DNA of 63,897 bases, filler included, from Perkinsus chesapeaki ATCC PRA-425 (Eukaryota; Protista; Perkinsozoa), in the NCBI GenBank assembly GCA_013115145.1. It is 7 parts of 7 records of this genome, joined end to end, with 100 filler letters (N's around TTAATTAATTAA, not from the genome) between each part and the next. Parts side by side here need not be neighbours in the genome. Positions count along the whole stretch, not along the records: positions 1 to 12,994 come from JAAPAO010000801.1; positions 13,095 to 38,184 come from JAAPAO010000535.1; positions 38,285 to 41,905 come from JAAPAO010001377.1; positions 42,006 to 47,312 come from JAAPAO010001173.1; positions 47,413 to 49,096 come from JAAPAO010001826.1; positions 49,197 to 60,008 come from JAAPAO010000875.1; positions 60,109 to 63,897 come from JAAPAO010001357.1. One strand, written 5' to 3'. How positions within the stretch are numbered: the stretch's first letter is position 1; each line of letters begins with the position of its first letter. The notes beneath the pieces were generated by a model. The model made no database searches. It had not been told where the DNA came from and worked only from the letters and a program-made list of their open reading frames with translations. A program made the position numbers and the translations under genes. Shown here piece after piece: positions 1 through 63,897 of the stretch.

Positions 1-591
1 AGTAAGGGAAGTGGGAAGAGAAGTACTGTGGTTGGAGCCCGGAACTCCGATTCTGAGATAGAATCCCTCCAATATCCTCTAGCGGCAGATGGCCGCCATA
101 CAGTATTAACGTATGACATATGTGACCTCTACGGCCAAGTTTCTGCTCTAACCGAAATCGAACGAATTATAGTTTTTGACGTTAGCGCACGCCCATATGA
201 TCGACCTATGTGAGAGGTGTTGCAGTTATTCTCCAGACGCAAACCTTTCATGAGATTGTGCACTGCAAAGCCATCCGAAGAGTTCCGTGAAGAGAGTGTC
301 ATCCACAGTTGCGTAGTTTATGGTTAAGCCTTACCTCACTTGCGCGCATACATCTCTGTGCGTGCCGCACACAGCGTGCGTACAGACTCTGTACTACAGG
401 GTGGTTCGTTTGGGATGCTTACAGCTAAAACCCGAAACCCTCCGCCGTAGATGGTACTCACTGTGTGGTAGAATCATTATTCAATCATATGTTAGAAGTC
501 GGCAGGGTAAAGATCCGGAAGGTTAGCGGCAATTGTGACAGCTACCCCAGTCCTGTCGGGCATGCTGAAGCCGGCCGTGGTGCGATTGTTG

Positions 592-2102
592 TTACGGCCC
601 ATCCATCTCCTGAGTCAGTAGTCCCGACATAAGAGAGCGGTATAGCAGCAAGCCAAATTGGCTTAGCCAATTACCACCAGTGCCCAAAAGTTTTGGGCCA
701 AAACCTACTCGCAGCTGCAGGAGTGTCTGAATAGTGCTCTGGACCAGCACGTAGTTGCCTGTATCGATGCGAGTGGACACGTTGAAGAAGCAAATGGTGC
801 CGTTCTCTGTATAAACATCTCGGTTTAAGTTTGAAACGCACAGTTTCGGCACGCAGTTTCCCTCTACCTCGTTGTAGACTAGGTGCCCCAAACCTATTCT
901 GCCGCTAATTTGTGTGTAGTGCGTGTGATCTCGTAACCACAAAAACGAATACATCTTGTAGCCCTGACTGATTTGTTGAAGTTGACTTGGAAACCATAGG
1001 AGTGCAGGAAGTCGGAAAGTTTGTCTAAGTAGATGTTGGCGATTTCCTCGGTCTCAGCACCAATGAAAAGATCATCCTGATAGTGTCGAACATGGCTTCC
1101 TTCCGGCTGCTGAGAACTGAATTCTTCCAGCATGAATTGTACAGCTCTCGTGAAAAATAATGGGCTCCAGGACCATCCCTTGGCCAATCTGCAATATCTC
1201 CATAAGTGTAGTTTGCTTGTTCCATCAGCGGCGAACTCATAGCTTCTCAAACAAAAGAGAGGACGTATACCTTCTGGCAACCCGATTGAGCTCAACGCAT
1301 CTTTGAGGTCCAACTTGGCATAGAATACGGATGTCTTCTTCGGCCAGGTCTGTAAGATTTCCTGTGGTGTAGCTTGATATTGATGGTATGTGTCTTGGTT
1401 AGTCCTCCTTTGCGGCGTTTTGACGTATATCTGTCATAGTATAATAACGCCCGTAAGGGAGTCAGCAGATTAGAGAAAATCAAACTGCCTTGAGCCAACC
1501 CTAGAAGTAGGAGTCATATTTCTACGGTTTGACGCAGCATTGTCGGGGTCCAGTGGATGAGATTCTCATCAGTGATGAGTCATCATTAGAAGGCGTCCCA
1601 GTGGGGCGCCACAGGCAACTGTGAAAGAAGAGCGTTTCTTGTAGAAATAACCCTCGTACCGTCTCTACTCAATTGCCCGTTCCCGCCCGGCGTGATCCGC
1701 CGCCCCGGTCCGGGTATTGTAGTATCTTTGTCAAGCTTGGCTGGTAAATCAGCAAGTCAGGAATTGATCACCGCTCTCGGAGTCACGACAGGATTCTTCG
1801 TCGCCATTTCCGGGGTGATGATACAGCGAGTGACACTGAAGGTATGTCGAATACGTAAGCATGGTGAGATATTCTTCGTACTCTTCATCCCATAATGTAA
1901 CTTGAACCGCGTCGCCTTTGTCGATTATTCCGACATTGTGTTCTCTTTTGCGTAGCAGGTATGAATTATACCGTATGATCCTGTAAGATTGTTCGCTTTT
2001 GAGCCTCAGAGACTCTGGAGATCTAGAGTCTAGATCAAAACTCGTCTTCAATGGGGGACTGGGCCATAAATAGTGCCCCATAATGTTCACATTCGTGCTC
2101 AT
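592..2102 (-). mobile_element. Degenerate LTR-retrotransposon pol remnant (RT plus downstream region), frameshifted
   Basis: ORF 894-1313 has the RT motifs LDLKDALSSI, HYQDDLF, GFQVNFNKS and FCGYEI. Flanking ORFs are broken by frameshifts and stops. Confidence 0.75.
650..671. repeat. 7-8-7 inverted-triplication scar, 8-mer AAGCCAAT
   Basis: aagccaa+attggctt+agccaat, perfect. Confidence 0.9.
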
Positions 2103-2131
2103 TCGCCGCGTTGATTACCATTATACTGGGA

Positions 2132-2153
2132 CTTGCAACTTGCAAGTTGCAAG
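2132..2153. repeat. 7-8-7 scar, 8-mer CTTGCAAG
   Basis: cttgcaa+cttgcaag+ttgcaag, perfect. Confidence 0.85.
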
Positions 2154-2642
2154 CGCCTGGGATGAAGAGGACGATTACCGTCGGACCCGACGGCCCGGGA
2201 TCGCACAAGAGCACGCGAGCTCATATCACCTCATGAGATGATAATATCATCTCATATGAAGGTCTAGGCGTAGGGCTTGGCTATCATCCATCAACACCCC
2301 TGCACTTGTTGTGCAACTGCGGCAGTTCAACTGCCGTGTGTGCTTCGAAAGAATGACTGTTAGCTATATACGATAATGGACGAGCGGGAGTCTTGCCTTA
2401 GAGTGTGAATCTCAGATTGGATAGAGAACATTCAAGACTGGCAAAGGCATTGGAACACTCTAACTGAAGTCACTGAGTTAATGGCTATCAATTCATAGGA
2501 AGTTGCGAACATCGCCGCTTCGACTTTCACATGCTTCCGGTGGCTTTCCGGAGATCAAGAAGCAAATGATGGATGGCATAGAGTGATGCCTCCTTCTATG
2601 ATTAACTGACATCAATGGCATGATAGATATGAGTTTGAGAAA

Positions 2643-4177
2643 CCTTACTAAGGTGCTTCAACTGCGCCTCTTTGGCTCTATTCTTGTCCTGCATTATTCT
2701 GGCTTTATCTCTATCCATGTCTCGCTGCATTTTTAGCTCGTCTTCCATCACACGTTTTTCAGCTAACTCCATCACTCCACGTTCACCATTCGTTCACCTC
2801 ACCTCGCTCCTCCACTCGTTCATAATGTCCTGTATGCCTCCTTTGGCCGTCCCCTCTGTGATGATAATGTCCCCTATGGCGGTAACGCCTGCTGATGCTC
2901 GATGGTATCCGTGGCAATCATGAAAGGGCTCACCTCGGGAACATCGTTGTATGAGGCGACGCATTGTCGGAATGGACAGTCGATACTAAAGAGGGATTAC
3001 ATGGCAAATAGCAGACCTTGTCCGATGTTACAGGAAGTCGTGGTGTGATGGAGGTGAGGATTGTCCGTAAGGTGAAATAACATAATAGCTTAACGGGGAG
3101 TCACTGCAGTTGTTTGATTGGCAATACTAAACCCTAGTGAGGCAGAAGAGGTTATGGTAGGCATGGTAGCGACGATGGTGGCAAGCTCTTCGGGAGTTTA
3201 AGAAGATCTGCTGCAGTTGTAAAGCCTCATAGCTGAACCCTGAGCATCAGTTATCTCGACTGATTCGCCCGTGCCTGGCTACTCGCCTTTATGGAAGAAG
3301 AACTCAAGACCTGGCATGAATCCTGGTGATGGTTTCGGACGGTCGTATAGAGCCAAAGGTGCCAGCGGGCTGACGAAGGAGCTCGCTTCGTGCTCGTCGT
3401 AGCAACACTTAGGAAATGATGTTGCCGTGTTGGCTTGTTGATGATGGGGTGATGAAGGCCTAAACGGGTCACTTCGCTCAGTGTACAACCTAGCTTACAT
3501 GAACTCAGTCGGGATGACGGTGTAATGATGGAGGCACATTAGGTTACTAAATCACCACTGATAGATTAATTTACAACTCATCACTAACTTAATAATCACC
3601 AAAATGCTGTGACATGTATAATGCATAGCAGCTTGCAGACATTACACCTAGAGGAAGGCCAATGACCTTTCCAACCTTCCCATCACCACTGGCTTTAAAA
3701 AGTGAGATGCTGTAAGACCCATCAATGCATCGATACTGAAACCTGACTTGAGCATTAATGCAACCGAAATTAATAATGCTGCTAACCATGATGCTTGCTC
3801 TTGCCAGTAGTGTGCTTATGGTGATGGCCTTTATGATGCTTGTGCTTGTGGTGGTGGTGGTGATGGTGATCGGATGTATGACCTTTATGATGGTCATGAG
3901 TGTGGTCATGAGTGTGATCATGAGTATGAGCATGATGTCCATGTGAAGTACTGCTGCTGCTGGTGCCGTTGCTGAATGTTGACCTAATGCTTCCGCTTCA
4001 ATGGTCAATAACACTATTTTATTAATTACGCGATCAAATTATCTGCATTTGGCATCATTCCAGTAGCGCCTAGAAATAACGGTAACCAGCGTGGACATAG
4101 ATCACCTTACCCAGGTCACCATCAGCCGATGGAAGAGTACCAAATGAAGTTGAGGAATCCAGATGGATGATCGGCAT
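2643..4177 (-). CDS. Multi-exon gene of unknown function with a His-rich exon and a downstream coiled-coil exon; boundaries uncertain
   Basis: Phase-consistent GT-AG introns at 4070-4110 and 3984-4029 join MPIIHLDSS..GDLG/ATGMMPNADNLIA/STFSNGT..HGHHAHTHDH. A coiled-coil stretch EKRVMEDELKMQRDMDRDKARIMQDKNRAKEAQLKHL lies near 2650-2765. Linking the distal exons to the same gene is inferred. Confidence 0.45.
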
Positions 4178-4533
4178 TTATGATATGCACTTTTGTTGTC
4201 ACTTTTGTATTGACCAACTCAATCACATTAATGAAGTATTCGAAATGAGCGTCGAACGCTACTATTTGAAACTATTACAACATAAACCTATCAGTAATAG
4301 AGGAAGTGAAAAATCACCAACTCGATAGCACTAATGGTATGCTTTCACACCCACCACCAACAAAGATGAGTTCGACCTAACTTTTACGTGTCTAACACTG
4401 ATGATGGCGTAGTCGGAGCACTCTATGATGGGTAGTGTGAAGAACGGTGGATTGAATCGTGTAGATAGCAGCCTTATCACCGATGAAAGAAGCATTAACC
4501 TTTTTTTAACCGCTATCGGTAAAGAGGGACCAT

Positions 4534-6042
4534 TTAATGGTACTTGGCAAGGAAGTTCTTCTGGAACTCAGCAAGCTTACCAATCATCTCCTTCATCATA
4601 TCATCAGGGGGAAGGATGGTAATTCTGAAATGGTTGGTTCCCTCAACCTCCTTGAAACCGTTACCAGGGACACAGACGATACCAGTCTGCTCGACAAGAT
4701 CGAGGCAGTACATAACATCAGCACTGGCGAAACCGCGGGCCTCAGCAGCTTCAGTGGCCTTCTCAGGAAGGTCGATCTTGACGAAGGCGTACATGGCACC
4801 CTGTACACGCTGGCAGCTCATACCCTCGATGTTGTTGAACTCCTTGGTGATTGCCTCAGCCCTTCTGTGAAGACCATCATAGATGTACTGACGCTCCTTC
4901 TTGAAGAGAGGATAACTAGGACCATCCTCAGGAGGGGGAGTGCACATGAGACCAACGAAGATCTGACCCAAAGTGTTAGAGGAAAGGCAAGAGGCAGCAA
5001 CCTTGTTGAACTGAGCAAGAGTGGGCTCATCAAAGCCAACAAGCTCCATATAACCACCACGCTGACCACATTCACCAAGAAGGCCCTTAGAGGTAGAATG
5101 GAAGCTGACAAGCTGGACAACATCGAACTTGGCGGGGTCCTCCTTCTGAAGATCACGAAGGATCTTCTTGAAAGAGAAGAACTTCCTCTCAGTGTAAATG
5201 TTCTCCTGATAGACCTCATCAGCCATAATGAGAAGGTTGTGCTCCCGGGCGAAGGTGATGATACCGCGGATATCCTCCTGACTCAACACGGAACCGCACG
5301 GGTTACCGGGGTTGATGACGGCAATGGCCTTGAGGTTGATACCCTAAAAAGGAACATTATTTCTAAACTCAGAACAACAAAAGTAAATGCTTACCTCACT
5401 GATGGCCCTGTCATAGGATCGCTTGAGCTCCTCCTGAGAGACGCTCCACCCGTTCTCCTCCTTGAGGTAATAATAATCGTAACGGCCACCGTTCATGGTA
5501 AGAGCGCATGAGTAAAGGGGATACTGGGGGCAAGGCAAAAGGATACCATCGACACCAGGCTTGGCAATAACCATATCGATAACACGCTTGATGCCCTCAG
5601 AAGCACCAGTGGTGAGGAAGAGCTTCTCGGTATCACAAGGATAACCATCACGTCGTTGAATATAATCAGCAACTTGCTTGCGAATGCAAGGGAGACCAGG
5701 GCTCATAGTGTAACCGCCAGTTCCAACACCATTACTGCCGTCCAAATAGTATTTGGCAGCAGCCTTAACATCCTCGGGGAACTCGGAGGACTCCATAAGA
5801 GCGGGATAAGTGCATATTGCGGCAACTTGACGGTAATAAGTAATAGGCTTCTGGCCAACAACTTGAGGGTTGCCGATGTTGCAAGGAATAGTATGCTTGA
5901 AGGGGACAGTCTTATCACCCTCAGCAATCCTCTTGTTCATCTCGGCAGCCTTGGCAACGACAGCACCGCGAACGGCGTACTCTGCCTTTCGGACGTTTTG
6001 GTTCATCGTCTCGACGTTGAGTCCTTGATAGCTGCTAGACAT
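4534..6042 (-). CDS. GPT: Alanine aminotransferase (PLP-dependent, class I/II); join 5395-6042 and 4534-5343
   Basis: Motifs NIGNPQ, PQYPLYS, INPGNPCG, ADEVYQEN and SFHSTSKGLLGECGQRGGY. A 51-nt GT-AG intron (5344-5394) restores the frame AISE/GINLK. Confidence 0.95.
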
Positions 6043-6757
6043 GGTGATTAATCCTTTCCAATAAAACTAACGACAAATTATCATCAGACTGCAAAGGGAG
6101 AGGGACGACCATAACATTTCGGAATCGAAGACGCTAAAGATGCTTGCTGACACAAAGCGAGCTTGAATTGTCTAACAGATAAACAGCGGAGCGGTGTAGC
6201 TTAGGAGCATGATATGTCCCGTTACGATTTAACGACTAATGTTTAATCTTGTATGTATCTTGCACTCTTCTAGCTCGGATACTCTTAAATATTCAAATCC
6301 CATTACCTTATCCCTTGGCCCTCGAACCGATCGTGACGAGAGACCGACTATCTCTCTCTTGCGCGGCCGTTGCACGCACGACCAACTAAACAGCGCGCGC
6401 CCCGAAACTTACGACCAATTCCGAAAACGAATCATGCATACAAGATTTCTAAGAAGGCTTTGTTATCAATTAATGTGAATATTAGACCAGTGCAATAAAG
6501 GATGTTATAGCTGGTAATTAGTAACCATCGAAACAGGTTATTCGATGATGATGACGACGACAGTGGAGCATTATTGAAACACTCAAACCGGCAAGTGGTG
6601 GGTAAATCATATTTTCTAAAGAAACCACCGCTTTTCTGAAGAGGTATCTCGCTGCGGTTTCCTTCTCCTTAAAGAAACGTCCTCGGTCGTTGTGACTTCG
6701 GGTTTTCGGTTAACATGTGCGCAGTTAGTAACAATCATTTCAGCGTTAAATTTATTT

Positions 6758-7336
6758 ATGAGCAAGTCATTATTTCCATCAAATCTAATCGAAGTAGCCG
6801 GTGGTAAGGATGCCTTCGAACAGGTGGCCAAAAGATTCTACGAGCTCTCATTCGAGGACCCTATCCTAGGATGCCTTTATGAGGATAAATCCGAACCTCA
6901 TCACTTGAGATTCGCCGCTTGGTTTTATTCGGCTTGTGGTATCGATGATGTCTATAAGCGTATGGGCGGCACTCGTCATGTCAATAAAATGCATAAGAAG
7001 TCTCAACATTGTCCATTACGTGGAGAAGCCCCTAAAGAAGCCGGTTATGTTGGTGATGGTTTTACCGTTCAACAGAGGAATAGATGGCTAAAGCTTCAAT
7101 TGCAGGCTTGTGAGGAGTTCAAACTCCCTAAAGATGAGTTTATTAAACCTTATATTCGAGGACTTAGTAAATTCATGGTCGTCTATGGACCATTCACAGA
7201 AGCTAGATCAGAGGAATCTGAGAGTGTGGCAAGCAGCAAATGTCCCGTAAAACACGATGAGACAAACACCGCTGCAGTAGTTCAGACAATGAAAGAAGCT
7301 ATCATCGATCGAGGTGTGCCAAAAGCATCGATTTAA
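6758..7336 (+). CDS. Truncated (2/2) hemoglobin-like protein, group II-like
   Basis: GGKDAFEQVAKRFY..DPIL, HHLRFAAWF, KMH (candidate proximal His) and QRNRWLKLQLQAC resemble the GlbO-type helix pattern. ATG at 6758. Confidence 0.7.
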   Translation: MSKSLFPSNLIEVAGGKDAFEQVAKRFYELSFEDPILGCLYEDKSEPHHLRFAAWFYSACGIDDVYKRMGGTRHVNKMHKKSQHCPLRGEAPKEAGYVGDGFTVQQRNRWLKLQLQACEEFKLPKDEFIKPYIRGLSKFMVVYGPFTEARSEESESVASSKCPVKHDETNTAAVVQTMKEAIIDRGVPKASI

Positions 7337-7478
7337 GTCTATCTATTCTCTAATACGATTTGTACTGTAGTTCCTATATAAAAGAGTGTTTCTGATATTT
7401 TATATTAAGTTTCATATATTGCTAATACCATTGTGTTTGTCAAGTCACCATCGTAGTGTATGCCGCAGCTTTTAAGGT

Positions 7479-10321
7479 ATGGCGTGGTGCCTACTATCAG
7501 TTTTATCGACCCGTGGCCTCTGCTGCTTACTTGCTGTCGTCTATGTAATAGACATTTTAGCAACAACCCATCTAAATGCGGCTCACACCTTTTCGACGCA
7601 ATCACTCAAATGGTTGGGTCTCGCGCGGGTTATTCTGACACCTCTAGCTTTCCTTACTGCATACATTGTCTGGAACAAGAGAGTAGGGCAACTTAGAAGG
7701 CTTGAAGACGATCAGCTGCTACTACCTCTAACAGGCGGTGGTGACCTCACCATCGAACGTGAGCGCCTGAGAACCATCGCGGGTGAGAAGAAAAAAACAA
7801 GTCGAATCATCAACGTCTTCATCGCCGCAGCATTCGTGATTCAAACAGTGTCGGCGGTCTCAACGGGCATAACAGCAGTGCAGTTGAAGAGTTTCAACTC
7901 CTCTGGTGATGTTGTCATGCTATGCTCGCTTATATTCTGGGCCAACCTTGAGTACTTCCTGGCAAAGGATATTTTTAATAGTAAATGCTCGGACCCGGGT
8001 GAGCTACTCGTTGGTGTTCACCTTCATCCGGTATTCTTCATGACCGATATGAAATGTCATTCCTGTGATGTATGCATGGAGAGGATTGAAGATGATGGCT
8101 ATCGTTGCAAAACATGTGATTTCGATGTCTGTCTGAGATGCCATGCTCGTCATCGTCGTGAGAGTGTCCCACTAACAACAGACGGCAGTGCCACTACTGG
8201 TGGGCTAAGTCTTTGTCAGTTCTTCTGTCGATCGATACAGTTGGCTTTAAACTTCTGGCCAACATTACTCGCTGCTATGATATGTATGATGGCTTGCCAG
8301 GCTACGGTACTGGCGGCTCCTAACTTGCAAGGTCGAATATTTGATTCCATTATTAAATGGGATCAACGTTTATTTGCCAACACTATTTACATATACCTCT
8401 GCGTCAACTTACTCCAAGGTCTACTTGCAGCTGTTCAGAGCCTTACTTTGAACTTGGTGGCTCGGCGCATCCGTGCTGCTGTTTGCTGTAAATTGTACAT
8501 ATCGTTGATTGGACAAGATGTAGCCTTCTTTGATGCAACTCATACAGGCAATCTCACATCGAGACTCAACAATGACGCTGCTGCGATGACTAATCCTTGC
8601 CGAACTATATTAAATAACTTAGTGGCCAATGTGGTGTTGCTGATCGGTGGTGGTATTATGTGTTTTATAACAAATTGGCGACTGGGCATCCTCGCTGCAA
8701 CATCGATGATTCCTATATCGTACGCGTATCGTCTATATGCAAAATGGTCACGTCAAGTTTATTCCACTATTTATCAAGCAATGGGTGACGCTAATTCGGT
8801 GGCAACAGAAAGTTTTGGTAACATAAGAACGGTGAGAGCATTCGGTGCGGAAGATACTGAGATTGCTAACTATAATGAAGCAGTCGAAGTTAGTCTTAAA
8901 GCTGGAGTCCGAAGTGCTGTGGTCGGCGCTGGTGTCTATGGTTATGCTAAATACATCGATTTGGGCACGACAGTGCTTATCTTATGGTATGGTGGTAGCG
9001 CAATATTTAATAACAATAATGTCACACTGGGAACTTTGGTGGCATTTCAACTATATTGGAATATGATGAACTCGGCATTCAATGCTTTAAGTGATGTTAT
9101 TAATGATTTGATCAGAGCAGCTAGTGCTGCTGAAAGAGTATTCGATTTGATGGACAGACAACCTAAGATAGATCCAACAGCAGGCGAGGATATCGATACC
9201 GTTTTGGGCGATATTGACATCCACAACGTCAGTTTCTCCTATGCTTCTCGTCCTGACAAAATGGTGCTTAAATCAGTTAGCTTGTCGATGAAAAGCTCTA
9301 CAGTGACAGCATTGGTTGGTAAATCTGGTGGTGGTAAGAGCACGTTGGTTCATTTATTATTAAGATTTTATGATCCAACAGAAGGAAGTATTCTCATGGA
9401 TGGTGTCGACTACAAAACTTACAAACCATCTAGTCTGAGGTGAACAGCATCATAACCCTGCTCTCCGTTAACTAGACCTATCAGGTCTAAAATCGGTCTA
9501 GTTGCCCAAGATACGCAGTTGTTCTCTTCATCAGTGTATAAGAATCTTACCTATGGACTGGATAGGGAATGTAATGATGATAAAAGGAAAGTGTGGCGAT
9601 GATGTTCCTCCTCCTCCTCAGGCACTATGGATGAAGTGGTATCAGCAGCACGGATGGCGAACGCTCATGAATTTATTACAGAGATGGATGAAGGATATGA
9701 AACACGTGTTGGTGAGAGAGGAATTCGTCTTTCGGGTGGACAAAAGCAACGTATCGCCATAGCGAGGTGATCTCCTACTGTGAAGATGTGGTCATCTTTC
9801 ACCTCAGATGTTTCCTCCGCAAACCTCGAATACTTTTACTTGATGAGGCCACAAGCGCACTTGATACCGAGAATGAATCCTTAGTTCAAGCCGCGCTAGA
9901 TGGGTAAGGTTGCTGTATAAAAATGTTCCAGCTTGATGGAATAACGAGGCTCTAGTATCCCATGTTACATTATGATCTCCAACGTTGTATGTGCTGCCGA
10001 TTACCACCGATCCCTTATTATTTGTTTTCAATTTCAGACTAATGGCTACTGGCAACTGTACAGTCATCCTGGTGGCCCATCGCCTCAGTACCGTCAAAAA
10101 TGCCAATACAATTGCTGTCATCAGCGAGGGAAGTATCGTAGAGAAAGGGAGACATGAAGAGCTGCTCCATTTGAATGGTATGCTTGAAAGAAAGGGCTTT
10201 ATTAAGTCATTCATCAGGGGTATATGCTAAATTAGTCGCACGGCAACTCAGCCACGACGCGAATAGATTGCCTGTAGACGGGACAGTTGACGGACTTTTT
10301 GATGGAATGAAAGCCGCCTGA
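7479..10321 (+). CDS. ABC transporter B-family half transporter with extra N-terminal TM segments and a Cys/His zinc-finger insert; multi-exon 3' part
   Basis: TMD motifs (FFD..TG.LTSRL, E....IRTVRAF), Walker [10 protein letters not shown], signature LSGGQKQR and Walker [12 protein letters not shown] across short GT-AG introns. Ends ..GMKAA* at 10321. Confidence 0.93.
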
Positions 10322-10822
10322 GTTTTTCATCTAATATGCCTTTATATAAACTTACGTCGGGCTTGAGTTACCAAGTATCCAACGAACTTGCTCGTACCCG
10401 TGAAATGGATGCTAGCAGGAGTCTACGTGCAAGAGTTGTGGCGTGTGTCGCAGGGAGAGCGGTCTGCATCATCCCTGGTGGCTTGCTAGGGATCACTGGT
10501 GATGAGATACCCGATACGAGTGACTTCATCCAATGGAGTATCAGAGGACAGGTTACAACAACTAACTATGCTACACCCTCGTCGCAGTGTAGGTATGCTA
10601 TCTGCTGCTGCGTAGTGTATGCAGCAGCAGATAGCAGATAGCAGGCAATTAGGAGTTACCACACTACCACAATTGGTAGTTATATCGGACAATTGTATGG
10701 ACTCGCCACTGGCGGTGACATATCCAAGGTGACATGGTGTTCATGCGTGCAACGAGACTGTCTCTTGAACTGCAGAAGAAGTTTTGCAATCAAAGCACAC
10801 GGTTTGCTGGAGTCAACATATA

Positions 10823-11035
10823 ATGTACTCTCGTTGGTTGGCTATACTACTTATTATGCTATGGTTGCAGGAGGCTGCTGGTGGGGATAAAGAAGCACAT
10901 GCCAAGTGCCAGAAGATCTCTAATGAAATGTGTGGTGGTTCCAAGGCCCTCTGTGATTGCACATTCGGTCATTGCTATAATAGTAATATAGTCAAATCGT
11001 GTATGGAAAAGTTTCAGTGCAGCTGCTCACGTTGA
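10823..11035 (+). CDS. Small secreted cysteine-rich peptide (signal peptide plus 8 Cys), 70 aa
   Basis: MYSRWLAILLIMLWLQEAAGG followed by DKEAHAKCQKISNEMCGGSKALCDCTFGHCYNSNIVKSCMEKFQCSCSR*. Confidence 0.55.
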   Translation: MYSRWLAILLIMLWLQEAAGGDKEAHAKCQKISNEMCGGSKALCDCTFGHCYNSNIVKSCMEKFQCSCSR

Positions 11036-11945
11036 ATATCCCATCCTAGGGGGGCTGATGATCCGGTAGCATTTGTCACCTGTTGTAGTTGTCAACAACG
11101 GATTTAGTAGTCAAACGATTAATAGAAGTACCCTCGGATGTTGAGTTGATGAAGTTTGCGAAGATCAAACGCAAGTTGACTCAGATTGCTGGATGATTAA
11201 GAATTCGTCTGCAGTCGGGAATAAGAAGGTGTCCGGTAGCGCTCGGCGTACGGTTCTTCGGGCGTGTTATATCAAGAGCTCCCCAGTAGGTCATTGCAGA
11301 AGGATTCGTAAGGTTCAAGAATTCCTGACACCTTTAGATTATCGTCGTTTCCGTCGTATGTTGGCATGATCCGTGCCCAACGCAGCATCCCCTCTCCTCA
11401 TCGCTAATGTTCGCTCTTTCAGAACTAGTATATCAAAATATGTGTTGTTCTGATACAATACACGCTAAACACGCAAGACATTCTAACTAACACGGTCAAC
11501 AAAGTCCCTAAAAGTTCCCCTACACAGGCTTCCTAATGCTTTCCGCCCACAGAGTGGGAAAAACCGATTCACCGAGCTCATCATGCCATTCGGAAGCTGG
11601 ATGTCGCAAGCAATTATCAATTCGGAGGGGCGGCATCATGGAAGGTGACAGATGAAATAGAGCGTGTCACGCCTGATGCAGGGTTGCCCCGTAAGCAACC
11701 CCTGAAGGCATAACACAGTCGCACGGAGAAACATGCGCTTCCAACACATTGCATATAGCTCAGGAAGTGGAGCAAGTCCTCCCAATAGCCAGGCAGGAGA
11801 GGGTTCATGTTAAGAATGATATCGTTCTTTCCCCGTGGAGGAAAGAAACTCACGAGACGCCTTTATCTTACAGATGCCCGCCTCTCGTGGGAGGCTGGGA
11901 GCTAACGAACTCGGGTTGGCATTCCAAGTCGAAGATCTTGCCAAG

Positions 11946-12155
11946 TTAAAAATAGACTTGGTCCCGATACCCATTCCTCTTGAATATGCACACCTTTGAG
12001 CACAGAAGCGGCTTTTGATACATTGTTGATGAGAACAGCCCAGACTCACACCAGGCTATGCAACACGCATTGGTACACGTGCCCCTTGGCCATGGTGCAG
12101 GAAAAAAGTAACACTTCTTTGACAATCCTTCAGGCCTCTCAGGATAGGAATTCAT
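11946..12155 (-). CDS. Possible Cys-rich small ORF (7 Cys), no signal peptide
   Basis: KKCYFF..TCTNACCIAWCES..LCSKVCIF; no recognisable family. Confidence 0.2.
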   Translation of the reverse strand: MNSYPERPEGLSKKCYFFPAPWPRGTCTNACCIAWCESGLFSSTMYQKPLLCSKVCIFKRNGYRDQVYF

Positions 12156-12994
12156 AAAACGCCTTTGATACTTTTATGATAAAAGTTTTATCCCCCTGGT
12201 AGGTGTTAGCGCTCATAGGTATGACTCACCTCTACGCATCCCTACTCTTCGTCATTTGGTCCTTCATTCTTGGCCCACTATAATGTTATGCTCAACCTCG
12301 AGCCTTGGAGGGTCTCATTTGTCCACATTTCTGTGACCGTTGCCCGCCGACCTCTCACTGTAGCGTCCAGGTTTGTTGTGGTTGCCATTGCGAATAAGCA
12401 AAGCAGTGCAATGTTCTACTTGTAGATGATTCGATGATTCGTCTAAGCTTATCACCCGCCCATATGGCGACTCACCAGGGTTTGATGACCCACGACATCA
12501 TTATCATTATTCAAATTATTAAAATCACCACTTCAGCTCCTCCTTAACTTCATGTTTTGTTCTCAATGTCGTCGAGTTACTGGACCATGCCCTGATGCGT
12601 TAAGAACCGCACCTTCGTTAGGCCAACTACTCTATCAGCAATGCGGATCGAATAGTTAAATCGACATGACCCTGTCCGTGGACAATTACCATAAGCGCTC
12701 GACACGCCATCGTCGAAGCGTCTTCTTCACATAATGGTGGAGAACTTAAATTATCCACCAGGATGTCAATGCTCAAGCATTTTATTCCTAATAGGGATAA
12801 AATGCTTGAGCTTCTCGAGCTATCCATCAAGGACCAATTCGTGCGCATTCGCGTCAGTTTAACTGCCCAAATGCGGCCTTGGAATCACAACATGAAGGTC
12901 CTGGCATAACCCGCCGTGATAAATGTCGCAGGTAAGATCCATGCTGCTACACGATACTTAGTATCACATTCTAAATCAAGAAGTTTACGTAAGT

Positions 12995-13094
12995 NNNNNN
13001 NNNNNNNNNNNNNNNNNNNNNNNNNNNNNNNNNNNNNNTTAATTAATTAANNNNNNNNNNNNNNNNNNNNNNNNNNNNNNNNNNNNNNNNNNNN
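12995..13094. other. Artificial contig spacer
   Basis: 44 N + TTAATTAATTAA + 44 N, repeated identically six times in the window. Confidence 0.97.
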
Positions 13095-13153
13095 ATGACT
13101 TGCCTTGCTCTGGTCTGTGCGGGGTGAGCCTGTGGGGCTAGAGGTGTCAGACC
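13095..13153. repeat. Dispersed ~60-bp repeat, copy 1 (related to 33898-33927 and 34063-34124)
   Basis: atgacttgccttgctctggtctgtgcggggtgagcctgtggggctagaggtgtcagacc aligns with 34063-34124. Confidence 0.8.
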
Positions 13154-13732
13154 CAATTGTATAGGGCAATTGTATGTGAGCATAATTGTAGATTCATGTT
13201 GCATTGGATGTAATACCTCCTCAACGAGACCTTCTCATGCTGCCTATTCTCCAGTGGCGTATGTCATGTTGGGTTGAATAGTGCTTCGCTATTGAGGAGT
13301 ATTCTCACAAATCAGAAATTCGATTCTGGATTCCAGAATCTGCAAGCAAGGTGAGAGCGTCGCTCTCACTCGCTCTCACAGCGAGTGTTCGGTGAGCAAG
13401 GAATGTCCGAGGCGACTACGTGAATTACTGTGCTGAGCACAGTGTGCTTGAAATCATTGTGCTTAGAACGCTATGTTGATGAATCATTAATAATGATTAA
13501 TATTTGAATCGGTCTTCTCTTCGCACTTTGAACGGTTGTCATGAATGTTGTGAATAATCCTTATACAAATGTTGAATTTCTGGGAGTGTTATTTGTTAGG
13601 CAACTTTGATCACGAAAGTAGCGAATCTGAAAGCGTAACGCACAATCTGCCAGATGCTCTCAGATTAAATCTGCAATACTGACACTGTCAGTGTAGCACA
13701 CTACTCGCACTTTGAGTCAGACCTGAGGTCGA

Positions 13733-13754
13733 CTTGTGAGTCACAAGTTGTGAC
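13733..13754. repeat. 7-8-7 scar, 8-mer CTTGTGAC
   Basis: cttgtga+gtcacaag+ttgtgac, perfect. Confidence 0.9.
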
Positions 13755-13914
13755 GACAGACGGCACGAACATGATAAGGATGTCATTTCCACAATGAATT
13801 CACACAAGACGGCCAACACTGGTATTAGTGGACCGCTACTAGCGGCGCGAGTCCCACCGTAGGACTTGAGCGAAGTTGTGGCGGTCCTACACGGCGTGTA
13901 GTACATGCTGTAGG

Positions 13915-13936
13915 CTCAGCGACGCTGAGTCAGCGT
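13915..13936. repeat. 7-8-7 scar, 8-mer CTCAGCGT
   Basis: ctcagcg+acgctgag+tcagcgt, perfect. Confidence 0.9.
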
Positions 13937-14098
13937 ACAGAGAACGAACATTGACAACTCAACAACTTGACAAGTCACCAGTGCAGCTCAAATGATACTG
14001 TAGAGATGAATGATGGAGTATTATGAATAAAGAAACTTATCAAGTAGACATATAGTACGGATATTCAGTACAGTACCTTCAGTAGTACATTGTACTAC

Positions 14099-14241
14099 TG
14101 TGATGAATGACGACGCAACACGGGAAAAGAAGATAAAACTTGATGTAGTTACAATGAGCAGACTGCAGCGATGGACATAATCGATCACACGATCGATTTC
14201 TATCAGCTAACGGGCGCGCGCGCATTCAGCGCATCATTACA
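14099..14241 (-). repeat. 3' LTR (143 bp)
   Basis: Direct repeat of 18329-18485; differs by two substitutions and one 14-bp indel. Confidence 0.95.
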
Positions 14242-14254
14242 TCCCCCCTCTCTC
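14242..14254 (-). promoter_or_regulatory. Polypurine tract
   Basis: Minus strand reads GAGAGAGGGGGGA immediately before the 3' LTR TG. Confidence 0.85.
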
Positions 14255-14268
14255 AGAGAACCGGGGTA

Positions 14269-17243
14269 TCACAACAGCTTCACGTCAATGGTGTGGACTA
14301 TGCCCTCAGAGCCATCATCGCGCTTAATGCATACTCTGTTGGTGCCTTCGCGCTTGATGACCATGGACGGCATCCATCGTCGTTGCAACTTCGGTACAAT
14401 ACCTGAAACTCTGACAAGGACCGGTAAACCCGGCTTCAGTGAATCTACTGGGGGATCACGTAACACTTCCAGGAGATACTCATAACTCTCATGACATGGT
14501 AACGGTACTTCTGGTCGCAAACTAGGCTTCAAACGGAAAATTTGCTCCAGGTCCCTTGCGAGGCGTCGCGTTATATGTCACACAGGCTCGACGAGTCTGC
14601 CGGCAAAACTCCCCGTACGTCAGATTCGGGTCCACATGGGCTCTCAGATACTCACTTAAATATCGATGCCAGCGCTCAATCTTCCCATTGCTATGTGAAG
14701 AGTGTACGGCTGTCAGTATATGCACAGTGTTCCACTTTTCGAACAGACTTTCGATGCTCTTGGCGGTGTACTGACTGCCTCGATCACTTTGGACCAATAA
14801 CGGCCTCCTCTGGAATGTATCCACCAACGATTGCAGAAGATTTTGCACATCGTCAGCGGTAGGTTGATGCAAACTAGGACGGATTGTCACGTAGCTTGTA
14901 CAACTGTCTATCGTCGTAATCAAATAGAAACGACTCATCCCAGAATCAATTCGCCGGTATGGGCCACAAATGCCTGTGTGCAACCTGTCAAACGGCTTAG
15001 GAGCGGGCTTGATACTTACAAGTGGGATCAATGGTTTATTATCACCCGGAAAGGCTTTGGCAGCAGCACAGTCGTTGCATTTGAACTGGTTACACTCTGC
15101 CGCTAAACCTGGCATGTCGATGAATTCACGCAAGTTACTGAACATGGCAGCTCTTCCCTCGTGATCGTGTGCGAGGGCCAACAGCTCGTGCGCGTGCTCT
15201 CGTGGCACAACCAGTTTATGGTCGCGTATCTCGTACTCTAAAAGGAGCTGGGCCAGTTCGTCATTGCGCTCTTCGGCGGCTCGCTCGACCGCTGATATAC
15301 AAGCAAAATCTGGCGGTTTATCGGGTACATTTTGCGGATCACAAGCCTGCAAGTGCCGTACGAACAAGTCACGCAACCCGTCAGGAAGCCTGGATGGCGC
15401 GTCTGCCTCATTCTGAGTTGAAGAGCAGTGGTGCACATGCAGAGTTATTCCAAATGACTCACACACATCATCTACTATTTGGAGCCGGCCCTCAATCGCT
15501 CCTTTGCTCATCCCGCTAATTTTACGCCAGTGCCTGCCTTCCTTTCGTGTCAACCAACTCTGGACCGAAACATTATCTGTGTACAAATGAACAACCTGTT
15601 GCTTCAGCTTGTACGCCTTCATATAATCCGTGATGATATCGAGGCCGCGTACAACGGCTTCAGTCTCGGTTATATTTATATGCCTCTTATAGCCCTTTTT
15701 TCGTAGCCAGGCCCGGTCTTCGACCTTGACCTCGCCCATGTAAAATACGGCCGGTAAACCTATAGACGAGGCGTCAGTAAATAACCTCCACTCAGCTTTG
15801 ATGTCAAACAACCATGTACCACGGCACGGATCGCCGTGTCTATAACCATCTTAACCATCCAGCAACGGGATAGTACGTTGCCAACTTGCCCGCAAAAGAG
15901 GCGAGCTCAGTCCTTGTGGAAGGAACGGCCTGCAAATCGAGTGGTACTTTCCTAGTCCAAGATCCCTCGCTGGTGATGTTTATTCCAATAACTTTGGACC
16001 CGAGCAGTGGTTGAGGTTCCTTGACTACAAACCCATCTTCTGCCAGAGTGCGGCGGACTAATGCAACATCGCGTTTGTGTACAGCCATATCATCTACGTA
16101 CTTTCGAACGGGATGAGAGAGTTGGCCGTGTACGCGGGAAATGCTGTGATCAGTACTAACCTGTAAAGCTTTCCCTGAAACCGCCAAGCCGAAACCGGCC
16201 CGTGTCATAGCGTACGTGGTGTGTCCTGGCGCGAGGTGCGGAAAAACTGCGCATTGCCAGTATTTGAGGTTCTCTGCTATATGAATCTGCATATACGCAT
16301 GCTTGATGTCTATCGCGCAATACTCGCGTGGATCCAGGGATCTCCATTTGCGCAGCTCTGACGGGCACGATACTGGACCTCCGCGGTCATTAGGACAAGA
16401 CTCGATAAGTTCGTTAAGGAACTTGTAATCTATAACAACGCGAACAGGGGTACTACGACCCAAGGACACAACCGGCATAGTAGTAACGGTTGCCTTGACC
16501 TCGCGTGGTGCAACCGGTTCGAAATAATGATTGTCAATCATGGTTTGTATGGAGTCGTGAAACAGCTGTGTTTCATGCTGGCTTAGCTTTTCTAACGTCT
16601 GTGGGTAATGCGGAACATGGCGGATAGGCGCCTGTGGAGCTACCCCATTGCGCCATAACCACGATACTCCCCACTGGTACAATTGAAAAGGATTGTTCTT
16701 GCGATCGGGGTCTGTTACAACGTGACGAGCTAAGACCATATCTTTCTCGCGCAACACCAGCGGGACAGAACGTTTGGGCGAGTTACGGGACGCGGGATAC
16801 ACTTTATCTGCTAAAGCGTACGTATACTCCCTGTTATGGCTAATTCGACTCGTCCAACCGCCATGCTCGTACCGAAAACTAATACCTCCGGTTGCTCGCA
16901 GCCAATCTAAACCGAGCAAGGCACGAATTGGTTGGCCATCAATGAATAACAAGTACTCCTTGTCTGTAACGTACGGGTACACTTGAACACCAGCCACATC
17001 TAAGACTGTGGAAATTAGCTTAGCTGCTGGAAACGAACCAGCTAGAGAATGAATAGAGGAGATGCTCGAGGAGCACTCGCTAGGGTCTAGTCCAAGGGCA
17101 ACCAAAGCGTTGCGGCAAATAAGACTAATGGATGACCCTGTGTCGATCATACCGTCGATCATCTGGACTGTCGACCCCTGGTCACACCTGAAACGGATCG
17201 ATATATACCGATGGGTATGGGTACTCAAATCACCACAGAGCAC
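14269..17243 (-). pseudogene. pol (protease, RT, RNase H, integrase), split into three ORFs
   Basis: ORFs 15840-17243 (MIDTGSS, IDIKHAYMQIHI, KYVDD), 14522-15811 (FTDASSIG, HDH..CNDC, LHTGICGP, SDRGSQY) and 14269-14532 (C-terminal SH3-like). Confidence 0.9.
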
Positions 17244-17254
17244 GACGGGACTTA

Positions 17255-18329
17255 CTTGACCGGCTGAGTTTCGCTAGCGGGTGGGTTGCGACGGACAATC
17301 AGCGGCTACATGCCCACGCCCATTACAGTTATAACATCGGACGGTGCCTCTGCCGTGGGCTCGAACAGGCTTATAGATGTCGCGGGACACAGTGTGTTAC
17401 ACACTGTGACAGTGACACACCTCCTTTACCTTTGCCTTTACCCTTGCCGGATGCTCTCCCCTTGGTATGCGCACCGTACCCCCTGTTGTTACTAGGGTAT
17501 GTAACGGCGGTGAACCCGTCAGCTGTAACAGCTTTGCATAAGTTCAGAGCATGTTCAATCATATCGCTGGTAGGACTGGACAGCTCAGACTGCCACTGTT
17601 GCCTCAGGCCCATCAGACCAGGTGTGGAGGAGGGCAGTCCACGCCAAAACTGGAGGCAAACGAAAAAACCAACGAGTTTGCTGCGTTCGGCTTCTGCGAC
17701 TGAGAAGTTCGTCGGGATACACTGTCGGAACAGTTTCTGCAGCTCAGACATGTAGTCGCCGCTGGATTCGCCCTCACAGAGAGTGCGGGAAACAGCGGCC
17801 TGCCATGTAGAAAAAATAGATGGAGCATAGCGACTGAGAAGAACGTTCTTAGCTTTAGAATAAGCAGTAGGGTCATCTTTAGCAACGCGGACGTTGTTGT
17901 CGACGATCTGAAATGGGGCACCTTCAATGTTTACCCGGAGGACGTTGTATTTAGTCGAGTCTGGCCAGTTGAGGAGACCATAAGTTTCCTCGAATTTGGC
18001 CAAGAATTCTACGACATCTTGACCTTTGTCGCCACGGAAAGGATCGATAATCTTGTAACTTCTGATGCCGGTGCTAACCTTAGAGATAGGTGGTGATATC
18101 TGGCTTGTGGAGGTAGCAGTGGTTGAAGTAGCAGCGGGGTATCAGTAGGATCGAGAGACGGGGGCGGAGGCGGAGGCGGAGGCGTGGTACCGCCAGATGG
18201 AGGAGTAGAGTCGGAAACTGGCGGAGGAGGGTCCGGGGTGTCGTCGTCGGCCAAAGCGTTGAACTCGTCGAAGGAGACGAAGGTCCTACCTCGTCCGACA
18301 GACCCAGCGACGCTGGGTCTGGGCACCAT
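17255..18329 (-). pseudogene. gag with CCHC zinc knuckle, two frameshifts
   Basis: MVPRPSVAG..; DPFRGDKGQDVVEFLAKFE; CYNCNGRGHVAADC in a third frame after a 28-nt palindromic insertion. Confidence 0.85.
18311..18328 (-). promoter_or_regulatory. Primer-binding site
   Basis: TGGTGCCCAGACCCAGCG directly after the 5' LTR CA; priming tRNA not assigned. Confidence 0.75.
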
Positions 18330-18485
18330 GTGATGAATGACGACGCAAGTTGCGTCACGCAACACGGGAATAGAAGATAAAACTTGATGTAGTTACAATG
18401 AGCAGACTGCAGCGATGGACATAATCAATCACACGATCGATTTCTATCAGCTAACGGGCGCGCGCGCATTCAGCGCATCATTACA
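18329..18485 (-). repeat. 5' LTR (157 bp) containing a 7-8-7 scar at 18342-18363 (8-mer GACGCAAC)
   Basis: Direct repeat of 14099-14241 with the extra gttgcgtcacgcaa. Confidence 0.95.
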
Positions 18486-18819
18486 ACTACAGAGTGAGAG
18501 AAACGTAGCAGCACTAACCTCGGTAAAGGCAGTACTGATCCAAATTTAATAATAAGTCTTTATTGAGCAACACTTACAAATAGTAGGGTACTACCTTGGA
18601 GGTAGTATGGGAAATTGTTATGACTTGTGCGAGTGTTTCGGATTAACGCAACAGACTAGGGTGCGTCAATGGGCACTATCAGTGAATACGGCTCTGATAA
18701 GAGCAACTGTGGGGAAGACATCCCCGGATATGCGCCTGCTTGCTCATAGCTTATATCGCTCCAGCTAAGATCGCGCGCAGAACGGCCAACATCGATCACT
18801 CCACTACGTACAGAAATAC

Positions 18820-19755
18820 ATGAATTGTGTGACACAATGTAAGGAGGCTGTCAGTACTACGGACTCGGTTAGCCAACCTTTAGCCGCTTTTTCAATTGGC
18901 CCAATTGTAAAAGGTAAACCTGAAAAAATTTTTTTCAGATGGGCCGGGCCCACCTCCGAGTTCAACGAGCAGTGTCTTCGCCGCGCCGTGGCCACCGACT
19001 CTCGCCTCTCCCCCCAACAAAGAAGCTCGTATCTCGAGGTCATCTCTAGTCTCTTCAAGAACAAATTCGTGGTCGACGCTGGCTCCGAGGTGATACACCG
19101 AATTCCTGCTATGCCTGTGTTCCGCGAGAACGCCGCCTCGACCAAGACTCGCCTGGTTCTGGACCCCTCCAAGGAGCTCAACTACCTCTGCCATACTGGT
19201 CCCGCCTTCGACAACTACATCGGTGGCACTTTGCTAACAAATCTGCATCTCAGCAGGGTATCCAAGTTCATCGTGACCGGTGACATCAGCAAGGTCTTCC
19301 ACCAAATCATCCTCTTCGATTTAGACCAAGACTACTTTGGCATGGTGGTTGGGTATGGCCGAGACCTGATCAAGGCGAAGTGGCATGTGAACTTCACATG
19401 CCACTTGGCCTTGATTCACATTGTGAAGATCTTCGGAGCTAACTGTACCCCTCTGGCCCCTAATCAAGCTCTCACCAGTTCTGTGGTCCTCGCTGATTAC
19501 GATTCTGGCGTTCTCACTCGTCAACAAGCCAGTGAGTTGGACCCTGACGTTAAGGTAGTCCTCGAGGCATTTGATACTGATAGGTCTACGTGCTCTTCAA
19601 GCTCGTCTAGCGACCCTCCTCCCCGTTTCATCCTCATGAACGTCGACTCAGACTCTGAGTCTGCATCTACGTCGATGACACTCGGTGCCGTGGCAACGAC
19701 ATCGACTCGGTTACTAAGTGCGCTGATTGTTGGACTCCGTATTGGCCAAGCATGA
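18820..19755 (+). mobile_element. BEL/Pao-like RT fragment, internally deleted
   Basis: KTRLVLDPS, GPAFDN, GDISKVFHQIIL. RT similarity stops at a 47-bp hairpin (19369-19415), before any YxDD motif. Confidence 0.75.
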
Positions 19756-21429
19756 TTTCGAGAGCAATGTCTGGACACGGTGTTCAACCTGCGTGTCTAC
19801 AATCCTCCGATTGACCCCATTAACTCTCACGACTATGAAAAAGCCTCTATCCCCGAAGTCCCTGCTGACTTGGACTTTAACTGTGGAGAAGATGAAGACT
19901 TAGTATATCTTGATCTCTAGAGTATGCATGACTATTCTTAATCTTATACTGCGTGCCTTTTTAATCGTATCTACTGTGCTGTGACTGTTTAAGTATATGA
20001 GATCATTAAGTATGTAATCAGTAGTAACACCATAAGGTGTTAGGTTCTACGGTGTGTAGAATGCTCGCCCTGAGGCGCGTGACTCTACTGTAGCACCTTA
20101 CTTTGTGGAGAGCGCTAGGCTCGTGAAACGGTTCAGCCGTTTCATCCTAGTATAAGCTGTATACAACTCAGATTAGAGTCTTTTTTGTGATTCAGTTCGT
20201 TCGACCTACTCGTTCGTTCTCCCTCCGATCTAGTCATTTGGAAGCAGCAGCCTTCCTACTGAGCAACTCGACAACCCTTTGCATCTAGTTCTACTACTTG
20301 CGTTCTTAGTCCTCAACACCTAGAACAACACGATCTACACCTAGACTACCCAAATTGGGTGGTATAGATAGCGGATTCCGCTGTGTCATACTATGGTTTG
20401 TGTCCATAGTTGGCACTTTACTGAGCAGGATCATTCGCTGCAGTTTGCGATCCCTTATACATTAGGATACCCACCGTCGCGCGCAGTGTTCACTGTCGTA
20501 TTGCATTACATGATGCCCAGACGCATACTAAACACCAGTCAGGTTCATTCCAAGAGGTCATTAAGGATGATATCGAGAACGATGATGATCCCGAAAAGTC
20601 TTCTCCATCTGGTGGTAGTGGCGTTGGTGATGGTTCTTCACCAAAGAAGGCTGCTGTACCAGTTGACTCTCAGGAGAGTCATCGTAAGACGGCCAAGTCA
20701 TTCGATTTGGGGTAAAAGTTTCACGGAACCCAGAGCGGGAGCTTGGAGGTTGAGTCGTATGGAATAGCCATTTGGTTCTCTAATAGCAGTGGTATCAGTA
20801 TCGTTTGCAGAATACCAGTGGTCAAGCTTATTACCAATAATGTGAGGTGTGGTGTATCCGACCCTTAAGCTTTCCAGCTTGGGGCCGATGTTCTGTGCGA
20901 ACATAGGTTTGGGAATACACGTGCTCTGGGGTCTACTCCGGGAGAGAATCGTCATATGTGACTCAAATCGTCACATAATGTGACGTATTGCTTACCTGAG
21001 GTAGCTAGAGCCTCCCGTAAATCATGGGGCTGGCTATCTTGTATGTGTTTTTGAGCCGCTATCTGGTGTTGATACGGTTGGATCTACTTGGCGAGCGAAA
21101 GATGGCTCACCGCTGATTGCCACGGCACTCCACTTGACTAAATCGGTCTGACGAAAAATCATTGAATTCGTCATATTGAAAGAATAATTGAGAAAAATCG
21201 GTAGGTCGTATATTCTGTAAGGGGTTTTATTAAGATTATAATAACACAATAATGAGTAGATAAACTGAAACGTTGAGTAATCATCATCATCAAACACACA
21301 ATTTAAAGTAGTAATAACGAGGTACTAAGACAACAGCAGAAGTAATAATATGAGTGGAGCACTGGTATTAGTGGTAGTAATGCAGTGGTAATAATATGAG
21401 TGGAGCACTGGTATTAGTGGTAGTAATGC

Positions 21430-24402
21430 TCGTAGTATTATTGTCGGGTAAATTGTATTTTATGTATTGTTAATTGCTCTTGATATTTAGATAATGCTCT
21501 TGCTTTCACTAGATCAGATATAGCATAATATAATATACACCAATGATTACGCCATGTTGTCAAGTTCTTCATACATGTAGCATGACTTTGAGGGAATTTA
21601 TGCCATAAATTAGGATGAGCGTAACTGATAATAATAAATATATTATAAGTAAGCATTATCTACTATTACGTGCATTCACGACTATTTAACCATCTCTTAT
21701 CAAATAATTCTTCACATAGACATGATGATGATGATGATGAAGTCGATGATCCTGCTACTCCTGCTCCTGCTTGTGTCCTAGTTTTTTTCGCATCCCCATT
21801 CAAACCCGTTTCTGTTGCTAATGCACATAATACCACAGATTTAAGCCCACATGTACCTACTGCAGCTGCTGCTGTTGCTGCTGTTGCTGCTGCTGCTGCT
21901 GCTTGTTGTTGTTGTTATGTATTAATATTACCTGGTATATTATTCATTATACGTTCTTCTTCTTCATATGATATACCTCTACAATATATATAATCATTTG
22001 GTTCTGATAATACAAATTGCATCCAACCACCAATATCAGACGATGATGTATCATAAACCCTATTATTAATATTAATATTATTACTATTATTATCATTACC
22101 TTGGGCCATCTAAAGTATATTTATTATACCATTCTTTACTAGTGCAATTAGGTGGTATACCTCTTCTTGTTTTCTCAGATAAATGACTAAAGGGGCAGCC
22201 AGCCATATCCCCAGCAAATCTATTAGTAATACCAATATAACATGGTGGTAGTTGCTGTTATTATTTTTATTACATAACATCATTCCGTGATATGGTCCAT
22301 TTTCTCATTACATATCTACCTAATCTATCGATACTTGCTAAATCATCTCTACCAGATAACCCATATCTAAATTAAGGGTTATAATAATAATATCATTATT
22401 ATAGCAGTATTATTATTATTACTTATCCAATTCCTTTTCAAATTTAGTTAATAATGTATCATTTACACCAGCATAAATAATTAAACATCCTTTATCTTCA
22501 ACATGTAATTGATAATAGTCACCTTCACTATCAATATGTATTAAATGATATAACATATTATTATTATTATGGGACATCGTCTTGGGCTTATGACATCGGC
22601 TGCTATGCCTCCACCACCGCTGCCCATTATCATCATCCTCTTCTTCTTCTTTTTGTGTGGATGATGATGATGATGATGTTATAACAGGTATAGCATCACT
22701 GAACCATTGCCATAATCTTTGTATATGTGATGGTAATATAGTTGGAAATAATACTATACCATCTGGATTACTCTTAGGATCATATCTAATAATAATAATA
22801 CTACTACCAGTTGTAAGTGTATTACACTGATAATTGTTTCAATGATGTTTGTAGATCAATACCAACACTACCGTATCTACTATGTACTGATAATTTATTA
22901 TTATTCTTGATAATAATAATAATCATTATTACTTTCTATATCCAGTATTATCATCAATAATAGTTGATGATAATCTTTCTTGTTCAACAATTGTTATTTT
23001 TAATAAATATAACATCCTTTCTAATGGTTCATCACCAACATTATCATCTATTACTATTGAATGTAAACAACGACGACGACGAAGAAGACAATCTTCATCA
23101 TCTTCATCATCATTAAAATTAATAGGATTAGTAGTAGTAGTACTACTACTACTACGACTGCTGCTGCTGCTGCCCCCTAAGTCTTGTGGTGGTGGATCTT
23201 CTTCAATCCTGATCAGCAGGAGGAGCATCATCATCATAGATCTCGTAATAATAGTCAATGTTATTATTACGTTATAAACCTTCTTGATAGGAAATGTTGT
23301 ATCTGTCTATTTTAATTATAGTTACTATTGTTATTATTATTATTACCTTATCAAAACAAGGATGATCTAATAGTGCTTGTGTATCAAATGGTAAATCGTT
23401 AATTGCATTATTAGGTACTCCTTCTTGTTGTAAGGATGATGATGATGTTGTTGTATGATTATTGTTAATATTACTAAATAGTGTTAATGATAATCCACTA
23501 CTACTACCATCATCATCATCACTAGCACTACTATCCAGGAATAAATCAGGGGGATATATACAACTAATAAACATATTATTAATAATACTACTTGTCATTA
23601 TTATTACCTTTTATTATGATGATAAATTGAACATTGTGGATCTATAAATATAGTATCTTGATGATGTACTATCATAGGCTAATAATAATAACATTGTATA
23701 TAAGAGGTATATTATTATTATTATAACTACATATAGATTAGATTCATATGATGCACCATTATAAGCAGTAGCATATATAGTTTCATATAATAATGATAAT
23801 TCATCCAACAATCTAACAACAGTAATAATAATAACACCACCAATAACAACAACAACAGGTCAATGATCATGTATTACAGTCTTTTTCCGTTCTCTTCTAG
23901 TAATTTCTTATATTCCCTTTCACGTTTATCATTATTATTATCATCATTGGTATTATCTAAATTATTATCCTACTCATTATCCTACTCATTATTATCATTA
24001 CTACCAGCAATACTTCCAATTCCATCCTCTTCCTTATGATGTCCATCGTCCATCTTGTCTATATTTTTGTTATTATGCCCATTTATCTAATAATATTATT
24101 AAACATAATAATATTACTACTCCTACTATCACATCTGCCTCCTCCTCCTCCTCATTATTATTATTATATCCAAATAATATATCATCATCATCGGATAATT
24201 CATAATATTCATGAAACATATCATAATAAGGCATTCTTCTTGCCTTCTGTTTATTAATAATACCATCATAATCACAACCACCATCGTTATTCTTCTTCTT
24301 GCTGTCTCTACCAACTACTACCACATCATCAACACTACCACCACCTTCGGCAACAGCAGCAGCAGCAGCCGCAGCAGCAGCATCAGCTTGTTCTTGTTGT
24401 TG

Positions 24403-24434
<32 letters not shown>

Positions 24435-27400
24435 CAACATTAACGCTACTAACCTGATGATTATAAATAGTATGTATGTATGATGGTTAGTGTTGTTAGT
24501 GTTATTATTACACCAATTGATAAATCATAACCTTTTAATGCATCTAATATAAATCCCATAAATAATTTAACTTTCAATCTACGATAATGTGTTGTTGGTG
24601 CTGCTGCTGGTCCTTGGTCACTGTTAATAGGGAAGCTATGATGGAATGTTATCTAAAACAACAACGATAATAACAATAATAACAAGGTTACTGGAGTTAT
24701 TTCCAAATCACTGCCGAATGTATTGAAAAATGCATTTTTATCGGCTGTTGATTCGCTTACATGTCAACGTGTGGCTAGTACTAGTACTATACATATCGTT
24801 AGACGTGTATTGGGGGGCCCTCATGTGGGCATATAATAAATGGATGTTAAGGTCATACTGTTTGCTTTTGCCGCAGTATTGATCTGATAGTTGGTAGAAT
24901 TTATTTTTATTGACTATCATACCAGCTTAGGCTGTGCGTCCGACATAATAATAATGATAATAATAATAACCTTTATTATTATTATTCTAAATTATTCTTA
25001 CTTCGACACTTTCACCGTTTTTAGCTTTATCTAATAAACCAGATTTATATAATTTATCATAGGCAAATCTAAGATAATGATCTTAATGATCTATATTATT
25101 AATACTTATTACTTAATTATATTATCTATTCGTTGTAATGAATCATTATTAGTATTAAGTGTCCATGTTAATGATAATATATTATTATTATAACCAACTG
25201 TATGGGGTAATATACCTTTCATTATATTATCTTTCAAATATATACCAATATCCTAATAATAATAATGATAATAAATAGCAATAATAATTATATTTATTAT
25301 TACATCACAGTGATGTTCATAATATATACCAAACACTTTAATTATAGCTATATTTATTGGGAATCCATCTGGTATACAATTATATAATAATGGTATATTA
25401 TTAGTACTAGTTATATCTACTATCAATATTTACAACTATAAGAATGATAATACCCATATTATTACTACCTTTTGACACCACTAAAACACCACCACTATCA
25501 TTATCATCATCATCATTGTTAATGGTCATGCTTGTTCTTGGTGTTATATTATTATCATCGCTACTACCTTCTATTATAGATACCATATATTTACGTATCC
25601 TGCCATTATTAATACATATTATATATCCTATTATTATTATTACTTGCACATATTATTAAAATCATCGTTTGTTAAATATGCAACACCATTATTAGTATTA
25701 ATTGATAAACCTTTAAGTCTCCCTAATTTACCATTTATATATTCATTTATTTTAATATCTTTAACTTTATGAAATGCTAATGTTTGAGCATTTATACATT
25801 CTTTTATTGGATTATATATACCATCATAATAAACCTCATCATCATCATCCTGCTTATCCTCACCCTTTATCGCATCAAAATCATAATCATAATCATCATC
25901 ATCATTTGAGTTGTTCTTCTTCTTGTTATTATCAGTTGTTGTTGTTGTGTTAGAGATTATTGGTTGTGAATCAATAATAATATCATCATTATCCGATATT
26001 CTATCTTGACCCATGATACTACTACTACTTCTTCTACTGCTGGTGCTGGTTTAAGTGATAACTAAATAATATTGAATAATAATAATAATAACAAAACAAT
26101 AACTAATAAGCATCATCTTATTTGGATAACATCATCACTCTTATCATCATGAATATAATGAATTCTTCTTGTTATTATTATTATTGTATAATACAATTAT
26201 AACACACTTTTTTATTATTACGACTTACCTTATCACCATAATCATCATCATCATCATCCGCATCCATCACCTCATCATCATGATGATAATCAATAATAGT
26301 ACTATCCTCATCATCGCATCCCCCTACTTCTTCTATTGCTAATATATCTTCTTTACTACTATTATTCACATCTTTATCAACGTTATTATCAACAACACTT
26401 GATAACAATACAGGTGGAGGAGGAGGAGGATGTGCCAGATCATCATCATCATCATCATTGTCATCATTATCATTGTCTTCTGCTGTTTCTTCTTCTTCTT
26501 TTATATTACTATATACATTAGTTGTATTCTTTAATTTATTTATCATATTATATATAATTACATTATTAACATTATATACCCCATCACAGACATCATAATA
26601 ATAACAACAAGAAGAAGAACCATCATCATCAGCATCATCATCATCATCAGCACGACCACGACCACGACCACGACCACCTTTACTATCATCCTCCGAATGT
26701 CGTAATGTTGAAGATGGTGATGATAATAATAATGATGATATGGCTTTGTTGTTCTTGTTGTTATAATATTTACCATTATTATTATATTGTAATTCATTTA
26801 TTAATATATTTAATATATTATTATACATATTATCAAATGACCTGCTATAACATCATTATTATTATTCTATATATTATTATTACTGTCTTGTATTATTATC
26901 TAATAATAATCTATTATTTAATAACATTACATGACCACCATTAACTTGCTCCCATAATTTACGTCTCTCTATCTCATAATCACGATAATCAGCTATAATA
27001 TCCACAATACTACTACTATCATCATCATCACCAGGAGGAAGAGGATGAGGATGACGCTCAACATCATGAGTAGTATCATTATTACCTAGTATTATTAATA
27101 TAAATATTATCAAATATTATTACATATTCTAGCAAGGGGTGTGTTGAAAGGTGTTATTATTGATGATGATGATGATGGCGTCGAGGAGGAGGAGGTGTTG
27201 GCGCTGGATTCTTCTTGTTCTTGTTTATTATTATCCTCCTGCTCTTTAATATACATTATTGTATTATTATTATATATATATCTTATATCCTTTCTTTTAT
27301 CATTTAAGGCTAGTGATGATGGAGGAGGAAGCGGAGGTAGCATAGTAGTATTACTTCTTGTTGTTGTTGTTAACATAATGATAATATATACTATTATTAT
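21430..27400 (-). CDS. One or more low-complexity, intron-rich AT-rich genes of unknown function
   Basis: Plausible spliced exons such as EGDYYQLHVEDKGCLIIYAG, YGLSGRDDLASIDRLGRYVMRKW and VYDTSSSDIGGWMQFVL, separated by (AAT)n-like GT-AG introns. No family recognised. Confidence 0.4.
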
Positions 27401-27650
27401 TAATTAATATTAACACCACTTATTAGACTATTATACATCATTACCATATTATCTATAACAACAACAGCACCACCACGAAAAAGGAAGAGAGGAAGGGTGG
27501 AACGATAACAAGGACAACAAGGACAACAAGGAGGAGGAGTATGGTGAATAAATAATGATGATGATGATGCTGTTGCTGCTCTTCTTCTTGTTATTATTAC
27601 TTATCCCTTTTACCATATATTCTTGATAATTCCTTTTCCAAACATGTTAC

Positions 27651-28898
27651 CTAATAATAAATGTTATTATAATCATTTGTCCCCCTTATTCTTGTTATTA
27701 CAAATTTAACTGTATTATGTACACCTAATGTATTTACTGGTAAGAACTTTGGTATATTATTTAAATCCAATACATATGTAAAATGTGCCCCCTGATGGCC
27801 AGCAGCATCAGCATCAGCATCATTATAAGATATTAATGATGTTATCATTTGAACACTTAAATGTACATAAGTAGCAGTTCTACCTTTATCATACGGTAAA
27901 TCATATAAAGGCTTGTAATCAGCTAAAAAATACAGACAAAAACAACAATAAATATAAAAATGAGGTTATGTTGTTATTCACTTACATGAAGCTATAATGA
28001 AATGCTTATCTATATTATTAACACTACCCTGATCCTGCTGATCCTGCTGTTGCTGCTGGTTATCTTGTGGTGATGGTGGTGGTGTATAACACATTCTTAA
28101 TTCTCTTAATTCAGGTTTAAAATATGGTATAGGACTATAGTATTTAGTAGATAGTGCATGGCATTCTAATTTACTACTAGTATTATGTAGTATATTTAAT
28201 GATGGCATAGTAATATTATTATCAATAAAATTAACTGATTCAACTAAATGATTCCAGTCCTTTTGATCTCTTTTATCATATAATGTATTATATACCTCAT
28301 TAACCGTATATTCTGGAAAATCACAGTCCAATCTACATAGTTTACCACCATCATCCATATTACGTACATTAGCTTTAATATTACGTAATTTACTAAATCC
28401 ATTAATAGATCCACTACCATTATTTTGTGATACCCATCCTGGCATACCAGTCACATCATATAATGGTGTACAATAATTAACTGCTTTATTATATACACCC
28501 AATAAGAAGTCATCACTTAACGACGCTGATGATGACGACGACGACGACGACGATGGTGATGAGTATAAACGAGGTGATGACGACGACGACGATGGTGATG
28601 AGTATAAACGAGGTGATGATGACGATGGAGGAGGAGGAGGAGGAGACTTAACTGCTACTACTGCTGAGGCTGCTGCTGGTGCTGGTGGTGGTGATGATGA
28701 TATTACATTGTTGTTATTATTAGTATCGGTGGTGATAGTAGTAGTAGTTGTATTATTATTATCTTCATTATCATTACAGGTAGTATAATCATCATCTCCA
28801 TCATCTCCATATAATAATAATGTTGATGATGATGATGATGATGTTGAGAAGTATGGTAGAGCTGATTGATGACTTAATGATCTACTGACACTAAACAA
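27651..28898 (-). CDS. START/SRPBCC lipid-binding domain protein with Ser/Thr/Asn-rich N-terminal region; multi-exon, limits uncertain
   Basis: CRLDCDFPEYTVNEVYNTLYDKRDQKDWNHLVE, YYSPIPYFKPELRE, HFIIAS and FTYVLDLNNIPKFLPVN follow the START pattern. Confidence 0.6.
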
Positions 28899-29624
28899 AG
28901 CTAAGGACGACTATAATATTATATATTACCTATTAATAGATACTGATGATGATGTTGTTGTTGCTGCTGTATGTTGCTCTTCATATTTCCTTTTATTATA
29001 TACTGTTATTTCACCTTGTGATTCATGTCTACGTCTATGTCCCTGTCCTTCTTCATGTAATATATGACTATATTAATAATTCTAGTATTACTCATAATTA
29101 TTATTACCAGTTATTATAACAATTCTGTTGCTGTTGTCCATATATCATTGTATATCTACCCGCCCCCCTACCACCACCACCGCCACATGCCCCCCTATCT
29201 TGCCTACCCCCACATGTATTATACAATAATCTTGATAAGGATAATCTTGAATTGGATAATATTGATGTTCTTGCTTTATTATCATCATGATACTCGCCAC
29301 CACCACCGCTGCTGGTGGTGGTGGTGTTGTTATTACTATTAGTTATATGGTTGTTTGTTGTTGAGGTTGTTGTTAATGATGATGATGCAGGAGGAGCAGG
29401 AGGCATTGCTATTGTTAATATACTAAACATTATTTATATAACTATTAAACACAATACTTATAAATAATAATAACTAGTACTACTACCATAATTATTAATA
29501 TATTAACCATAACCATAATATATTAACCATAACCATTAATAATAGTGTAGCCGACTAGGCCACACATGTACAATATTAATACTACTTAATCCACAAACCC
29601 ACCCCCACCGCCATCTCATTCTTC

Positions 29625-30571
29625 TTAATACACTGTTTTAGTGAAGTCTATACGTCTTGTCTTAATCATAGTCCATACATGTCTATTCCATACACTAATA
29701 CTGAATAACCATACTAATGCAGCAGTTGACATCTTTAAACCCTAACAATAACAACACTAATAATACACAATTATTATTATTATTACTATTAATTTCCTTT
29801 CATCATGTTGTGGATCTTGTGCCCATGTTAGGAATTGTGTTACATCTTTAGCCATTTGTGATGCTACTGCAGGTGTACCATCTTCATATTCAATAGCACC
29901 ATCATTTAATGGTGGTGGCATAGATATAGCACCACCAGGAAAATATGTATTGTAATATAAACCAGATCTAAGATTAACACCAGCAGGTGGATCTCTATAT
30001 CCAGTTAATAATGACATAATATAATCACAACCACCATGATGAGCTGCTGCCTGTTGTGATAGATCTGGTGGTGATGCACCTTGATTAGCAAATCTAGCAG
30101 CTTCCTCATTTGGGTAGGGTGATGGAAAGGGATCTAATAGATTACCTGGTCTAGTAAACATTTCACCTAATAATAATATTTAATAATATATCACTAAGTA
30201 TATGATCATCACCTTTATCATTAGGTCCATCTTCATAATCAAAACTAGCAGCTATTTGTTTAACACGATTTTCTGGATATATCTAAACAATAGTATTATT
30301 ATGTATTATATATCATGACTATTACAGTATTAACCATATGCCTAAAACATACAAACTTGGCAGCATGACAAGTTGCACATACTTGTCTATATACTTCATA
30401 TCCTCTACGACAAGATGGTATATCATGACAATGTGAGAATGCTTTAAACCAGAATGGCCAATCTGGTGGTGATGGTGGATCCTTTTCAGCACATTTAGAT
30501 AATATAATACCACAACAACTACCACCAATAATACCAATAATACCATAACCACCACCTTTGATAACCAGCAT
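29625..30571 (-). CDS. CYC1: Cytochrome c1, heme protein of complex III (4 exons)
   Basis: [66 protein letters not shown]-terminal TM and TRRIDF..*. Confidence 0.95.
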
Positions 30572-30807
30572 TATTATTAACAACAAAGAAGAAGACCCTA
30601 AACAACAAGATACACAACAACAACAACAACGCCGAACAAGGAAGGGCCAGTAAGGAAGATAATAATCGATTATAATGGCGTAGCGATATTAACACAGTAC
30701 TACGTCGTAGCCCATACTACTACTACGCCCTTTCCGCGACTGCTCGGGGCTGCTGCCCTAATATTTGAATATTCTTTTTCCAGTACCTCTTGTAGTAGTT
30801 AGTAGTA

Positions 30808-31876
30808 ATGTCTTCTAATAATGTTGGGAGTGATGTTGGGAGTAATAGTGATGATGCTGGATGTGTTATTAATACTGAATGGGAGAGTTGGGAAATAGAT
30901 CCAGATGATATTAAAGTAATAATAAGATTATTCAAGTTATATGATACCTTAAATAGATTGAATATCGTTGTGGTAGTGGTGTTACTGCTGAAGTATTTTA
31001 TGGTTTATGGAATGGTACTGCAGTTGCTGTTAAACAAATAAGATTAGGTGGTAAAAGAACAGATAAATTAATAAGAGCATTTAAAAGAGAATTAAGTATA
31101 ATGGTTAAATGTAGACATCCTAATTTAGTATTATTTATGGGTGCTGCTACTAAAGAGGAACCAATAAGAGGTAATAACAACAACACTTAACTACTACTTG
31201 ACAATATCATTATTATTAGTTGTATGTGAATTCTGTGAAGGTGGTACTTTATTTGACTTATTACATAATAGAGATGATGTTAAATTATCATGGTAATATC
31301 AATAATATTAATAATATTAATAATATATATATTATTAGGAAACAGAAGTTAAAGATGTTAATTGATATTGGTAAAGGTATAACATATCTACATGCATGCA
31401 AACCACCTATTGTACATAGAGATTTAAAATCGCTTAATTTATTATTAGCTGAAAGAGTTGATGATGAATATGATACACCTATAATGAAAATAGCTGATTT
31501 TGGTATGGCTAAAATTAAAGATGATTCTAATCAAGATATGACTGCTAATGCTGGTACTTATCATTGGATGGCACCAGAAGTATTAGGTGGTAAACAATAT
31601 AATGAAAAAGTTGATATATATAGTTATGGTATAGTTATGTATGAAATATTATGTAGAGTTATACCATATGAAGAGACTGGTTTAGAAGCAATGAAAATAG
31701 CATTAGCTGTTAATAGAGGTAGGAGACCTGATTTAAGTAGATATCCATACGATGGTCCTGAACAACTTAAAAATATTATGATTAAATGTTGGGATCAAGA
31801 ATCTAATAATAGACCAACCATGTCTGAGGTAGTTGATCAATTAAAGACTGTTAAAATACCTGATAATAATGCATAA
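30808..31876 (+). CDS. Tyrosine-kinase-like (TKL, Raf/MLK-type) protein kinase
   Basis: WEID, GSGVTAEV, VAVK, RELSIM..CRHPNLVLFMGA, HRDLKSLN, DFG, GTYHWMAPE across three introns. Confidence 0.92.
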
Positions 31877-31897
31877 CCATGATAACCATGACATCAT

Positions 31898-32128
31898 CAT
31901 CGTTGTTAATAATAAAGGTATTGAGTNNNNNNNNNNNNNNNNNNNNNNNNNNNNNNNNNNNNNNNNNNNNNNNNNNNNNNNNNNNNNNNNNNNNNNNNNN
32001 NNNNNNNNNNNNNNNNNNNNNNGAGTGTCATCGTTGTTAATAATAAAGGTATTGAGTGTCATCGTTGTTAATAATAAAGGTATTGAGTGTCATCGTTGTT
32101 AATAATAAAGGTATTGAGTGTCATCGTC
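31898..32128. repeat. 31-bp tandem repeat spanning an assembly gap (N 31927-32022)
   Basis: Unit gagtgtcatcgttgttaataataaaggtatt, identical copies on both sides of the gap. Confidence 0.9.
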
Positions 32129-32268
32129 GTTGTTAATCATAACATAACATTAACAATAATGTCATGAAACTTGTATAACAATAAAACTCCGTAAAATTAT
32201 TGATGGCAAGTACGCCAATAACATCATTAACTACTTAGTAAAATAGTAGTATATGTTGTTGTTTATTA

Positions 32269-33427
32269 TTAATCCTCATCATCAGTACTAATATTATCTA
32301 TGTTGTTCTTGATAGGTATATATTTAGTAGTTCTATAACAAAATGGTGGTATACCTTTAATATCTTCAATAATATCATAATTACCACCTAATTTACCTAA
32401 TAAAGATTATATAATCCTGTTATTATTATTATTAAATAATACGTATATTCCTTTCCTTTAAATGTTGCCATCCTTTAGGATTAGCCCTTCTTAGATCATA
32501 CGCTAATCCAATATAATACCTAATAATACTACTACCTATATATTAATATATATTATTATTACATAATATCAATAAATATCTTAGTTGGATTATATTGTTT
32601 AAATGCATTCATTTCAGCAGTTGAATAATCCCAATCAAATGTATGATGCCAATTATGCCAACCTTCACCCAATGCAAAGAATGCCACAATACCGTTCTCA
32701 GTAGTATTACTATTAATATCATATGGTTTATAACCCCATTTATGCACAATTGAATTAACAGACCATGTGGCATGTAATACAAAACAATAACGGAATATAC
32801 CAGGTAATAATATACCATTAATAATAGTCTCATTCCATAAATAATAACCAATTAATGATGGAAATATAAAACACCATACCATATTCCACCATGGGCACAT
32901 ACGGTGTTGGAATAATAATAATTTATCTTTATATAAATCATTTAATGATATTTGTCTACCAGCTTTTAATACAATATTAGGTTTTTTAACCAATAACCAG
33001 CCAACATGTGAATAAAAGAACCCTCTCTGTGAATCATGTGGATCTTTATTAGTATCAGAATATAAATGATGTGTTCTATGATCTCTAGCCCAATGTATGA
33101 CACTACCTTGATTAGCAATACTATTACATATTAATAATAATATTTTTAATGGATATCTAGCTTTATATGATCTATGAGACCATAATCTATGCGCACCAGC
33201 AGTAATACCTAAACCTGATATTATCCATAATAATAATGTCCATATATATGTGTATATATTATATCTATTATTAATAATAACATCATATATAGTATATATA
33301 CCAATAATATGTATCTAGTATAATAATAGATATTCATAATAATGATGTTATATATTACTATTGATATATATATTATCATTGGCCAATTCATTATTAATTT
33401 ATCCCTTACTACTGTATTATCATCCAT
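32269..33427 (-). CDS. SCD: Delta-9 acyl-CoA desaturase (multi-exon)
   Basis: GITAGAHRLWSH, DHRTHH, DPHDSQRGFFYSHVGW and GEGWHNWHH histidine boxes. Confidence 0.93.
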
Positions 33428-33897
33428 TATAAGAGGACTGATAAAAGAACAACAACACCAACTACTACTATGAAATAAACAAATAGAACAACAACACCAA
33501 CACCCTCATGATGACAATGAGCAGCAGCATCATCTTTACAGTAGTAGATATCGATCATTTGGGCGAGCGAAATGTTAATCTTTATGTGGACGGTCTCGGT
33601 CAAAATCATTGTTCTAAGGAAAGTACACAAAACCTAAGGAAACATTCTCGCTTGCCCACAGTGATATAAATCTAAGGTGAGGAAGTCAGGTGTAGGAAAC
33701 CCCCGTCGAAACGAAGTCACCGAAGGTTCATCCGTCAACGTTGAGTTAAGCAACTAGACTCGCAGCTCAGCGTTCGGAGTATGCTTGCCGAAGGCAACTT
33801 TTTCAACTTGTTCTTGCAACTTGTCCGTCAACTTTTTTCTTGCATTAGGCAACTTTTTTCTCGCGGGACACAAAACTTTCCCTAGCCCTGCAGGCAA

Positions 33898-34124
33898 GTG
33901 AGCTGTGGGTCTACAGGTGTCAGACCCTACTGTGAGTGGCGATGGCCGACCTAGAGGAAAGTGGGGGGTGAGGTAGCGGTTCAATTCGGGATTGGGCATG
34001 TCCTGAGGGACCCGGATTAGCTTGCCGTTCAGTCCGAGAGTGGAGCTGTCTAGATTCCGCCTATGACTTCTCTTGTTCTGGTCTGTGCGGAGGGGTGACT
34101 CTGTGAGGCTAGGGGTGTCAGACC
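33898..34124. repeat. Two further copies of the dispersed ~60-bp repeat (33898-33927 partial, 34063-34124 full)
   Basis: Shared core ctgtgNggNctaNaggtgtcagacc. Confidence 0.75.
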
Positions 34125-34142
34125 TCTGCTACTATCAATTGA

Positions 34143-34164
34143 CATGGAAGTTCCATGATGGAAC
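34143..34164. repeat. 7-8-7 scar, 8-mer CATGGAAC
   Basis: catggaa+gttccatg+atggaac, perfect. Confidence 0.9.
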
Positions 34165-34333
34165 ACAACATTCATTTCACATCAAACACTCGCCGTTTTT
34201 TTTAAATAACTCGAACTCTGATGAGCAAGGTTCATCATGATCAAACGACATATCCATTGTTAACATGCATATATATTGCTTAATAGGCAATGTCTACGGT
34301 CATTGCTCGGCACGGATGTGGATAGCGCGTTAA

Positions 34334-34654
34334 TTATTCTTTCCTCTGTGTACAATCTGGGCAGAACCTACAAAGACAAACCTAGCGTTTCGCTGTCGCT
34401 GTTTTATGCGCATGCCAATCAGAGCATTGACTGCCAACTCACCACTCGCCCTCCGGTACTAATTCCAGATTTAAACACTCCAAGTGGAACCAATCGTCAC
34501 ACTGAGAAGAAGAAATTATTCTTCGTGAATGGTGCACGGTGCCGTCACGGCACTGCCGTAAGCAGTCCCTTGCCCCAAGTCTCAGTCCATCACATCCGAT
34601 GAGGATTTTGCCTGGAAGGTTCCATTGCCCATGGCATACGGGGCAGCTCCCCAT
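34334..34654 (-). CDS. PHD-finger (C4HC3) coding exons, 3' end of a spliced gene
   Basis: Splicing a candidate GC-AG intron (34502-34573) and a GT-AG intron (34368-34442) gives CPVC..IGCDGLRLGCDDWFHLECL..PEGEWFCPDC..*. Confidence 0.75.
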
Positions 34655-34680
34655 CCAGTCCTCTCGCCTCGCGATACAGT

Positions 34681-34830
34681 ATTCGATGTATGAGTATTAT
34701 GTGTATGAGTTTACAGTGTATAGGTATTTTGTGTACGAGTTGAAAGTGTATTGGTTTTCGGTGTACGGGTCGTAAATGTACGAGTATTCGAGACATGAGT
34801 CGAAGGTGTACGAGTTTTCGGTGTATGGGA
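34681..34830. repeat. 10 x 15-bp degenerate tandem array
   Basis: Conserved RTGTAYRRGT 10-mer alternating with variable 5-mers, exact 15-bp period. Confidence 0.9.
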
Positions 34831-37800
34831 CATGAACACCCCCAATGAATAAGGCACTCAACTTATCAGCAGCATAGTTGCGCTTCCAAACAGTATCACC
34901 AACCTTCAATTGATCATTATGAGGGCGTCGACCACGACTCAACTTGCGACGAACTTCAGCACGACGTTCCAACCAAAGCTCCTTTGAATGACTCAAAGAG
35001 CGTGCCCATTCTTCCTGACAGTCATCACTAATACGCTTAATGTTATCAGTCAGGTCTTGAAATAAAAGCCCACTTCCAAGCCAGTCTTGAACCTGCTCAA
35101 CCATATCAGGTTCTTCTCCAAGGATACAATCTGTAAGACCTCTAGAAGCCCTGCAACAAAGCCAAGGGCTTAACCTACTATCCTCAGCATCTGAGTAAGG
35201 CAAACAGTTCATTGTAAAACATGCCAAACTACACCATTTTCGAACATCATTCATATCCTTCATAGTATTTTCCACTTCCAACTTAGTAGCTCTCAGTAAC
35301 GCACCAAATTCAGCATGGCATCTCTCAATCCATCCTCTTTGCGCAGCGTCGTAGGAATTAGCATGAGCTTGTACAATATGATACCGGGCCAAGACATCCT
35401 TGAACGACGTAGCCATAAAACATTGACCTTGATCATGAACGACCAATCGAGGAATACCTTCTTGTGCTAAAATTTCCACAAAACCAGCAGAGAGGGTGAA
35501 CCCACAACACGTATAGCCACCAATCTTGTTATATAACAAACAGCAATAAGAACCCAACATTTGGACTGGTTCTGCAACCGAATAGGTCCAAATAAATCCA
35601 AACCAACAACACCCCAAATCATAGGAATAAAACCTTTTATAGTACCCATAGCCTTGGACAACATTTTTCCTTCTTTAACTTGAGCACAAATCGAGCACTG
35701 TAATACATATCGCTTTACAGCACAATATAAACCTTTAAACCAACCATATCGTCTCACCAGCTTAACCATTCTGGATATCCCAGGATGGCTAAAAGATAAA
35801 TGTACTTTATCTATCAATTCTTCTTGCAATTCAGTAGTAGGAATAACAGGTACCAGATCATCATCACCATCTCTACGAAATTGTCGAGCCAATAAAAGAC
35901 CCATAGACGAGTCTAAAGCGAATGACCTAACAAGGGTACTTCCGGTATGTGAGCGCAATTCAGCAGCTACATGAACACAGAATGAATCCCCTGATTGAGT
36001 CAATAAAACTCGATTGCGAAACTCAGGATACCAAGAAATAGTGTCAACTAAGGCACATTCTGGCATTCGAGAACAATCAATCAAGGATAACTCATCATCT
36101 ACACAGTCCCATCCTTCAGAGTCAGATAATACCATAGAGTCTCCTCTAAAGGTAACTACTGGATCTTCCTCTACTTGACCAAAAACTAATTCCCAATCAC
36201 CAGGAACCATACTTATAATATCACCAGGACGAGTCAAACGATCAGCTAAGTTACTAGCAGACCTTACATGTTGAAATATCAATACCACATCAGGAATATA
36301 ACGCCTTATACTGCCAACCAAATCACAAATATGTTGAAGTCGTCGATACTCTGGTTTCGGCAATTCTTCAACCTTTTTAGAATCCCTATCAGTTAAAACC
36401 CATCTCAATCGATGTAAAGCAATAGTGCTATCACTAAATACGGTTATGTGCTTTATAAGGGTAACACTGATACTGACCAGACGTTCCAAAGTCACCATTG
36501 CCAACCTCAGTGATTCCAATTCACGAAGCGGTATAGACCCATGACCAGAAGTAATAATCTTAGATTCCACTCGACGACCAACACGATCACGTATGTCATA
36601 GGACATGCAAGTTTCACTGGCATCCGCATAAGCCCAAATACAACCAATATCAACAAAACGAGGCAACAATAAACGATCTGAATCCAGATATTGACAACAT
36701 CTAGCCAATTCAGTCTTAACAAATTCTTCATCTGGAGCTTGCAGCTGAACACCAAGTGCAGCATTTACACCATGACCATATCCTTTCTCATGTAAATATT
36801 TCATCATACATCTTAGTTGTAATGTAACTTCTGATAATAAACCCAAAGGATGATATATTCTGGCTGTAACACTCCTGAGAGTATCCAAACTCACACCACC
36901 ATTATCAGAAATACTCAAATCTGGTATTTTCACATCCATAACATCAGTATCAATATCAATAAATTAGCGATATCCCAACCAGGAACCAATACGAGCTTCA
37001 GCCACTTGTGATAATAACCGTGGTTCACCAATTGCCTCCCCCCTCACAAGTAAATTGTGAGTTCGTTTGAGTTGGTTAACCAGGAACCCTCTTTTAGCAA
37101 GACGTTCTTCAACAATAGCCCTTGATGCTTCCACATCCTCCACCTCATTGCCGAATATTATCAGATCATCGACATAATAGTCTACCGGTAAGCTTTCATT
37201 ATTAATAAACAAAGATTCTCGAATAGCATAAGATAGCGCCCAGGGTGAAAAGTTGGTACCAAACGGTACTCTAGCCCATCGGACCACCACCACACGATCT
37301 TTCAAAGGTAATAGTAGCCACAAATACCTCTTATCCCGGCCATTGATACATACTTGCCAGAACGCTTTGCTCAGATCCTCAGCTGAGACTCTACAATAAG
37401 AACGCCATTTCATCAATGTCCTCCATAAATTCATAGAATCAGTAGAATCACCAGGTGGACAATTAAACATATAAGTATTAATAAATCGAGCATCCAAGCA
37501 TAACCGACACCGTGTCGAAACACGAGAACAATCTATTACAGGTACCACATTCATATAATACGAAGCAAATGAAGAAGGATCCTCGCCATGATATACCTCT
37601 ACTACATTAGCCGATAATAATTCTTTAACAGCAATCTCATAAGCCTCATAAGACTGTTTATCCTTCAAAAATCGCGCAACCATGCGTCTACCACGATGTA
37701 AAGCAGACTTGTAATTAGGAGTAGGTCTAGCTTCACTCTTCCAAGGTATATCAACCTCAATTCTTCCAGGTACGATATCATTATCACCAGTGTCCACCGA

Positions 37801-38184
37801 TACCTCATTACAATCGACCATATCATCAGCAGAATTACCACAAACAGTAGAGATATATTGAACAGACACTCCAGATAATAAAATATCATCTTTACCCTCC
37901 TCAGATGACATCAACCCAATACATCCTTCCAACACCTTAGGTAAAATAAATTTATACCTAGGGTTATCCAATACATAACAATTCACATGACGCACCAATT
38001 CTGTTGTAATAGCAACAGGAACATCATAAATAATACCCAACACACCACAATTAGTACCGTCCACCATATTAACACCAATATCACAATGACAGATTACCAA
38101 GTCTTTTTTTTAGTCTTCTCCCTCTTGCCGGAGAAGATTCACCAAATCTCTCGCAATAAACACATCACTAGCACCAGTATCCAC
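34697..38184 (-). mobile_element. BEL/Pao-like pol (RT-RH-IN) with one stop and one frameshift; 5' end cut by the contig edge
   Basis: DLSKAFWQV, RVPFGTNFSP, YVDD, YADASE..SK..SIPLRELE, FSDSTIAL, NLADRLTR, H..H..CSIC, GLDLFGP, HDQG, WIER. Confidence 0.88.
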
Positions 38185-38284
38185 NNNNNNNNNNNNNNNN
38201 NNNNNNNNNNNNNNNNNNNNNNNNNNNNTTAATTAATTAANNNNNNNNNNNNNNNNNNNNNNNNNNNNNNNNNNNNNNNNNNNN
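38185..38284. other. Artificial contig spacer
   Basis: 44 N + TTAATTAATTAA + 44 N. Confidence 0.97.
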
Positions 38285-38424
38285 ACGCGTGTAAAACTAA
38301 GATAACTCGAGAGGAGCCAAGTTCTCAAGAATCCTCTAGAACCTACGCACGCCCACAATATGTTATCTCACGGCATTGACAGATTCACCCTAGTTTGGTC
38401 TGCCTTTGCTTCACGCTTCCTTCA

Positions 38425-38446
38425 TTCGGAAATTCCGAATCGGAAT
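38425..38446. repeat. 7-8-7 scar, 8-mer TTCGGAAT
   Basis: ttcggaa+attccgaa+tcggaat, perfect. Confidence 0.9.
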
Positions 38447-40349
38447 CCAACCGAGAGTATCTCGGCGACCTATGGCTCTAACGGAGCGATATTCCGTATG
38501 AACCTGCGCCGTGGGAAACCAAAAACATGGGAAAGAATTCTGAGGAAATTTCGCTGAATTGTGTTCGAGCGTTGCATTGTCTCCACCCGTAAAGGAGATT
38601 TCAGAATTCACCCGAGGTCCTCGGCTGGTTCGGCTCATCGGCCCGAGGAGAGCTAGAAAGTGTTCCAGCATTAGTATGGAACAATTACTGGTGATTAGTA
38701 AAGAATAGTAAGTCAGCAATTGAGAGATTTAGTATCACAGACTTGAGACAAGTAACTCGTGACTCCTTGCTGGCTCGATGAAGTAGGTTAGTTACATATT
38801 AATAATATGGTTGACCTAAATCCATTGGTAACGAGTATAATAACACCATTACCTCCGCTATTGGATGAACGCTTGAGGCATCCTTTCGGTTTACTAAACG
38901 ATCGGCCAGCTCCAACATACGTGATGATTTCCAACATTGAAAGTGATAGACGAATGGTGATTACCATTACAAGAAATGAAGTATCTTTACAGCTCAGGTC
39001 GAATCGTTAAATCGTTGTCATCAAATGCCGCCTTACATAGGATCGGCCGCTGCACCTTGTGATATCTCACCTCTATCGATGAACGACATGTCACGTCACA
39101 ATGATGAAGGTAAATAAATGGACTGTTATAATAATGATGAAGGATTCAGATGAGAATCCGGAACAGGATTTGGTCGCTGATTTGTCGCCTAATGGCCCGC
39201 CGTCGACTCGAAGGGCGGCGCGAAGAACTCCGAGAGAACGACCTTCGGTGAGATTCTGTCAAAATCATTGATAATTTGATAACATGACATTGACGTTAAT
39301 AATATAAACCTCAGAATCATTCTGAGGCTCATCTTATTAATGGATGTTTTCAGCTCGCTGTTTGTTTTTACTGCCCATCAGTATTGAAGTATACGCACGT
39401 GCTCGCATGGGCGAGGATTGAAAATTTTGCGAGGGGCTCTCACTGCAGGATTCTGGCGGTGGTTGATATTGACGTGTTCTAGCACCAGTCGAAAGTACCT
39501 ATGGCGAATAGAAAACTACAGAGCTCCACCGTGGAGAACGAACGAAAGCTCCAAGACTAAATCAGTATCGCTGATGTCTGAAACTCACAGTTAATTCTTG
39601 TCAGTTCCATAAGAGCTAATTCTGTACACTCGCACGAGTAATGTTGCATCCGAGGTTTGATGAATTCCTATTGGCAGATTGCTCAAAGCCTCGACTTCAC
39701 CGCTGCTGTGATGCCTGTTGTCCCAGACGACGATATGACGTTGGACGAGAGAGCGCAAGCCGATGAAGCTGTTGAGGATTCAAACTCATCTCATTCAGAA
39801 ATAGGTTGATAACACTTAAGCTGTAGATGGTGAATCCTTCATTATAGGGTTGGCAATCGACATGCAAGAAGTTTCTCGCGTATTGGAGAGCGGCTCAAAT
39901 GTTGATTCTCAAGAAGATAATGAAAGATATGATTTCAGCATGGATACTTAAGATACTTTCCTACTCTGATGCTGTTGTATTAATAGAAAAGCCAACACCA
40001 TCACCTTGTAAATGATGCTTGCGAAGTATCTATCTTAACACCATGCACTTGCTACAGTACTGATAAAACACGAAACTTGCTTGATAGGCCACCACTCCCG
40101 TTTTAGGCATCTTGTAATTAGTAGCATCATTGCGCTCAAGGCAGAAGAATTGTGTACTAAAGCTACGGATATCGTCACCAAGGCTGATGTATTATTTGCG
40201 TGTTTGTTCCTCCTAGAATAATTACGAATATTTCCCTTCATCTGCTAACATTAGTGGGCTGAACGAAACAACAATAACAACATGTGACTCGAAATTATAA
40301 CATTACTTTCTACAATACTAGAATTCATTAAATAGAGTTTTAAACTCTA

Positions 40350-41668
40350 ATAATAACTCTCGATAATATCGACTGGTGACTTCCCTCAGCTTGAGGCTGT
40401 AATCGCCCTATCGCAATAGTTATACACTTTCATGGGCAAATCTAACAAAGAAATTGAATTATTCAAACAGATATCCATGGAGGAAATCAGTAATGATGCA
40501 GAAAGTATGTTGCCCGTATCGGTCACTTCAACACTTGCTCATCAGGTAATAAGTCTCCCGACAGATTCCTTAAATTAGTGGAGGCAGGGGGTACACGCTG
40601 GCTGTCGCATAATAATAGCCTAGAAAGACTGATAAGAGTGTATGTCCGACTCGTCAAAGTACTCGACCGAATAGCAGACTCTGACTTCGATATGACGGAT
40701 AGGTCTCGTGCAGAATACTTGCTGGCGAAGATGCTAAGCAAGGACACCGTTCTCTCTCTAACACTCCTTTCGAAGGTCCTCTCAGAACTAGCCCTGATGA
40801 CAAAAGCATTTCAGTCTCCATCGTGGACGCTGGATCGCGCCATTGAGCTCACAACTGATGTTATTCACAGGCTAGACTCTAGCCTCTAGCCGCTAGAGGC
40901 TGTGTCGGATTCAGAGTTATCTTTCGAGAGCAGCCAGCGAGCGGTCGCGCTTCTTGAAGATCTAGAAAAAGCCGACTTCGAGCTAGCCGACCAACCAAGG
41001 AAACCCCGTGCCTGCCGGAAAAAACGGGAGAGAGACTTGTCACCATCACACAGTATGAAGGAGTTCATCATGGCATTAGTAGCCGAGCTGAGACGCCGGT
41101 TCAGCGACGACACTAAACTGGTGGCGTACTTAGAGGTATTCAACCATCCGGCGTGGGTTCCTCGAATACCTACAGTTTCAGCTAGATTTGGTTTCGATAA
41201 ATTCCAACTGTGCTGGAGGCTCGAAACCTTAAGCAACACATAGAACTCACCGAGTCTCTCCGCCAAGCGGCCTCTCCCCCAGAGAGTGTCGCCGCTAAGG
41301 CAGATCATAAGAAAAAATTTTGGCTTGCTTTCTGTTCGGATAGTTATACTAGAACGATGTATCCGGAGCATGCCAAAGTTGCAGCTTTTTTGCTCACATC
41401 ACCGATCAGCTCGAGCAGTGTAGAGAGAGCTATCAGCTACTTCACAAGGATTGACAGTAGTCTCCGTGCAGCAGTGTCGGCTGAGAGAGTATGTACCTTG
41501 ATGAGGCTCTCTATGCAAGCTCCGAAGTTCCCATCTTTATCGACAATGACCTGGCCGCCCGAGGCAAGAGATGTATCAGAGAGCCCCGATGAGGCGGCTC
41601 TTGATGGTTTTATCGACGAGGTCTGCCAAATGTGGTTTGAGAGTCCCCGAAGGATTCTGCCAACATGA
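40350..41668 (+). mobile_element. hAT-superfamily transposase remnant (may extend upstream)
   Basis: KLVEAGGTRWLSH, KVLSELALMTKAFQ, and a C-terminal dimerisation domain YPEHAKVAAFLLTSPISSSSVERAIS..SLRAAVSAERVCTLM. Broken by stops and a frameshift. Confidence 0.78.
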
Positions 41669-41817
41669 CGAACCATTCTGCGGCAGAACTTCTGCCGATT
41701 TACCGAGGCTTTTTCACCGTTCGTTCGTTGAGCTACACGTTTCGGCCTGTAAGCTGGTTGTTGAGCTTCGTAGTAGAATGCATTTTAGAGTCAGATTCCG
41801 GATACCTCGGAGGTGTG

Positions 41818-41839
41818 ACTCACTTAGTGAGTCTCACTA
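41818..41839. repeat. 7-8-7 scar, 8-mer ACTCACTA
   Basis: actcact+tagtgagt+ctcacta, perfect; a one-mismatch scar follows at 41851-41872. Confidence 0.9.
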
Positions 41840-41905
41840 GTAGGTCGATGCCTCGATTATCGAGGCTCGATCGATACAGGCTTGAATCAATACTCTTGAT
41901 TTTAA

Positions 41906-42005
41906 NNNNNNNNNNNNNNNNNNNNNNNNNNNNNNNNNNNNNNNNNNNNTTAATTAATTAANNNNNNNNNNNNNNNNNNNNNNNNNNNNNNNNNNNNNNN
42001 NNNNN
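41906..42005. other. Artificial contig spacer
   Basis: 44 N + TTAATTAATTAA + 44 N. Confidence 0.97.
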
Positions 42006-42012
42006 TGACTAT

Positions 42013-42867
42013 GTGCGTGGTCTGTTCGAGCCGTACCCTCACCTACGATTCAGTGTGGTTAACCGAATTCTGACTTCTCTAAAGGGGGTCGGCGATGTTC
42101 ATTCGCTAGCCAGCTCTACCGCCGAGCAGCAGAATCATGGTTGGGCCCCTATCCGCCAGGTACTGCTGTCGACATTCGCCAAGAGAGAAACCCTCCTGAT
42201 CGAATTACGTGGGATGGTTGGTGCGTTGAAGTACAGCACAATCGACAAGTTCTGCGCCGATGCACGGAAGGTCTATGCTATGATCGTTCGCTTGTTTGGT
42301 GCCGATAACCAGTATGAGATCCGAGGATTTGTGGAGTCTCTTGTGGCACGGTTGCCGCCTAGCCGAGCATCGGCCTTGATATCCGAGATCCACAATACGG
42401 CCCACCGCCAGTCCTATACTCCTGACTGGCCCTTGGTGCTTCCTTTTGATGGTGCTCACGCGTCCGTCCTGGGTATCCTCAACCGCTTGGAACGTCAAGA
42501 AGTTGCTGCTCGAGCTTTGACGGGCAAGGCGATTAGTGCTGGTGCGGAAGTCGCGGTTGCATTCTCTTCGGCGAAAGCGACCAAGGCGGGACCGACGGCC
42601 GCCAATGGTGGCGCTCCGGGTGTAGCGGTGCGCGAGTGGTGCGCCCGGTACCCGGCCGATTCGCTCATCAAGGTGTTCGGCTTATGGGGAGACGCGCTCC
42701 GACAGAAGATCCCCGATATGGTTGATAACTTCGCGATGCGTGGGCGTAAGCGAAAGTTCCCTTTATTCCGTATCGTGGCACTACCTCAAGGATGTGACCG
42801 GGAGGTGCTGATCGAGAAGCTCAGGGACGCGGGAGTGCGTGCCGAGGTCTTTACCCCTTTTGCTTGA
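42013..42867 (+). CDS. gag-like ORF (5' truncated, no CCHC knuckle)
   Basis: 284 aa ORF directly upstream of and overlapping pol. Confidence 0.7.
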   Translation: MRGLFEPYPHLRFSVVNRILTSLKGVGDVHSLASSTAEQQNHGWAPIRQVLLSTFAKRETLLIELRGMVGALKYSTIDKFCADARKVYAMIVRLFGADNQYEIRGFVESLVARLPPSRASALISEIHNTAHRQSYTPDWPLVLPFDGAHASVLGILNRLERQEVAARALTGKAISAGAEVAVAFSSAKATKAGPTAANGGAPGVAVREWCARYPADSLIKVFGLWGDALRQKIPDMVDNFAMRGRKRKFPLFRIVALPQGCDREVLIEKLRDAGVRAEVFTPFA

Positions 42868-45800
42868 GCCCCGAGCAAGGCCAGAAACTGCTCACTACTT
42901 CGGTACGTCCTGAGCAAGACGATAAACTACTCACCATGACGGGTAGTGCCCCGGATAGGGACATATGCGACCTTCGTTCTTTGCCTGTGGTACATCAAGG
43001 CTCGCCTGTTCCTACCGCTCTGTGGCTCCGATGTTCAGTGCGAGGAAACTGTGGGGCTACCAGGGTTGTTCCAGCCCTGGTTGATACCGGCGCAGGCCTT
43101 AACTTCTGTGTAACCCCTACTGGTGCCTCCCCCTTTGATGCCATCGAGCGAGGTTCATGTTCTATTCCCATACGTTTAGCAGACGGCTCGGTTCGCAAGG
43201 TAGCCGAATGGGTGCGTCTGGCGGTATCGGTGCATTTGGGTGACGGCTCTTTAACTCCGGCGGTGGCACACTGCTTTTATGTTCTTGATGGTCCTGGACT
43301 TGCTCCCCTACGAGGTGATCCGGTGCTCATAGCCGGGAGGCGAATGTTGACCGATCTCAAGATATCCGTGTTATCCGACCCGCTGAGGGTACTACTTGGT
43401 GGAAGAGACGTGTTGTACCATGACCGTGCGAACGACGTCAGCCTTGTCGAGGAGTCCCGCCTTGCCTTGACCGCCGACCCGCAGGCCTTGGACGCGACAG
43501 AGCCACCCGCTAATGGGCATCGCGTTCTCGAACCATCGGAGGCCGACTCTGTCCACATCCCGTTTAATGATGTACCTGTGATCTGTCAGCGCTTGCTGGA
43601 CGACCTTGTTGCTCGGTCGTGGCAGCCAATGCGCAATTGTCCGGGCTGGGAGGCTAGGCTCAGACCCCTTCTGTCGGAAGAGCTATCCGACAATGCGGCC
43701 CAAACGCATGTGTTCGAGCTACGGTGTAATACCGTCAGGGGAGGGAATCTCCCCGTGGTATCACCGACTTCTCGAAGGATATCACTACAGGCATACGAGC
43801 GCCTCAATGAAGTTGAGCGAGCGGCCTTCGACAAGCTGGTTGCTGGTTATGAACAGCGTCAATGGTGGGTGGAGTGCGACGACAGGAAGCTACGGATCTT
43901 GGCTGGTCGAGAGTATGTGCTGGACCCGTCGATAGTCTTCATGGTCCCTGCGGCTCCCCGACGCAAAGCTCGTCTTGTTGTAGATTTGCGGAAAGCAAAT
44001 CAGCGACTCAGAAAGGGAAGTAGCCCGTCCATTGATGTCTCAACTTGTATAGCGGCCGCGAGGCTGCACTCCTCGTCATGCTTGTTACTGTTAGATGCTT
44101 GCCAAGCCTTCTATAAGCTGCGATGGCTCAACATGAAGGCCCTACTGCTGGTCCGTGGGCAGCTGTATCTCTCGGACCGATGTGTGTTCGGCATCAGCAC
44201 AGGTCCGGGAAGCCTGTCGCATACCTTAGGAGCGGTGGCCGAAGCCTTCCGTCGTGTTTGCAGCAACGACTACCATCTCTTCTTGAACGACTTCGCCGAC
44301 GATCTGTTATGCGCAGGAGAAGATGCGGCCAAGGCTGTATGTTGGCTAATATATACTATGACGAGGTGTGGGTTCACCGTTGGTATCTCTAAGTTTCAGC
44401 CAATGGCAACGGCCAGAATGAAGCTCTTGGTCATGTCCGTTCTCCACAAGCTCGGCCTTCCGGAGGACTTGTTCGTGTGGCAGGACTCGGTTAACCTTCT
44501 GGGTTGTACGCTTTCTTACGACTACTCTGACGAGGAGGGGTCTCTGGTTGTTGCATGTGAACGGCATGAACGGNNNNNNNNNNNNNNNNNNNNNNNNNNN
44601 NNNNNNNNNNNNNNNNNNNNNNNNNNNNNNNNNNNNNNNNNNNNNNNNNNNNNNNNNNNNNNNNNNNNGCCATGAACGGTTGCGATCGGCCAGGACTCAG
44701 GCTAGGCAGCTCCTGGTAGCCCTCGACAACATGGAGGTGCAGGATAAGGGTATCACTAAGTCCTTCATATTCTCGTGTGGGGGTAATCTAGCATATGATA
44801 GCTGTGGCGTACATGCGGAAGAACGTGCGGTGGCAGCCGCTATCCGCAGTTGCTTTGCCAAGGTCTACGCGAAGATTGGTTGGCGCTCCCCATGTGATCT
44901 AAGGTTACTTGATGAACCACGTCGCGCAGCTGTTCGAGCTCTAGCGGAATGGATTCTGGAGTTGACCACGGATGCTATCCTATCCAAACCCTGCGCACAC
45001 CACACTCCTGTCCGGCACGACTTGGACCGCATTACCCTGGAAGTGGTATCCGACGCCTCAGCCACTGGCGCTGGCTATGTTATATCTCTGGTTGGGAGGA
45101 ACGGAGCCCGGCATGTCCTTGTAAATGGTGCGTGGCGCTTCACGGCAGCTCAAAGAGTATACCACAGCAATCGAAGAGAGCTGGCAGTATGCTGTCGAGC
45201 GGTGCAAGCGGCGGCTGATCTGCTGAGTCATTTCGCATCGAAGAGCTCCCACATTCCGCCGGTTCGATTGGTTGTGCGTTCAGATAACCGACCTACGGTC
45301 GCCTGGCTCCAAGGCGAAGGCGGGGTGTCACGATCATCTCTGGAACGTCGAGCAGTTTTGCGAACGCTGAACGCGCTTAAGGACGAGCTGGATTTTCTAA
45401 GGTCACTCTGCCGGTCCGGTCCCGAGAAGGGGATCGTTATTGAGCATATTTCCGGCGTCGCCAACTCTGAGGCCGACGGTCTGTCCCGTATCTTCGAGAA
45501 GATGGTCCCTCTACCCAGCGGTAAGAAGATCAGCCTGGCCGACGCACTCCTAGGAGGAGTCGATATCCTACCGGACGCCGCAGAGTATCCGGACATCTTC
45601 CAGGAACCTGATGGTGTCGGGCAAGGACTATCCTGGGTTATGAGAGAGGCAGATGAGAGAGTGCTCCACGAGGTGGACGTATTCCAGCTTCTTTGTGTCT
45701 TGGCTCCAGGACCATCTCCACGCCATGAGGCAGCCGGCCTAGAACTACTTGCGACTCCGGAGGGCCAGGGCAAGCCGGAGCCTATCGTGACGACTTTGTG

Positions 45801-47253
45801 TCACCGCAACTGGGACGTCGAAGGCGTTCAGGCTGACTTTGAGTTCCTTCGTCGAGTCTTCCGGGCAATGAGGCCCAAACACCGTCTTAGACGGGTGTTC
45901 CGAGCTCTGCGACCAGAGAGGATTATCATAGAGGAGAGCAGGACCAGTCTTCTGCGAGCTTTGCAGCAAGATTTTGATCCTATTCAGCTGAAGGCGACAG
46001 GCCCCTACGTTCTGGACGAGCATGGTATCTATTGCTTCCGGAATGGAAGCCCCGATGGCGGACATGTGCTTCTACCTCTGCTACCTGCGAATGATACGAG
46101 ATGCGCCCCGTACAGGCGCAAGCTTCTGTTGGATTCACACCGAAGGTCGGCTCATGGTGGTCTTGGTTCCACAATGTCCAGGATAAGCTACTCTTTTTAC
46201 ATACCGGGCTTGCGGTGCGAATGTAAGAAGCTTATTAAGTACTGTTATTGCTGTCAGTTGCAGCGCGCTCGCCGGACGTGGCAGCAGCTGCCGGGCCTGG
46301 GAGATTCCAAGAAGGAACAGCTGAACTGGGAACCCTATCACGACGTCTACATTGACTTCTTGCACCTTGGTGAGGTCCGCGGTTATGATGGTCCGACTAC
46401 TATCCTGACGGTTTATTGTCTGGCAACAGGGCATTCCTGCTGGGTCCCCTGTGCAGAAACACAAGAGGCGGTACTACGTGGACTCCGGCGAGTTCAAGCG
46501 CAAGAAGGAGGCCTCGCCATTATACGATGTGACCAAGCGAGTTACTTTCGGTCGAGCAAGTTTGAAGAGGAAGTCTCCCGCCAGTTAGGCGGTCAAGTTA
46601 TGTTGATGAAAGCTCGGTCTCCCTGGCTGAGTGGAGGCGGCGAGCGACTCCATGCTTTAGGGCTTCGCATTGCTCGAGTGCTGCTCCGAGGTCAAACCGG
46701 GACGAGTGCCGGTCCCGGACGCCGTCGTCGTCGTAAGGCAGATGGTTCTGTCGACCTGGAGGAGATTTGCCGGGAGGTCACCCTACTGTTGAACACCAGA
46801 CCACTTGACTTCGCCAATGCGGAAGATACCTCTGGCGAGCTTTTCGTGGTTACCCCCGATCTGTTGGCGCGAGGGTTTACTCGCAAAACGGGGTGCCTAG
46901 CGTTAGCTTCGTCCAGCGCACCTATTGCTTCAAGAATACGAGCCGTGAGGACTTTTTTCTTGGCACGTGTATTTGGTAACATGCGCCAAGCGGTAGCGAA
47001 GTCTTTTGGTTACAAGACAGCCCGAGGTAGGCCACTGAACTTGAGCATTGGTGACCCGGTACTGGTCTATCGACCTGGTAAAAAGGTTTCTCCTGGTTTT
47101 CGTATGGGGCGTGTGACCTCGGTAACAACAAGCCAGCGCTCGGTTACGGTTCGCCTGAACGATGGTTCCGAGGCCCTCCAGCACCACTACAACGTCGTTA
47201 AGTTGCTGAAAGACCCTGCCCTGTCGCAGCAGGGAGGGCGTGATGAGATTTGA
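42864..47253 (+). CDS. pol polyprotein PR-RT-RH-IN
   Basis: LVDTGAG, LLDACQAF, CVFG, DFADD, SDASATGAG..RRELAV..SDN..EADGLSR, H..H..CYCC, IDF..CDQ..ER. Confidence 0.9.
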
Positions 47254-47312
47254 TGAGAAAGCTAGTTGTTCTCTAGGAGACTGCTGCACGCGACACGGAG
47301 CGCCGTGACGCT

Positions 47313-47412
47313 NNNNNNNNNNNNNNNNNNNNNNNNNNNNNNNNNNNNNNNNNNNNTTAATTAATTAANNNNNNNNNNNNNNNNNNNNNNNNNNNNNNNN
47401 NNNNNNNNNNNN
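47313..47412. other. Artificial contig spacer
   Basis: 44 N + TTAATTAATTAA + 44 N. Confidence 0.97.
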
Positions 47413-47610
47413 TATCATCAGCCAGATCGAAACTCTTGAATAATAGAGGCCTTCCGCCAGTTCAGCTCCCAAAAATTTCTTTCCAGTAGAGTACACTTGA
47501 TCAGATGAACCAATCAACCATAATACTTACAGTATCAGTAGCACAAATAGTAGCAGCAGCAGTAGTAGTGGTAGTATTCAGCAGTATCTATTTCCTCATC
47601 CACAATATAA

Positions 47611-47810
47611 AAGGGGTTACATAATAGCATAAAAACGAGACATTACTAACAATAGTACAGAATAGATGTTTGCTAACATAGAAGGGTTACATAATAGCAT
47701 AAAAAATTAGACATTACTAACAATAGTACAGACTAGATGTTTGCTAACATAGAAGGGTTACATAATAGCATAAAAAATTAGACATTACTAACAATAGTAC
47801 AGACTAGATG
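47611..47810. repeat. ~71-bp tandem repeat, about 2.8 copies
   Basis: Unit aagggttacataatagcataaaaaattagacattactaacaatagtacagactagatgtttgctaacatag starting near 47612, 47682 and 47753. Confidence 0.9.
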
Positions 47811-47812
47811 TA

Positions 47813-49096
47813 TTTTCTTTTCTTTTCTTTTCTTTTCTTTTCTTTTCTTTTCTTTTCTTTTCTTTTCTTTTCTTTTCTTTTCTTTTGTTGGTCGATGCCT
47901 CTAAGACTAGAATATAGGATTAGCTTTCTAGTCCCTAGCTGACAAGTCTGATGCAGTCCACTCCGGACACACTTTACGAAGAAAGACCCTCAATTTCCTC
48001 AGCTTTGTTTTATTCATTAGGATATCCTTCAGAAGTATCATTCCCAATTGATGTCTATCATCATACTTGGTTCGAATTCTCGCATATCGACCCCACAGCT
48101 TCGCTCGTATATTTTCAAGGAATCTACTCGGGCACCGCAGGAAATGTATTACAGTTTCATCATAGGAACCGCAGTATCTGCATTTAGCCACAGGAGATAG
48201 TCCACAATTATACAGAAACTTTCGAGTGGGGCTATGTCCTGTCATCATCTCCATAAATTTTCGTCTATCAGGCTGCTCCCACTCTCTTATTCCATTCATG
48301 ATCTTTCGTACTTGCTTCCTCCCTAGTGACAATCCGAGTTTTGCAATAAAAAGATTCCTTTTCAATGACCTCCATATTTCATGGTCCCTGGCTTCAGAGA
48401 ACGATATGATCTCCCTCCGAGTGTATGCTGCTCATGCCCTTATTCTGTCTGGAGCCATTCTCTCGCAACTTCTCGCAAGGTTAGCACAGATGTCAGCACA
48501 CTCGTTCTCAATGCAACCCGAGTGACCTTTTATCCAGATAACTCTAACAATTACTTTACGCATACGCATCTCTTGATGTATCCAGTATACTAGTTCATTC
48601 GCCGTCTCCTTCTGAAGCTTCCGAATCACACTTTGAGAGTCTACATTCAAAACTATCTCCTTAATATTCACATGGTCTTCTTCGTTAAACCATTCTAGTG
48701 CATACAGTATGCCACATAGTGCTGCCTGTGTTATTGAGCAGAAATTTGGCAAGCGATAGCCTCTGTATGAATATCGCCCTTTATCACAAGGCTTTCTATC
48801 AGCATCTGTTACTCTTACTATTCCACAGCCCACACTCGACCCTATCCCTCCGCGGTGTGCCACGGATCCATCCGTATAATAAACCACCTTCCTTACACAC
48901 TGATCAACGCTCAGTTTAGGACGCCCATCTCCAATTTATGTTATCAGATTCCTCGGAAATTCCATTACTGACGTCAACTGCTCCCTGGCGACTGACATGT
49001 CCACTCCCCACAACTTCAAGCATTTCGCTTCCCTGTTATTCACACGGGTGGCTGTGTGTAGCCATCTTTTTGCACACCTTTCTGCTGCTCTATCCC
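47813..49096 (-). mobile_element. 3' end of a non-LTR retrotransposon (RNase H, C-terminal CCHC finger, (AAAAG)n tail), degenerate
   Basis: YYTDGS..NVDSQS..WIKGHSGCIENECAD; GH..CRYCGSYDETVIHFLRCP; pentanucleotide tail 47813-47886 about 40 nt past the stop. Confidence 0.85.
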
Positions 49097-49196
49097 NNNN
49101 NNNNNNNNNNNNNNNNNNNNNNNNNNNNNNNNNNNNNNNNTTAATTAATTAANNNNNNNNNNNNNNNNNNNNNNNNNNNNNNNNNNNNNNNNNNNN
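49097..49196. other. Artificial contig spacer
   Basis: 44 N + TTAATTAATTAA + 44 N. Confidence 0.97.
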
Positions 49197-49657
49197 CGGG
49201 CACCCGAATCAATTAGAACTTGAACACGAGCCCCGGGCCCTGACTGCCTTAGAATCACATCAATCGTGGGATCTCCTGACGTAATCTCATTTAACCTGAT
49301 GATTTCATCATCAGCGTATCGCAGAGTGGCTATCTTCTCAAACTTCGGGTTACTAGTAGCCTGAGAGTTGGGATCATTGGGAGGAGATGAAGTGCACGAA
49401 CCATTACCAGAATTGGATGTCGTTGTTGAGGGTGCGCATGGCTGACCATTAGCAGTTGAGTCGTTCTCTTCTGGTGATACCAAACCTTTACGTACTAGCC
49501 ATTGGAGACGTGCTGGACAGTCTCGTTTGATATGGCCAAACTTGTGACAAAAGTAACACTGCCTAGAATCTCTACTCGAGGTAGCCGAAGACTGACCATT
49601 CCCATTCGCCAATATGGATAAAAGCTGCTCAATCCCTGAGCTATCAATAATCTTGAC

Positions 49658-49679
49658 CTTATCAATGATAAGTTATCAT
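49658..49679. repeat. 7-8-7 scar, 8-mer CTTATCAT
   Basis: cttatca+atgataag+ttatcat, perfect. Confidence 0.92.
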
Positions 49680-50080
49680 TAGATTTCTCCAATGGGTCGG
49701 GCCTAATACCATAATTACGATCTTCCGAATAGCTTAGATCTTTAGCAAGAGCCTCTACAGATCGATAGTGAGCATAAGTTTTGACTACCTTCTTGTAGTC
49801 ACCCCGTAGACCATCAATAAAACGTTTAAGAATCTCGGACTCGCTGAGGTTAATGTCGATGCATCTACCAGCGCTCACCATCTTCTTTACACGCTTATGA
49901 TAACTTGTTATCCTTTCAGCAGAACCTTGCTTTAGACCATCAAAACGTTCTCGCCAGCGTACTGGATCGTCAGTAGCTTGATACTTTTCGATCATAAATC
50001 TCTTAGTCATGCTCAGCTTAGTTACGATATCCACTTTCGGAGCCATAGACCTTTCCAGGAAGTCAAATATGTCAGATAAC

Positions 50081-50102
50081 ACTCCAGGCTGGAGTCTCCA
50101 GC
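50081..50102. repeat. 7-8-7 scar, 8-mer ACTCCAGC
   Basis: actccag+gctggagt+ctccagc, perfect. Confidence 0.92.
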
Positions 50103-50560
50103 ATCTACGGCTCGGATAAGAAATGACCAACATGTTTCAGCATCCAGACGATAGATACGCACCACTTGTGAGAATGAACGTACCCATGCCGACACAGGTC
50201 TTGAATCATCTTCTCCAGCATATTGCACAGCATCAGGTATAGGCAACTGAGCAGTAGCGGTAATTCTCTTAGTATCAGCGCCATGACTATCAAGAGCAAC
50301 TGCACCACGTAGATAGTCAGAAATATATGAGCGACCTTCCGAGTGACCATCAGATATAGGTGCCGCTACTTGTTGTGGTATAGCCGCCGGTGGCGTAGAT
50401 GCCAAACGAATCTGGTCAACCAATTCTCGTCGAGTTAAGCGATCAGCCAAGCCTAATGACCTTTCAGCTTGTTCCAAGTCTTCAGTCCGAAGATATCGTA
50501 TACTGGCCTCTGGAACACCTAATAAAACTGATAGACGTTGTAGTGCACCTCGATCTCCAA

Positions 50561-50582
50561 CTTGTTGCCAACAAGTTGTTGG
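50561..50582. repeat. 7-8-7 scar, 8-mer CTTGTTGG
   Basis: cttgttg+ccaacaag+ttgttgg, perfect. Confidence 0.92.
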
Positions 50583-51558
50583 CCATCACTGCCAACATTA
50601 CCAAGATTTACCGAAGAAGGACTCGTAATACCATTGATTGGAGTCGTCGGAACCGGAGTATTCACTGCATCGGGTACCATTATAGTGAATTACGTTCATT
50701 ACGTATTACATTCCCATTACGTTCATAAAATTGCATTACAAGGCACTAGCGTCACGCTATGCACAACACAGAAAATGGGGCAATTATTGTGGGATGAGAT
50801 ATCATATCTGGGACAATCTCTACACTTTGTCTTCTATGTCAAGATGAAGAGGACTCTCCAGTTCATCGTGCTTTGAACTGCTCTAAGAAGAACTATCCGT
50901 CGTGGTTAGACAGGCTTGGGACACTTGGACAATTTAGTGTCAACAGCTATAAACTGCACTGCCTATACACTCTACTTAAATGAACCTTTATTACACGGTG
51001 GTTCCTTAATTAGCTAATGGCTCCCCTTATGTCTGACTAAACCCATAACTGGGTGTCGGACACTAAACTACACACACACCATCACTGTTATTGGATCACG
51101 CTGACGGCGTCCTGATCGAGAAGGACGGAGTGGTGCTCAAGGCGCCACCGATAGTTCGCCCAGAGGAGTCTATTATTTGTGAGTTCCAGCAAACTCTTTC
51201 TGTCCTTTCATTTGTACGAGGGTTTTCGTTGTGTCACCGCGCGATAGTGACCCTTTGGTTGTCACAGTGTATATGCGTGCGTAGGAATGGATTATCCATT
51301 ATATTACTAATTATGCATTCTCAAGTGGAGTCTTATTCGCACGGGAAAATGTTACCTTGAAGAAATGAGCCTGCTGTATTTTCCAGGAAAGTATAGACCA
51401 GTTCGTTGGGCCCTTTTCGCTGTAGTCGCTGCTATGATACCTTGTATTATTTCCTACTCGCTCAAAGGTTCGAAGCCCATCTTATTGGCATGCGCCTAAG
51501 TGGAGCAATAAGGTTTCATAGCCTTGGCAGTTGTTACCTCATTTGAAAGGGCTTCAAC

Positions 51559-52881
51559 ATGGATACTCCCTTCGCCGTCGCTCGATTCTTGAGAAGTCTA
51601 GCTGCTTTGCTTCGCGTTGTTCTATCAATCAGACCTTACTTATGGTATCTCATTCTCCAGCGTTGTCTACTCATCAATGTTGATAGGCTTAGAGTATACA
51701 TTAGAAGTATACTTCACTCCCCTCAGACAGACCACTTCGTAGCCGCCGCCTTGGAAGGTTGTGGCGTGACATATCTGGGCGATGAAGTTGTGACTGGGGG
51801 GTATGTGACATCAGTTAAGAGAGTATATGTTGATCAAAAGAAGAACGTTAAGCTGCCTGATAGTGTTATTATGAAGAGCCTATCGAGCAATTTCTATAGG
51901 CGTTTGGCAACTTGTGGAATCTACCAGCGCGAAGTACGATTTTACAACGAGGTGGCGCGCACTCTACCTATACCGATTCCCAGGGTTCACTCCTGCAAGT
52001 GGGATAATTGGCGATGCTCTGGACTTATTATTCTAGAGGACCTCAAGACTGGCGTGTTGATGAGTGATAAACTGTTAACACATGAAGACCCCAAGGGTTT
52101 AGTTTCGGAAGCAATGCGGGTTGCCGCCCGGATGCATGCGAAGTACTGGGGTGCAACCCCCTCCACTCTGGCAAAGTCTAGTTTGGGTAAATATCCCTGG
52201 CTCAAAGGTTATGACTACATACAAGGCAGAAATAAGGGAATGTACGCATCCGCTAAATGCCTCCTGTCGTTCCTATGGGATAAAGTGAAGAGAGCTATTT
52301 TGGAGGGAAGTGTGGGTGAGCGCGAATACGGAGTCAAATTGAGAGGAGAGCTTGTAGAGTTCGTTGACAAGGCAATTGAGGCTTCTACCTGGGATGCCTA
52401 TCAAAACTACTTGAAAACCTCCAAGCATCCTCTCACTTTTATCCATGGTGACTATTACACTAACAACCAATTATGGGATGAGGAGACGAAGAGGCTCTAC
52501 ACGGTCGATTGGTCAGAAGTATCGGTTGGTGAAGGCCCTGCAGATATAGCACTGTACTTTTTCGGATACCCTCAAGTAGCAAAATGTCGCAAATGGGAAG
52601 AAGAGCTAATCCGTATATATTGGAAGGAGCTCGGTGCACAAGGAGTCGATCTGTCTTCGTACCCTCTCTCTATGTGCCGTGAAGCGTATGTTCGGGGTGG
52701 CATTGATAAAGGGATTCAGCGACTGATTATGGCAGCGGTTCCCGCACTTTACTGTCCTGCGCTAATTCCTGTGCCATTAATCCAAGGTGTTGTAGATCAA
52801 GTGGATGCGTTTGTTACCGAACATAAGATGGAATACCGTAGCCCCTACCTACTAGCGACTGCTTACTTCGATACGTGGTAA
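51559..52881 (+). CDS. EcKL/APH-choline-kinase-like phosphotransferase, copy A (intronless)
   Basis: VIMK, YQREVRFY, IILEDL, IHGDYYTNN, VDWS..G.G.ADIA; hydrophobic N-terminus. Confidence 0.8.
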   Translation: MDTPFAVARFLRSLAALLRVVLSIRPYLWYLILQRCLLINVDRLRVYIRSILHSPQTDHFVAAALEGCGVTYLGDEVVTGGYVTSVKRVYVDQKKNVKLPDSVIMKSLSSNFYRRLATCGIYQREVRFYNEVARTLPIPIPRVHSCKWDNWRCSGLIILEDLKTGVLMSDKLLTHEDPKGLVSEAMRVAARMHAKYWGATPSTLAKSSLGKYPWLKGYDYIQGRNKGMYASAKCLLSFLWDKVKRAILEGSVGEREYGVKLRGELVEFVDKAIEASTWDAYQNYLKTSKHPLTFIHGDYYTNNQLWDEETKRLYTVDWSEVSVGEGPADIALYFFGYPQVAKCRKWEEELIRIYWKELGAQGVDLSSYPLSMCREAYVRGGIDKGIQRLIMAAVPALYCPALIPVPLIQGVVDQVDAFVTEHKMEYRSPYLLATAYFDTW

Positions 52882-54167
52882 GCTTAAGCCGGTCGGTTGT
52901 CAAGCTAGTAGTCAAGTTTCTTTTATAGAGCAAGTGTCTTAGCTCCAGCTTGATCATCAATCTTTCATTAGCTGTATCCAATGTATAATACTCTCCTACC
53001 AATAAACGAGCTGTTGAGCTAGCCGTAATACATCAATTCCGAAATAATGCCCGATTTCGTCTCGAAATTTTCGGGACGCGGAGGGAATATTGCGTATTAT
53101 CCAAACAACCCTCAGGAGACTGCAACGCGCTGACACATCCCAACTGGATGTATGTCACTCAGTTCGCCCCTATCAGCCGCAGTGAAAGTCAGAGGAGGCG
53201 CTATGATCATTCAGATTAATTGATGCTCAATTTGCTCAGCACATCCCTAAATCTATTAGCCTAACAACATATGTGCCGATATCGTCATATATCGAGGACT
53301 CAATAGAATGAGATCGGTAAGAACGTCACAGATGCCCCATACAAATCAGTTGCGCTGTCCACCAAGTCATCTACGCTGGTAAATTGTAGAATGCTTTGTT
53401 TGTTCGCAGTTAGTGGCGAGATGCCTCTTAGAGACTACCCTCTTTTTCAGGGCACTACTAACGTGTTACTACTCTCACTTAACGCTCTTGCGAAAGGTGA
53501 CGGGGACATGGGGCCGATGAAAGCTCAACTCTGTCACGCAGACAATAATGTGTCCGCGCGGAGGCACATGCAAGAACTGTTGCATTTCCTTGTCACAGCA
53601 AGGAAGGAGGAAAGTGAACAAGAGGTGTTCTTCGCAACAGCTCTCGCGAGGGTCTGAACTTAGAACACATATCACTCGCATTATATCTCTTCCAACTTGC
53701 AGTCAGACTAATCTAGTAATACTTCTCGAGGAGCACTATTATCAGCTTTTGCTACGTTCGTACATGACATACTGGCTACCTTACATGTTTTCTGTATAGT
53801 TAAACCTGCAAGGTTCGACGCGGGTAAATTCGTTCTTCGGGGGACGCTTCGCTCCGCCACGTTCTGAGATTTGACCATTGTGTAAGCTACGTAGCTTCTG
53901 TTTCATAATGATATAGTAGAGCAGAAAACTCATGTCGTTCGCCCTTGTGTGGAGTTTTCTCCTCCCTGTCCATTTCCCATTTTTTTCGTTTTTCTAGGGT
54001 ACGGGGAGTGCGCTCACCTTAGTCCTCTGCATTTGAGTTACTCATTTGCAGAGACCTAACGTGAGTGCTTCGATGGTTGGGCTAAGCTTTGCCTTGTAGG
54101 CAGCTTTGCCCTTACCATTTCTTCCCAGTCCCCCGTACCTACGAATTTATTGTCAAACAGACCTGCT

Positions 54168-54636
54168 ATGTTCCTTAACGATATACTCTTTCATCTATCT
54201 CAAATACTGGTTATTAGCCATTATTGATAAACTCAGAGTGTACCTTGAAAAGTTGTTCTTCAACCTGCAGCCCGACAGCCTCGCAGCTACTGCGCTGAAA
54301 GATTGTGGGATGAAGTCGTTACTGGCGGACTGGCATGCGCGGTTAGGTGGATACATCTGGAAAACAACTCCAGATAGTGTCATTATAAAGAGCGTCTCGA
54401 CCAGTTTGCATATGCGTTCACACTCGGGGTGCACTTCTACAATGAGATATCACACACCTTGCCTATACCGATTCCCCTCGTCTACTTCTCGGAATGGAAA
54501 GACTGGCGCTGTTACCAACTAATTGTAATGGGAGGTATCCGAATGGGTATTCCAGCTACATACAGACTGTTAACGCCGGACGGCTCCAAAACTGTTGTTC
54601 AAGAACCGATGCTAGTTGCTGCCAGGATCACGCACA
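54168..54636 (+). pseudogene. Truncated, frameshifted EcKL copy B
   Basis: Near-identical to the 5' part of 58219-59478 but with deletions. Similarity ends at ..VAARI and unrelated sequence follows. Confidence 0.8.
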
Positions 54637-56186
54637 AGGACTCGGTTGTGGACGTCACCTTCTTCGAAGGTCCTTACTCTGTGGAGGGCTGGTTCGTTTT
54701 CGATGACTTGGGGTTGAGGTACGGCCATCAACGCCATCAAAGGTATGGCGCCACCTACAGTCCGGACTCCGGAATCCTACCGAAGGATGCAGCTCTAGGA
54801 AGCCCGGATTCCGAAGCCGTGTCGTACAACTTCTCTCGTAGCAGCAGCTCTACCCAATCTAATTAGCGTGTGTGTAAGTCTTTAGTCCAGCGGCAGAAAT
54901 TACCTAGTTGAACTATCCTAGTTGACTACGTGCAACTGCCGAGAGAGTTCAATGCCGATACTGTTAGTGTCACTGTATGGTTCAACCAGAAGAATGCAAC
55001 TAGTGATCAGATATCCTGCTCCTCCCAGCAGGGTTTCCTTACGCAACCGAGGGCCTGTGTACAACTAGCAAAACACGACGGCTCGCGAAGTGTGACGCCA
55101 CAAGCTTCATCTCTCAGTCTCCCAGACTGGCGTACACTTACTGGCTAAATATCTCATCAAATCTCACGAGATGAAAATCTACAGATGATTTTAATTTTGC
55201 CGATATGTAGTTCGACATGCTAATTTTCGCATACTCTAGGACAACAGGCTAGCATATTGTTGGCAGCCATTAGGTGCCACAGGGCCTTAAGGAACGTTGT
55301 GCAGCATTCTTGAACAATGCCGCGAGAAACGGCCTTGGGAATGCTTCTCCGAAGAGTGTATACCATGCGCATGGCGCAGTCTTGATGGTGCAACACAGAC
55401 TGCGCCCAGCGCGAGGTCTCCGGAGAGCCTGGGGCAGCTGGACCACACTTACGCTGCTGTAGATTCAGAGTGATTCCGCGAGTGGAATCGTATTCGCACG
55501 GTATAATGTTGCTTTGGAGAGATGGACCTGCTCTATTTTCCAAGAGAGTATGACCGTTCTGCAGCGAGCCAGATCTTCGGCTGGCACGGTGCGAGTCGAA
55601 GTCCGCACTCCAAACTGAGCTGAAGAAGCAGGCTTGCTCTGCATTTCAATCCTGAACGCGTCCTTGTGACGCGGAAGTTCTGCTTTTTTGCCGATAGCTA
55701 TACTTCTATGGACTGGTATTTCGGTGCTTTCCTTTTCGCCGATCGGCGCTGAGAAGCGACTACCCACCACGTCGGCCCTCCAGAAACACACGGATCAAGG
55801 AACTCGCATGAAATGATTTTCCGCTGGAGTAGTAGTACTATTTTTCGAGGCTTTTCAAGAATTCAGCCGAGTGGGTGTGATTGTCTCGTGCCCGATATTA
55901 TACCCCTTTATAGTAGTAAGCTGACATTTTCCGATAATTATTTCTTCGTCTAAAGACGTTAACTGTGAAGTTCGCACCAGGAAACGGGTGGCTTGATCCA
56001 GCCTTGCCTGCAGCAGCTCCAGTACGGCTCTGTTAGGTCTTTTGTGCTGTACTTGGGGTTACAATACCAAGTTATGTTTTCTACTCGGTTCAAGGCGCAT
56101 GGCGTAATCCCAGGGATGCTTCGGAAGTGGAGCAGTAAGGTTTCAGAGCCTTTGCAGTTGTTACCTCATTTAAGAGAGGCTTTAAC

Positions 56187-57509
56187 ATGGACATTTCCTT
56201 CGCCGTCCCTCGATTCTTGGGAAGTCTAGCTGCTTTGCTTCGCGTTGTTCTATCAATCAGACCATACTTATGGTATCTCATTCTCCAACGTTGTCTACTC
56301 ATCAATGTTGACAGACTTAGAGTATACATTAGAAGTATACTTCACTCCCCTCAGACAGACCACTTCGTAGCCGCCGCCTTGGAAGGTTGTGGCGTGACAT
56401 ATCTGGGCGATGAAGTTGTGACTGGGGGGTATGCGACATCAGTTAAGAGAGTATATGTTGATCAAAAAAAGAACGTTAAGCTGCCTGATAGTGTTATTAT
56501 GAAGAGCCTATTGCTCAATTTCTATAGGCGTTTGGCAACTTGTGGAGCCTACCAGCGCGAAGTACGATTTTACAACGAGGTGGCGCGCACTCTACCTATA
56601 CCGATTCCCAGGGTCTACTTCTGCAAGTGGGATAATTGGCGATGCTCTGGACTTATTATTCTAGAGGACCTCAAGACTGGCGTGCTGGTGAGTGATAAGC
56701 TGATAACACATGAAGACCCCAAGGGTTTAGTTTCGGAAGCAATGCGGGTTGCCGCCCGGATGCATGCAAAGTACTGGGGTGCAACCCCCTCCACTCTGGC
56801 AAAGTCTAGTTTGGGTAAATATCCCTGGCTTAAAGGTTATGACTACATACAAGGCAGAAATAAGGGAATGTATGCATCCGCTAAATCCCTCATGTCTTTC
56901 CTATGGGATAAAGTAAAGATGGCTTTTTCGGAGGGAAGTGTGAGTGAGCGCGAATACGGAGTCAAATTGAGAGGAGAGCTTGTAGAGTTCGTTGACAAGG
57001 CAATTGAGGCTTCTACCTGGGATGCTTATCAAAACTACCTGAAAACCTCCAAGCATCCTCTCACTTTGATCCATGGTGACTATTACACTAACAACCAATT
57101 ATGGGATGAGGAGACGAAGAGGCTCTACACGGTTGATTGGTCTCAGGTATCGGTTGGTGAAGGCCCTGCAGATATAGCAGAGTACTTTTTCGGATACCCT
57201 CAAGTAGCAAAATGTCGCAAATGGGAAGAAGAGTTAATACGTATCTATTGGAAGGAGCTCGGTGCACAAGGAGTCGATCTGTCTTCGTACCCTCTCTCTA
57301 TGTGCCGTGAAGCGTATGTTCGGGGTGGCATTGATAAAGGGATTCAGCGACTGATTATAGCAGCGGTTGCCGCACTTCACTCTCCTGCGCTAATCCCCGT
57401 GCCATTAATCCAAGGTGTTGTAGATCAAGTGGATGCGTTTGTTACCGAACATAAGATGGAATACTGTAGCCCCTACTTACTAACAACTGCTTACTTCGAT
57501 ACGTGGTAA
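56187..57509 (+). CDS. EcKL-like phosphotransferase, copy A'
   Basis: Same length as copy A (440 aa); I count 27 amino-acid differences. Confidence 0.82.
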   Translation: MDISFAVPRFLGSLAALLRVVLSIRPYLWYLILQRCLLINVDRLRVYIRSILHSPQTDHFVAAALEGCGVTYLGDEVVTGGYATSVKRVYVDQKKNVKLPDSVIMKSLLLNFYRRLATCGAYQREVRFYNEVARTLPIPIPRVYFCKWDNWRCSGLIILEDLKTGVLVSDKLITHEDPKGLVSEAMRVAARMHAKYWGATPSTLAKSSLGKYPWLKGYDYIQGRNKGMYASAKSLMSFLWDKVKMAFSEGSVSEREYGVKLRGELVEFVDKAIEASTWDAYQNYLKTSKHPLTLIHGDYYTNNQLWDEETKRLYTVDWSQVSVGEGPADIAEYFFGYPQVAKCRKWEEELIRIYWKELGAQGVDLSSYPLSMCREAYVRGGIDKGIQRLIIAAVAALHSPALIPVPLIQGVVDQVDAFVTEHKMEYCSPYLLTTAYFDTW

Positions 57510-57582
57510 GCTTAAGCCGATCGGTTCTCAAGCTAGTAGTCAAGTTTCATTTATAGAGCAAGTGTCTTCAAACTGCTGCCCT

Positions 57583-57702
57583 CCTACCAACTTACCTTAC
57601 TACTAACTCTCTCCTACCAACTCAACCCATCCTAGACTATCGCCTACCAACTCAACCCATCCTAGACTATCGCCTACCAACTCAACCCATCCTAGACTAT
57701 CG
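57583..57702. repeat. 30-bp minisatellite (3 copies plus 1 degenerate)
   Basis: cctaccaactcaacccatcctagactatcg, inside an insertion absent from the paralogous flank after 52881. Confidence 0.9.
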
Positions 57703-58218
57703 ATTTGGCATCTACCTATATGATGTATTTAGTTATGTCAATGATAGTGCTGATTTCACACTCTCACTAAATCCGCAAAAGATATAGCTCCAGCTTGATA
57801 AACCTGTCAATCTGAGCGTTGATCAATCTTTTATTAGCTGTATCCAATGTATAATACTCTCATACCCCATGTTACTTATGTTACTACTCTCATTTAACGC
57901 TCTTGCGGATGGTGACGCGGCCATGGAGCCGATGAGAGCTCAATTCTGTCACGCAGACAATAATGTGTCCCTGTGGAGGCACATGCAAGAACTGTTGCAT
58001 TCCCTTGTCACAGCAAGGAAGGAGGAAAGTGAACAAGAGGTGTTCTTCGCAACAGCTCTCGCGAGGGTCTGAACTTAGAACACATGTTAACTCGCATTAG
58101 ATCTTTTCCAGCTTGCAGTCAGACTAATGCTTCTCGAGGAGCACTTTTATCAGCTTTTGCTACGTTCGTACATGACATACTGGCTACCTTCTGCGTTGTC
58201 TCCTCAAACAGACCTGCT

Positions 58219-59478
58219 ATGTTCCTTAACATATATTCTTTCATCTATCTCAAGTACTGGTTATTAGCCATTATTGATAAACTCAGAGTGTACCTTGGAA
58301 AGTTGTTCTTCAACCTGCAGTCCGACAGCCTCGCAGCTACTGTGCTGAAAGATTGTGGGATGACGTTTATGAGCGACGAAGTTGTTACTGGCGGGTTCGC
58401 AGGCTCGGTGAGGAGGATATATCTGAGAAACAGGGAGGATGAAGACTCTCCTGGTAGTATCATCATAAAGAGCGTTTCGACCACCTTGCATATGCGTTCA
58501 CACTCGGCCATGTGTGGAGTCTGTCAACGCGAAGTGCGTTTCTACAATGAGATATCACGCACCTTGCCTATACCGGTTCCCGAGGTCTACTTTTCGGAAT
58601 GGAAAGACTGGCGTTGTTACCAATTAATTGTGATGGAAGATATCCGAATGGGTATTCCAGCTCTAGATAGATTGTTAACGCCGGCTGGAGCCAAGACTAT
58701 AGTTCAAGAAGTAATGTTAGTTGCTGCCAGGATCCATGCAAAGTACTGGGGTGCAACTCCCTCTACTTTGGCAAAGTCTAGTTTGGGTAAGTATTCCTGG
58801 CTAAAAGGATATGACTACATTCAAGGCAGAAGTAGAGGAATGTACGAATACTGTAAAAATAACATTTCAGCTTGTTGGGATGAAGTAAAGGCTGCTATTT
58901 CGGAGGGAAGGCTCGGAGACCGCCAATACGAAATCAAATGGAGTCCAGAGCTGGTGAAGTTTATTGATAAGGCAATTGAAGATTCTACTTGGGATGCTTA
59001 TCAGAAATATCTGAAAACTCATAAACATCCTTTGACTTTGGTTCATGGCGATTATCATGCTGGTAATCAGTTGTGGGTCGAGAAGACGAAGAAACTTTAC
59101 ACGGTCGACTGGTCAGCAGTATCAGTAGGTGAAGGTCCTGCCGATCTCGCGGGATACTTCTTTTTCCCACATACCGCTAGGTATCGCCAATGGGAAAGCG
59201 AACTCATCAGCATCTATTGGAATGAGCTTCGAAGACAAGGAGTAAATCACTCTTCGTATCCTCTCTCCATGTGTCGGGAAGCTTATGTTCGAGGTGGCAT
59301 TGACCGAGGCATTCAAGTACTCATTTTGTTAGCTGCTTCTGCAATTCATTGTCCTGGGCTTTTCCCTGTATCATTTATTCAAGGTTTTGTTGACCAAGTA
59401 GATTCCTTCGTTGCTGAGCACAAGGAAGAGTACAGCAACCCCTACTTATTTACCAGGGCCTATATTAACCCGTGGTGA
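58219..59478 (+). CDS. EcKL-like phosphotransferase, copy B'
   Basis: CQREVRFY, IVMEDI, VHGDYHAGN, VDWS..ADLA. ATG at 58219 inferred from alignment with copy B. Confidence 0.82.
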   Translation: MFLNIYSFIYLKYWLLAIIDKLRVYLGKLFFNLQSDSLAATVLKDCGMTFMSDEVVTGGFAGSVRRIYLRNREDEDSPGSIIIKSVSTTLHMRSHSAMCGVCQREVRFYNEISRTLPIPVPEVYFSEWKDWRCYQLIVMEDIRMGIPALDRLLTPAGAKTIVQEVMLVAARIHAKYWGATPSTLAKSSLGKYSWLKGYDYIQGRSRGMYEYCKNNISACWDEVKAAISEGRLGDRQYEIKWSPELVKFIDKAIEDSTWDAYQKYLKTHKHPLTLVHGDYHAGNQLWVEKTKKLYTVDWSAVSVGEGPADLAGYFFFPHTARYRQWESELISIYWNELRRQGVNHSSYPLSMCREAYVRGGIDRGIQVLILLAASAIHCPGLFPVSFIQGFVDQVDSFVAEHKEEYSNPYLFTRAYINPW

Positions 59479-59955
59479 CTTGGGCATCGATGAACGCTTC
59501 TGAGGCTACTACTCGTGAAACGATTTTGCAAAGGTCTAGTTTCCCGAAGTCCTGCTAACCTGCTACCCCGCGTTGTGTCGAGGGTGATACTAAATATATA
59601 AATTCTTATATATAGCGATGATACTAAATGTCGGTGAAATGATACACACCATTGTCTCATGCTTATCTCTCTGCTGTCACTCCGTTCCATTCTTAGAATG
59701 TCATTCTAGACTATTGTTGACTCGGAATCCACTTCGTTGATGTGTTACGTTTTATGAATGGTACCCGTGATGTAACACTCAAGTCTCCTTTGGAACCATT
59801 TACATCAGCCTTTCAAAAACCCGACGTGTAACAGAATTTGAAAACTGGTGTCGGGCTTCTTCGTTGCAGCAACGTTCATATGACATATATGGCTTATACG
59901 GAGACTATGGCGAGAATGCTATGAGCTGTGTTAATTCTGTCTATCGTTAAATACT

Positions 59956-59977
59956 ACTCCACGGTGGAGTCTCCACC
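59956..59977. repeat. 7-8-7 scar, 8-mer ACTCCACC
   Basis: actccac+ggtggagt+ctccacc, perfect. Confidence 0.9.
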
Positions 59978-60008
59978 CTATATTAGTCTGTATCTGTGCC
60001 CATAGTTG

Positions 60009-60108
60009 NNNNNNNNNNNNNNNNNNNNNNNNNNNNNNNNNNNNNNNNNNNNTTAATTAATTAANNNNNNNNNNNNNNNNNNNNNNNNNNNNNNNNNNNN
60101 NNNNNNNN
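60009..60108. other. Artificial contig spacer
   Basis: 44 N + TTAATTAATTAA + 44 N. Confidence 0.97.
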
Positions 60109-60523
60109 TTGGTCTCTTCATCATACCAAGTACTTCTATCGGATCTGCCCCTCTCCCTAGTCCCTCTATCCTCTCCAGTTCTATCATCAACCCTGACTTC
60201 ATCCCCTCCGCACTCCCCTTACTCCCCTCGTCCTCCAACAGTACCTCCATTCTCCTTCTCTTGACAGCACCTTCATTGCCCTCCCCTTCGGAGCCTCTCT
60301 TTCCCCGTGGAGACACTAGCCTTCTCCTCCTCACCACAGGCGATCGCACCAGCCCATCAACTCTCTTCCTCTTCACCCCAACAACCATAGTCGGTTCCAA
60401 TCTCCTGGCCATCTTGGGAGACCTTTCTCGAGCCTCCCCTCCAGAGCTTCGTCGTCTCTTCAATCCAACTCGGGGGTCTCTACCAGTGTAAGACACCCTA
60501 GCAATCCCCTCTGGTGGTGACAT
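60109..60523 (-). CDS. N-terminus of a basic, charged ORF, possibly retroelement ORF1/gag; cut by the contig edge
   Basis: Open from the ATG at 60523 to the spacer, K/R/E-rich, no diagnostic motif. Confidence 0.3.
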
Positions 60524-60992
60524 GGGAACGATAGAGCAGCTGCCACAAGCTGATCCATCCTACTACCTTCCACACGTTTAATTGACCACTTTAACAACTA
60601 CCCAAGGCCAGTAGGAAACAATCACCGCCGACGCCGCCGCTGCCATAAGCTGACATAAGGACAAAACTAAACTATGAAATGTATGCCCCGAAGCCATGCG
60701 CAAGGCGGCAGTCGAGGAGACAGATATCGTATACACTGTAGTTGACCGAGTCCAATGATCGTTAGGGGGAGGAGGAGGAGGAGGAGCCTGCAGCTGCTGC
60801 TGGTAATGGATAGGGACATCAGAGGCCTGTGTCCCATTTGTCTTCAGATACCACCACTGCAACCTAATAAAACCACCAACTTCTAAGTATACATTGACCA
60901 GCACCCGCCAGAGAATCGTAGAGTCGAAATATAGGTGTAGGGGATGACAAGGACGCCTATTACCGAGGATGCACTGAGGGTATGTAACATCG

Positions 60993-61014
60993 ATAGCAAT
61001 TTGCTATTAGCAAA
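60993..61014. repeat. 7-8-7 scar, 8-mer ATAGCAAA
   Basis: atagcaa+tttgctat+tagcaaa, perfect. Confidence 0.9.
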
Positions 61015-61271
61015 CCCTCGACAGGGGTACACAAAAGTAGAAATTGCGGAGCGAGCGGAGCTTATATTGCAGTGCGCGGTCGTTCGTGTGCGTGCGTCCG
61101 TCCGTGAGCAGAAATTCCGGCTCAACCAGAGCATCTTCCCTGACGAACGATATATCATTTTTCTTCGCATGTATTGGCGATCTCACTAAAAATATAGCGG
61201 ACTTGAAATTCCAAGCCCGAACCCCTTAACTATCGAAAACATTTTCAAGCCGTTTTCTGCGCATGAAACGG

Positions 61272-61344
61272 TTTTCATTAGCTTAGTACGTTAAAAACCT
61301 GGGCTTCCACTCGAGTGACCAAGGTTCGCATCCCACATGAAACA
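61272..61344 (+). pseudogene. tRNA-like sequence (Gly-TCC loop), probably a pseudogene or SINE head
   Basis: TAGCTTAGT A-box-like, CTTCCAC loop, GGTTCGCATCC B-box, tttcat/atgaaa acceptor pairing, TTTTT after the 3' end. D and T stems pair poorly. Confidence 0.35.
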
Positions 61345-61656
61345 TTTTTCCCTTTTCCTTTGAAGCCTTCAATGGGGCAGACTCTATCAATATACAGTAC
61401 AATACAAGCAAGCTCCGCCCTTTCGCACCGAAGAACTAGTATACTTTGTTAAATAACCCTTCAGGAGTATGCTGGAAACAAGCACGGCGATCTCTTCAAA
61501 GGGGTTGCTTCCTGACGGTGTGTGACACATAATAGTGTTGGGAGCAGCTGGTGAGGAAAGGAAGCGCTAGAACTCCCAAAAACAAACGGGAGAGGTCAGA
61601 CTCAGCCGCGTTTGAGTGAAATACGCCCTGCGACGTCGAGGGACCAGAACGGAGAA

Positions 61657-63494
61657 CTATTGCTTAATAGTGGATTCACTTTTACCCACAGACTTTGCAT
61701 TACGCTAGACAGGCTTGCCCCTTTCTCCCTCCCCCCACTCCTACCAGCTGTCTGCCAGCAAACCATCTCCTATGGAGTCCAAGAGCACACTTCGCCGCAG
61801 CAGAGCCTGTTGTAAACTTCAACCAGCAGTCGCCATTCTCCGACGCTTCATCTAGCCAGCAGCCCACCAAAGTGCCAAAACGCTTCGCTTCGGACCTGCT
61901 GACAGAGTAAAACGTCCTCCACCTTCGGCGCCGGCGGCGGCGACGGCGGCAGCAGCTCACTTGACATCTGCAGCGATCTCCTTGAAGAACTGCTCCGGGC
62001 CGGCCTCGTGCATGAGCTGATCACCAGCTGCCCACAGATTCCGAAGGATCAGCACCCGGCTGCCATGGCCCGTCGCCGCTCCCGAGGCCGCCGAGGCCAA
62101 ATTGGAGGCAGGCAGCCTGGAGGCCGACTTCATGAGGAGAGAGCTGCCCTCCACTATGGGCTCTCGGACCATGGCCTGCATCAGCCTGGCACGGGAGAGA
62201 TTGTCCTTGAGGAGGCCGGTGTGGGTGGAGGGACCCTCCTCATTGTCCTCCACCAAATCCAGGTCCGTGTTGGGCCCCATCACAGCAGTGGACCTGTTCC
62301 AAGTGATGCCGAATCACCCTGCCCCTAAAATTACGCAAGCCCCGCGGATGCCGCCGAAGTTGCCATGCCGACCTTCAACTCCTTGCCGCCGATCATCATA
62401 CCTACAACCATCGAACCATCTCTTCCCCACCAGCCCGACAGACCCACCGCTGAGGCCCTTCAAGGCGCTCCTCGCATGCTCAGCATCTCCGTATTGAACG
62501 AAGGCGTACGTACCACCCTCAGCCTGATTCCGAGGGTGCCGGTCGACGAAGTCAAGGGGACCTAATAGAGCTCAGAACACGCCCACACAGCTCCTAGCTA
62601 CCAAATGGGTGGAAGAGCGCCCTGAGATCGTCTTCGGTGAGATCTGCCACGAGGTTGGCGCTGCCTCCGACATACAGCCTAGCAAGGCAGCCAATCCCGC
62701 AGTGAACCGAGCTAGACAGCTTACCTGCACTCGTTGAATCTCTCCCCCGACATGTTTACAAGTGACTGCGTAGAGTTAAGATTTTTCTCGGCCTGGCTCG
62801 GTTGGATGTTCGCCCCGTGTCCCAGCTTCGTCCACAAGGACGTCGGTTCGATCCCCAGCGCCTTTATGGCGCTATCTTGGTCGTCGAACTCCACATAGGC
62901 TATACCCTTAGACCGCTGGGACCGGCCATCTCGGATGATCTGGACGTCCCTGACCTTCCCTGCCATCTTGGACATGACCACGTACACTGTGCGGTCGGTG
63001 ACGTCCATACCGAGCTGGGCAATCAGAACCGTCCTAGAGGCCCGAGATCGACTATGGTGATTATGCTCCCTCCTGGACTCTTCCTCTCGATCTCTTCGCT
63101 TCGACCTAAGATACTCCTCTTCATCCTTGGACCGTCTTGGTCGACGGCCACGAGGCGACCTGCTGCTCTCCCTCCGAGAACGCCTAGGTCGACTGCGGGA
63201 GCGCGATCGACTTGACGACCCCCTTCTGCGATGGCGCGGCTGGTGCTGATGGTGCCTCGGTATCTCCTCATCATCATCATCCTCACCATGACCTTCCCCA
63301 ACGTCGCCCTCCTTAGGCCCTATTTCAGTGCTTCGTGCCGGCTCCTCCCCCCCATTTGCACTGCGACGGCGCCCCTCGCCAGAAGCCTCAGCTTCCTCGT
63401 CTCGGCGGCGGGTATCATCAACCTCCTCATCGCCAACTCGACGGGCTCCTTTCTCCTCTGACCGCTCTTCATCCTCTGATTTCGGTGGTGGCAT
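61657..63494 (-). CDS. RBM39: RBM39/CAPER-like splicing factor (RS region, two RRMs, UHM), multi-exon
   Basis: RTVLIAQL..GKVRDVQIIRD..RSKGIAYVEF..QPSQAEKN; RLYVGG..TEDDLRALFHPFG; linker SRARLMQAM; C-terminal RVLILRNL..RWFAGRQL. Confidence 0.85.
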
Positions 63495-63897
63495 AGCCTG
63501 CGCGCTGGAAAGTCTACCACAACTACTGTAGATGAATTAATCGACTCCAACTCAAAACCGGTTTCTGGGAAATGCCAGAGTGACCGGCAGCAATGAGATA
63601 CTCTTAAGTGACAAAAACTGAAACCATGGCGGCGGCGGCGTTCCCTGAATCATGCCAAACGATGCACTGGCGGCCTTACCGCCGCTGACGGGGGCTCGTG
63701 AACTCCCCGTACGATCGCAATTTTACGTATTTATCGATATCAAAAGCAACTTCCCCCTCAAGCGAGGCTTCGCTGGTGGAATCGGGATGGTCCGGATCAC
63801 CCTTGTCGTGGAGATAGTCCCGCTCTTTGCTGCCCACGTAGATTTGACGAGGCCTTCCAATCCTTAGCTGACCCTCGGACATCATCTCTCTCCATTG

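Follow-up and report, generated by a model that had tools for sequence, protein, structure and literature searches.

The closest described counterparts of the structures analysed here are the excision footprints of Ac/Ds transposons in plants, Saccharomyces cerevisiae and Candida albicans, which two reports describe as palindromic additions derived from the flank, with the complement of the base adjoining the element at their centre (PMC5873905, PMC1978519). According to the same reports, hairpin opening is followed by end joining mostly through microhomology, palindrome arms in budding yeast can reach 20 bases and the footprints are short or heterogeneous, with 128 Candida clones representing 28 types and a longest arm of three bases (PMC5873905, PMC1978519). 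Long palindromic arms with microhomology are reported for Ds in both budding yeast and Arabidopsis, and the tip bases of Ds footprints are complements of the terminal bases (PMC5873905). The 8 bp target-site duplication and the flank hairpins (PMC6941560, PMC3499496) are shared by Hermes, hobo and TcBuster, and the hobo target motif is nTnnnnAn (PMC11226609). Off-centre opening of a flank hairpin also gives rise to the palindromic P nucleotides of V(D)J coding joints (PMC6941560), which have no built-in register or convergent long product because there is no duplicated target. A forward–inverted–forward layout is likewise found in the small inverted triplications that follow loss of FEN1 (rad27) (PMC13334657).

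The window analysed here, a 63,897-nucleotide stretch of Perkinsus chesapeaki ATCC PRA-425 DNA, consists of seven pieces separated by N-TTAATTAATTAA-N linkers and contains a recurrent 22-base motif in which one 8-base word is present as forward, inverted and forward copies (7-8-7), with 14 bases added. The 7-8-7 pattern is real. Throughout the window, 29 sites match with at most one mismatch at a unit length of eight. The 15 perfect sites lie at 650–671 (within a decayed reverse-transcriptase region), 683–704, 2132–2153 (where the 8-mer is self-complementary), 12171–12192, 13733–13754, 13915–13936, 18342–18363, 34143–34164, 38425–38446, 41818–41839, 49658–49679, 50081–50102, 50561–50582, 59956–59977 and 60993–61014. 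The 14 one-mismatch sites lie at 359–380, 380–401, 1565–1586 (overlapping another single-base-centred palindrome at 1563), 1958–1979, 2314–2335, 13324–13345, 13428–13449, 13476–13497, 13887–13908, 34539–34560, 41675–41696, 41851–41872, 54798–54819 and 59687–59708; at three of them (359, 1958 and 54798) mismatches were scored relative to a majority consensus of the three copies. Each of the 13 perfect and seven one-mismatch sites reported in an earlier note was recovered at its position, as was the occurrence of scars on five of the seven pieces (perfect sites); that listing was correct throughout but lacked two perfect sites (683 and 12171) and seven one-mismatch sites (13476, 13887, 34539, 41675, 359, 1958 and 54798).

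The motif is sharply defined in length and geometry. The window scan returned five perfect matches for a unit of five bases, none for six, one for seven, 15 for eight and none for nine to 13, so that the peak at eight over seven or nine which the earlier note had set as a test is present, within this window. Among 16 trimming geometries for the 8-base unit, the form lacking one base from each outer copy accounted for 15 sites, one other form for two and the remainder for none. Ten local shuffles contained no perfect 8-base site; in 30 further shuffles the means were 0 perfect, 0.03 one-mismatch and 0.23 two-mismatch sites, against 15, 14 and five observed outside an AT-rich block. Three-mismatch matches were also in excess (23 versus 4.4 by chance), but were left out of the count because some of them merely echo a true site in a shifted register. 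Six of the 14 mismatches fall at tip-defining positions (p 0.03), an observation that was given no weight.

Five sites could be polarised as exact +14 insertions, one in an LTR pair, one on a paralogous contig and three as gag frameshifts, in agreement with the size claimed earlier; the ancestral state is a single-copy 8-mer in two DNA pairs and in three protein-polarised 14-base offsets. A Ty3/gypsy-type retrotransposon spanning 14099–18485, flanked by a 5 bp duplication, has an unscarred LTR at 14099–14241 (minus strand), in which the single 8-mer at 14112–14119 is the word scarred at 18342–18363 in the partner LTR (18329–18485, minus strand); comparison of the two LTRs revealed one 14-base insertion and two substitutions. 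Conversely, at the single 8-mer 17917–17924 an aligned paralogous contig carries a 14-base 7-8-7 insertion, the only one of three indel rows longer than one base, which equals the prediction except for one paralogue substitution present in both affected copies. In the 1.5 kb gag-protease region of a retrotransposon (49197–50680, minus strand), the only three frameshifts relative to a P. chesapeaki homologue each coincide with a scar and appear as 14-base diagonal offsets, those at 49658 and 50081 against the homologues and that at 50561 against the closer homologue.

At all 15 perfect sites both hairpin tips are the complement of the base adjoining the presumed element end. A T at position 2 or an A at position 7 of the 8-mer (T2/A7) occurs at 30 of the 58 ends (p 4e-5 given the local composition) and at 17 of 30 ends of the perfect sites alone (p 5e-4); the bias is moderate, eight of the 29 sites having neither base. 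No pre-existing fold-back is found at 39 of the 58 ends, complementarity of the flanks being at the permutation level, and a test for extra flank microhomology at the junctions showed no enrichment. The scars are clustered, ten of the 28 intervals between them measuring 200 bases or less (p 5e-5), and none of the 29 falls within the 11.5 kb of host reading frames (p 0.003). They are probably hAT excision footprints, the flank hairpins having been opened several bases off the tip and then joined by way of the duplicated target site. The hAT interpretation of the earlier note is supported by the tip geometry, which matches hAT-type flank hairpins, by the T2/A7 target bias and by the hAT transposase sequence present both in this window and more widely in the genus.

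In the proposed sequence of events, insertion would duplicate an 8-mer abcdefgh, as is established for hAT elements, and excision would nick one base into each flank, the offset of the Hermes nick, before sealing the hairpins, which is established chemistry. A nick at this position would leave the complement of h as the left tip base and the complement of a as the right one. A host nuclease may then open the two hairpins on their 3′ sides, at distances of m and n bases off the tip; that long openings occur is shown by palindromes with arms of 8–14 bases and by a +21 variant scar. The resulting overhangs would be the reverse complement and a forward copy of one 8-mer and would therefore pair in a single register whenever m + n > 8. 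By our derivation, gap filling, flap trimming where needed and ligation would then yield 7 + 8 + 7, one product being expected despite variable opening because all combinations with m + n > 8 converge on that register. The opening of both hairpins by at least 8 nt that had been postulated is, by the same derivation, unnecessary, since any overhang pair totalling more than eight bases gives the product.

An unusual repair pathway in this lineage, as had also been suggested, is unproven, because P. marinus, the closest named species, is scored as possessing Ku70, Ku80 and Lig4 in Table S1 of PMC6635534 (orthology-database scores, in a table without Artemis/Pso2), and long arms have a precedent in Ds. 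The P. marinus scores thus give no indication of the loss of Ku70, Ku80 or Lig4 that would mark a lineage deficient in non-homologous end joining.

The scars are accompanied by other palindromes. Those centred on a single base with arms of at least six bases number 98, against 8–23 in ten shuffles, and about 37 more than expected by chance remain beyond the scars, some with the arms of 8–14 bases mentioned above; palindromes centred on zero (15) or two bases (14) are at chance level. P-nucleotide palindromes of V(D)J joints are even-centred, not single-base-centred. The T2/A7 bias was not significant in the 50 other palindromes (p 0.08–0.18). The +21 variant, found at 40870–40898 by the palindrome scan and homologue comparison, preserves the two halves of the 8-mer as well as the two tips, which lie 14 bases apart, and coincides with seven extra residues relative to a P. 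olseni homologue. Of 26 candidates in which neither half of the duplication is lost, 17 are the long +14 form. The classical +8 form has three candidates, of which that at 56692 was dropped as ordinary coding sequence, the paralogous kinase gene being equally long there, leaving at most two. The claim of one dominant long product therefore holds among footprints keeping both halves, with a heterogeneous tail of about 37 palindromes and one +21 variant, and 'dominant' refers to detectable products only, because precise excisions and plain deletions leave no visible trace. This spectrum, in which short heterogeneous additions do not predominate in the window, differs from that of Ac/Ds and also from that of TcBuster in human cells, where a few bases are inserted or up to 50 deleted (PMC3499496). 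Furthermore, the Perkinsus scars are preserved as a fixed record in the genome, about 0.46 per kb, while the Ac/Ds data come from assays at one donor site (PMC5873905, PMC1978519).

The hAT family is represented in the window by the decayed C-terminal half of a transposase gene (40360–41656, plus strand), interrupted by stops and frameshifts, which was found by a profile search with a core fragment and is 56–64% identical to a 767-residue P. olseni protein; the scar at 41675 lies directly 3′ of it. Relatives of this transposase are named from three Perkinsus species, including a full-length hAT protein on record for P. olseni, and group with DUF4371/ZMYM1-ZNF862-type hAT proteins. A homologue search with the C-terminal fragment gave no match, no locus encoding the P. 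olseni protein was found in the metagenome or viral contigs searched, and its comparison with solved structures gave no significant match (two chance matches, E 0.07–0.08). The remnant is decayed, itself scarred and without a link to the scars. No terminal-inverted-repeat element with an 8 bp duplication was found in the 64 kb window, a scan for 4–10 bp duplications yielding low-complexity or chance matches, and no occupied allele of a scarred site was found among the run-contig loose ends listed. With 29 scars and no resident element in the window, excision would need to be very efficient.

This lack of an occupied site connecting the scars with hAT leaves room for an element from another superfamily with 8 bp duplications (MULE, Merlin, P-like or undescribed) acting through the same hairpin-and-rejoin route, which we nevertheless regard as unlikely. 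The MULE Muta1 makes flank hairpins, but its excision in yeast is more than 90% precise. Merlin-related frames, with unidentified ends, occur in P. marinus and belong to a group with 8 or 9 bp duplications, whereas the scars are strictly of eight with nothing at nine, and the word 'hairpin' is absent from the text of the Merlin paper. Dada elements are also present in P. marinus, but their duplications are of 6–7 bp and lie inside small-RNA genes, unlike the scars; tRNA and Rfam scans of the window gave no match. The T2/A7 bias, in turn, matches that of a hobo-type hAT.

A decidedly unlikely alternative is a hit-and-run or domesticated hAT-like transposase whose insertions are immediately followed by re-excision, with the result that elements would rarely be resident and the scars would expose repeat-rich DNA to constant frameshift mutagenesis. 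The 29 scars against zero resident elements, the three scars as the only frameshifts of the gag region, the single scar against two substitutions in the young LTR pair and the full-length P. olseni protein would all accord with it, as would the strong clustering of scars. On the other hand, Ac is known for local hopping, which accounts for clustering, and selection by itself accounts for the absence of scars from host reading frames, while young retrotransposon stretches such as 42006–47312 are scar-free and 64 kb is too small a sample to say how many elements are resident. A bolder version, in which a hAT-derived cut-and-reseal activity in Perkinsus is mostly hit-and-run and opens hairpins so far off the tip that +14 is among the commonest insertion mutations, forming a frameshifting defence that kills retrotransposon genes and leaves tens of thousands of datable scars, appears rather unlikely.

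Replication template switching, or a flap-derived small inverted triplication arising without a transposon, would give the same layout as that in FEN1-deficient cells (PMC13334657), but is very improbable: those triplications are about 150 bases and variable in length (median 148/160/148 bases), their spacers are of 30 bases and they have prior inverted microhomology (6 bases at the junction), whereas the scars are fixed in length, with one-base loops, no junction homology beforehand and a target bias.

Contigs from public runs of two studies reproduced all 16 of the 29 sites that they covered, namely those from 359 to 18342, and the first part of the scar at 34143 is also found in run-contig loose ends. 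These contigs showed no differing letters and no gaps over 72–2770, 72–10954, 13169–14157 and 17747–18401, and 2–4 differing letters without gaps over 11896–12990. Although this support is at the level of assembled contigs instead of raw reads, and the same DNA may have come from these very runs, an assembly or library artefact can be practically dismissed in view of the concordance of the two studies, the later substitutions within scars (14 one-mismatch and five two-mismatch sites), the avoidance of host frames and the separate scar of a paralogue at a different site.

Under the preferred reading of the scars as hAT excision footprints, the hairpin chemistry is already known; no published precedent was found for a single long footprint of such dominance and density. 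The scars are genuinely mutagenic, interrupting genes of other mobile elements and constituting the sole frameshifts of one gag region while being absent from host frames. Extrapolation of 0.46 per kb to an 87 Mb genome gives about 40,000 scars, likely to be an overestimate because the pieces of the window are repeat-rich. Usual excision footprints are too short and varied to be recognized without the parent allele, whereas each of these scars is self-identifying and spells its own target 8-mer, so that a genome scan would yield thousands of past insertion sites, with their ages and target preference. They also offer a natural read-out of the position of hairpin opening in an alveolate, a group in which this step seems to have received little or no prior study, and provide strain markers with a known direction of change for a shellfish pathogen.

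A 22-base motif, in which an 8-mer abcdefgh is read as abcdefg, then the reverse complement of abcdefgh, then bcdefgh (a 7-8-7 scar), was found by pattern scanning at 15 perfect sites in the window, and at 29 sites when up to one mismatch was allowed. The scan recovered all 13 perfect and seven one-mismatch sites of the earlier note and added two perfect and seven one-mismatch ones; perfect sites lie on five of the seven pieces, the spread that had been described. Across unit lengths (k), the window contains five perfect matches at k = 5, which is about chance level (shuffles give 0–4), none at k = 6, one at k = 7, 15 at k = 8 and none at k = 9–13, and the anticipated peak at k = 8 relative to its neighbours is therefore present within the window. 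Sixteen trimming geometries were compared at k = 8: the form lacking one base at each end accounts for 15 matches, one other form for two and the rest for none, while 40 local shuffles yielded no perfect k = 8 site. Contigs from public sequencing runs of two studies agree with the window without gaps across 16 of the 29 sites, those that they cover, although these are assembled contigs, not raw reads, and the window DNA may itself derive from them. The motif is real and biological, and adds 14 bases.

The added length, proposed in the earlier note, was borne out at several polarized sites. One retrotransposon, bordered by a 5-bp duplication, has LTRs at 14099–14241 and 18329–18485 that are distinguished by two substitutions and by a 14-base length difference at the scar at 18342, where the 14099–14241 copy carries a single 8-mer. 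Run contigs over 13095–18700 display three indels; two are of 1 base, and the third, in a paralogue with about 89% identity to the window, inserts 14 bases after position 17920. The 7-8-7 prediction from the window 8-mer at 17917 fits 12 of the 14 inserted letters, the two misfits being both copies of one substituted base. This pair emerged from the contig comparison and was not picked by the analyst. Relative to a P. chesapeaki homologue (81–92% identical), the gag region at 49197–50680 has three frame changes, each exactly 14 bases and each at a scar, the remaining two indels being in frame (3 and 12 bases); a second homologue agrees on two of the three 14-base offsets. In a variant scar at 40870, both halves and both tips (the unpaired centre bases of its palindromes) are intact, with the tips 14 apart (+21), and the variant coincides with seven additional residues relative to a P. 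olseni hAT protein.

In each scar, two palindromes overlap, each centred on a single unpaired base, and these bases are the complements of h and a. The Hermes nick is offset by one base. Ds footprints are described as centring on the complement of the base adjoining the element end (PMC5873905), and Ds cleavage is placed at the 5′ flanking nucleotide (PMC1978519). T at position 2 or A at position 7 occurs in 30 of the 58 8-mer ends (two per site; p = 4e-5), which matches the motif given for hobo, nTnnnnAn (PMC11226609), and a central TA occurs in none of the 29 8-mers. A decayed hAT transposase lies at 40360–41656, with a weak Dimer_Tnp_hAT match (E = 0.003, under the curated cut-off) and 56–64% identity to a 767-residue P. 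olseni protein, whose relatives and look-alikes contain DUF4371 and Dimer_Tnp_hAT. The gag and hAT relatives carry names from P. chesapeaki, P. olseni and P. marinus. The hAT origin advanced in the earlier note is thus favoured by tip geometry, target bias and transposase remnant, but the window yielded no terminal-repeat element with an 8-bp duplication. Because, in addition, no occupied allele was found among the contig loose ends listed and no locus related to the P. olseni hAT protein in metagenome or viral contigs, we infer the source element. MULE (PMC5499845), Merlin (PMC8101967) and Dada (PMC3706591) sources, as characterized in the cited accounts, fit less well. Template switching is disfavoured, since the small inverted triplications described in PMC13334657 are about 150 bases long and variable, their spacers measuring 30 bases and their junctions sharing 6 bases of inverted homology, whereas pre-existing fold-back is absent at 39 of the 58 scar junctions and the complementarity of scar flanks is at the permutation level. 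The scars are most likely hAT excision footprints, the target duplication having funnelled repair into a single long product.

The flank-hairpin chemistry behind such footprints is an already known model. After excision, the left flank strand would read abcdefg followed by the complements of h, g … a, and the right flank strand would run through complements back to b and continue with a, b … h. Were the hairpins opened m and n bases from their tips, on the 3′ side, one overhang would start the reverse complement of the 8-mer and the other its forward copy; with m + n > 8 they would overlap in a single register, and fill-in, plus flap removal for openings beyond 8, would give 7 + 8 + 7 every time, a convergence that is our own derivation. 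Openings of at least 8 nt on each side, as previously proposed, would suffice but exceed what this derivation needs. The +21 variant and other single-base-centred palindromes suggest that the openings are long, which a loss of the nuclease that cuts at the tip would account for. On this derivation, very short products and +14 would be separated by a gap, and rarer products would depend on microhomology present by chance in the flanks.

Outside an AT-rich block, 98 single-base-centred palindromes with arms of at least 6 bases were counted, against 8–23 in shuffles (48 inside 7-8-7 sites and 50 elsewhere, with arms up to 14), while palindromes with 0- or 2-base centres show no excess over chance. 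About 37 above-chance palindromes fall outside the 7-8-7 class, with arms of up to 14 bases (2244, 14090, 17398, 18310, 18929, 19392, 39318 and others), some of them paired 3, 10 or 14 apart. They probably represent alternative ways in which these hairpins were repaired. Of the 26 candidates in which both halves and both tips survive, the +14 form accounts for 17, the +21 form for one and the classical +8 form for three (0.3 expected by chance), the other five being at about chance level; these counts are blind to precise excisions and deletions. One of the +8 candidates was rejected as ordinary coding sequence. A single dominant long product accordingly holds among such candidates, but is qualified by the 37 or so other palindromes and the +21 variant. 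The special lineage repair pathway suggested earlier is not upheld: Ku70, Ku80 and Lig4 are scored present in P. marinus (PMC6635534, Table S1), and Ds footprints in budding yeast also have long arms (up to 20 bases), with microhomology in 88–89% (PMC5873905). In the literature searched, which includes related work (PMC3499496, PMC4561436 and PMC6941560), no report was found of a dominant 7-8-7 footprint or of the scar in Perkinsus; Yu 2004, Colot 1998 and Lazarow 2012 may include the product among many.

The pieces are joined by 100-base spacers (44 N, TTAATTAATTAA, 44 N) at 12995, 38185, 41906, 47313, 49097 and 60009; two further gaps, of plain N at 31927 and 44574, lie between duplicated flanks. 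Retrotransposon regions (14099–18485, 34697–38109, 42007–47253, 592–1433 and 47928–48935) include Ty3/gypsy-like and Pao-like elements and reverse transcriptase and RNase H fragments; that at 14099–18485 is full length, a tRNA primer-site-like sequence adjoining its LTR at 18329. A short repeat at 13095–13167 and 33898–34124, with two related units about 190 bases apart at 33.9–34.1 kb and no Rfam match, has the look of a satellite at very high copy number: contig depths in its bin add up to about 35 900 in run X1 and 3300 in X2, against about 90 for single-copy DNA. One contig form covers 72–2770 in runs X1, X3 and X4; over 2850–10954 these runs contain a second form, about 10–15% divergent and missing from X2 at the setting used, and the two forms are divergent haplotypes or paralogues. 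Contigs join 10939–11036 and the sequence beyond 12990 on opposite strands, which implies that a multi-copy segment of 2 kb is enclosed by an inverted repeat some 100 bases long; this may be a terminal-repeat element with its far end outside the piece. An EcKL/APH-like kinase at 51547–59478 forms three tandem paralogues (70–95% identical).

The pieces are repeat-rich and carry retrotransposons alongside a few host genes, and the scars are strongly clustered along the window, with none in 11.5 kb of host reading frames. The gene block at 21500–33800, which encodes cytochrome c1, a kinase and a fatty-acid desaturase, is AT-rich (about 30% GC) and dense in triplet microsatellites, and contains no scar in 12.3 kb (p = 0.002). 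The best match of its cytochrome c1 exon, at 98% identity, is a protein named from Perkinsus marinus, and the following matches reach at most 77%. The window is thus assigned to Perkinsus. Mismatches per scar range from none to two or more, and the scars therefore arose both over a long period and recently. The scars stand out for their density, for their uniformity and for their use as a legible archive of past transposition and of how hairpins were repaired.

Follow-up and report, generated by a model that had tools for sequence, protein, structure and literature searches.

Cut-and-paste transposons of the hAT type, such as Ac/Ds, Hermes and hobo, leave excision footprints with an 8-bp target duplication in which the base that adjoined the transposon is replaced by its complement, and the 22-bp scars described in this report are alike in both respects. 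In Ac/Ds footprints, P nucleotides form palindromes centred on the complement of the transposon-adjoining base (PMC5873905); in yeast the arms of such footprints reach up to 20 nt, and microhomology joins are found in 85-100% (PMC5873905). The target preference of Hermes is nTnnnnAn (PMC10368747). P-nucleotide palindromes, microhomology joins and nTnnnnAn are further points of likeness between hAT footprints and the scars (PMC5873905, PMC10368747). The experimental hAT systems yield many types of footprint, whereas in Perkinsus a single outcome is enriched, in which the full 8-mer is present in inverted form and nothing is lost.

Other systems share some of these traits. The V(D)J coding joints made by RAG, and Transib, resemble the scars in that covalent hairpins on the flanks, opened off centre, give palindromic additions. 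The nick made by RAG and by Transib falls exactly at the border, and the palindromes that result are even, whereas the Perkinsus scars have a single unpaired centre base together with an 8-bp duplication. Short template-switch mutations, or quasi-palindrome mutations, are similar to the scars because adjacent sequence is copied in inverted form in one step. Their lengths and switch points vary between events, unlike those of the scars, where the length is fixed at 8 and a step of 1 nt occurs at both turns. Muta1 also makes 8-9-bp duplications and flank hairpins and is repaired by use of the duplication (PMC5499845), but its excision is mostly precise, and neither a 1-nt offset nor nTnnnnAn has been reported for it.

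The sequence examined here is the whole of record JAAPAO010000535.1 (25,090 bp, in record orientation) from assembly GCA_013115145.1 of the clam parasite Perkinsus chesapeaki, which occupies positions 13095-38184 of the window, i.e., of the whole analysed stretch of 63,897 nucleotides; coordinates are those of the window unless a P. olseni locus is named. The more interesting point to emerge is a dense class of scars with a single geometry in two Perkinsus species, of which we found no description in the literature searched, while the pair of long terminal repeats (LTRs) that differ by one such scar is, taken alone, a modest observation.

Element A and its two LTRs

The record is composed of two kinds of DNA that contrast sharply in composition and change over at about 21000 and about 33500. 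Its two ends (13095 to ~21000, and from ~33500 on) have a GC content of ~50% and consist of retroelement debris, whereas the middle, at 24-35% GC, carries host genes (Table 1). Element A, nested in older retroelement DNA (13095-14093 and 18491-21000), is an LTR retrotransposon of the Ty3/gypsy order on the minus strand. Like other elements of this type it has TG...CA LTRs, a 5-bp duplication, a primer-binding site (PBS), a polypurine tract (PPT) and the domain order PR-RT-RNaseH-IN, and it differs from them in its very short LTRs (143 bp). The domains were recognised on the minus strand by Pfam as PR (PF13650), RT (PF00078), RNase H (PF17917) and IN (PF00665), with the integrase scoring above the gathering score and the other three below it, and polyproteins of 960-1435 aa that match collinearly bear out this order. 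The element is defective, with one frameshift in pol, revealed by tblastn against seven uninterrupted relatives, and with gag spread over two frames.

Since the PBS adjoins the LTR at the higher coordinates, the PPT adjoins the one at the lower coordinates, and the pol domains run PR-RT-RNaseH-IN on the minus strand, the high LTR is the 5' LTR, in agreement with the assignment made in an earlier note on this DNA. Element A was inserted at the edge of an odd palindrome (14080-14100) that was already there. No third copy of its LTRs occurs in the record, and the annotation does not call the elements as genes. In a search of 5.8 billion proteins, the close relatives of element A were solely partial P. 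olseni models with 64-78% identity, and exact scans of metagenome contigs with an LTR 24-mer and a 21-mer spanning the PBS/LTR junction gave no match.

Table 1. Positions, in the window, of the features of JAAPAO010000535.1 that bear on the scars (W, the 8-mer gacgcaac)
Feature	Position	Strand	Remark
22-bp scar, one mismatch	13324..13345		motif scan
22-bp scar, one mismatch	13428..13449		motif scan
22-bp scar, one mismatch	13476..13497		motif scan
22-bp scar, perfect	13733..13754		motif scan
22-bp scar, one mismatch	13887..13908		motif scan
22-bp scar, perfect	13915..13936		motif scan
Target-site duplication ACTAC, left copy	14094..14098		identical to 18486-18490
3' LTR, element A	14099..14241	-	143 bp, TG...CA, short (unscarred) form
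8-mer W, gacgcaac, single unscarred state	14112..14119		3' LTR, followed by acggg
Polypurine tract adjoining 3' LTR	14242..14254	-	reverse complement purines only
Internal region, gag-pol coding capacity	14242..18328	-	Pfam matches, tblastn, ORF list
Odd palindrome, 11-nt arms, 1-nt centre	18299..18321		overlaps inner PBS end
Primer-binding site, TGG..., adjoining 5' LTR	18311..18328	-	16 nt common to P. olseni relative
5' LTR, element A	18329..18485	-	157 bp, TG...CA, long (scarred) form
Scar, w1-7 + revcomp(W) + w2-8	18342..18363		5' LTR U5, 14-bp net insertion
Target-site duplication ACTAC, right copy	18486..18490		sequence read
Host genes: cytochrome c1, TKL-type kinase, desaturase fragment	low-GC middle		exon ORFs searched singly, exons unjoined
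22-bp scar, perfect	34143..34164		downstream of second retroelement's integrase
22-bp scar, one mismatch	34539..34560		motif scan

Alignment of the two LTRs shows substitutions at two positions (14127/18371 and 14183/18427) and a single 14-bp indel, so that the earlier note was right to count only two substitutions apart from the scar. The substitution at 14183/18427, with CG in the 3' LTR and CA in the 5' LTR, is of the type produced by deamination at CpG. Both readings given for the indel also hold: the 3' LTR has gacgcaac directly before acggg, while the 5' LTR has, 13 nt from its PBS-abutting end, gacgcaa-gttgcgtc-acgcaac and then acggg, exactly as had been read. The middle 8-mer of the scar is the complete reverse complement of the W of the short LTR, and its end bases are the complements of those lost from the left and right copies of W, which bears out what had been said of the central bases. 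Because acgcaa stands on either side of the middle 8-mer, the alignment leaves the placement of the insert ambiguous by 6 nt. By chance, about 1e-4 perfect 22-mers with this structure would be expected in 25 kb, and none arose in 100 simulations.

The direction of the change can be read from a P. olseni relative of element A, found on a 3.65-kb contig (L007) and 67-77% identical to it at the nucleotide level in gag and pol. This contig starts with its own 171-bp 5' LTR, followed by the same PBS as in element A, and both a three-way alignment and direct reading find the identical 8-mer there once, unscarred, at 14 nt from the end of the LTR (13 in element A). With both this outgroup and element A's own 3' LTR unscarred, the 22-bp form is the derived one, and the most economical history would be that the 5' LTR gained it once. 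The earlier claim that the long LTR arose by insertion is thus upheld by the outgroup, and its claim of recency stands as a relative bound: the divergence between the LTRs, 1.4% or two differences in 143 bp, limits the age of the insertion and of the scar in relative terms only, and the perfect state of the scar is uninformative on age because 22 bp are too short. That LTRs are identical at integration, the premise of this dating, is a good rule, not an absolute one. In the model of retroviral reverse transcription, an error made during plus-strand strong-stop synthesis is carried into both strands of the 5' LTR and leaves the 3' LTR unmarked, so that the premise, which the note had taken as established, holds as a rule and fails as an absolute.

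Scars of one geometry in two Perkinsus species

A motif scan of the record for 22-mers composed of the first seven bases of an 8-mer, its full reverse complement and its last seven bases returned nine, against an expectation of 0.00 from 100 composition-matched simulations; four are perfect (13733, 13915, 18342 and 34143) and five have one mismatch. The 1-nt-offset hairpin geometry invoked in the earlier note for the LTR scar is matched exactly and belongs to this strongly enriched class. With 8-mer lengths of 5-12 and offsets of 0-2 scanned, the enrichment is limited to length 8 with offset 1, all the other combinations being at background. Since the nine 8-mers are all different, the scars of the record are independent events. 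Every one of them lies in GC-rich, transposon-derived DNA, with none in the 12.5 kb of host-gene DNA. Six, with six different 8-mers, fall within ~600 bp of non-coding retroelement flank (13324-13936), where their density far exceeds that of the remainder of the record.

In P. olseni, five scars are present in the 21-kb locus L003, which carries the orthologous kinase, five in the paralogous L005, and one in the 1.5-kb L001. These add eight distinct sites and bring the total for Perkinsus to 17 distinct sites in ~74 kb, whereas none is present in the control, a locus of 21 kb (L006) from a compact eukaryote that is unrelated. The structure is present in four independent assemblies of the two species, and some of the P. 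olseni sites are intergenic and outside any LTR. The segments L003:900-3450 and L005:13440-15970 represent one repeat, 97% identical, with all their scars in common; as both copies keep every scar, the scars are real, heritable and stable over that divergence. This pair of copies yields neither a gain nor a loss of a scar. The scar of L001 falls inside the span of a gene model that was built on an element A relative. Comparison of this scar with element A, as a second before/after pair, was unsuccessful because the flanking stretch aligned too poorly.

A covalent hairpin with a 1-nt offset predicts palindromes with a 1-nt centre, and exactly such palindromes are in excess. The counts, sorted by the size of the centre and set against simulation, cover perfect palindromes whose arms measure 7 nt or more. 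At 13095-21000 there are 22 with a 1-nt centre (0.49 simulated), none that are even (0.30 simulated), and one with a 2-nt centre (0.37 simulated). The corresponding counts for 1-nt, no and 2-nt centres are 13:1:0 and 20:3:1 in the P. olseni loci and 4:2:0 in the control. About half of the odd palindromes fall outside the 22-mers, and their arms are as long as 14 nt (19378-19406). With this one, those at 17388-17408 and 14080-14100 make three perfect odd palindromes outside the 22-mers whose arms measure 10-14 nt. Another, at 18299-18321, overlaps the inner end of the PBS, so that the PBS is trailed by its own complement; it is missing from the P. olseni relative of element A and could be another mark of the hairpin type, at a distance of 20 bp from the scar in the LTR.

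Origin of the scars

We consider it probable, though well short of certain, that excision of a hAT-type cut-and-paste transposon left the 22-mer as its footprint in the 5' LTR, and did so after element A had integrated; the identity of the agent, the route of repair and the placing of the event after integration are what we infer. The transposon would have inserted into gacgcaac in U5 and thereby duplicated it, as an 8-bp target duplication. On excision, the transposase would nick 1 nt into each flank, and the 3'-OH of the flank would close a hairpin on the opposite strand, so that of the two strands of each flank, one would retain 7 nt and the other 8. Host enzymes would then open the two hairpins, each at a distance of 8 nt or more from its tip, leaving two 3' tails, each with an inverted 8-mer, that would be mutually complementary over exactly 8 nt. 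Annealing of the tails through these 8 nt, with trimming, fill-in and ligation, would give w1-7 + revcomp(W) + w2-8, a product in which nothing would be lost and nothing would be untemplated. Annealing between the direct copies instead would restore the 8-mer; as that would leave no trace, a single visible outcome would be the one enriched.

The case for hAT rests on the geometry, which needs an 8-bp duplication and the loss of one base from a strand at each junction, the signature of hAT transposition. The scars contain two copies of the 8-mer, each without its inner base, and palindromic additions that are centred on the complement of the transposon-adjoining base, at offset 1 only. Moreover, the 8-mers at the scar sites match the target preference of Hermes, the LTR site in one half only: among the 34 half-sites of the 17 distinct 8-mers, 18 have T at position 2 or A at position 7 (p = 4.4e-4 uncorrected, ~0.007 when corrected for 16 tests). 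No credible element with inverted ends and an 8-bp duplication was found in the 25-kb record or in 42 kb of P. olseni, a small sample in which the candidate matches for inverted ends were all of low complexity or part of a large inverted duplication. The Perkinsus loci examined gave no match to the Pfam domains of hAT transposases (BED finger, DDE core, dimerisation), and a literature search returned no paper reporting hAT in Perkinsus. Footprints with 1-3 P nucleotides, the commonest in experiments, are not enriched here, so that repair would need to be unusually uniform; over the range of 0-6 P nucleotides per side, what was found was at background level or consisted of microsatellite artefacts.

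The six scars per 600 bp at 13324-13936 represent a high density for independent insertions and excisions, which counts against the hAT reading. This clustering, together with the location of all nine scars in transposon DNA, the single repair outcome and the donor that was not found, would fit a process aimed at transposon DNA in place of the random traces of a selfish transposon, either a domesticated, hAT-like, hairpin-forming enzyme by which repeats in Perkinsus are cut time after time, or an undescribed route of break and repair. We regard such a process as quite unlikely; if it were real, it would mean a genome-wide 14-bp mutational signature in Perkinsus. The donor that was not found in the record or the 42 kb of P. 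olseni and the absence of the short canonical footprints would also suit an origin free of transposons, namely a templated error in which a polymerase switched to the complementary strand and back, during replication, break repair or the reverse transcription of this very copy of element A. Such a switch accounts for any single scar equally well, and an insert that is confined to the 5' LTR and sits in U5 at 13 nt from the PBS has the pattern of a plus-strand strong-stop error. Yet a template switch gives no reason why 17 distinct sites should share a length of 8 nt exactly and a step of 1 nt at either turn, a 1-nt loop is impossible by snap-back, and the sites have a transposase-like target bias. 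As identical scars occur at intergenic P. olseni sites outside any LTR, reverse transcription in particular is an unlikely origin, and templated error as a whole seems to us unlikely. Footprints of another superfamily with 8-bp duplications, e.g., Mutator-like or Merlin, likewise receive a low probability. In their favour, Muta1 gives 8-9-bp duplications and flank hairpins (PMC5499845), and P. marinus has Merlin-related genes with an intact DDE motif, Merlin duplications being 8-9 bp (PMC8101967). However, the hairpin product of Muta1 is 43+43 nt, no offset being reported for it, and its excision is mostly precise; the Merlin copies of P. marinus have yielded neither ends nor duplications (PMC8101967); and the nTnnnnAn bias with palindromes centred on 1 nt is the hAT signature.

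Two further alternatives concern the LTR pair itself. The 22-bp form might predate this copy of element A, both LTRs having had it and the 3' LTR having later lost 14 bp precisely, with the 6-nt direct repeats acgcaa serving for slippage or for microhomology-mediated repair. These repeats, 14 bp apart, bound the scar, and their recombination restores the 8-mer exactly; precise repair that depends on the duplication is known for Muta1, with more than 90% precise events in yeast (PMC5499845). We nevertheless hold this history to be improbable: given the unscarred 8-mer of the P. olseni relative, it needs two events instead of one, and precise losses of scars appear to be rare, because the 2.5-kb P. 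olseni repeat has retained all of its scars in both copies and five of the nine scars in the record have lasted long enough to gain one substitution. That the 14-bp difference is an artefact of assembly or polishing is very improbable indeed. Between the P. olseni copies there are indeed numerous 1-bp indels of the sort expected from long-read noise, but such noise does not produce exact templated inserts of 14 bp, nor would it place identical structures in two diverged copies and in four independent assemblies of two species.

If hAT-type excision is indeed the origin, Perkinsus genomes hold a dense and recognisable record of cut-and-paste transposition, amounting in this record to about one scar per 1.5 kb of repeat DNA. 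The LTR pair with its outgroup would then be a clean before/after case, in which the process was active after a recent insertion of a retrotransposon, and the stereotyped outcome would hint at the repair of hairpin-capped breaks by annealing through the 8 duplicated bases. The scar motif would also be an easy marker with which to survey transposon activity and to polarise indels in Perkinsus population data.

Surroundings of the scars

A second retroelement (34697-38184, minus strand) is truncated by the end of the contig and has matches to reverse transcriptase and Integrase_H2C2, along with a weak match to a Pao-type peptidase. Two of the 22-bp scars sit in the non-coding DNA just downstream of it. 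In the older GC-rich DNA around element A there is also an ORF of 311 aa on the plus strand (18820-19755), which is without a Pfam match and is probably a decayed retroelement.

No tRNA genes were found in the record. The host genes at 21000-33500 contain many trinucleotide repeats of the poly-Asn/Gln/Asp type, and directly past the kinase gene there is an assembly gap of 96 N at about 31930-32030. In the P. olseni locus L003, two copies of the kinase/desaturase segment lie inverted to each other within 8 kb (L003:4609-7176 and L003:10132-12694), and both arms have 69-82% identity to the one copy of P. chesapeaki.

Follow-up and report, generated by a model that had tools for sequence, protein, structure and literature searches.

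The question raised by this locus is how a single gag gene came to be broken three times by the same kind of scar, and whether such breaks are aimed at retroelements. The gene lies on the minus strand at positions 49197-50680 of a window of 63,897 nucleotides (the whole stretch of DNA analysed, filler included) from Perkinsus chesapeaki ATCC PRA-425 (assembly GCA_013115145.1), which consists of 9 contig pieces split by N gaps. A first-pass annotation had described three perfect 7-8-7 scars in this gene and had attributed them either to extreme cut-and-paste traffic or to preferential targeting of retroelement DNA, that is, to a possible genome defence.

The sequence comprises gag and the start of the protease of an LTR retrotransposon, is truncated by the contig end at 49197 and carries the Pfam domains Retrotrans_gag and zf-CCHC. 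We confirmed the three scars at 50561-50582 (break 1), 50081-50102 (break 2) and 49658-49679 (break 3). Each of these perfect +14 footprints has the exact structure T[1-7]+revcomp(T)+T[2-8] with its own 8-bp word T, and the four segments delimited by the scars have one stop-free frame each. When each scar was replaced by a gap of n unknown bases, a gap of 8 bases yielded 0 stops over 494 codons, whereas gaps of 6, 7, 9 and 10 bases gave 21-24 stops. Thus, removal of 14 nt per scar does restore one open reading frame, as had been proposed, and it does so only for the 8-base gap.

Using the middle gag segment as query, 3 proteins were returned among 233 candidates: P0001 (100% identity) and P0002 (88%), both labelled P. 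chesapeaki, and the gag/pol polyprotein P0003 of P. marinus (75%). In the alignment, the gag ATG at 50680 matches residue 1 in both full-start relatives. The sister gag protein P0002 is continuous across all three scar sites. P0003 is continuous across the downstream pair and uninformative at the first site, which an alignment gap spans. Contigs assembled from the public runs X1 and X5 were exactly 14 nt shorter at 50082 and 50562; for 49659, such a contig came from X5 alone. Because the sister protein reads through and the run contigs lack the 14 nt, the three scars are derived insertions, and here the annotation was right. P0001, the database gene model of the window gag itself, has gaps over the first two scars and is out of frame past the third. 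These gaps are likely false introns invented to dodge the frameshifts, and the model exemplifies how such scars mislead gene callers. The domain order of P0003 is RT followed by integrase, which is of the Ty3/gypsy type. The window copy ends after the protease motif and its pol is not visible because the contig stops at 49197; the complete order gag-protease-RT-integrase is seen in the relative P0003 only.

X1 and X5 are runs from two studies, and either may be the source of the assembly. At 49342-49491, the window haplotype was matched in the run contigs with 0 differences and at single-copy depth. Among the matches listed for the two runs, whose contigs drop minority branches, none carried the three gag scars, and scar-free sister gag copies predominate. 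Of 37 differences tested within the gag family (from the 40 listed of 89 difference rows), 25 were synonymous and, therefore, the family was under purifying selection while the window copy was lost. This copy looks young, with 6 window-specific residues in ~250 informative columns and at most about 1.1% neutral divergence. It sits at the end of the piece 49197-60008 and adjoins three tandem ecdysteroid-kinase-like genes (51547-59478), two of which are 95% identical, with a decayed fourth copy near 53464-54648. Two minor runs, which we guessed to be RNA, gave coverage on the neighbouring kinase gene only.

Similar scars occur throughout the window. We counted 15 perfect scars, compared with 0 in 200 block shuffles, and all 15 have different 8-bp words. 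At word lengths of 6 or 9-12 the window holds no perfect scars, and at length 7 there was one low-complexity match. Besides these perfect copies, 11 scars have one mismatch and 7 have two. In a second count, the numbers of scars with 0, 1 and 2 substitutions were 14, 13 and 5, respectively (shuffled sequence: 0, 0 and 0.3); the scars have decayed by point mutation. A tolerant two-hairpin scan recognised 33 footprints in 63 kb, a count that leaves out the +9 to +12 rows, which are near chance, and a single +15 row. Twenty-nine of these footprints are +14, a form found once across 4 shuffles together, and the four longer ones, of +21, +22, +24 and +36, none of which arose in shuffled sequence, are compatible with a different junction between the same two hairpins. 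The +36 variant (19385-19428) is in frame, has a 23-nt left palindrome arm and lies within an RT-like open frame. Short forms of +7 to +9 were not above chance in the window (+7: 4 vs 7.2; +8: 4 vs 3.2), in a scan whose low-complexity filter removed 3 of the 15 perfect scars. Palindromes centred on one base were in strong excess over shuffled sequence (40 vs 4.5 for an arm of 7; 22 vs 0.8 for an arm of 8), whereas the excess of even palindromes was much smaller (10 vs 4.1 and 1 vs 1.0, respectively). The three gag scars have three different targets, and this footprint count points to the heavy cut-and-paste traffic that had been postulated.

The footprints are overdispersed (variance/mean 2.2, p=0.0008), and 5 pairs lie within 40 bp of each other (p=0.003), which suggests that fresh scars were targeted again or that hopping was very local. 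Footprints that abut or are separated by at most 11 bases can be seen at 359-401, 650-704, 13887-13936 and 41818-41872. Eight footprints fall into an old, decayed retroelement (359-2335, with an RT at 897-1433), and three +14 footprints lie within 200 bp (41675-41872) just downstream of a hAT remnant. The densest long cluster, 7 footprints within 613 bp at 13324-13936, is located in single-copy non-coding DNA that contains no recognised element. There, contigs of X1 and X5 span 13169-14157 with 0 differences at single-copy depths of 90 and 115, and the one ORF tested gave no Pfam match. A short repeat at a contig start (13095-13153), where the summed depth of the X1 bin is very high, is found again at 33870-34128 within a unit of ~220 bp whose end is repeated; the Rfam and tRNA scans returned 0 matches, this repeat included. 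At 12771-12811, 39296-39340 and 10596-10636, we observed long inverted repeats (arms 19-22 nt, centre 1-3 nt), which are possibly one-sided hairpin footprints.

An LTR element at 14099-18484 places one scar in time. The element is near-intact, single-copy and young, with 143-bp LTRs (about 14099-14241 and 18328-18484) and a 5-bp ACTAC flanking duplication. Alignment of the two LTRs gave 157 columns with one 14-nt gap and 2 mismatches in 143 aligned bases. One LTR carries a perfect +14 footprint (18342-18363), which an X5 contig crosses with 0 differences. Since its partner has a single 8-bp word, this scar postdates integration and is not a product of reverse transcription. We also observed a TGG-starting site beside the upstream LTR and, where the gag frame of this element ends, a compound palindrome (17385-17420) that is possibly two nested footprints.

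In our view, it is probable (roughly 80%) that the three gag breaks are neutral excision footprints of a hAT-type transposon in a dead retrotransposon copy, which accumulated where selection is absent. According to the literature, hAT transposases create an 8-bp duplication at insertion and flank hairpins at excision (PMC5499845), Ac/Ds leaves palindromic footprints whose centre is the complement of the base beside the element (PMC5873905), and hAT footprints are joined at microhomologies (PMC5873905, PMC1978519). Applied to the present scars, an element would insert and thereby duplicate an 8-bp target T. At excision, as is known for hAT elements, each flank would be nicked one base away from the element and its end closed into a hairpin. 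Once unfolded, the left end would read T1-7 followed by revcomp(T), and the right end would begin with revcomp(T) and continue with T2-8. Both hairpins would be opened at least 8 bases from the tip. The word that the two unfolded arms have in common would be precisely the 8-nt inverted target, and annealing over it with subsequent fill-in would yield the 7-8-7 structure with a net gain of +14. The first scar would have killed the gag copy and the other two would be later neutral hits. Clusters of footprints are a general feature of retroelement and other non-coding DNA alike, and gag would be one of them.

When we simulated hairpin repair with offsets of 0, 1 and 2 bases, net gains of +16, +14 and +12 were obtained in 1997, 1997 and 1996 of 2000 trials, respectively; the simulation presupposes that the ends join at their longest shared word and shows consistency, not proof. 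Since an offset of 1 gave +14, the observed gain singles out the one-base offset. For Hermes, a target preference of nTnnnnAn has been reported (PMC10368747). T at position 2 or A at position 7 was present in 29 of 52 half-sites of our targets (p=2e-5) and in 17 of 30 when perfect scars were considered (p=4e-4). The perfect-scar targets are as biased towards T3/A6 (19/30) as at positions 2/7, and this bias is not predicted by nTnnnnAn. Taken together, the footprints exhibit the 8-bp target duplication, the one-base offset, a net gain relative to the empty site and the nTnnnnAn preference.

A candidate family for the scar maker is the one represented by a decayed hAT transposase at 40360-41668 (plus strand), whose own sequence is interrupted by a single footprint (+21, at 40870-40898). 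The remnant shares 55-66% identity with the Perkinsus hAT proteins P0004, P0005 and P0011, and Dimer_Tnp_hAT scored above the cut-off in P0005 and P0011. The hAT transposase family is thus present in Perkinsus, as the window remnant and as the proteins P0005, P0011 and P0012. Candidates for the D, D, CxxH, W and E residues of a hAT transposase were picked by eye. Among ~8,000 candidates scored, no full-length P. chesapeaki hAT transposase was found, and P0012 is partial. A PDB sequence search with P0011 returned 2 matches only, which had E-values of about 0.08 and were disregarded. When the window was searched for elements bounded by terminal inverted repeats and a duplication of 7-9 bp, 6 matches were returned. 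None was credible: five were of the simple-repeat type and the sixth was a 7-bp match at chance level. Nor did we see a filled allele at any of the scars. These negative results count against the hAT reading, as does the lack of an excess of short footprints, the forms that prevail in hAT experiments.

The targeting hypothesis holds that a hAT-type element or a domesticated transposase prefers retroelements or silenced chromatin and that the +14 footprint serves as a defence that kills retrotransposon copies. Perkinsus would then harbour a hit-and-run mutagen of hAT type that has a preference for young retroelement copies, inactivates them by a near-deterministic +14 frameshift and leaves no inserted DNA behind. 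The state of the gag gene speaks for this idea, since every break of its frame is a scar and the segments in between are free of stops, and a domesticated hAT transposase that makes hairpin breaks, Kat1, has been described in yeast (PMC4763223). Quantification of scar densities, the comparison that the first-pass annotation had called for, pointed in the opposite direction and thus gave, within this window, the outcome that the annotation had named as refuting targeting. In this one window with its hand-drawn classes, retroelement DNA holds 13 footprints in 20,588 bp (0.63/kb) and other non-coding DNA 19 in 19,217 bp (0.99/kb), although the latter class may conceal unrecognisable old elements as well as unannotated exons (binomial p=0.22; p=1.0 with the AT-rich block added). 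Perfect scars follow the same order (0.34 vs 0.42 per kb). The footprints per retroelement stretch were 8, 1, 1, 0, 0, 0 and 3, and the three empty stretches, which may be collapsed copies, total 10.6 kb. Long open frames of a BEL/Pao-like element and of a second retroelement, both free of footprints, were observed at 34697-38109 and 42007-47253. The young single-copy LTR element described above has 1 canonical scar in 4.4 kb. The proposal of a targeted genome defence was therefore not upheld within the window: scar density is lower in retroelements, and the densest long cluster lies in single-copy DNA outside any recognised element.

At the non-coding rate, three footprints in the 1,484 bp of gag have p=0.18, and for perfect scars only p=0.025; in 38% of uniform trials, some tile of 1,484 bp received at least 3 of the 15 perfect scars. 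The youth of the gag copy argues for targeting under a steady-rate model (p=0.013, expectation 0.15) but not under an exponential age model (p=0.39), both being crude corrections over 27 tiles. On this rough basis, gag after age correction is between unremarkable and mildly enriched, and some local excess is possible. The prevalence of scar-free sister copies and the mostly synonymous differences within the family also count against the defence hypothesis.

Host exons hold 0 footprints in 13,218 bp (p=0.0004), and this absence fits purifying selection because a frameshift would hit any gene. By eye, a perfect scar at 60993-61014 lies in an apparent short intron of a minus-strand host gene. That +14 always shifts the frame, as had been argued in favour of defence, is correct; still, in-frame +21 and +36 variants exist, and host genes are equally breakable even though their exons contain none. 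The AT-rich block at 21300-33400 (about 30% GC), with 0 footprints in 8,846 non-exon bases despite the T/A target bias, could be counted in favour of targeting. This block is rich in simple repeats and contains genes for cytochrome c1, a kinase and a desaturase. All in all, we consider the defence hypothesis unlikely and retain neutral hAT excision as the preferred explanation.

It is also improbable that the same hairpin-and-anneal repair followed the excision of a Mutator-like or Merlin element, superfamilies that likewise generate 8-bp duplications. Muta1 does form flank hairpins and has 8- or 9-bp duplications (PMC5499845), and P. marinus possesses Merlin-related ORFs, a family with duplications of 8-9 bp (PMC8101967). 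Nevertheless, the perfect scars include no 9-bp word and their target bias resembles that of Hermes. Moreover, more than 90% of Muta1 excisions in yeast are reported as precise (PMC5499845), and in the available text of PMC8101967 a hairpin is not mentioned for Merlin (0 occurrences).

A very improbable scenario dispenses with transposons altogether and invokes fold-back template switching during replication or reverse transcription, which would generate forward-inverted-forward micro-triplications. It would accommodate the longer variants and the one-sided palindromes, and in the window there is no mobile element with matching ends. Such switching leaves the fixed 8-bp word, the fixed one-base offset and the symmetric target bias without reason, and reverse transcription is excluded as source because a scar is present in one LTR only and scars occur in single-copy DNA. 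Finally, we regard as extremely improbable a library or assembly artefact, or a mosaic contig piling scars of different copies into one gag: gag is multi-copy in both runs, one of which may have supplied the assembly, and its scars are missing from the contig matches listed, but the 7 footprints at 13324-13936 were recovered from two runs and scar 18342 from one, the window haplotype at 49342-49491 was found at single-copy depth, and the scars show point-mutation decay and avoid exons.

For neutral hAT excision the mechanism is known, and what is unusual is the near-uniform footprint, fixed in the genome about once per 2 kb. We considered loss of classical NHEJ as a cause of this uniformity and rejected it for P. 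marinus. This species is scored with Ku70, Ku80 and Lig4 (3/3 present) in Table S1 of PMC6635534, and NHEJ loss therefore does not explain the uniform outcome. PMC11936186 contains no mention of Perkinsus. Non-homologous transgene integration has been reported for P. marinus (bioRxiv 2021.06.11.447996). In the literature outside subscription, we found no report of such scars in Perkinsus by title or abstract, and the exact +14 product may already be in print among Ascobolus or yeast footprints.

Because the exact footprint is readable from a single genome, the transposon insertions and excisions of the past can be counted in Perkinsus, with their target words preserved. Such a record allows target-site logos and a relative clock to be derived with no need to compare strains. 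It further indicates that the repair of hairpin-capped breaks is far more uniform here than in the cited plant and yeast assays, in a genus scored with Ku and Lig4 (PMC6635534, for P. marinus), and such uniform repair allows a test of which factor opens the hairpins. The defence idea, if true, would matter more, but it is unsupported here.

How do these scars compare with known systems? Repeat-induced point mutation and similar defences inactivate repeats by mutation, whereas the Perkinsus scars are without preference for retroelements in the window. The MULE Muta1 is alike in its flank hairpins and 8-9 bp duplications but differs in its mostly precise excision (PMC5499845), and Perkinsus lacks 9-bp scars. 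TcBuster shares the 8-bp duplication and hairpin-type footprints (PMC3499496), but its nnnTAnnn consensus recurs in only 8 of 52 Perkinsus half-sites. Hermes, an Ac-type hAT element, is similar with respect to the 8-bp duplication, the nTnnnnAn preference and the flank hairpins (PMC10368747, PMC2803484); the Perkinsus targets add the T3/A6 bias, and the scar-making element is here only inferred. Ac/Ds in Candida albicans, S. cerevisiae and Arabidopsis leaves palindromic additions centred on one base and proceeds via flank hairpin, opening and microhomology joining (PMC5873905, PMC1978519). Its footprints are described as varied and mostly short, with a longest arm of 3 nt and 28 types in 128 clones in Candida (PMC5873905) and with arms of at least 3 nt in 47% of the yeast footprints (PMC5873905, PMC1978519). 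In Perkinsus, by contrast, 29 of the 33 recognisable footprints are one and the same product, in which both 8-nt arms appear to have annealed over the whole inverted duplication.
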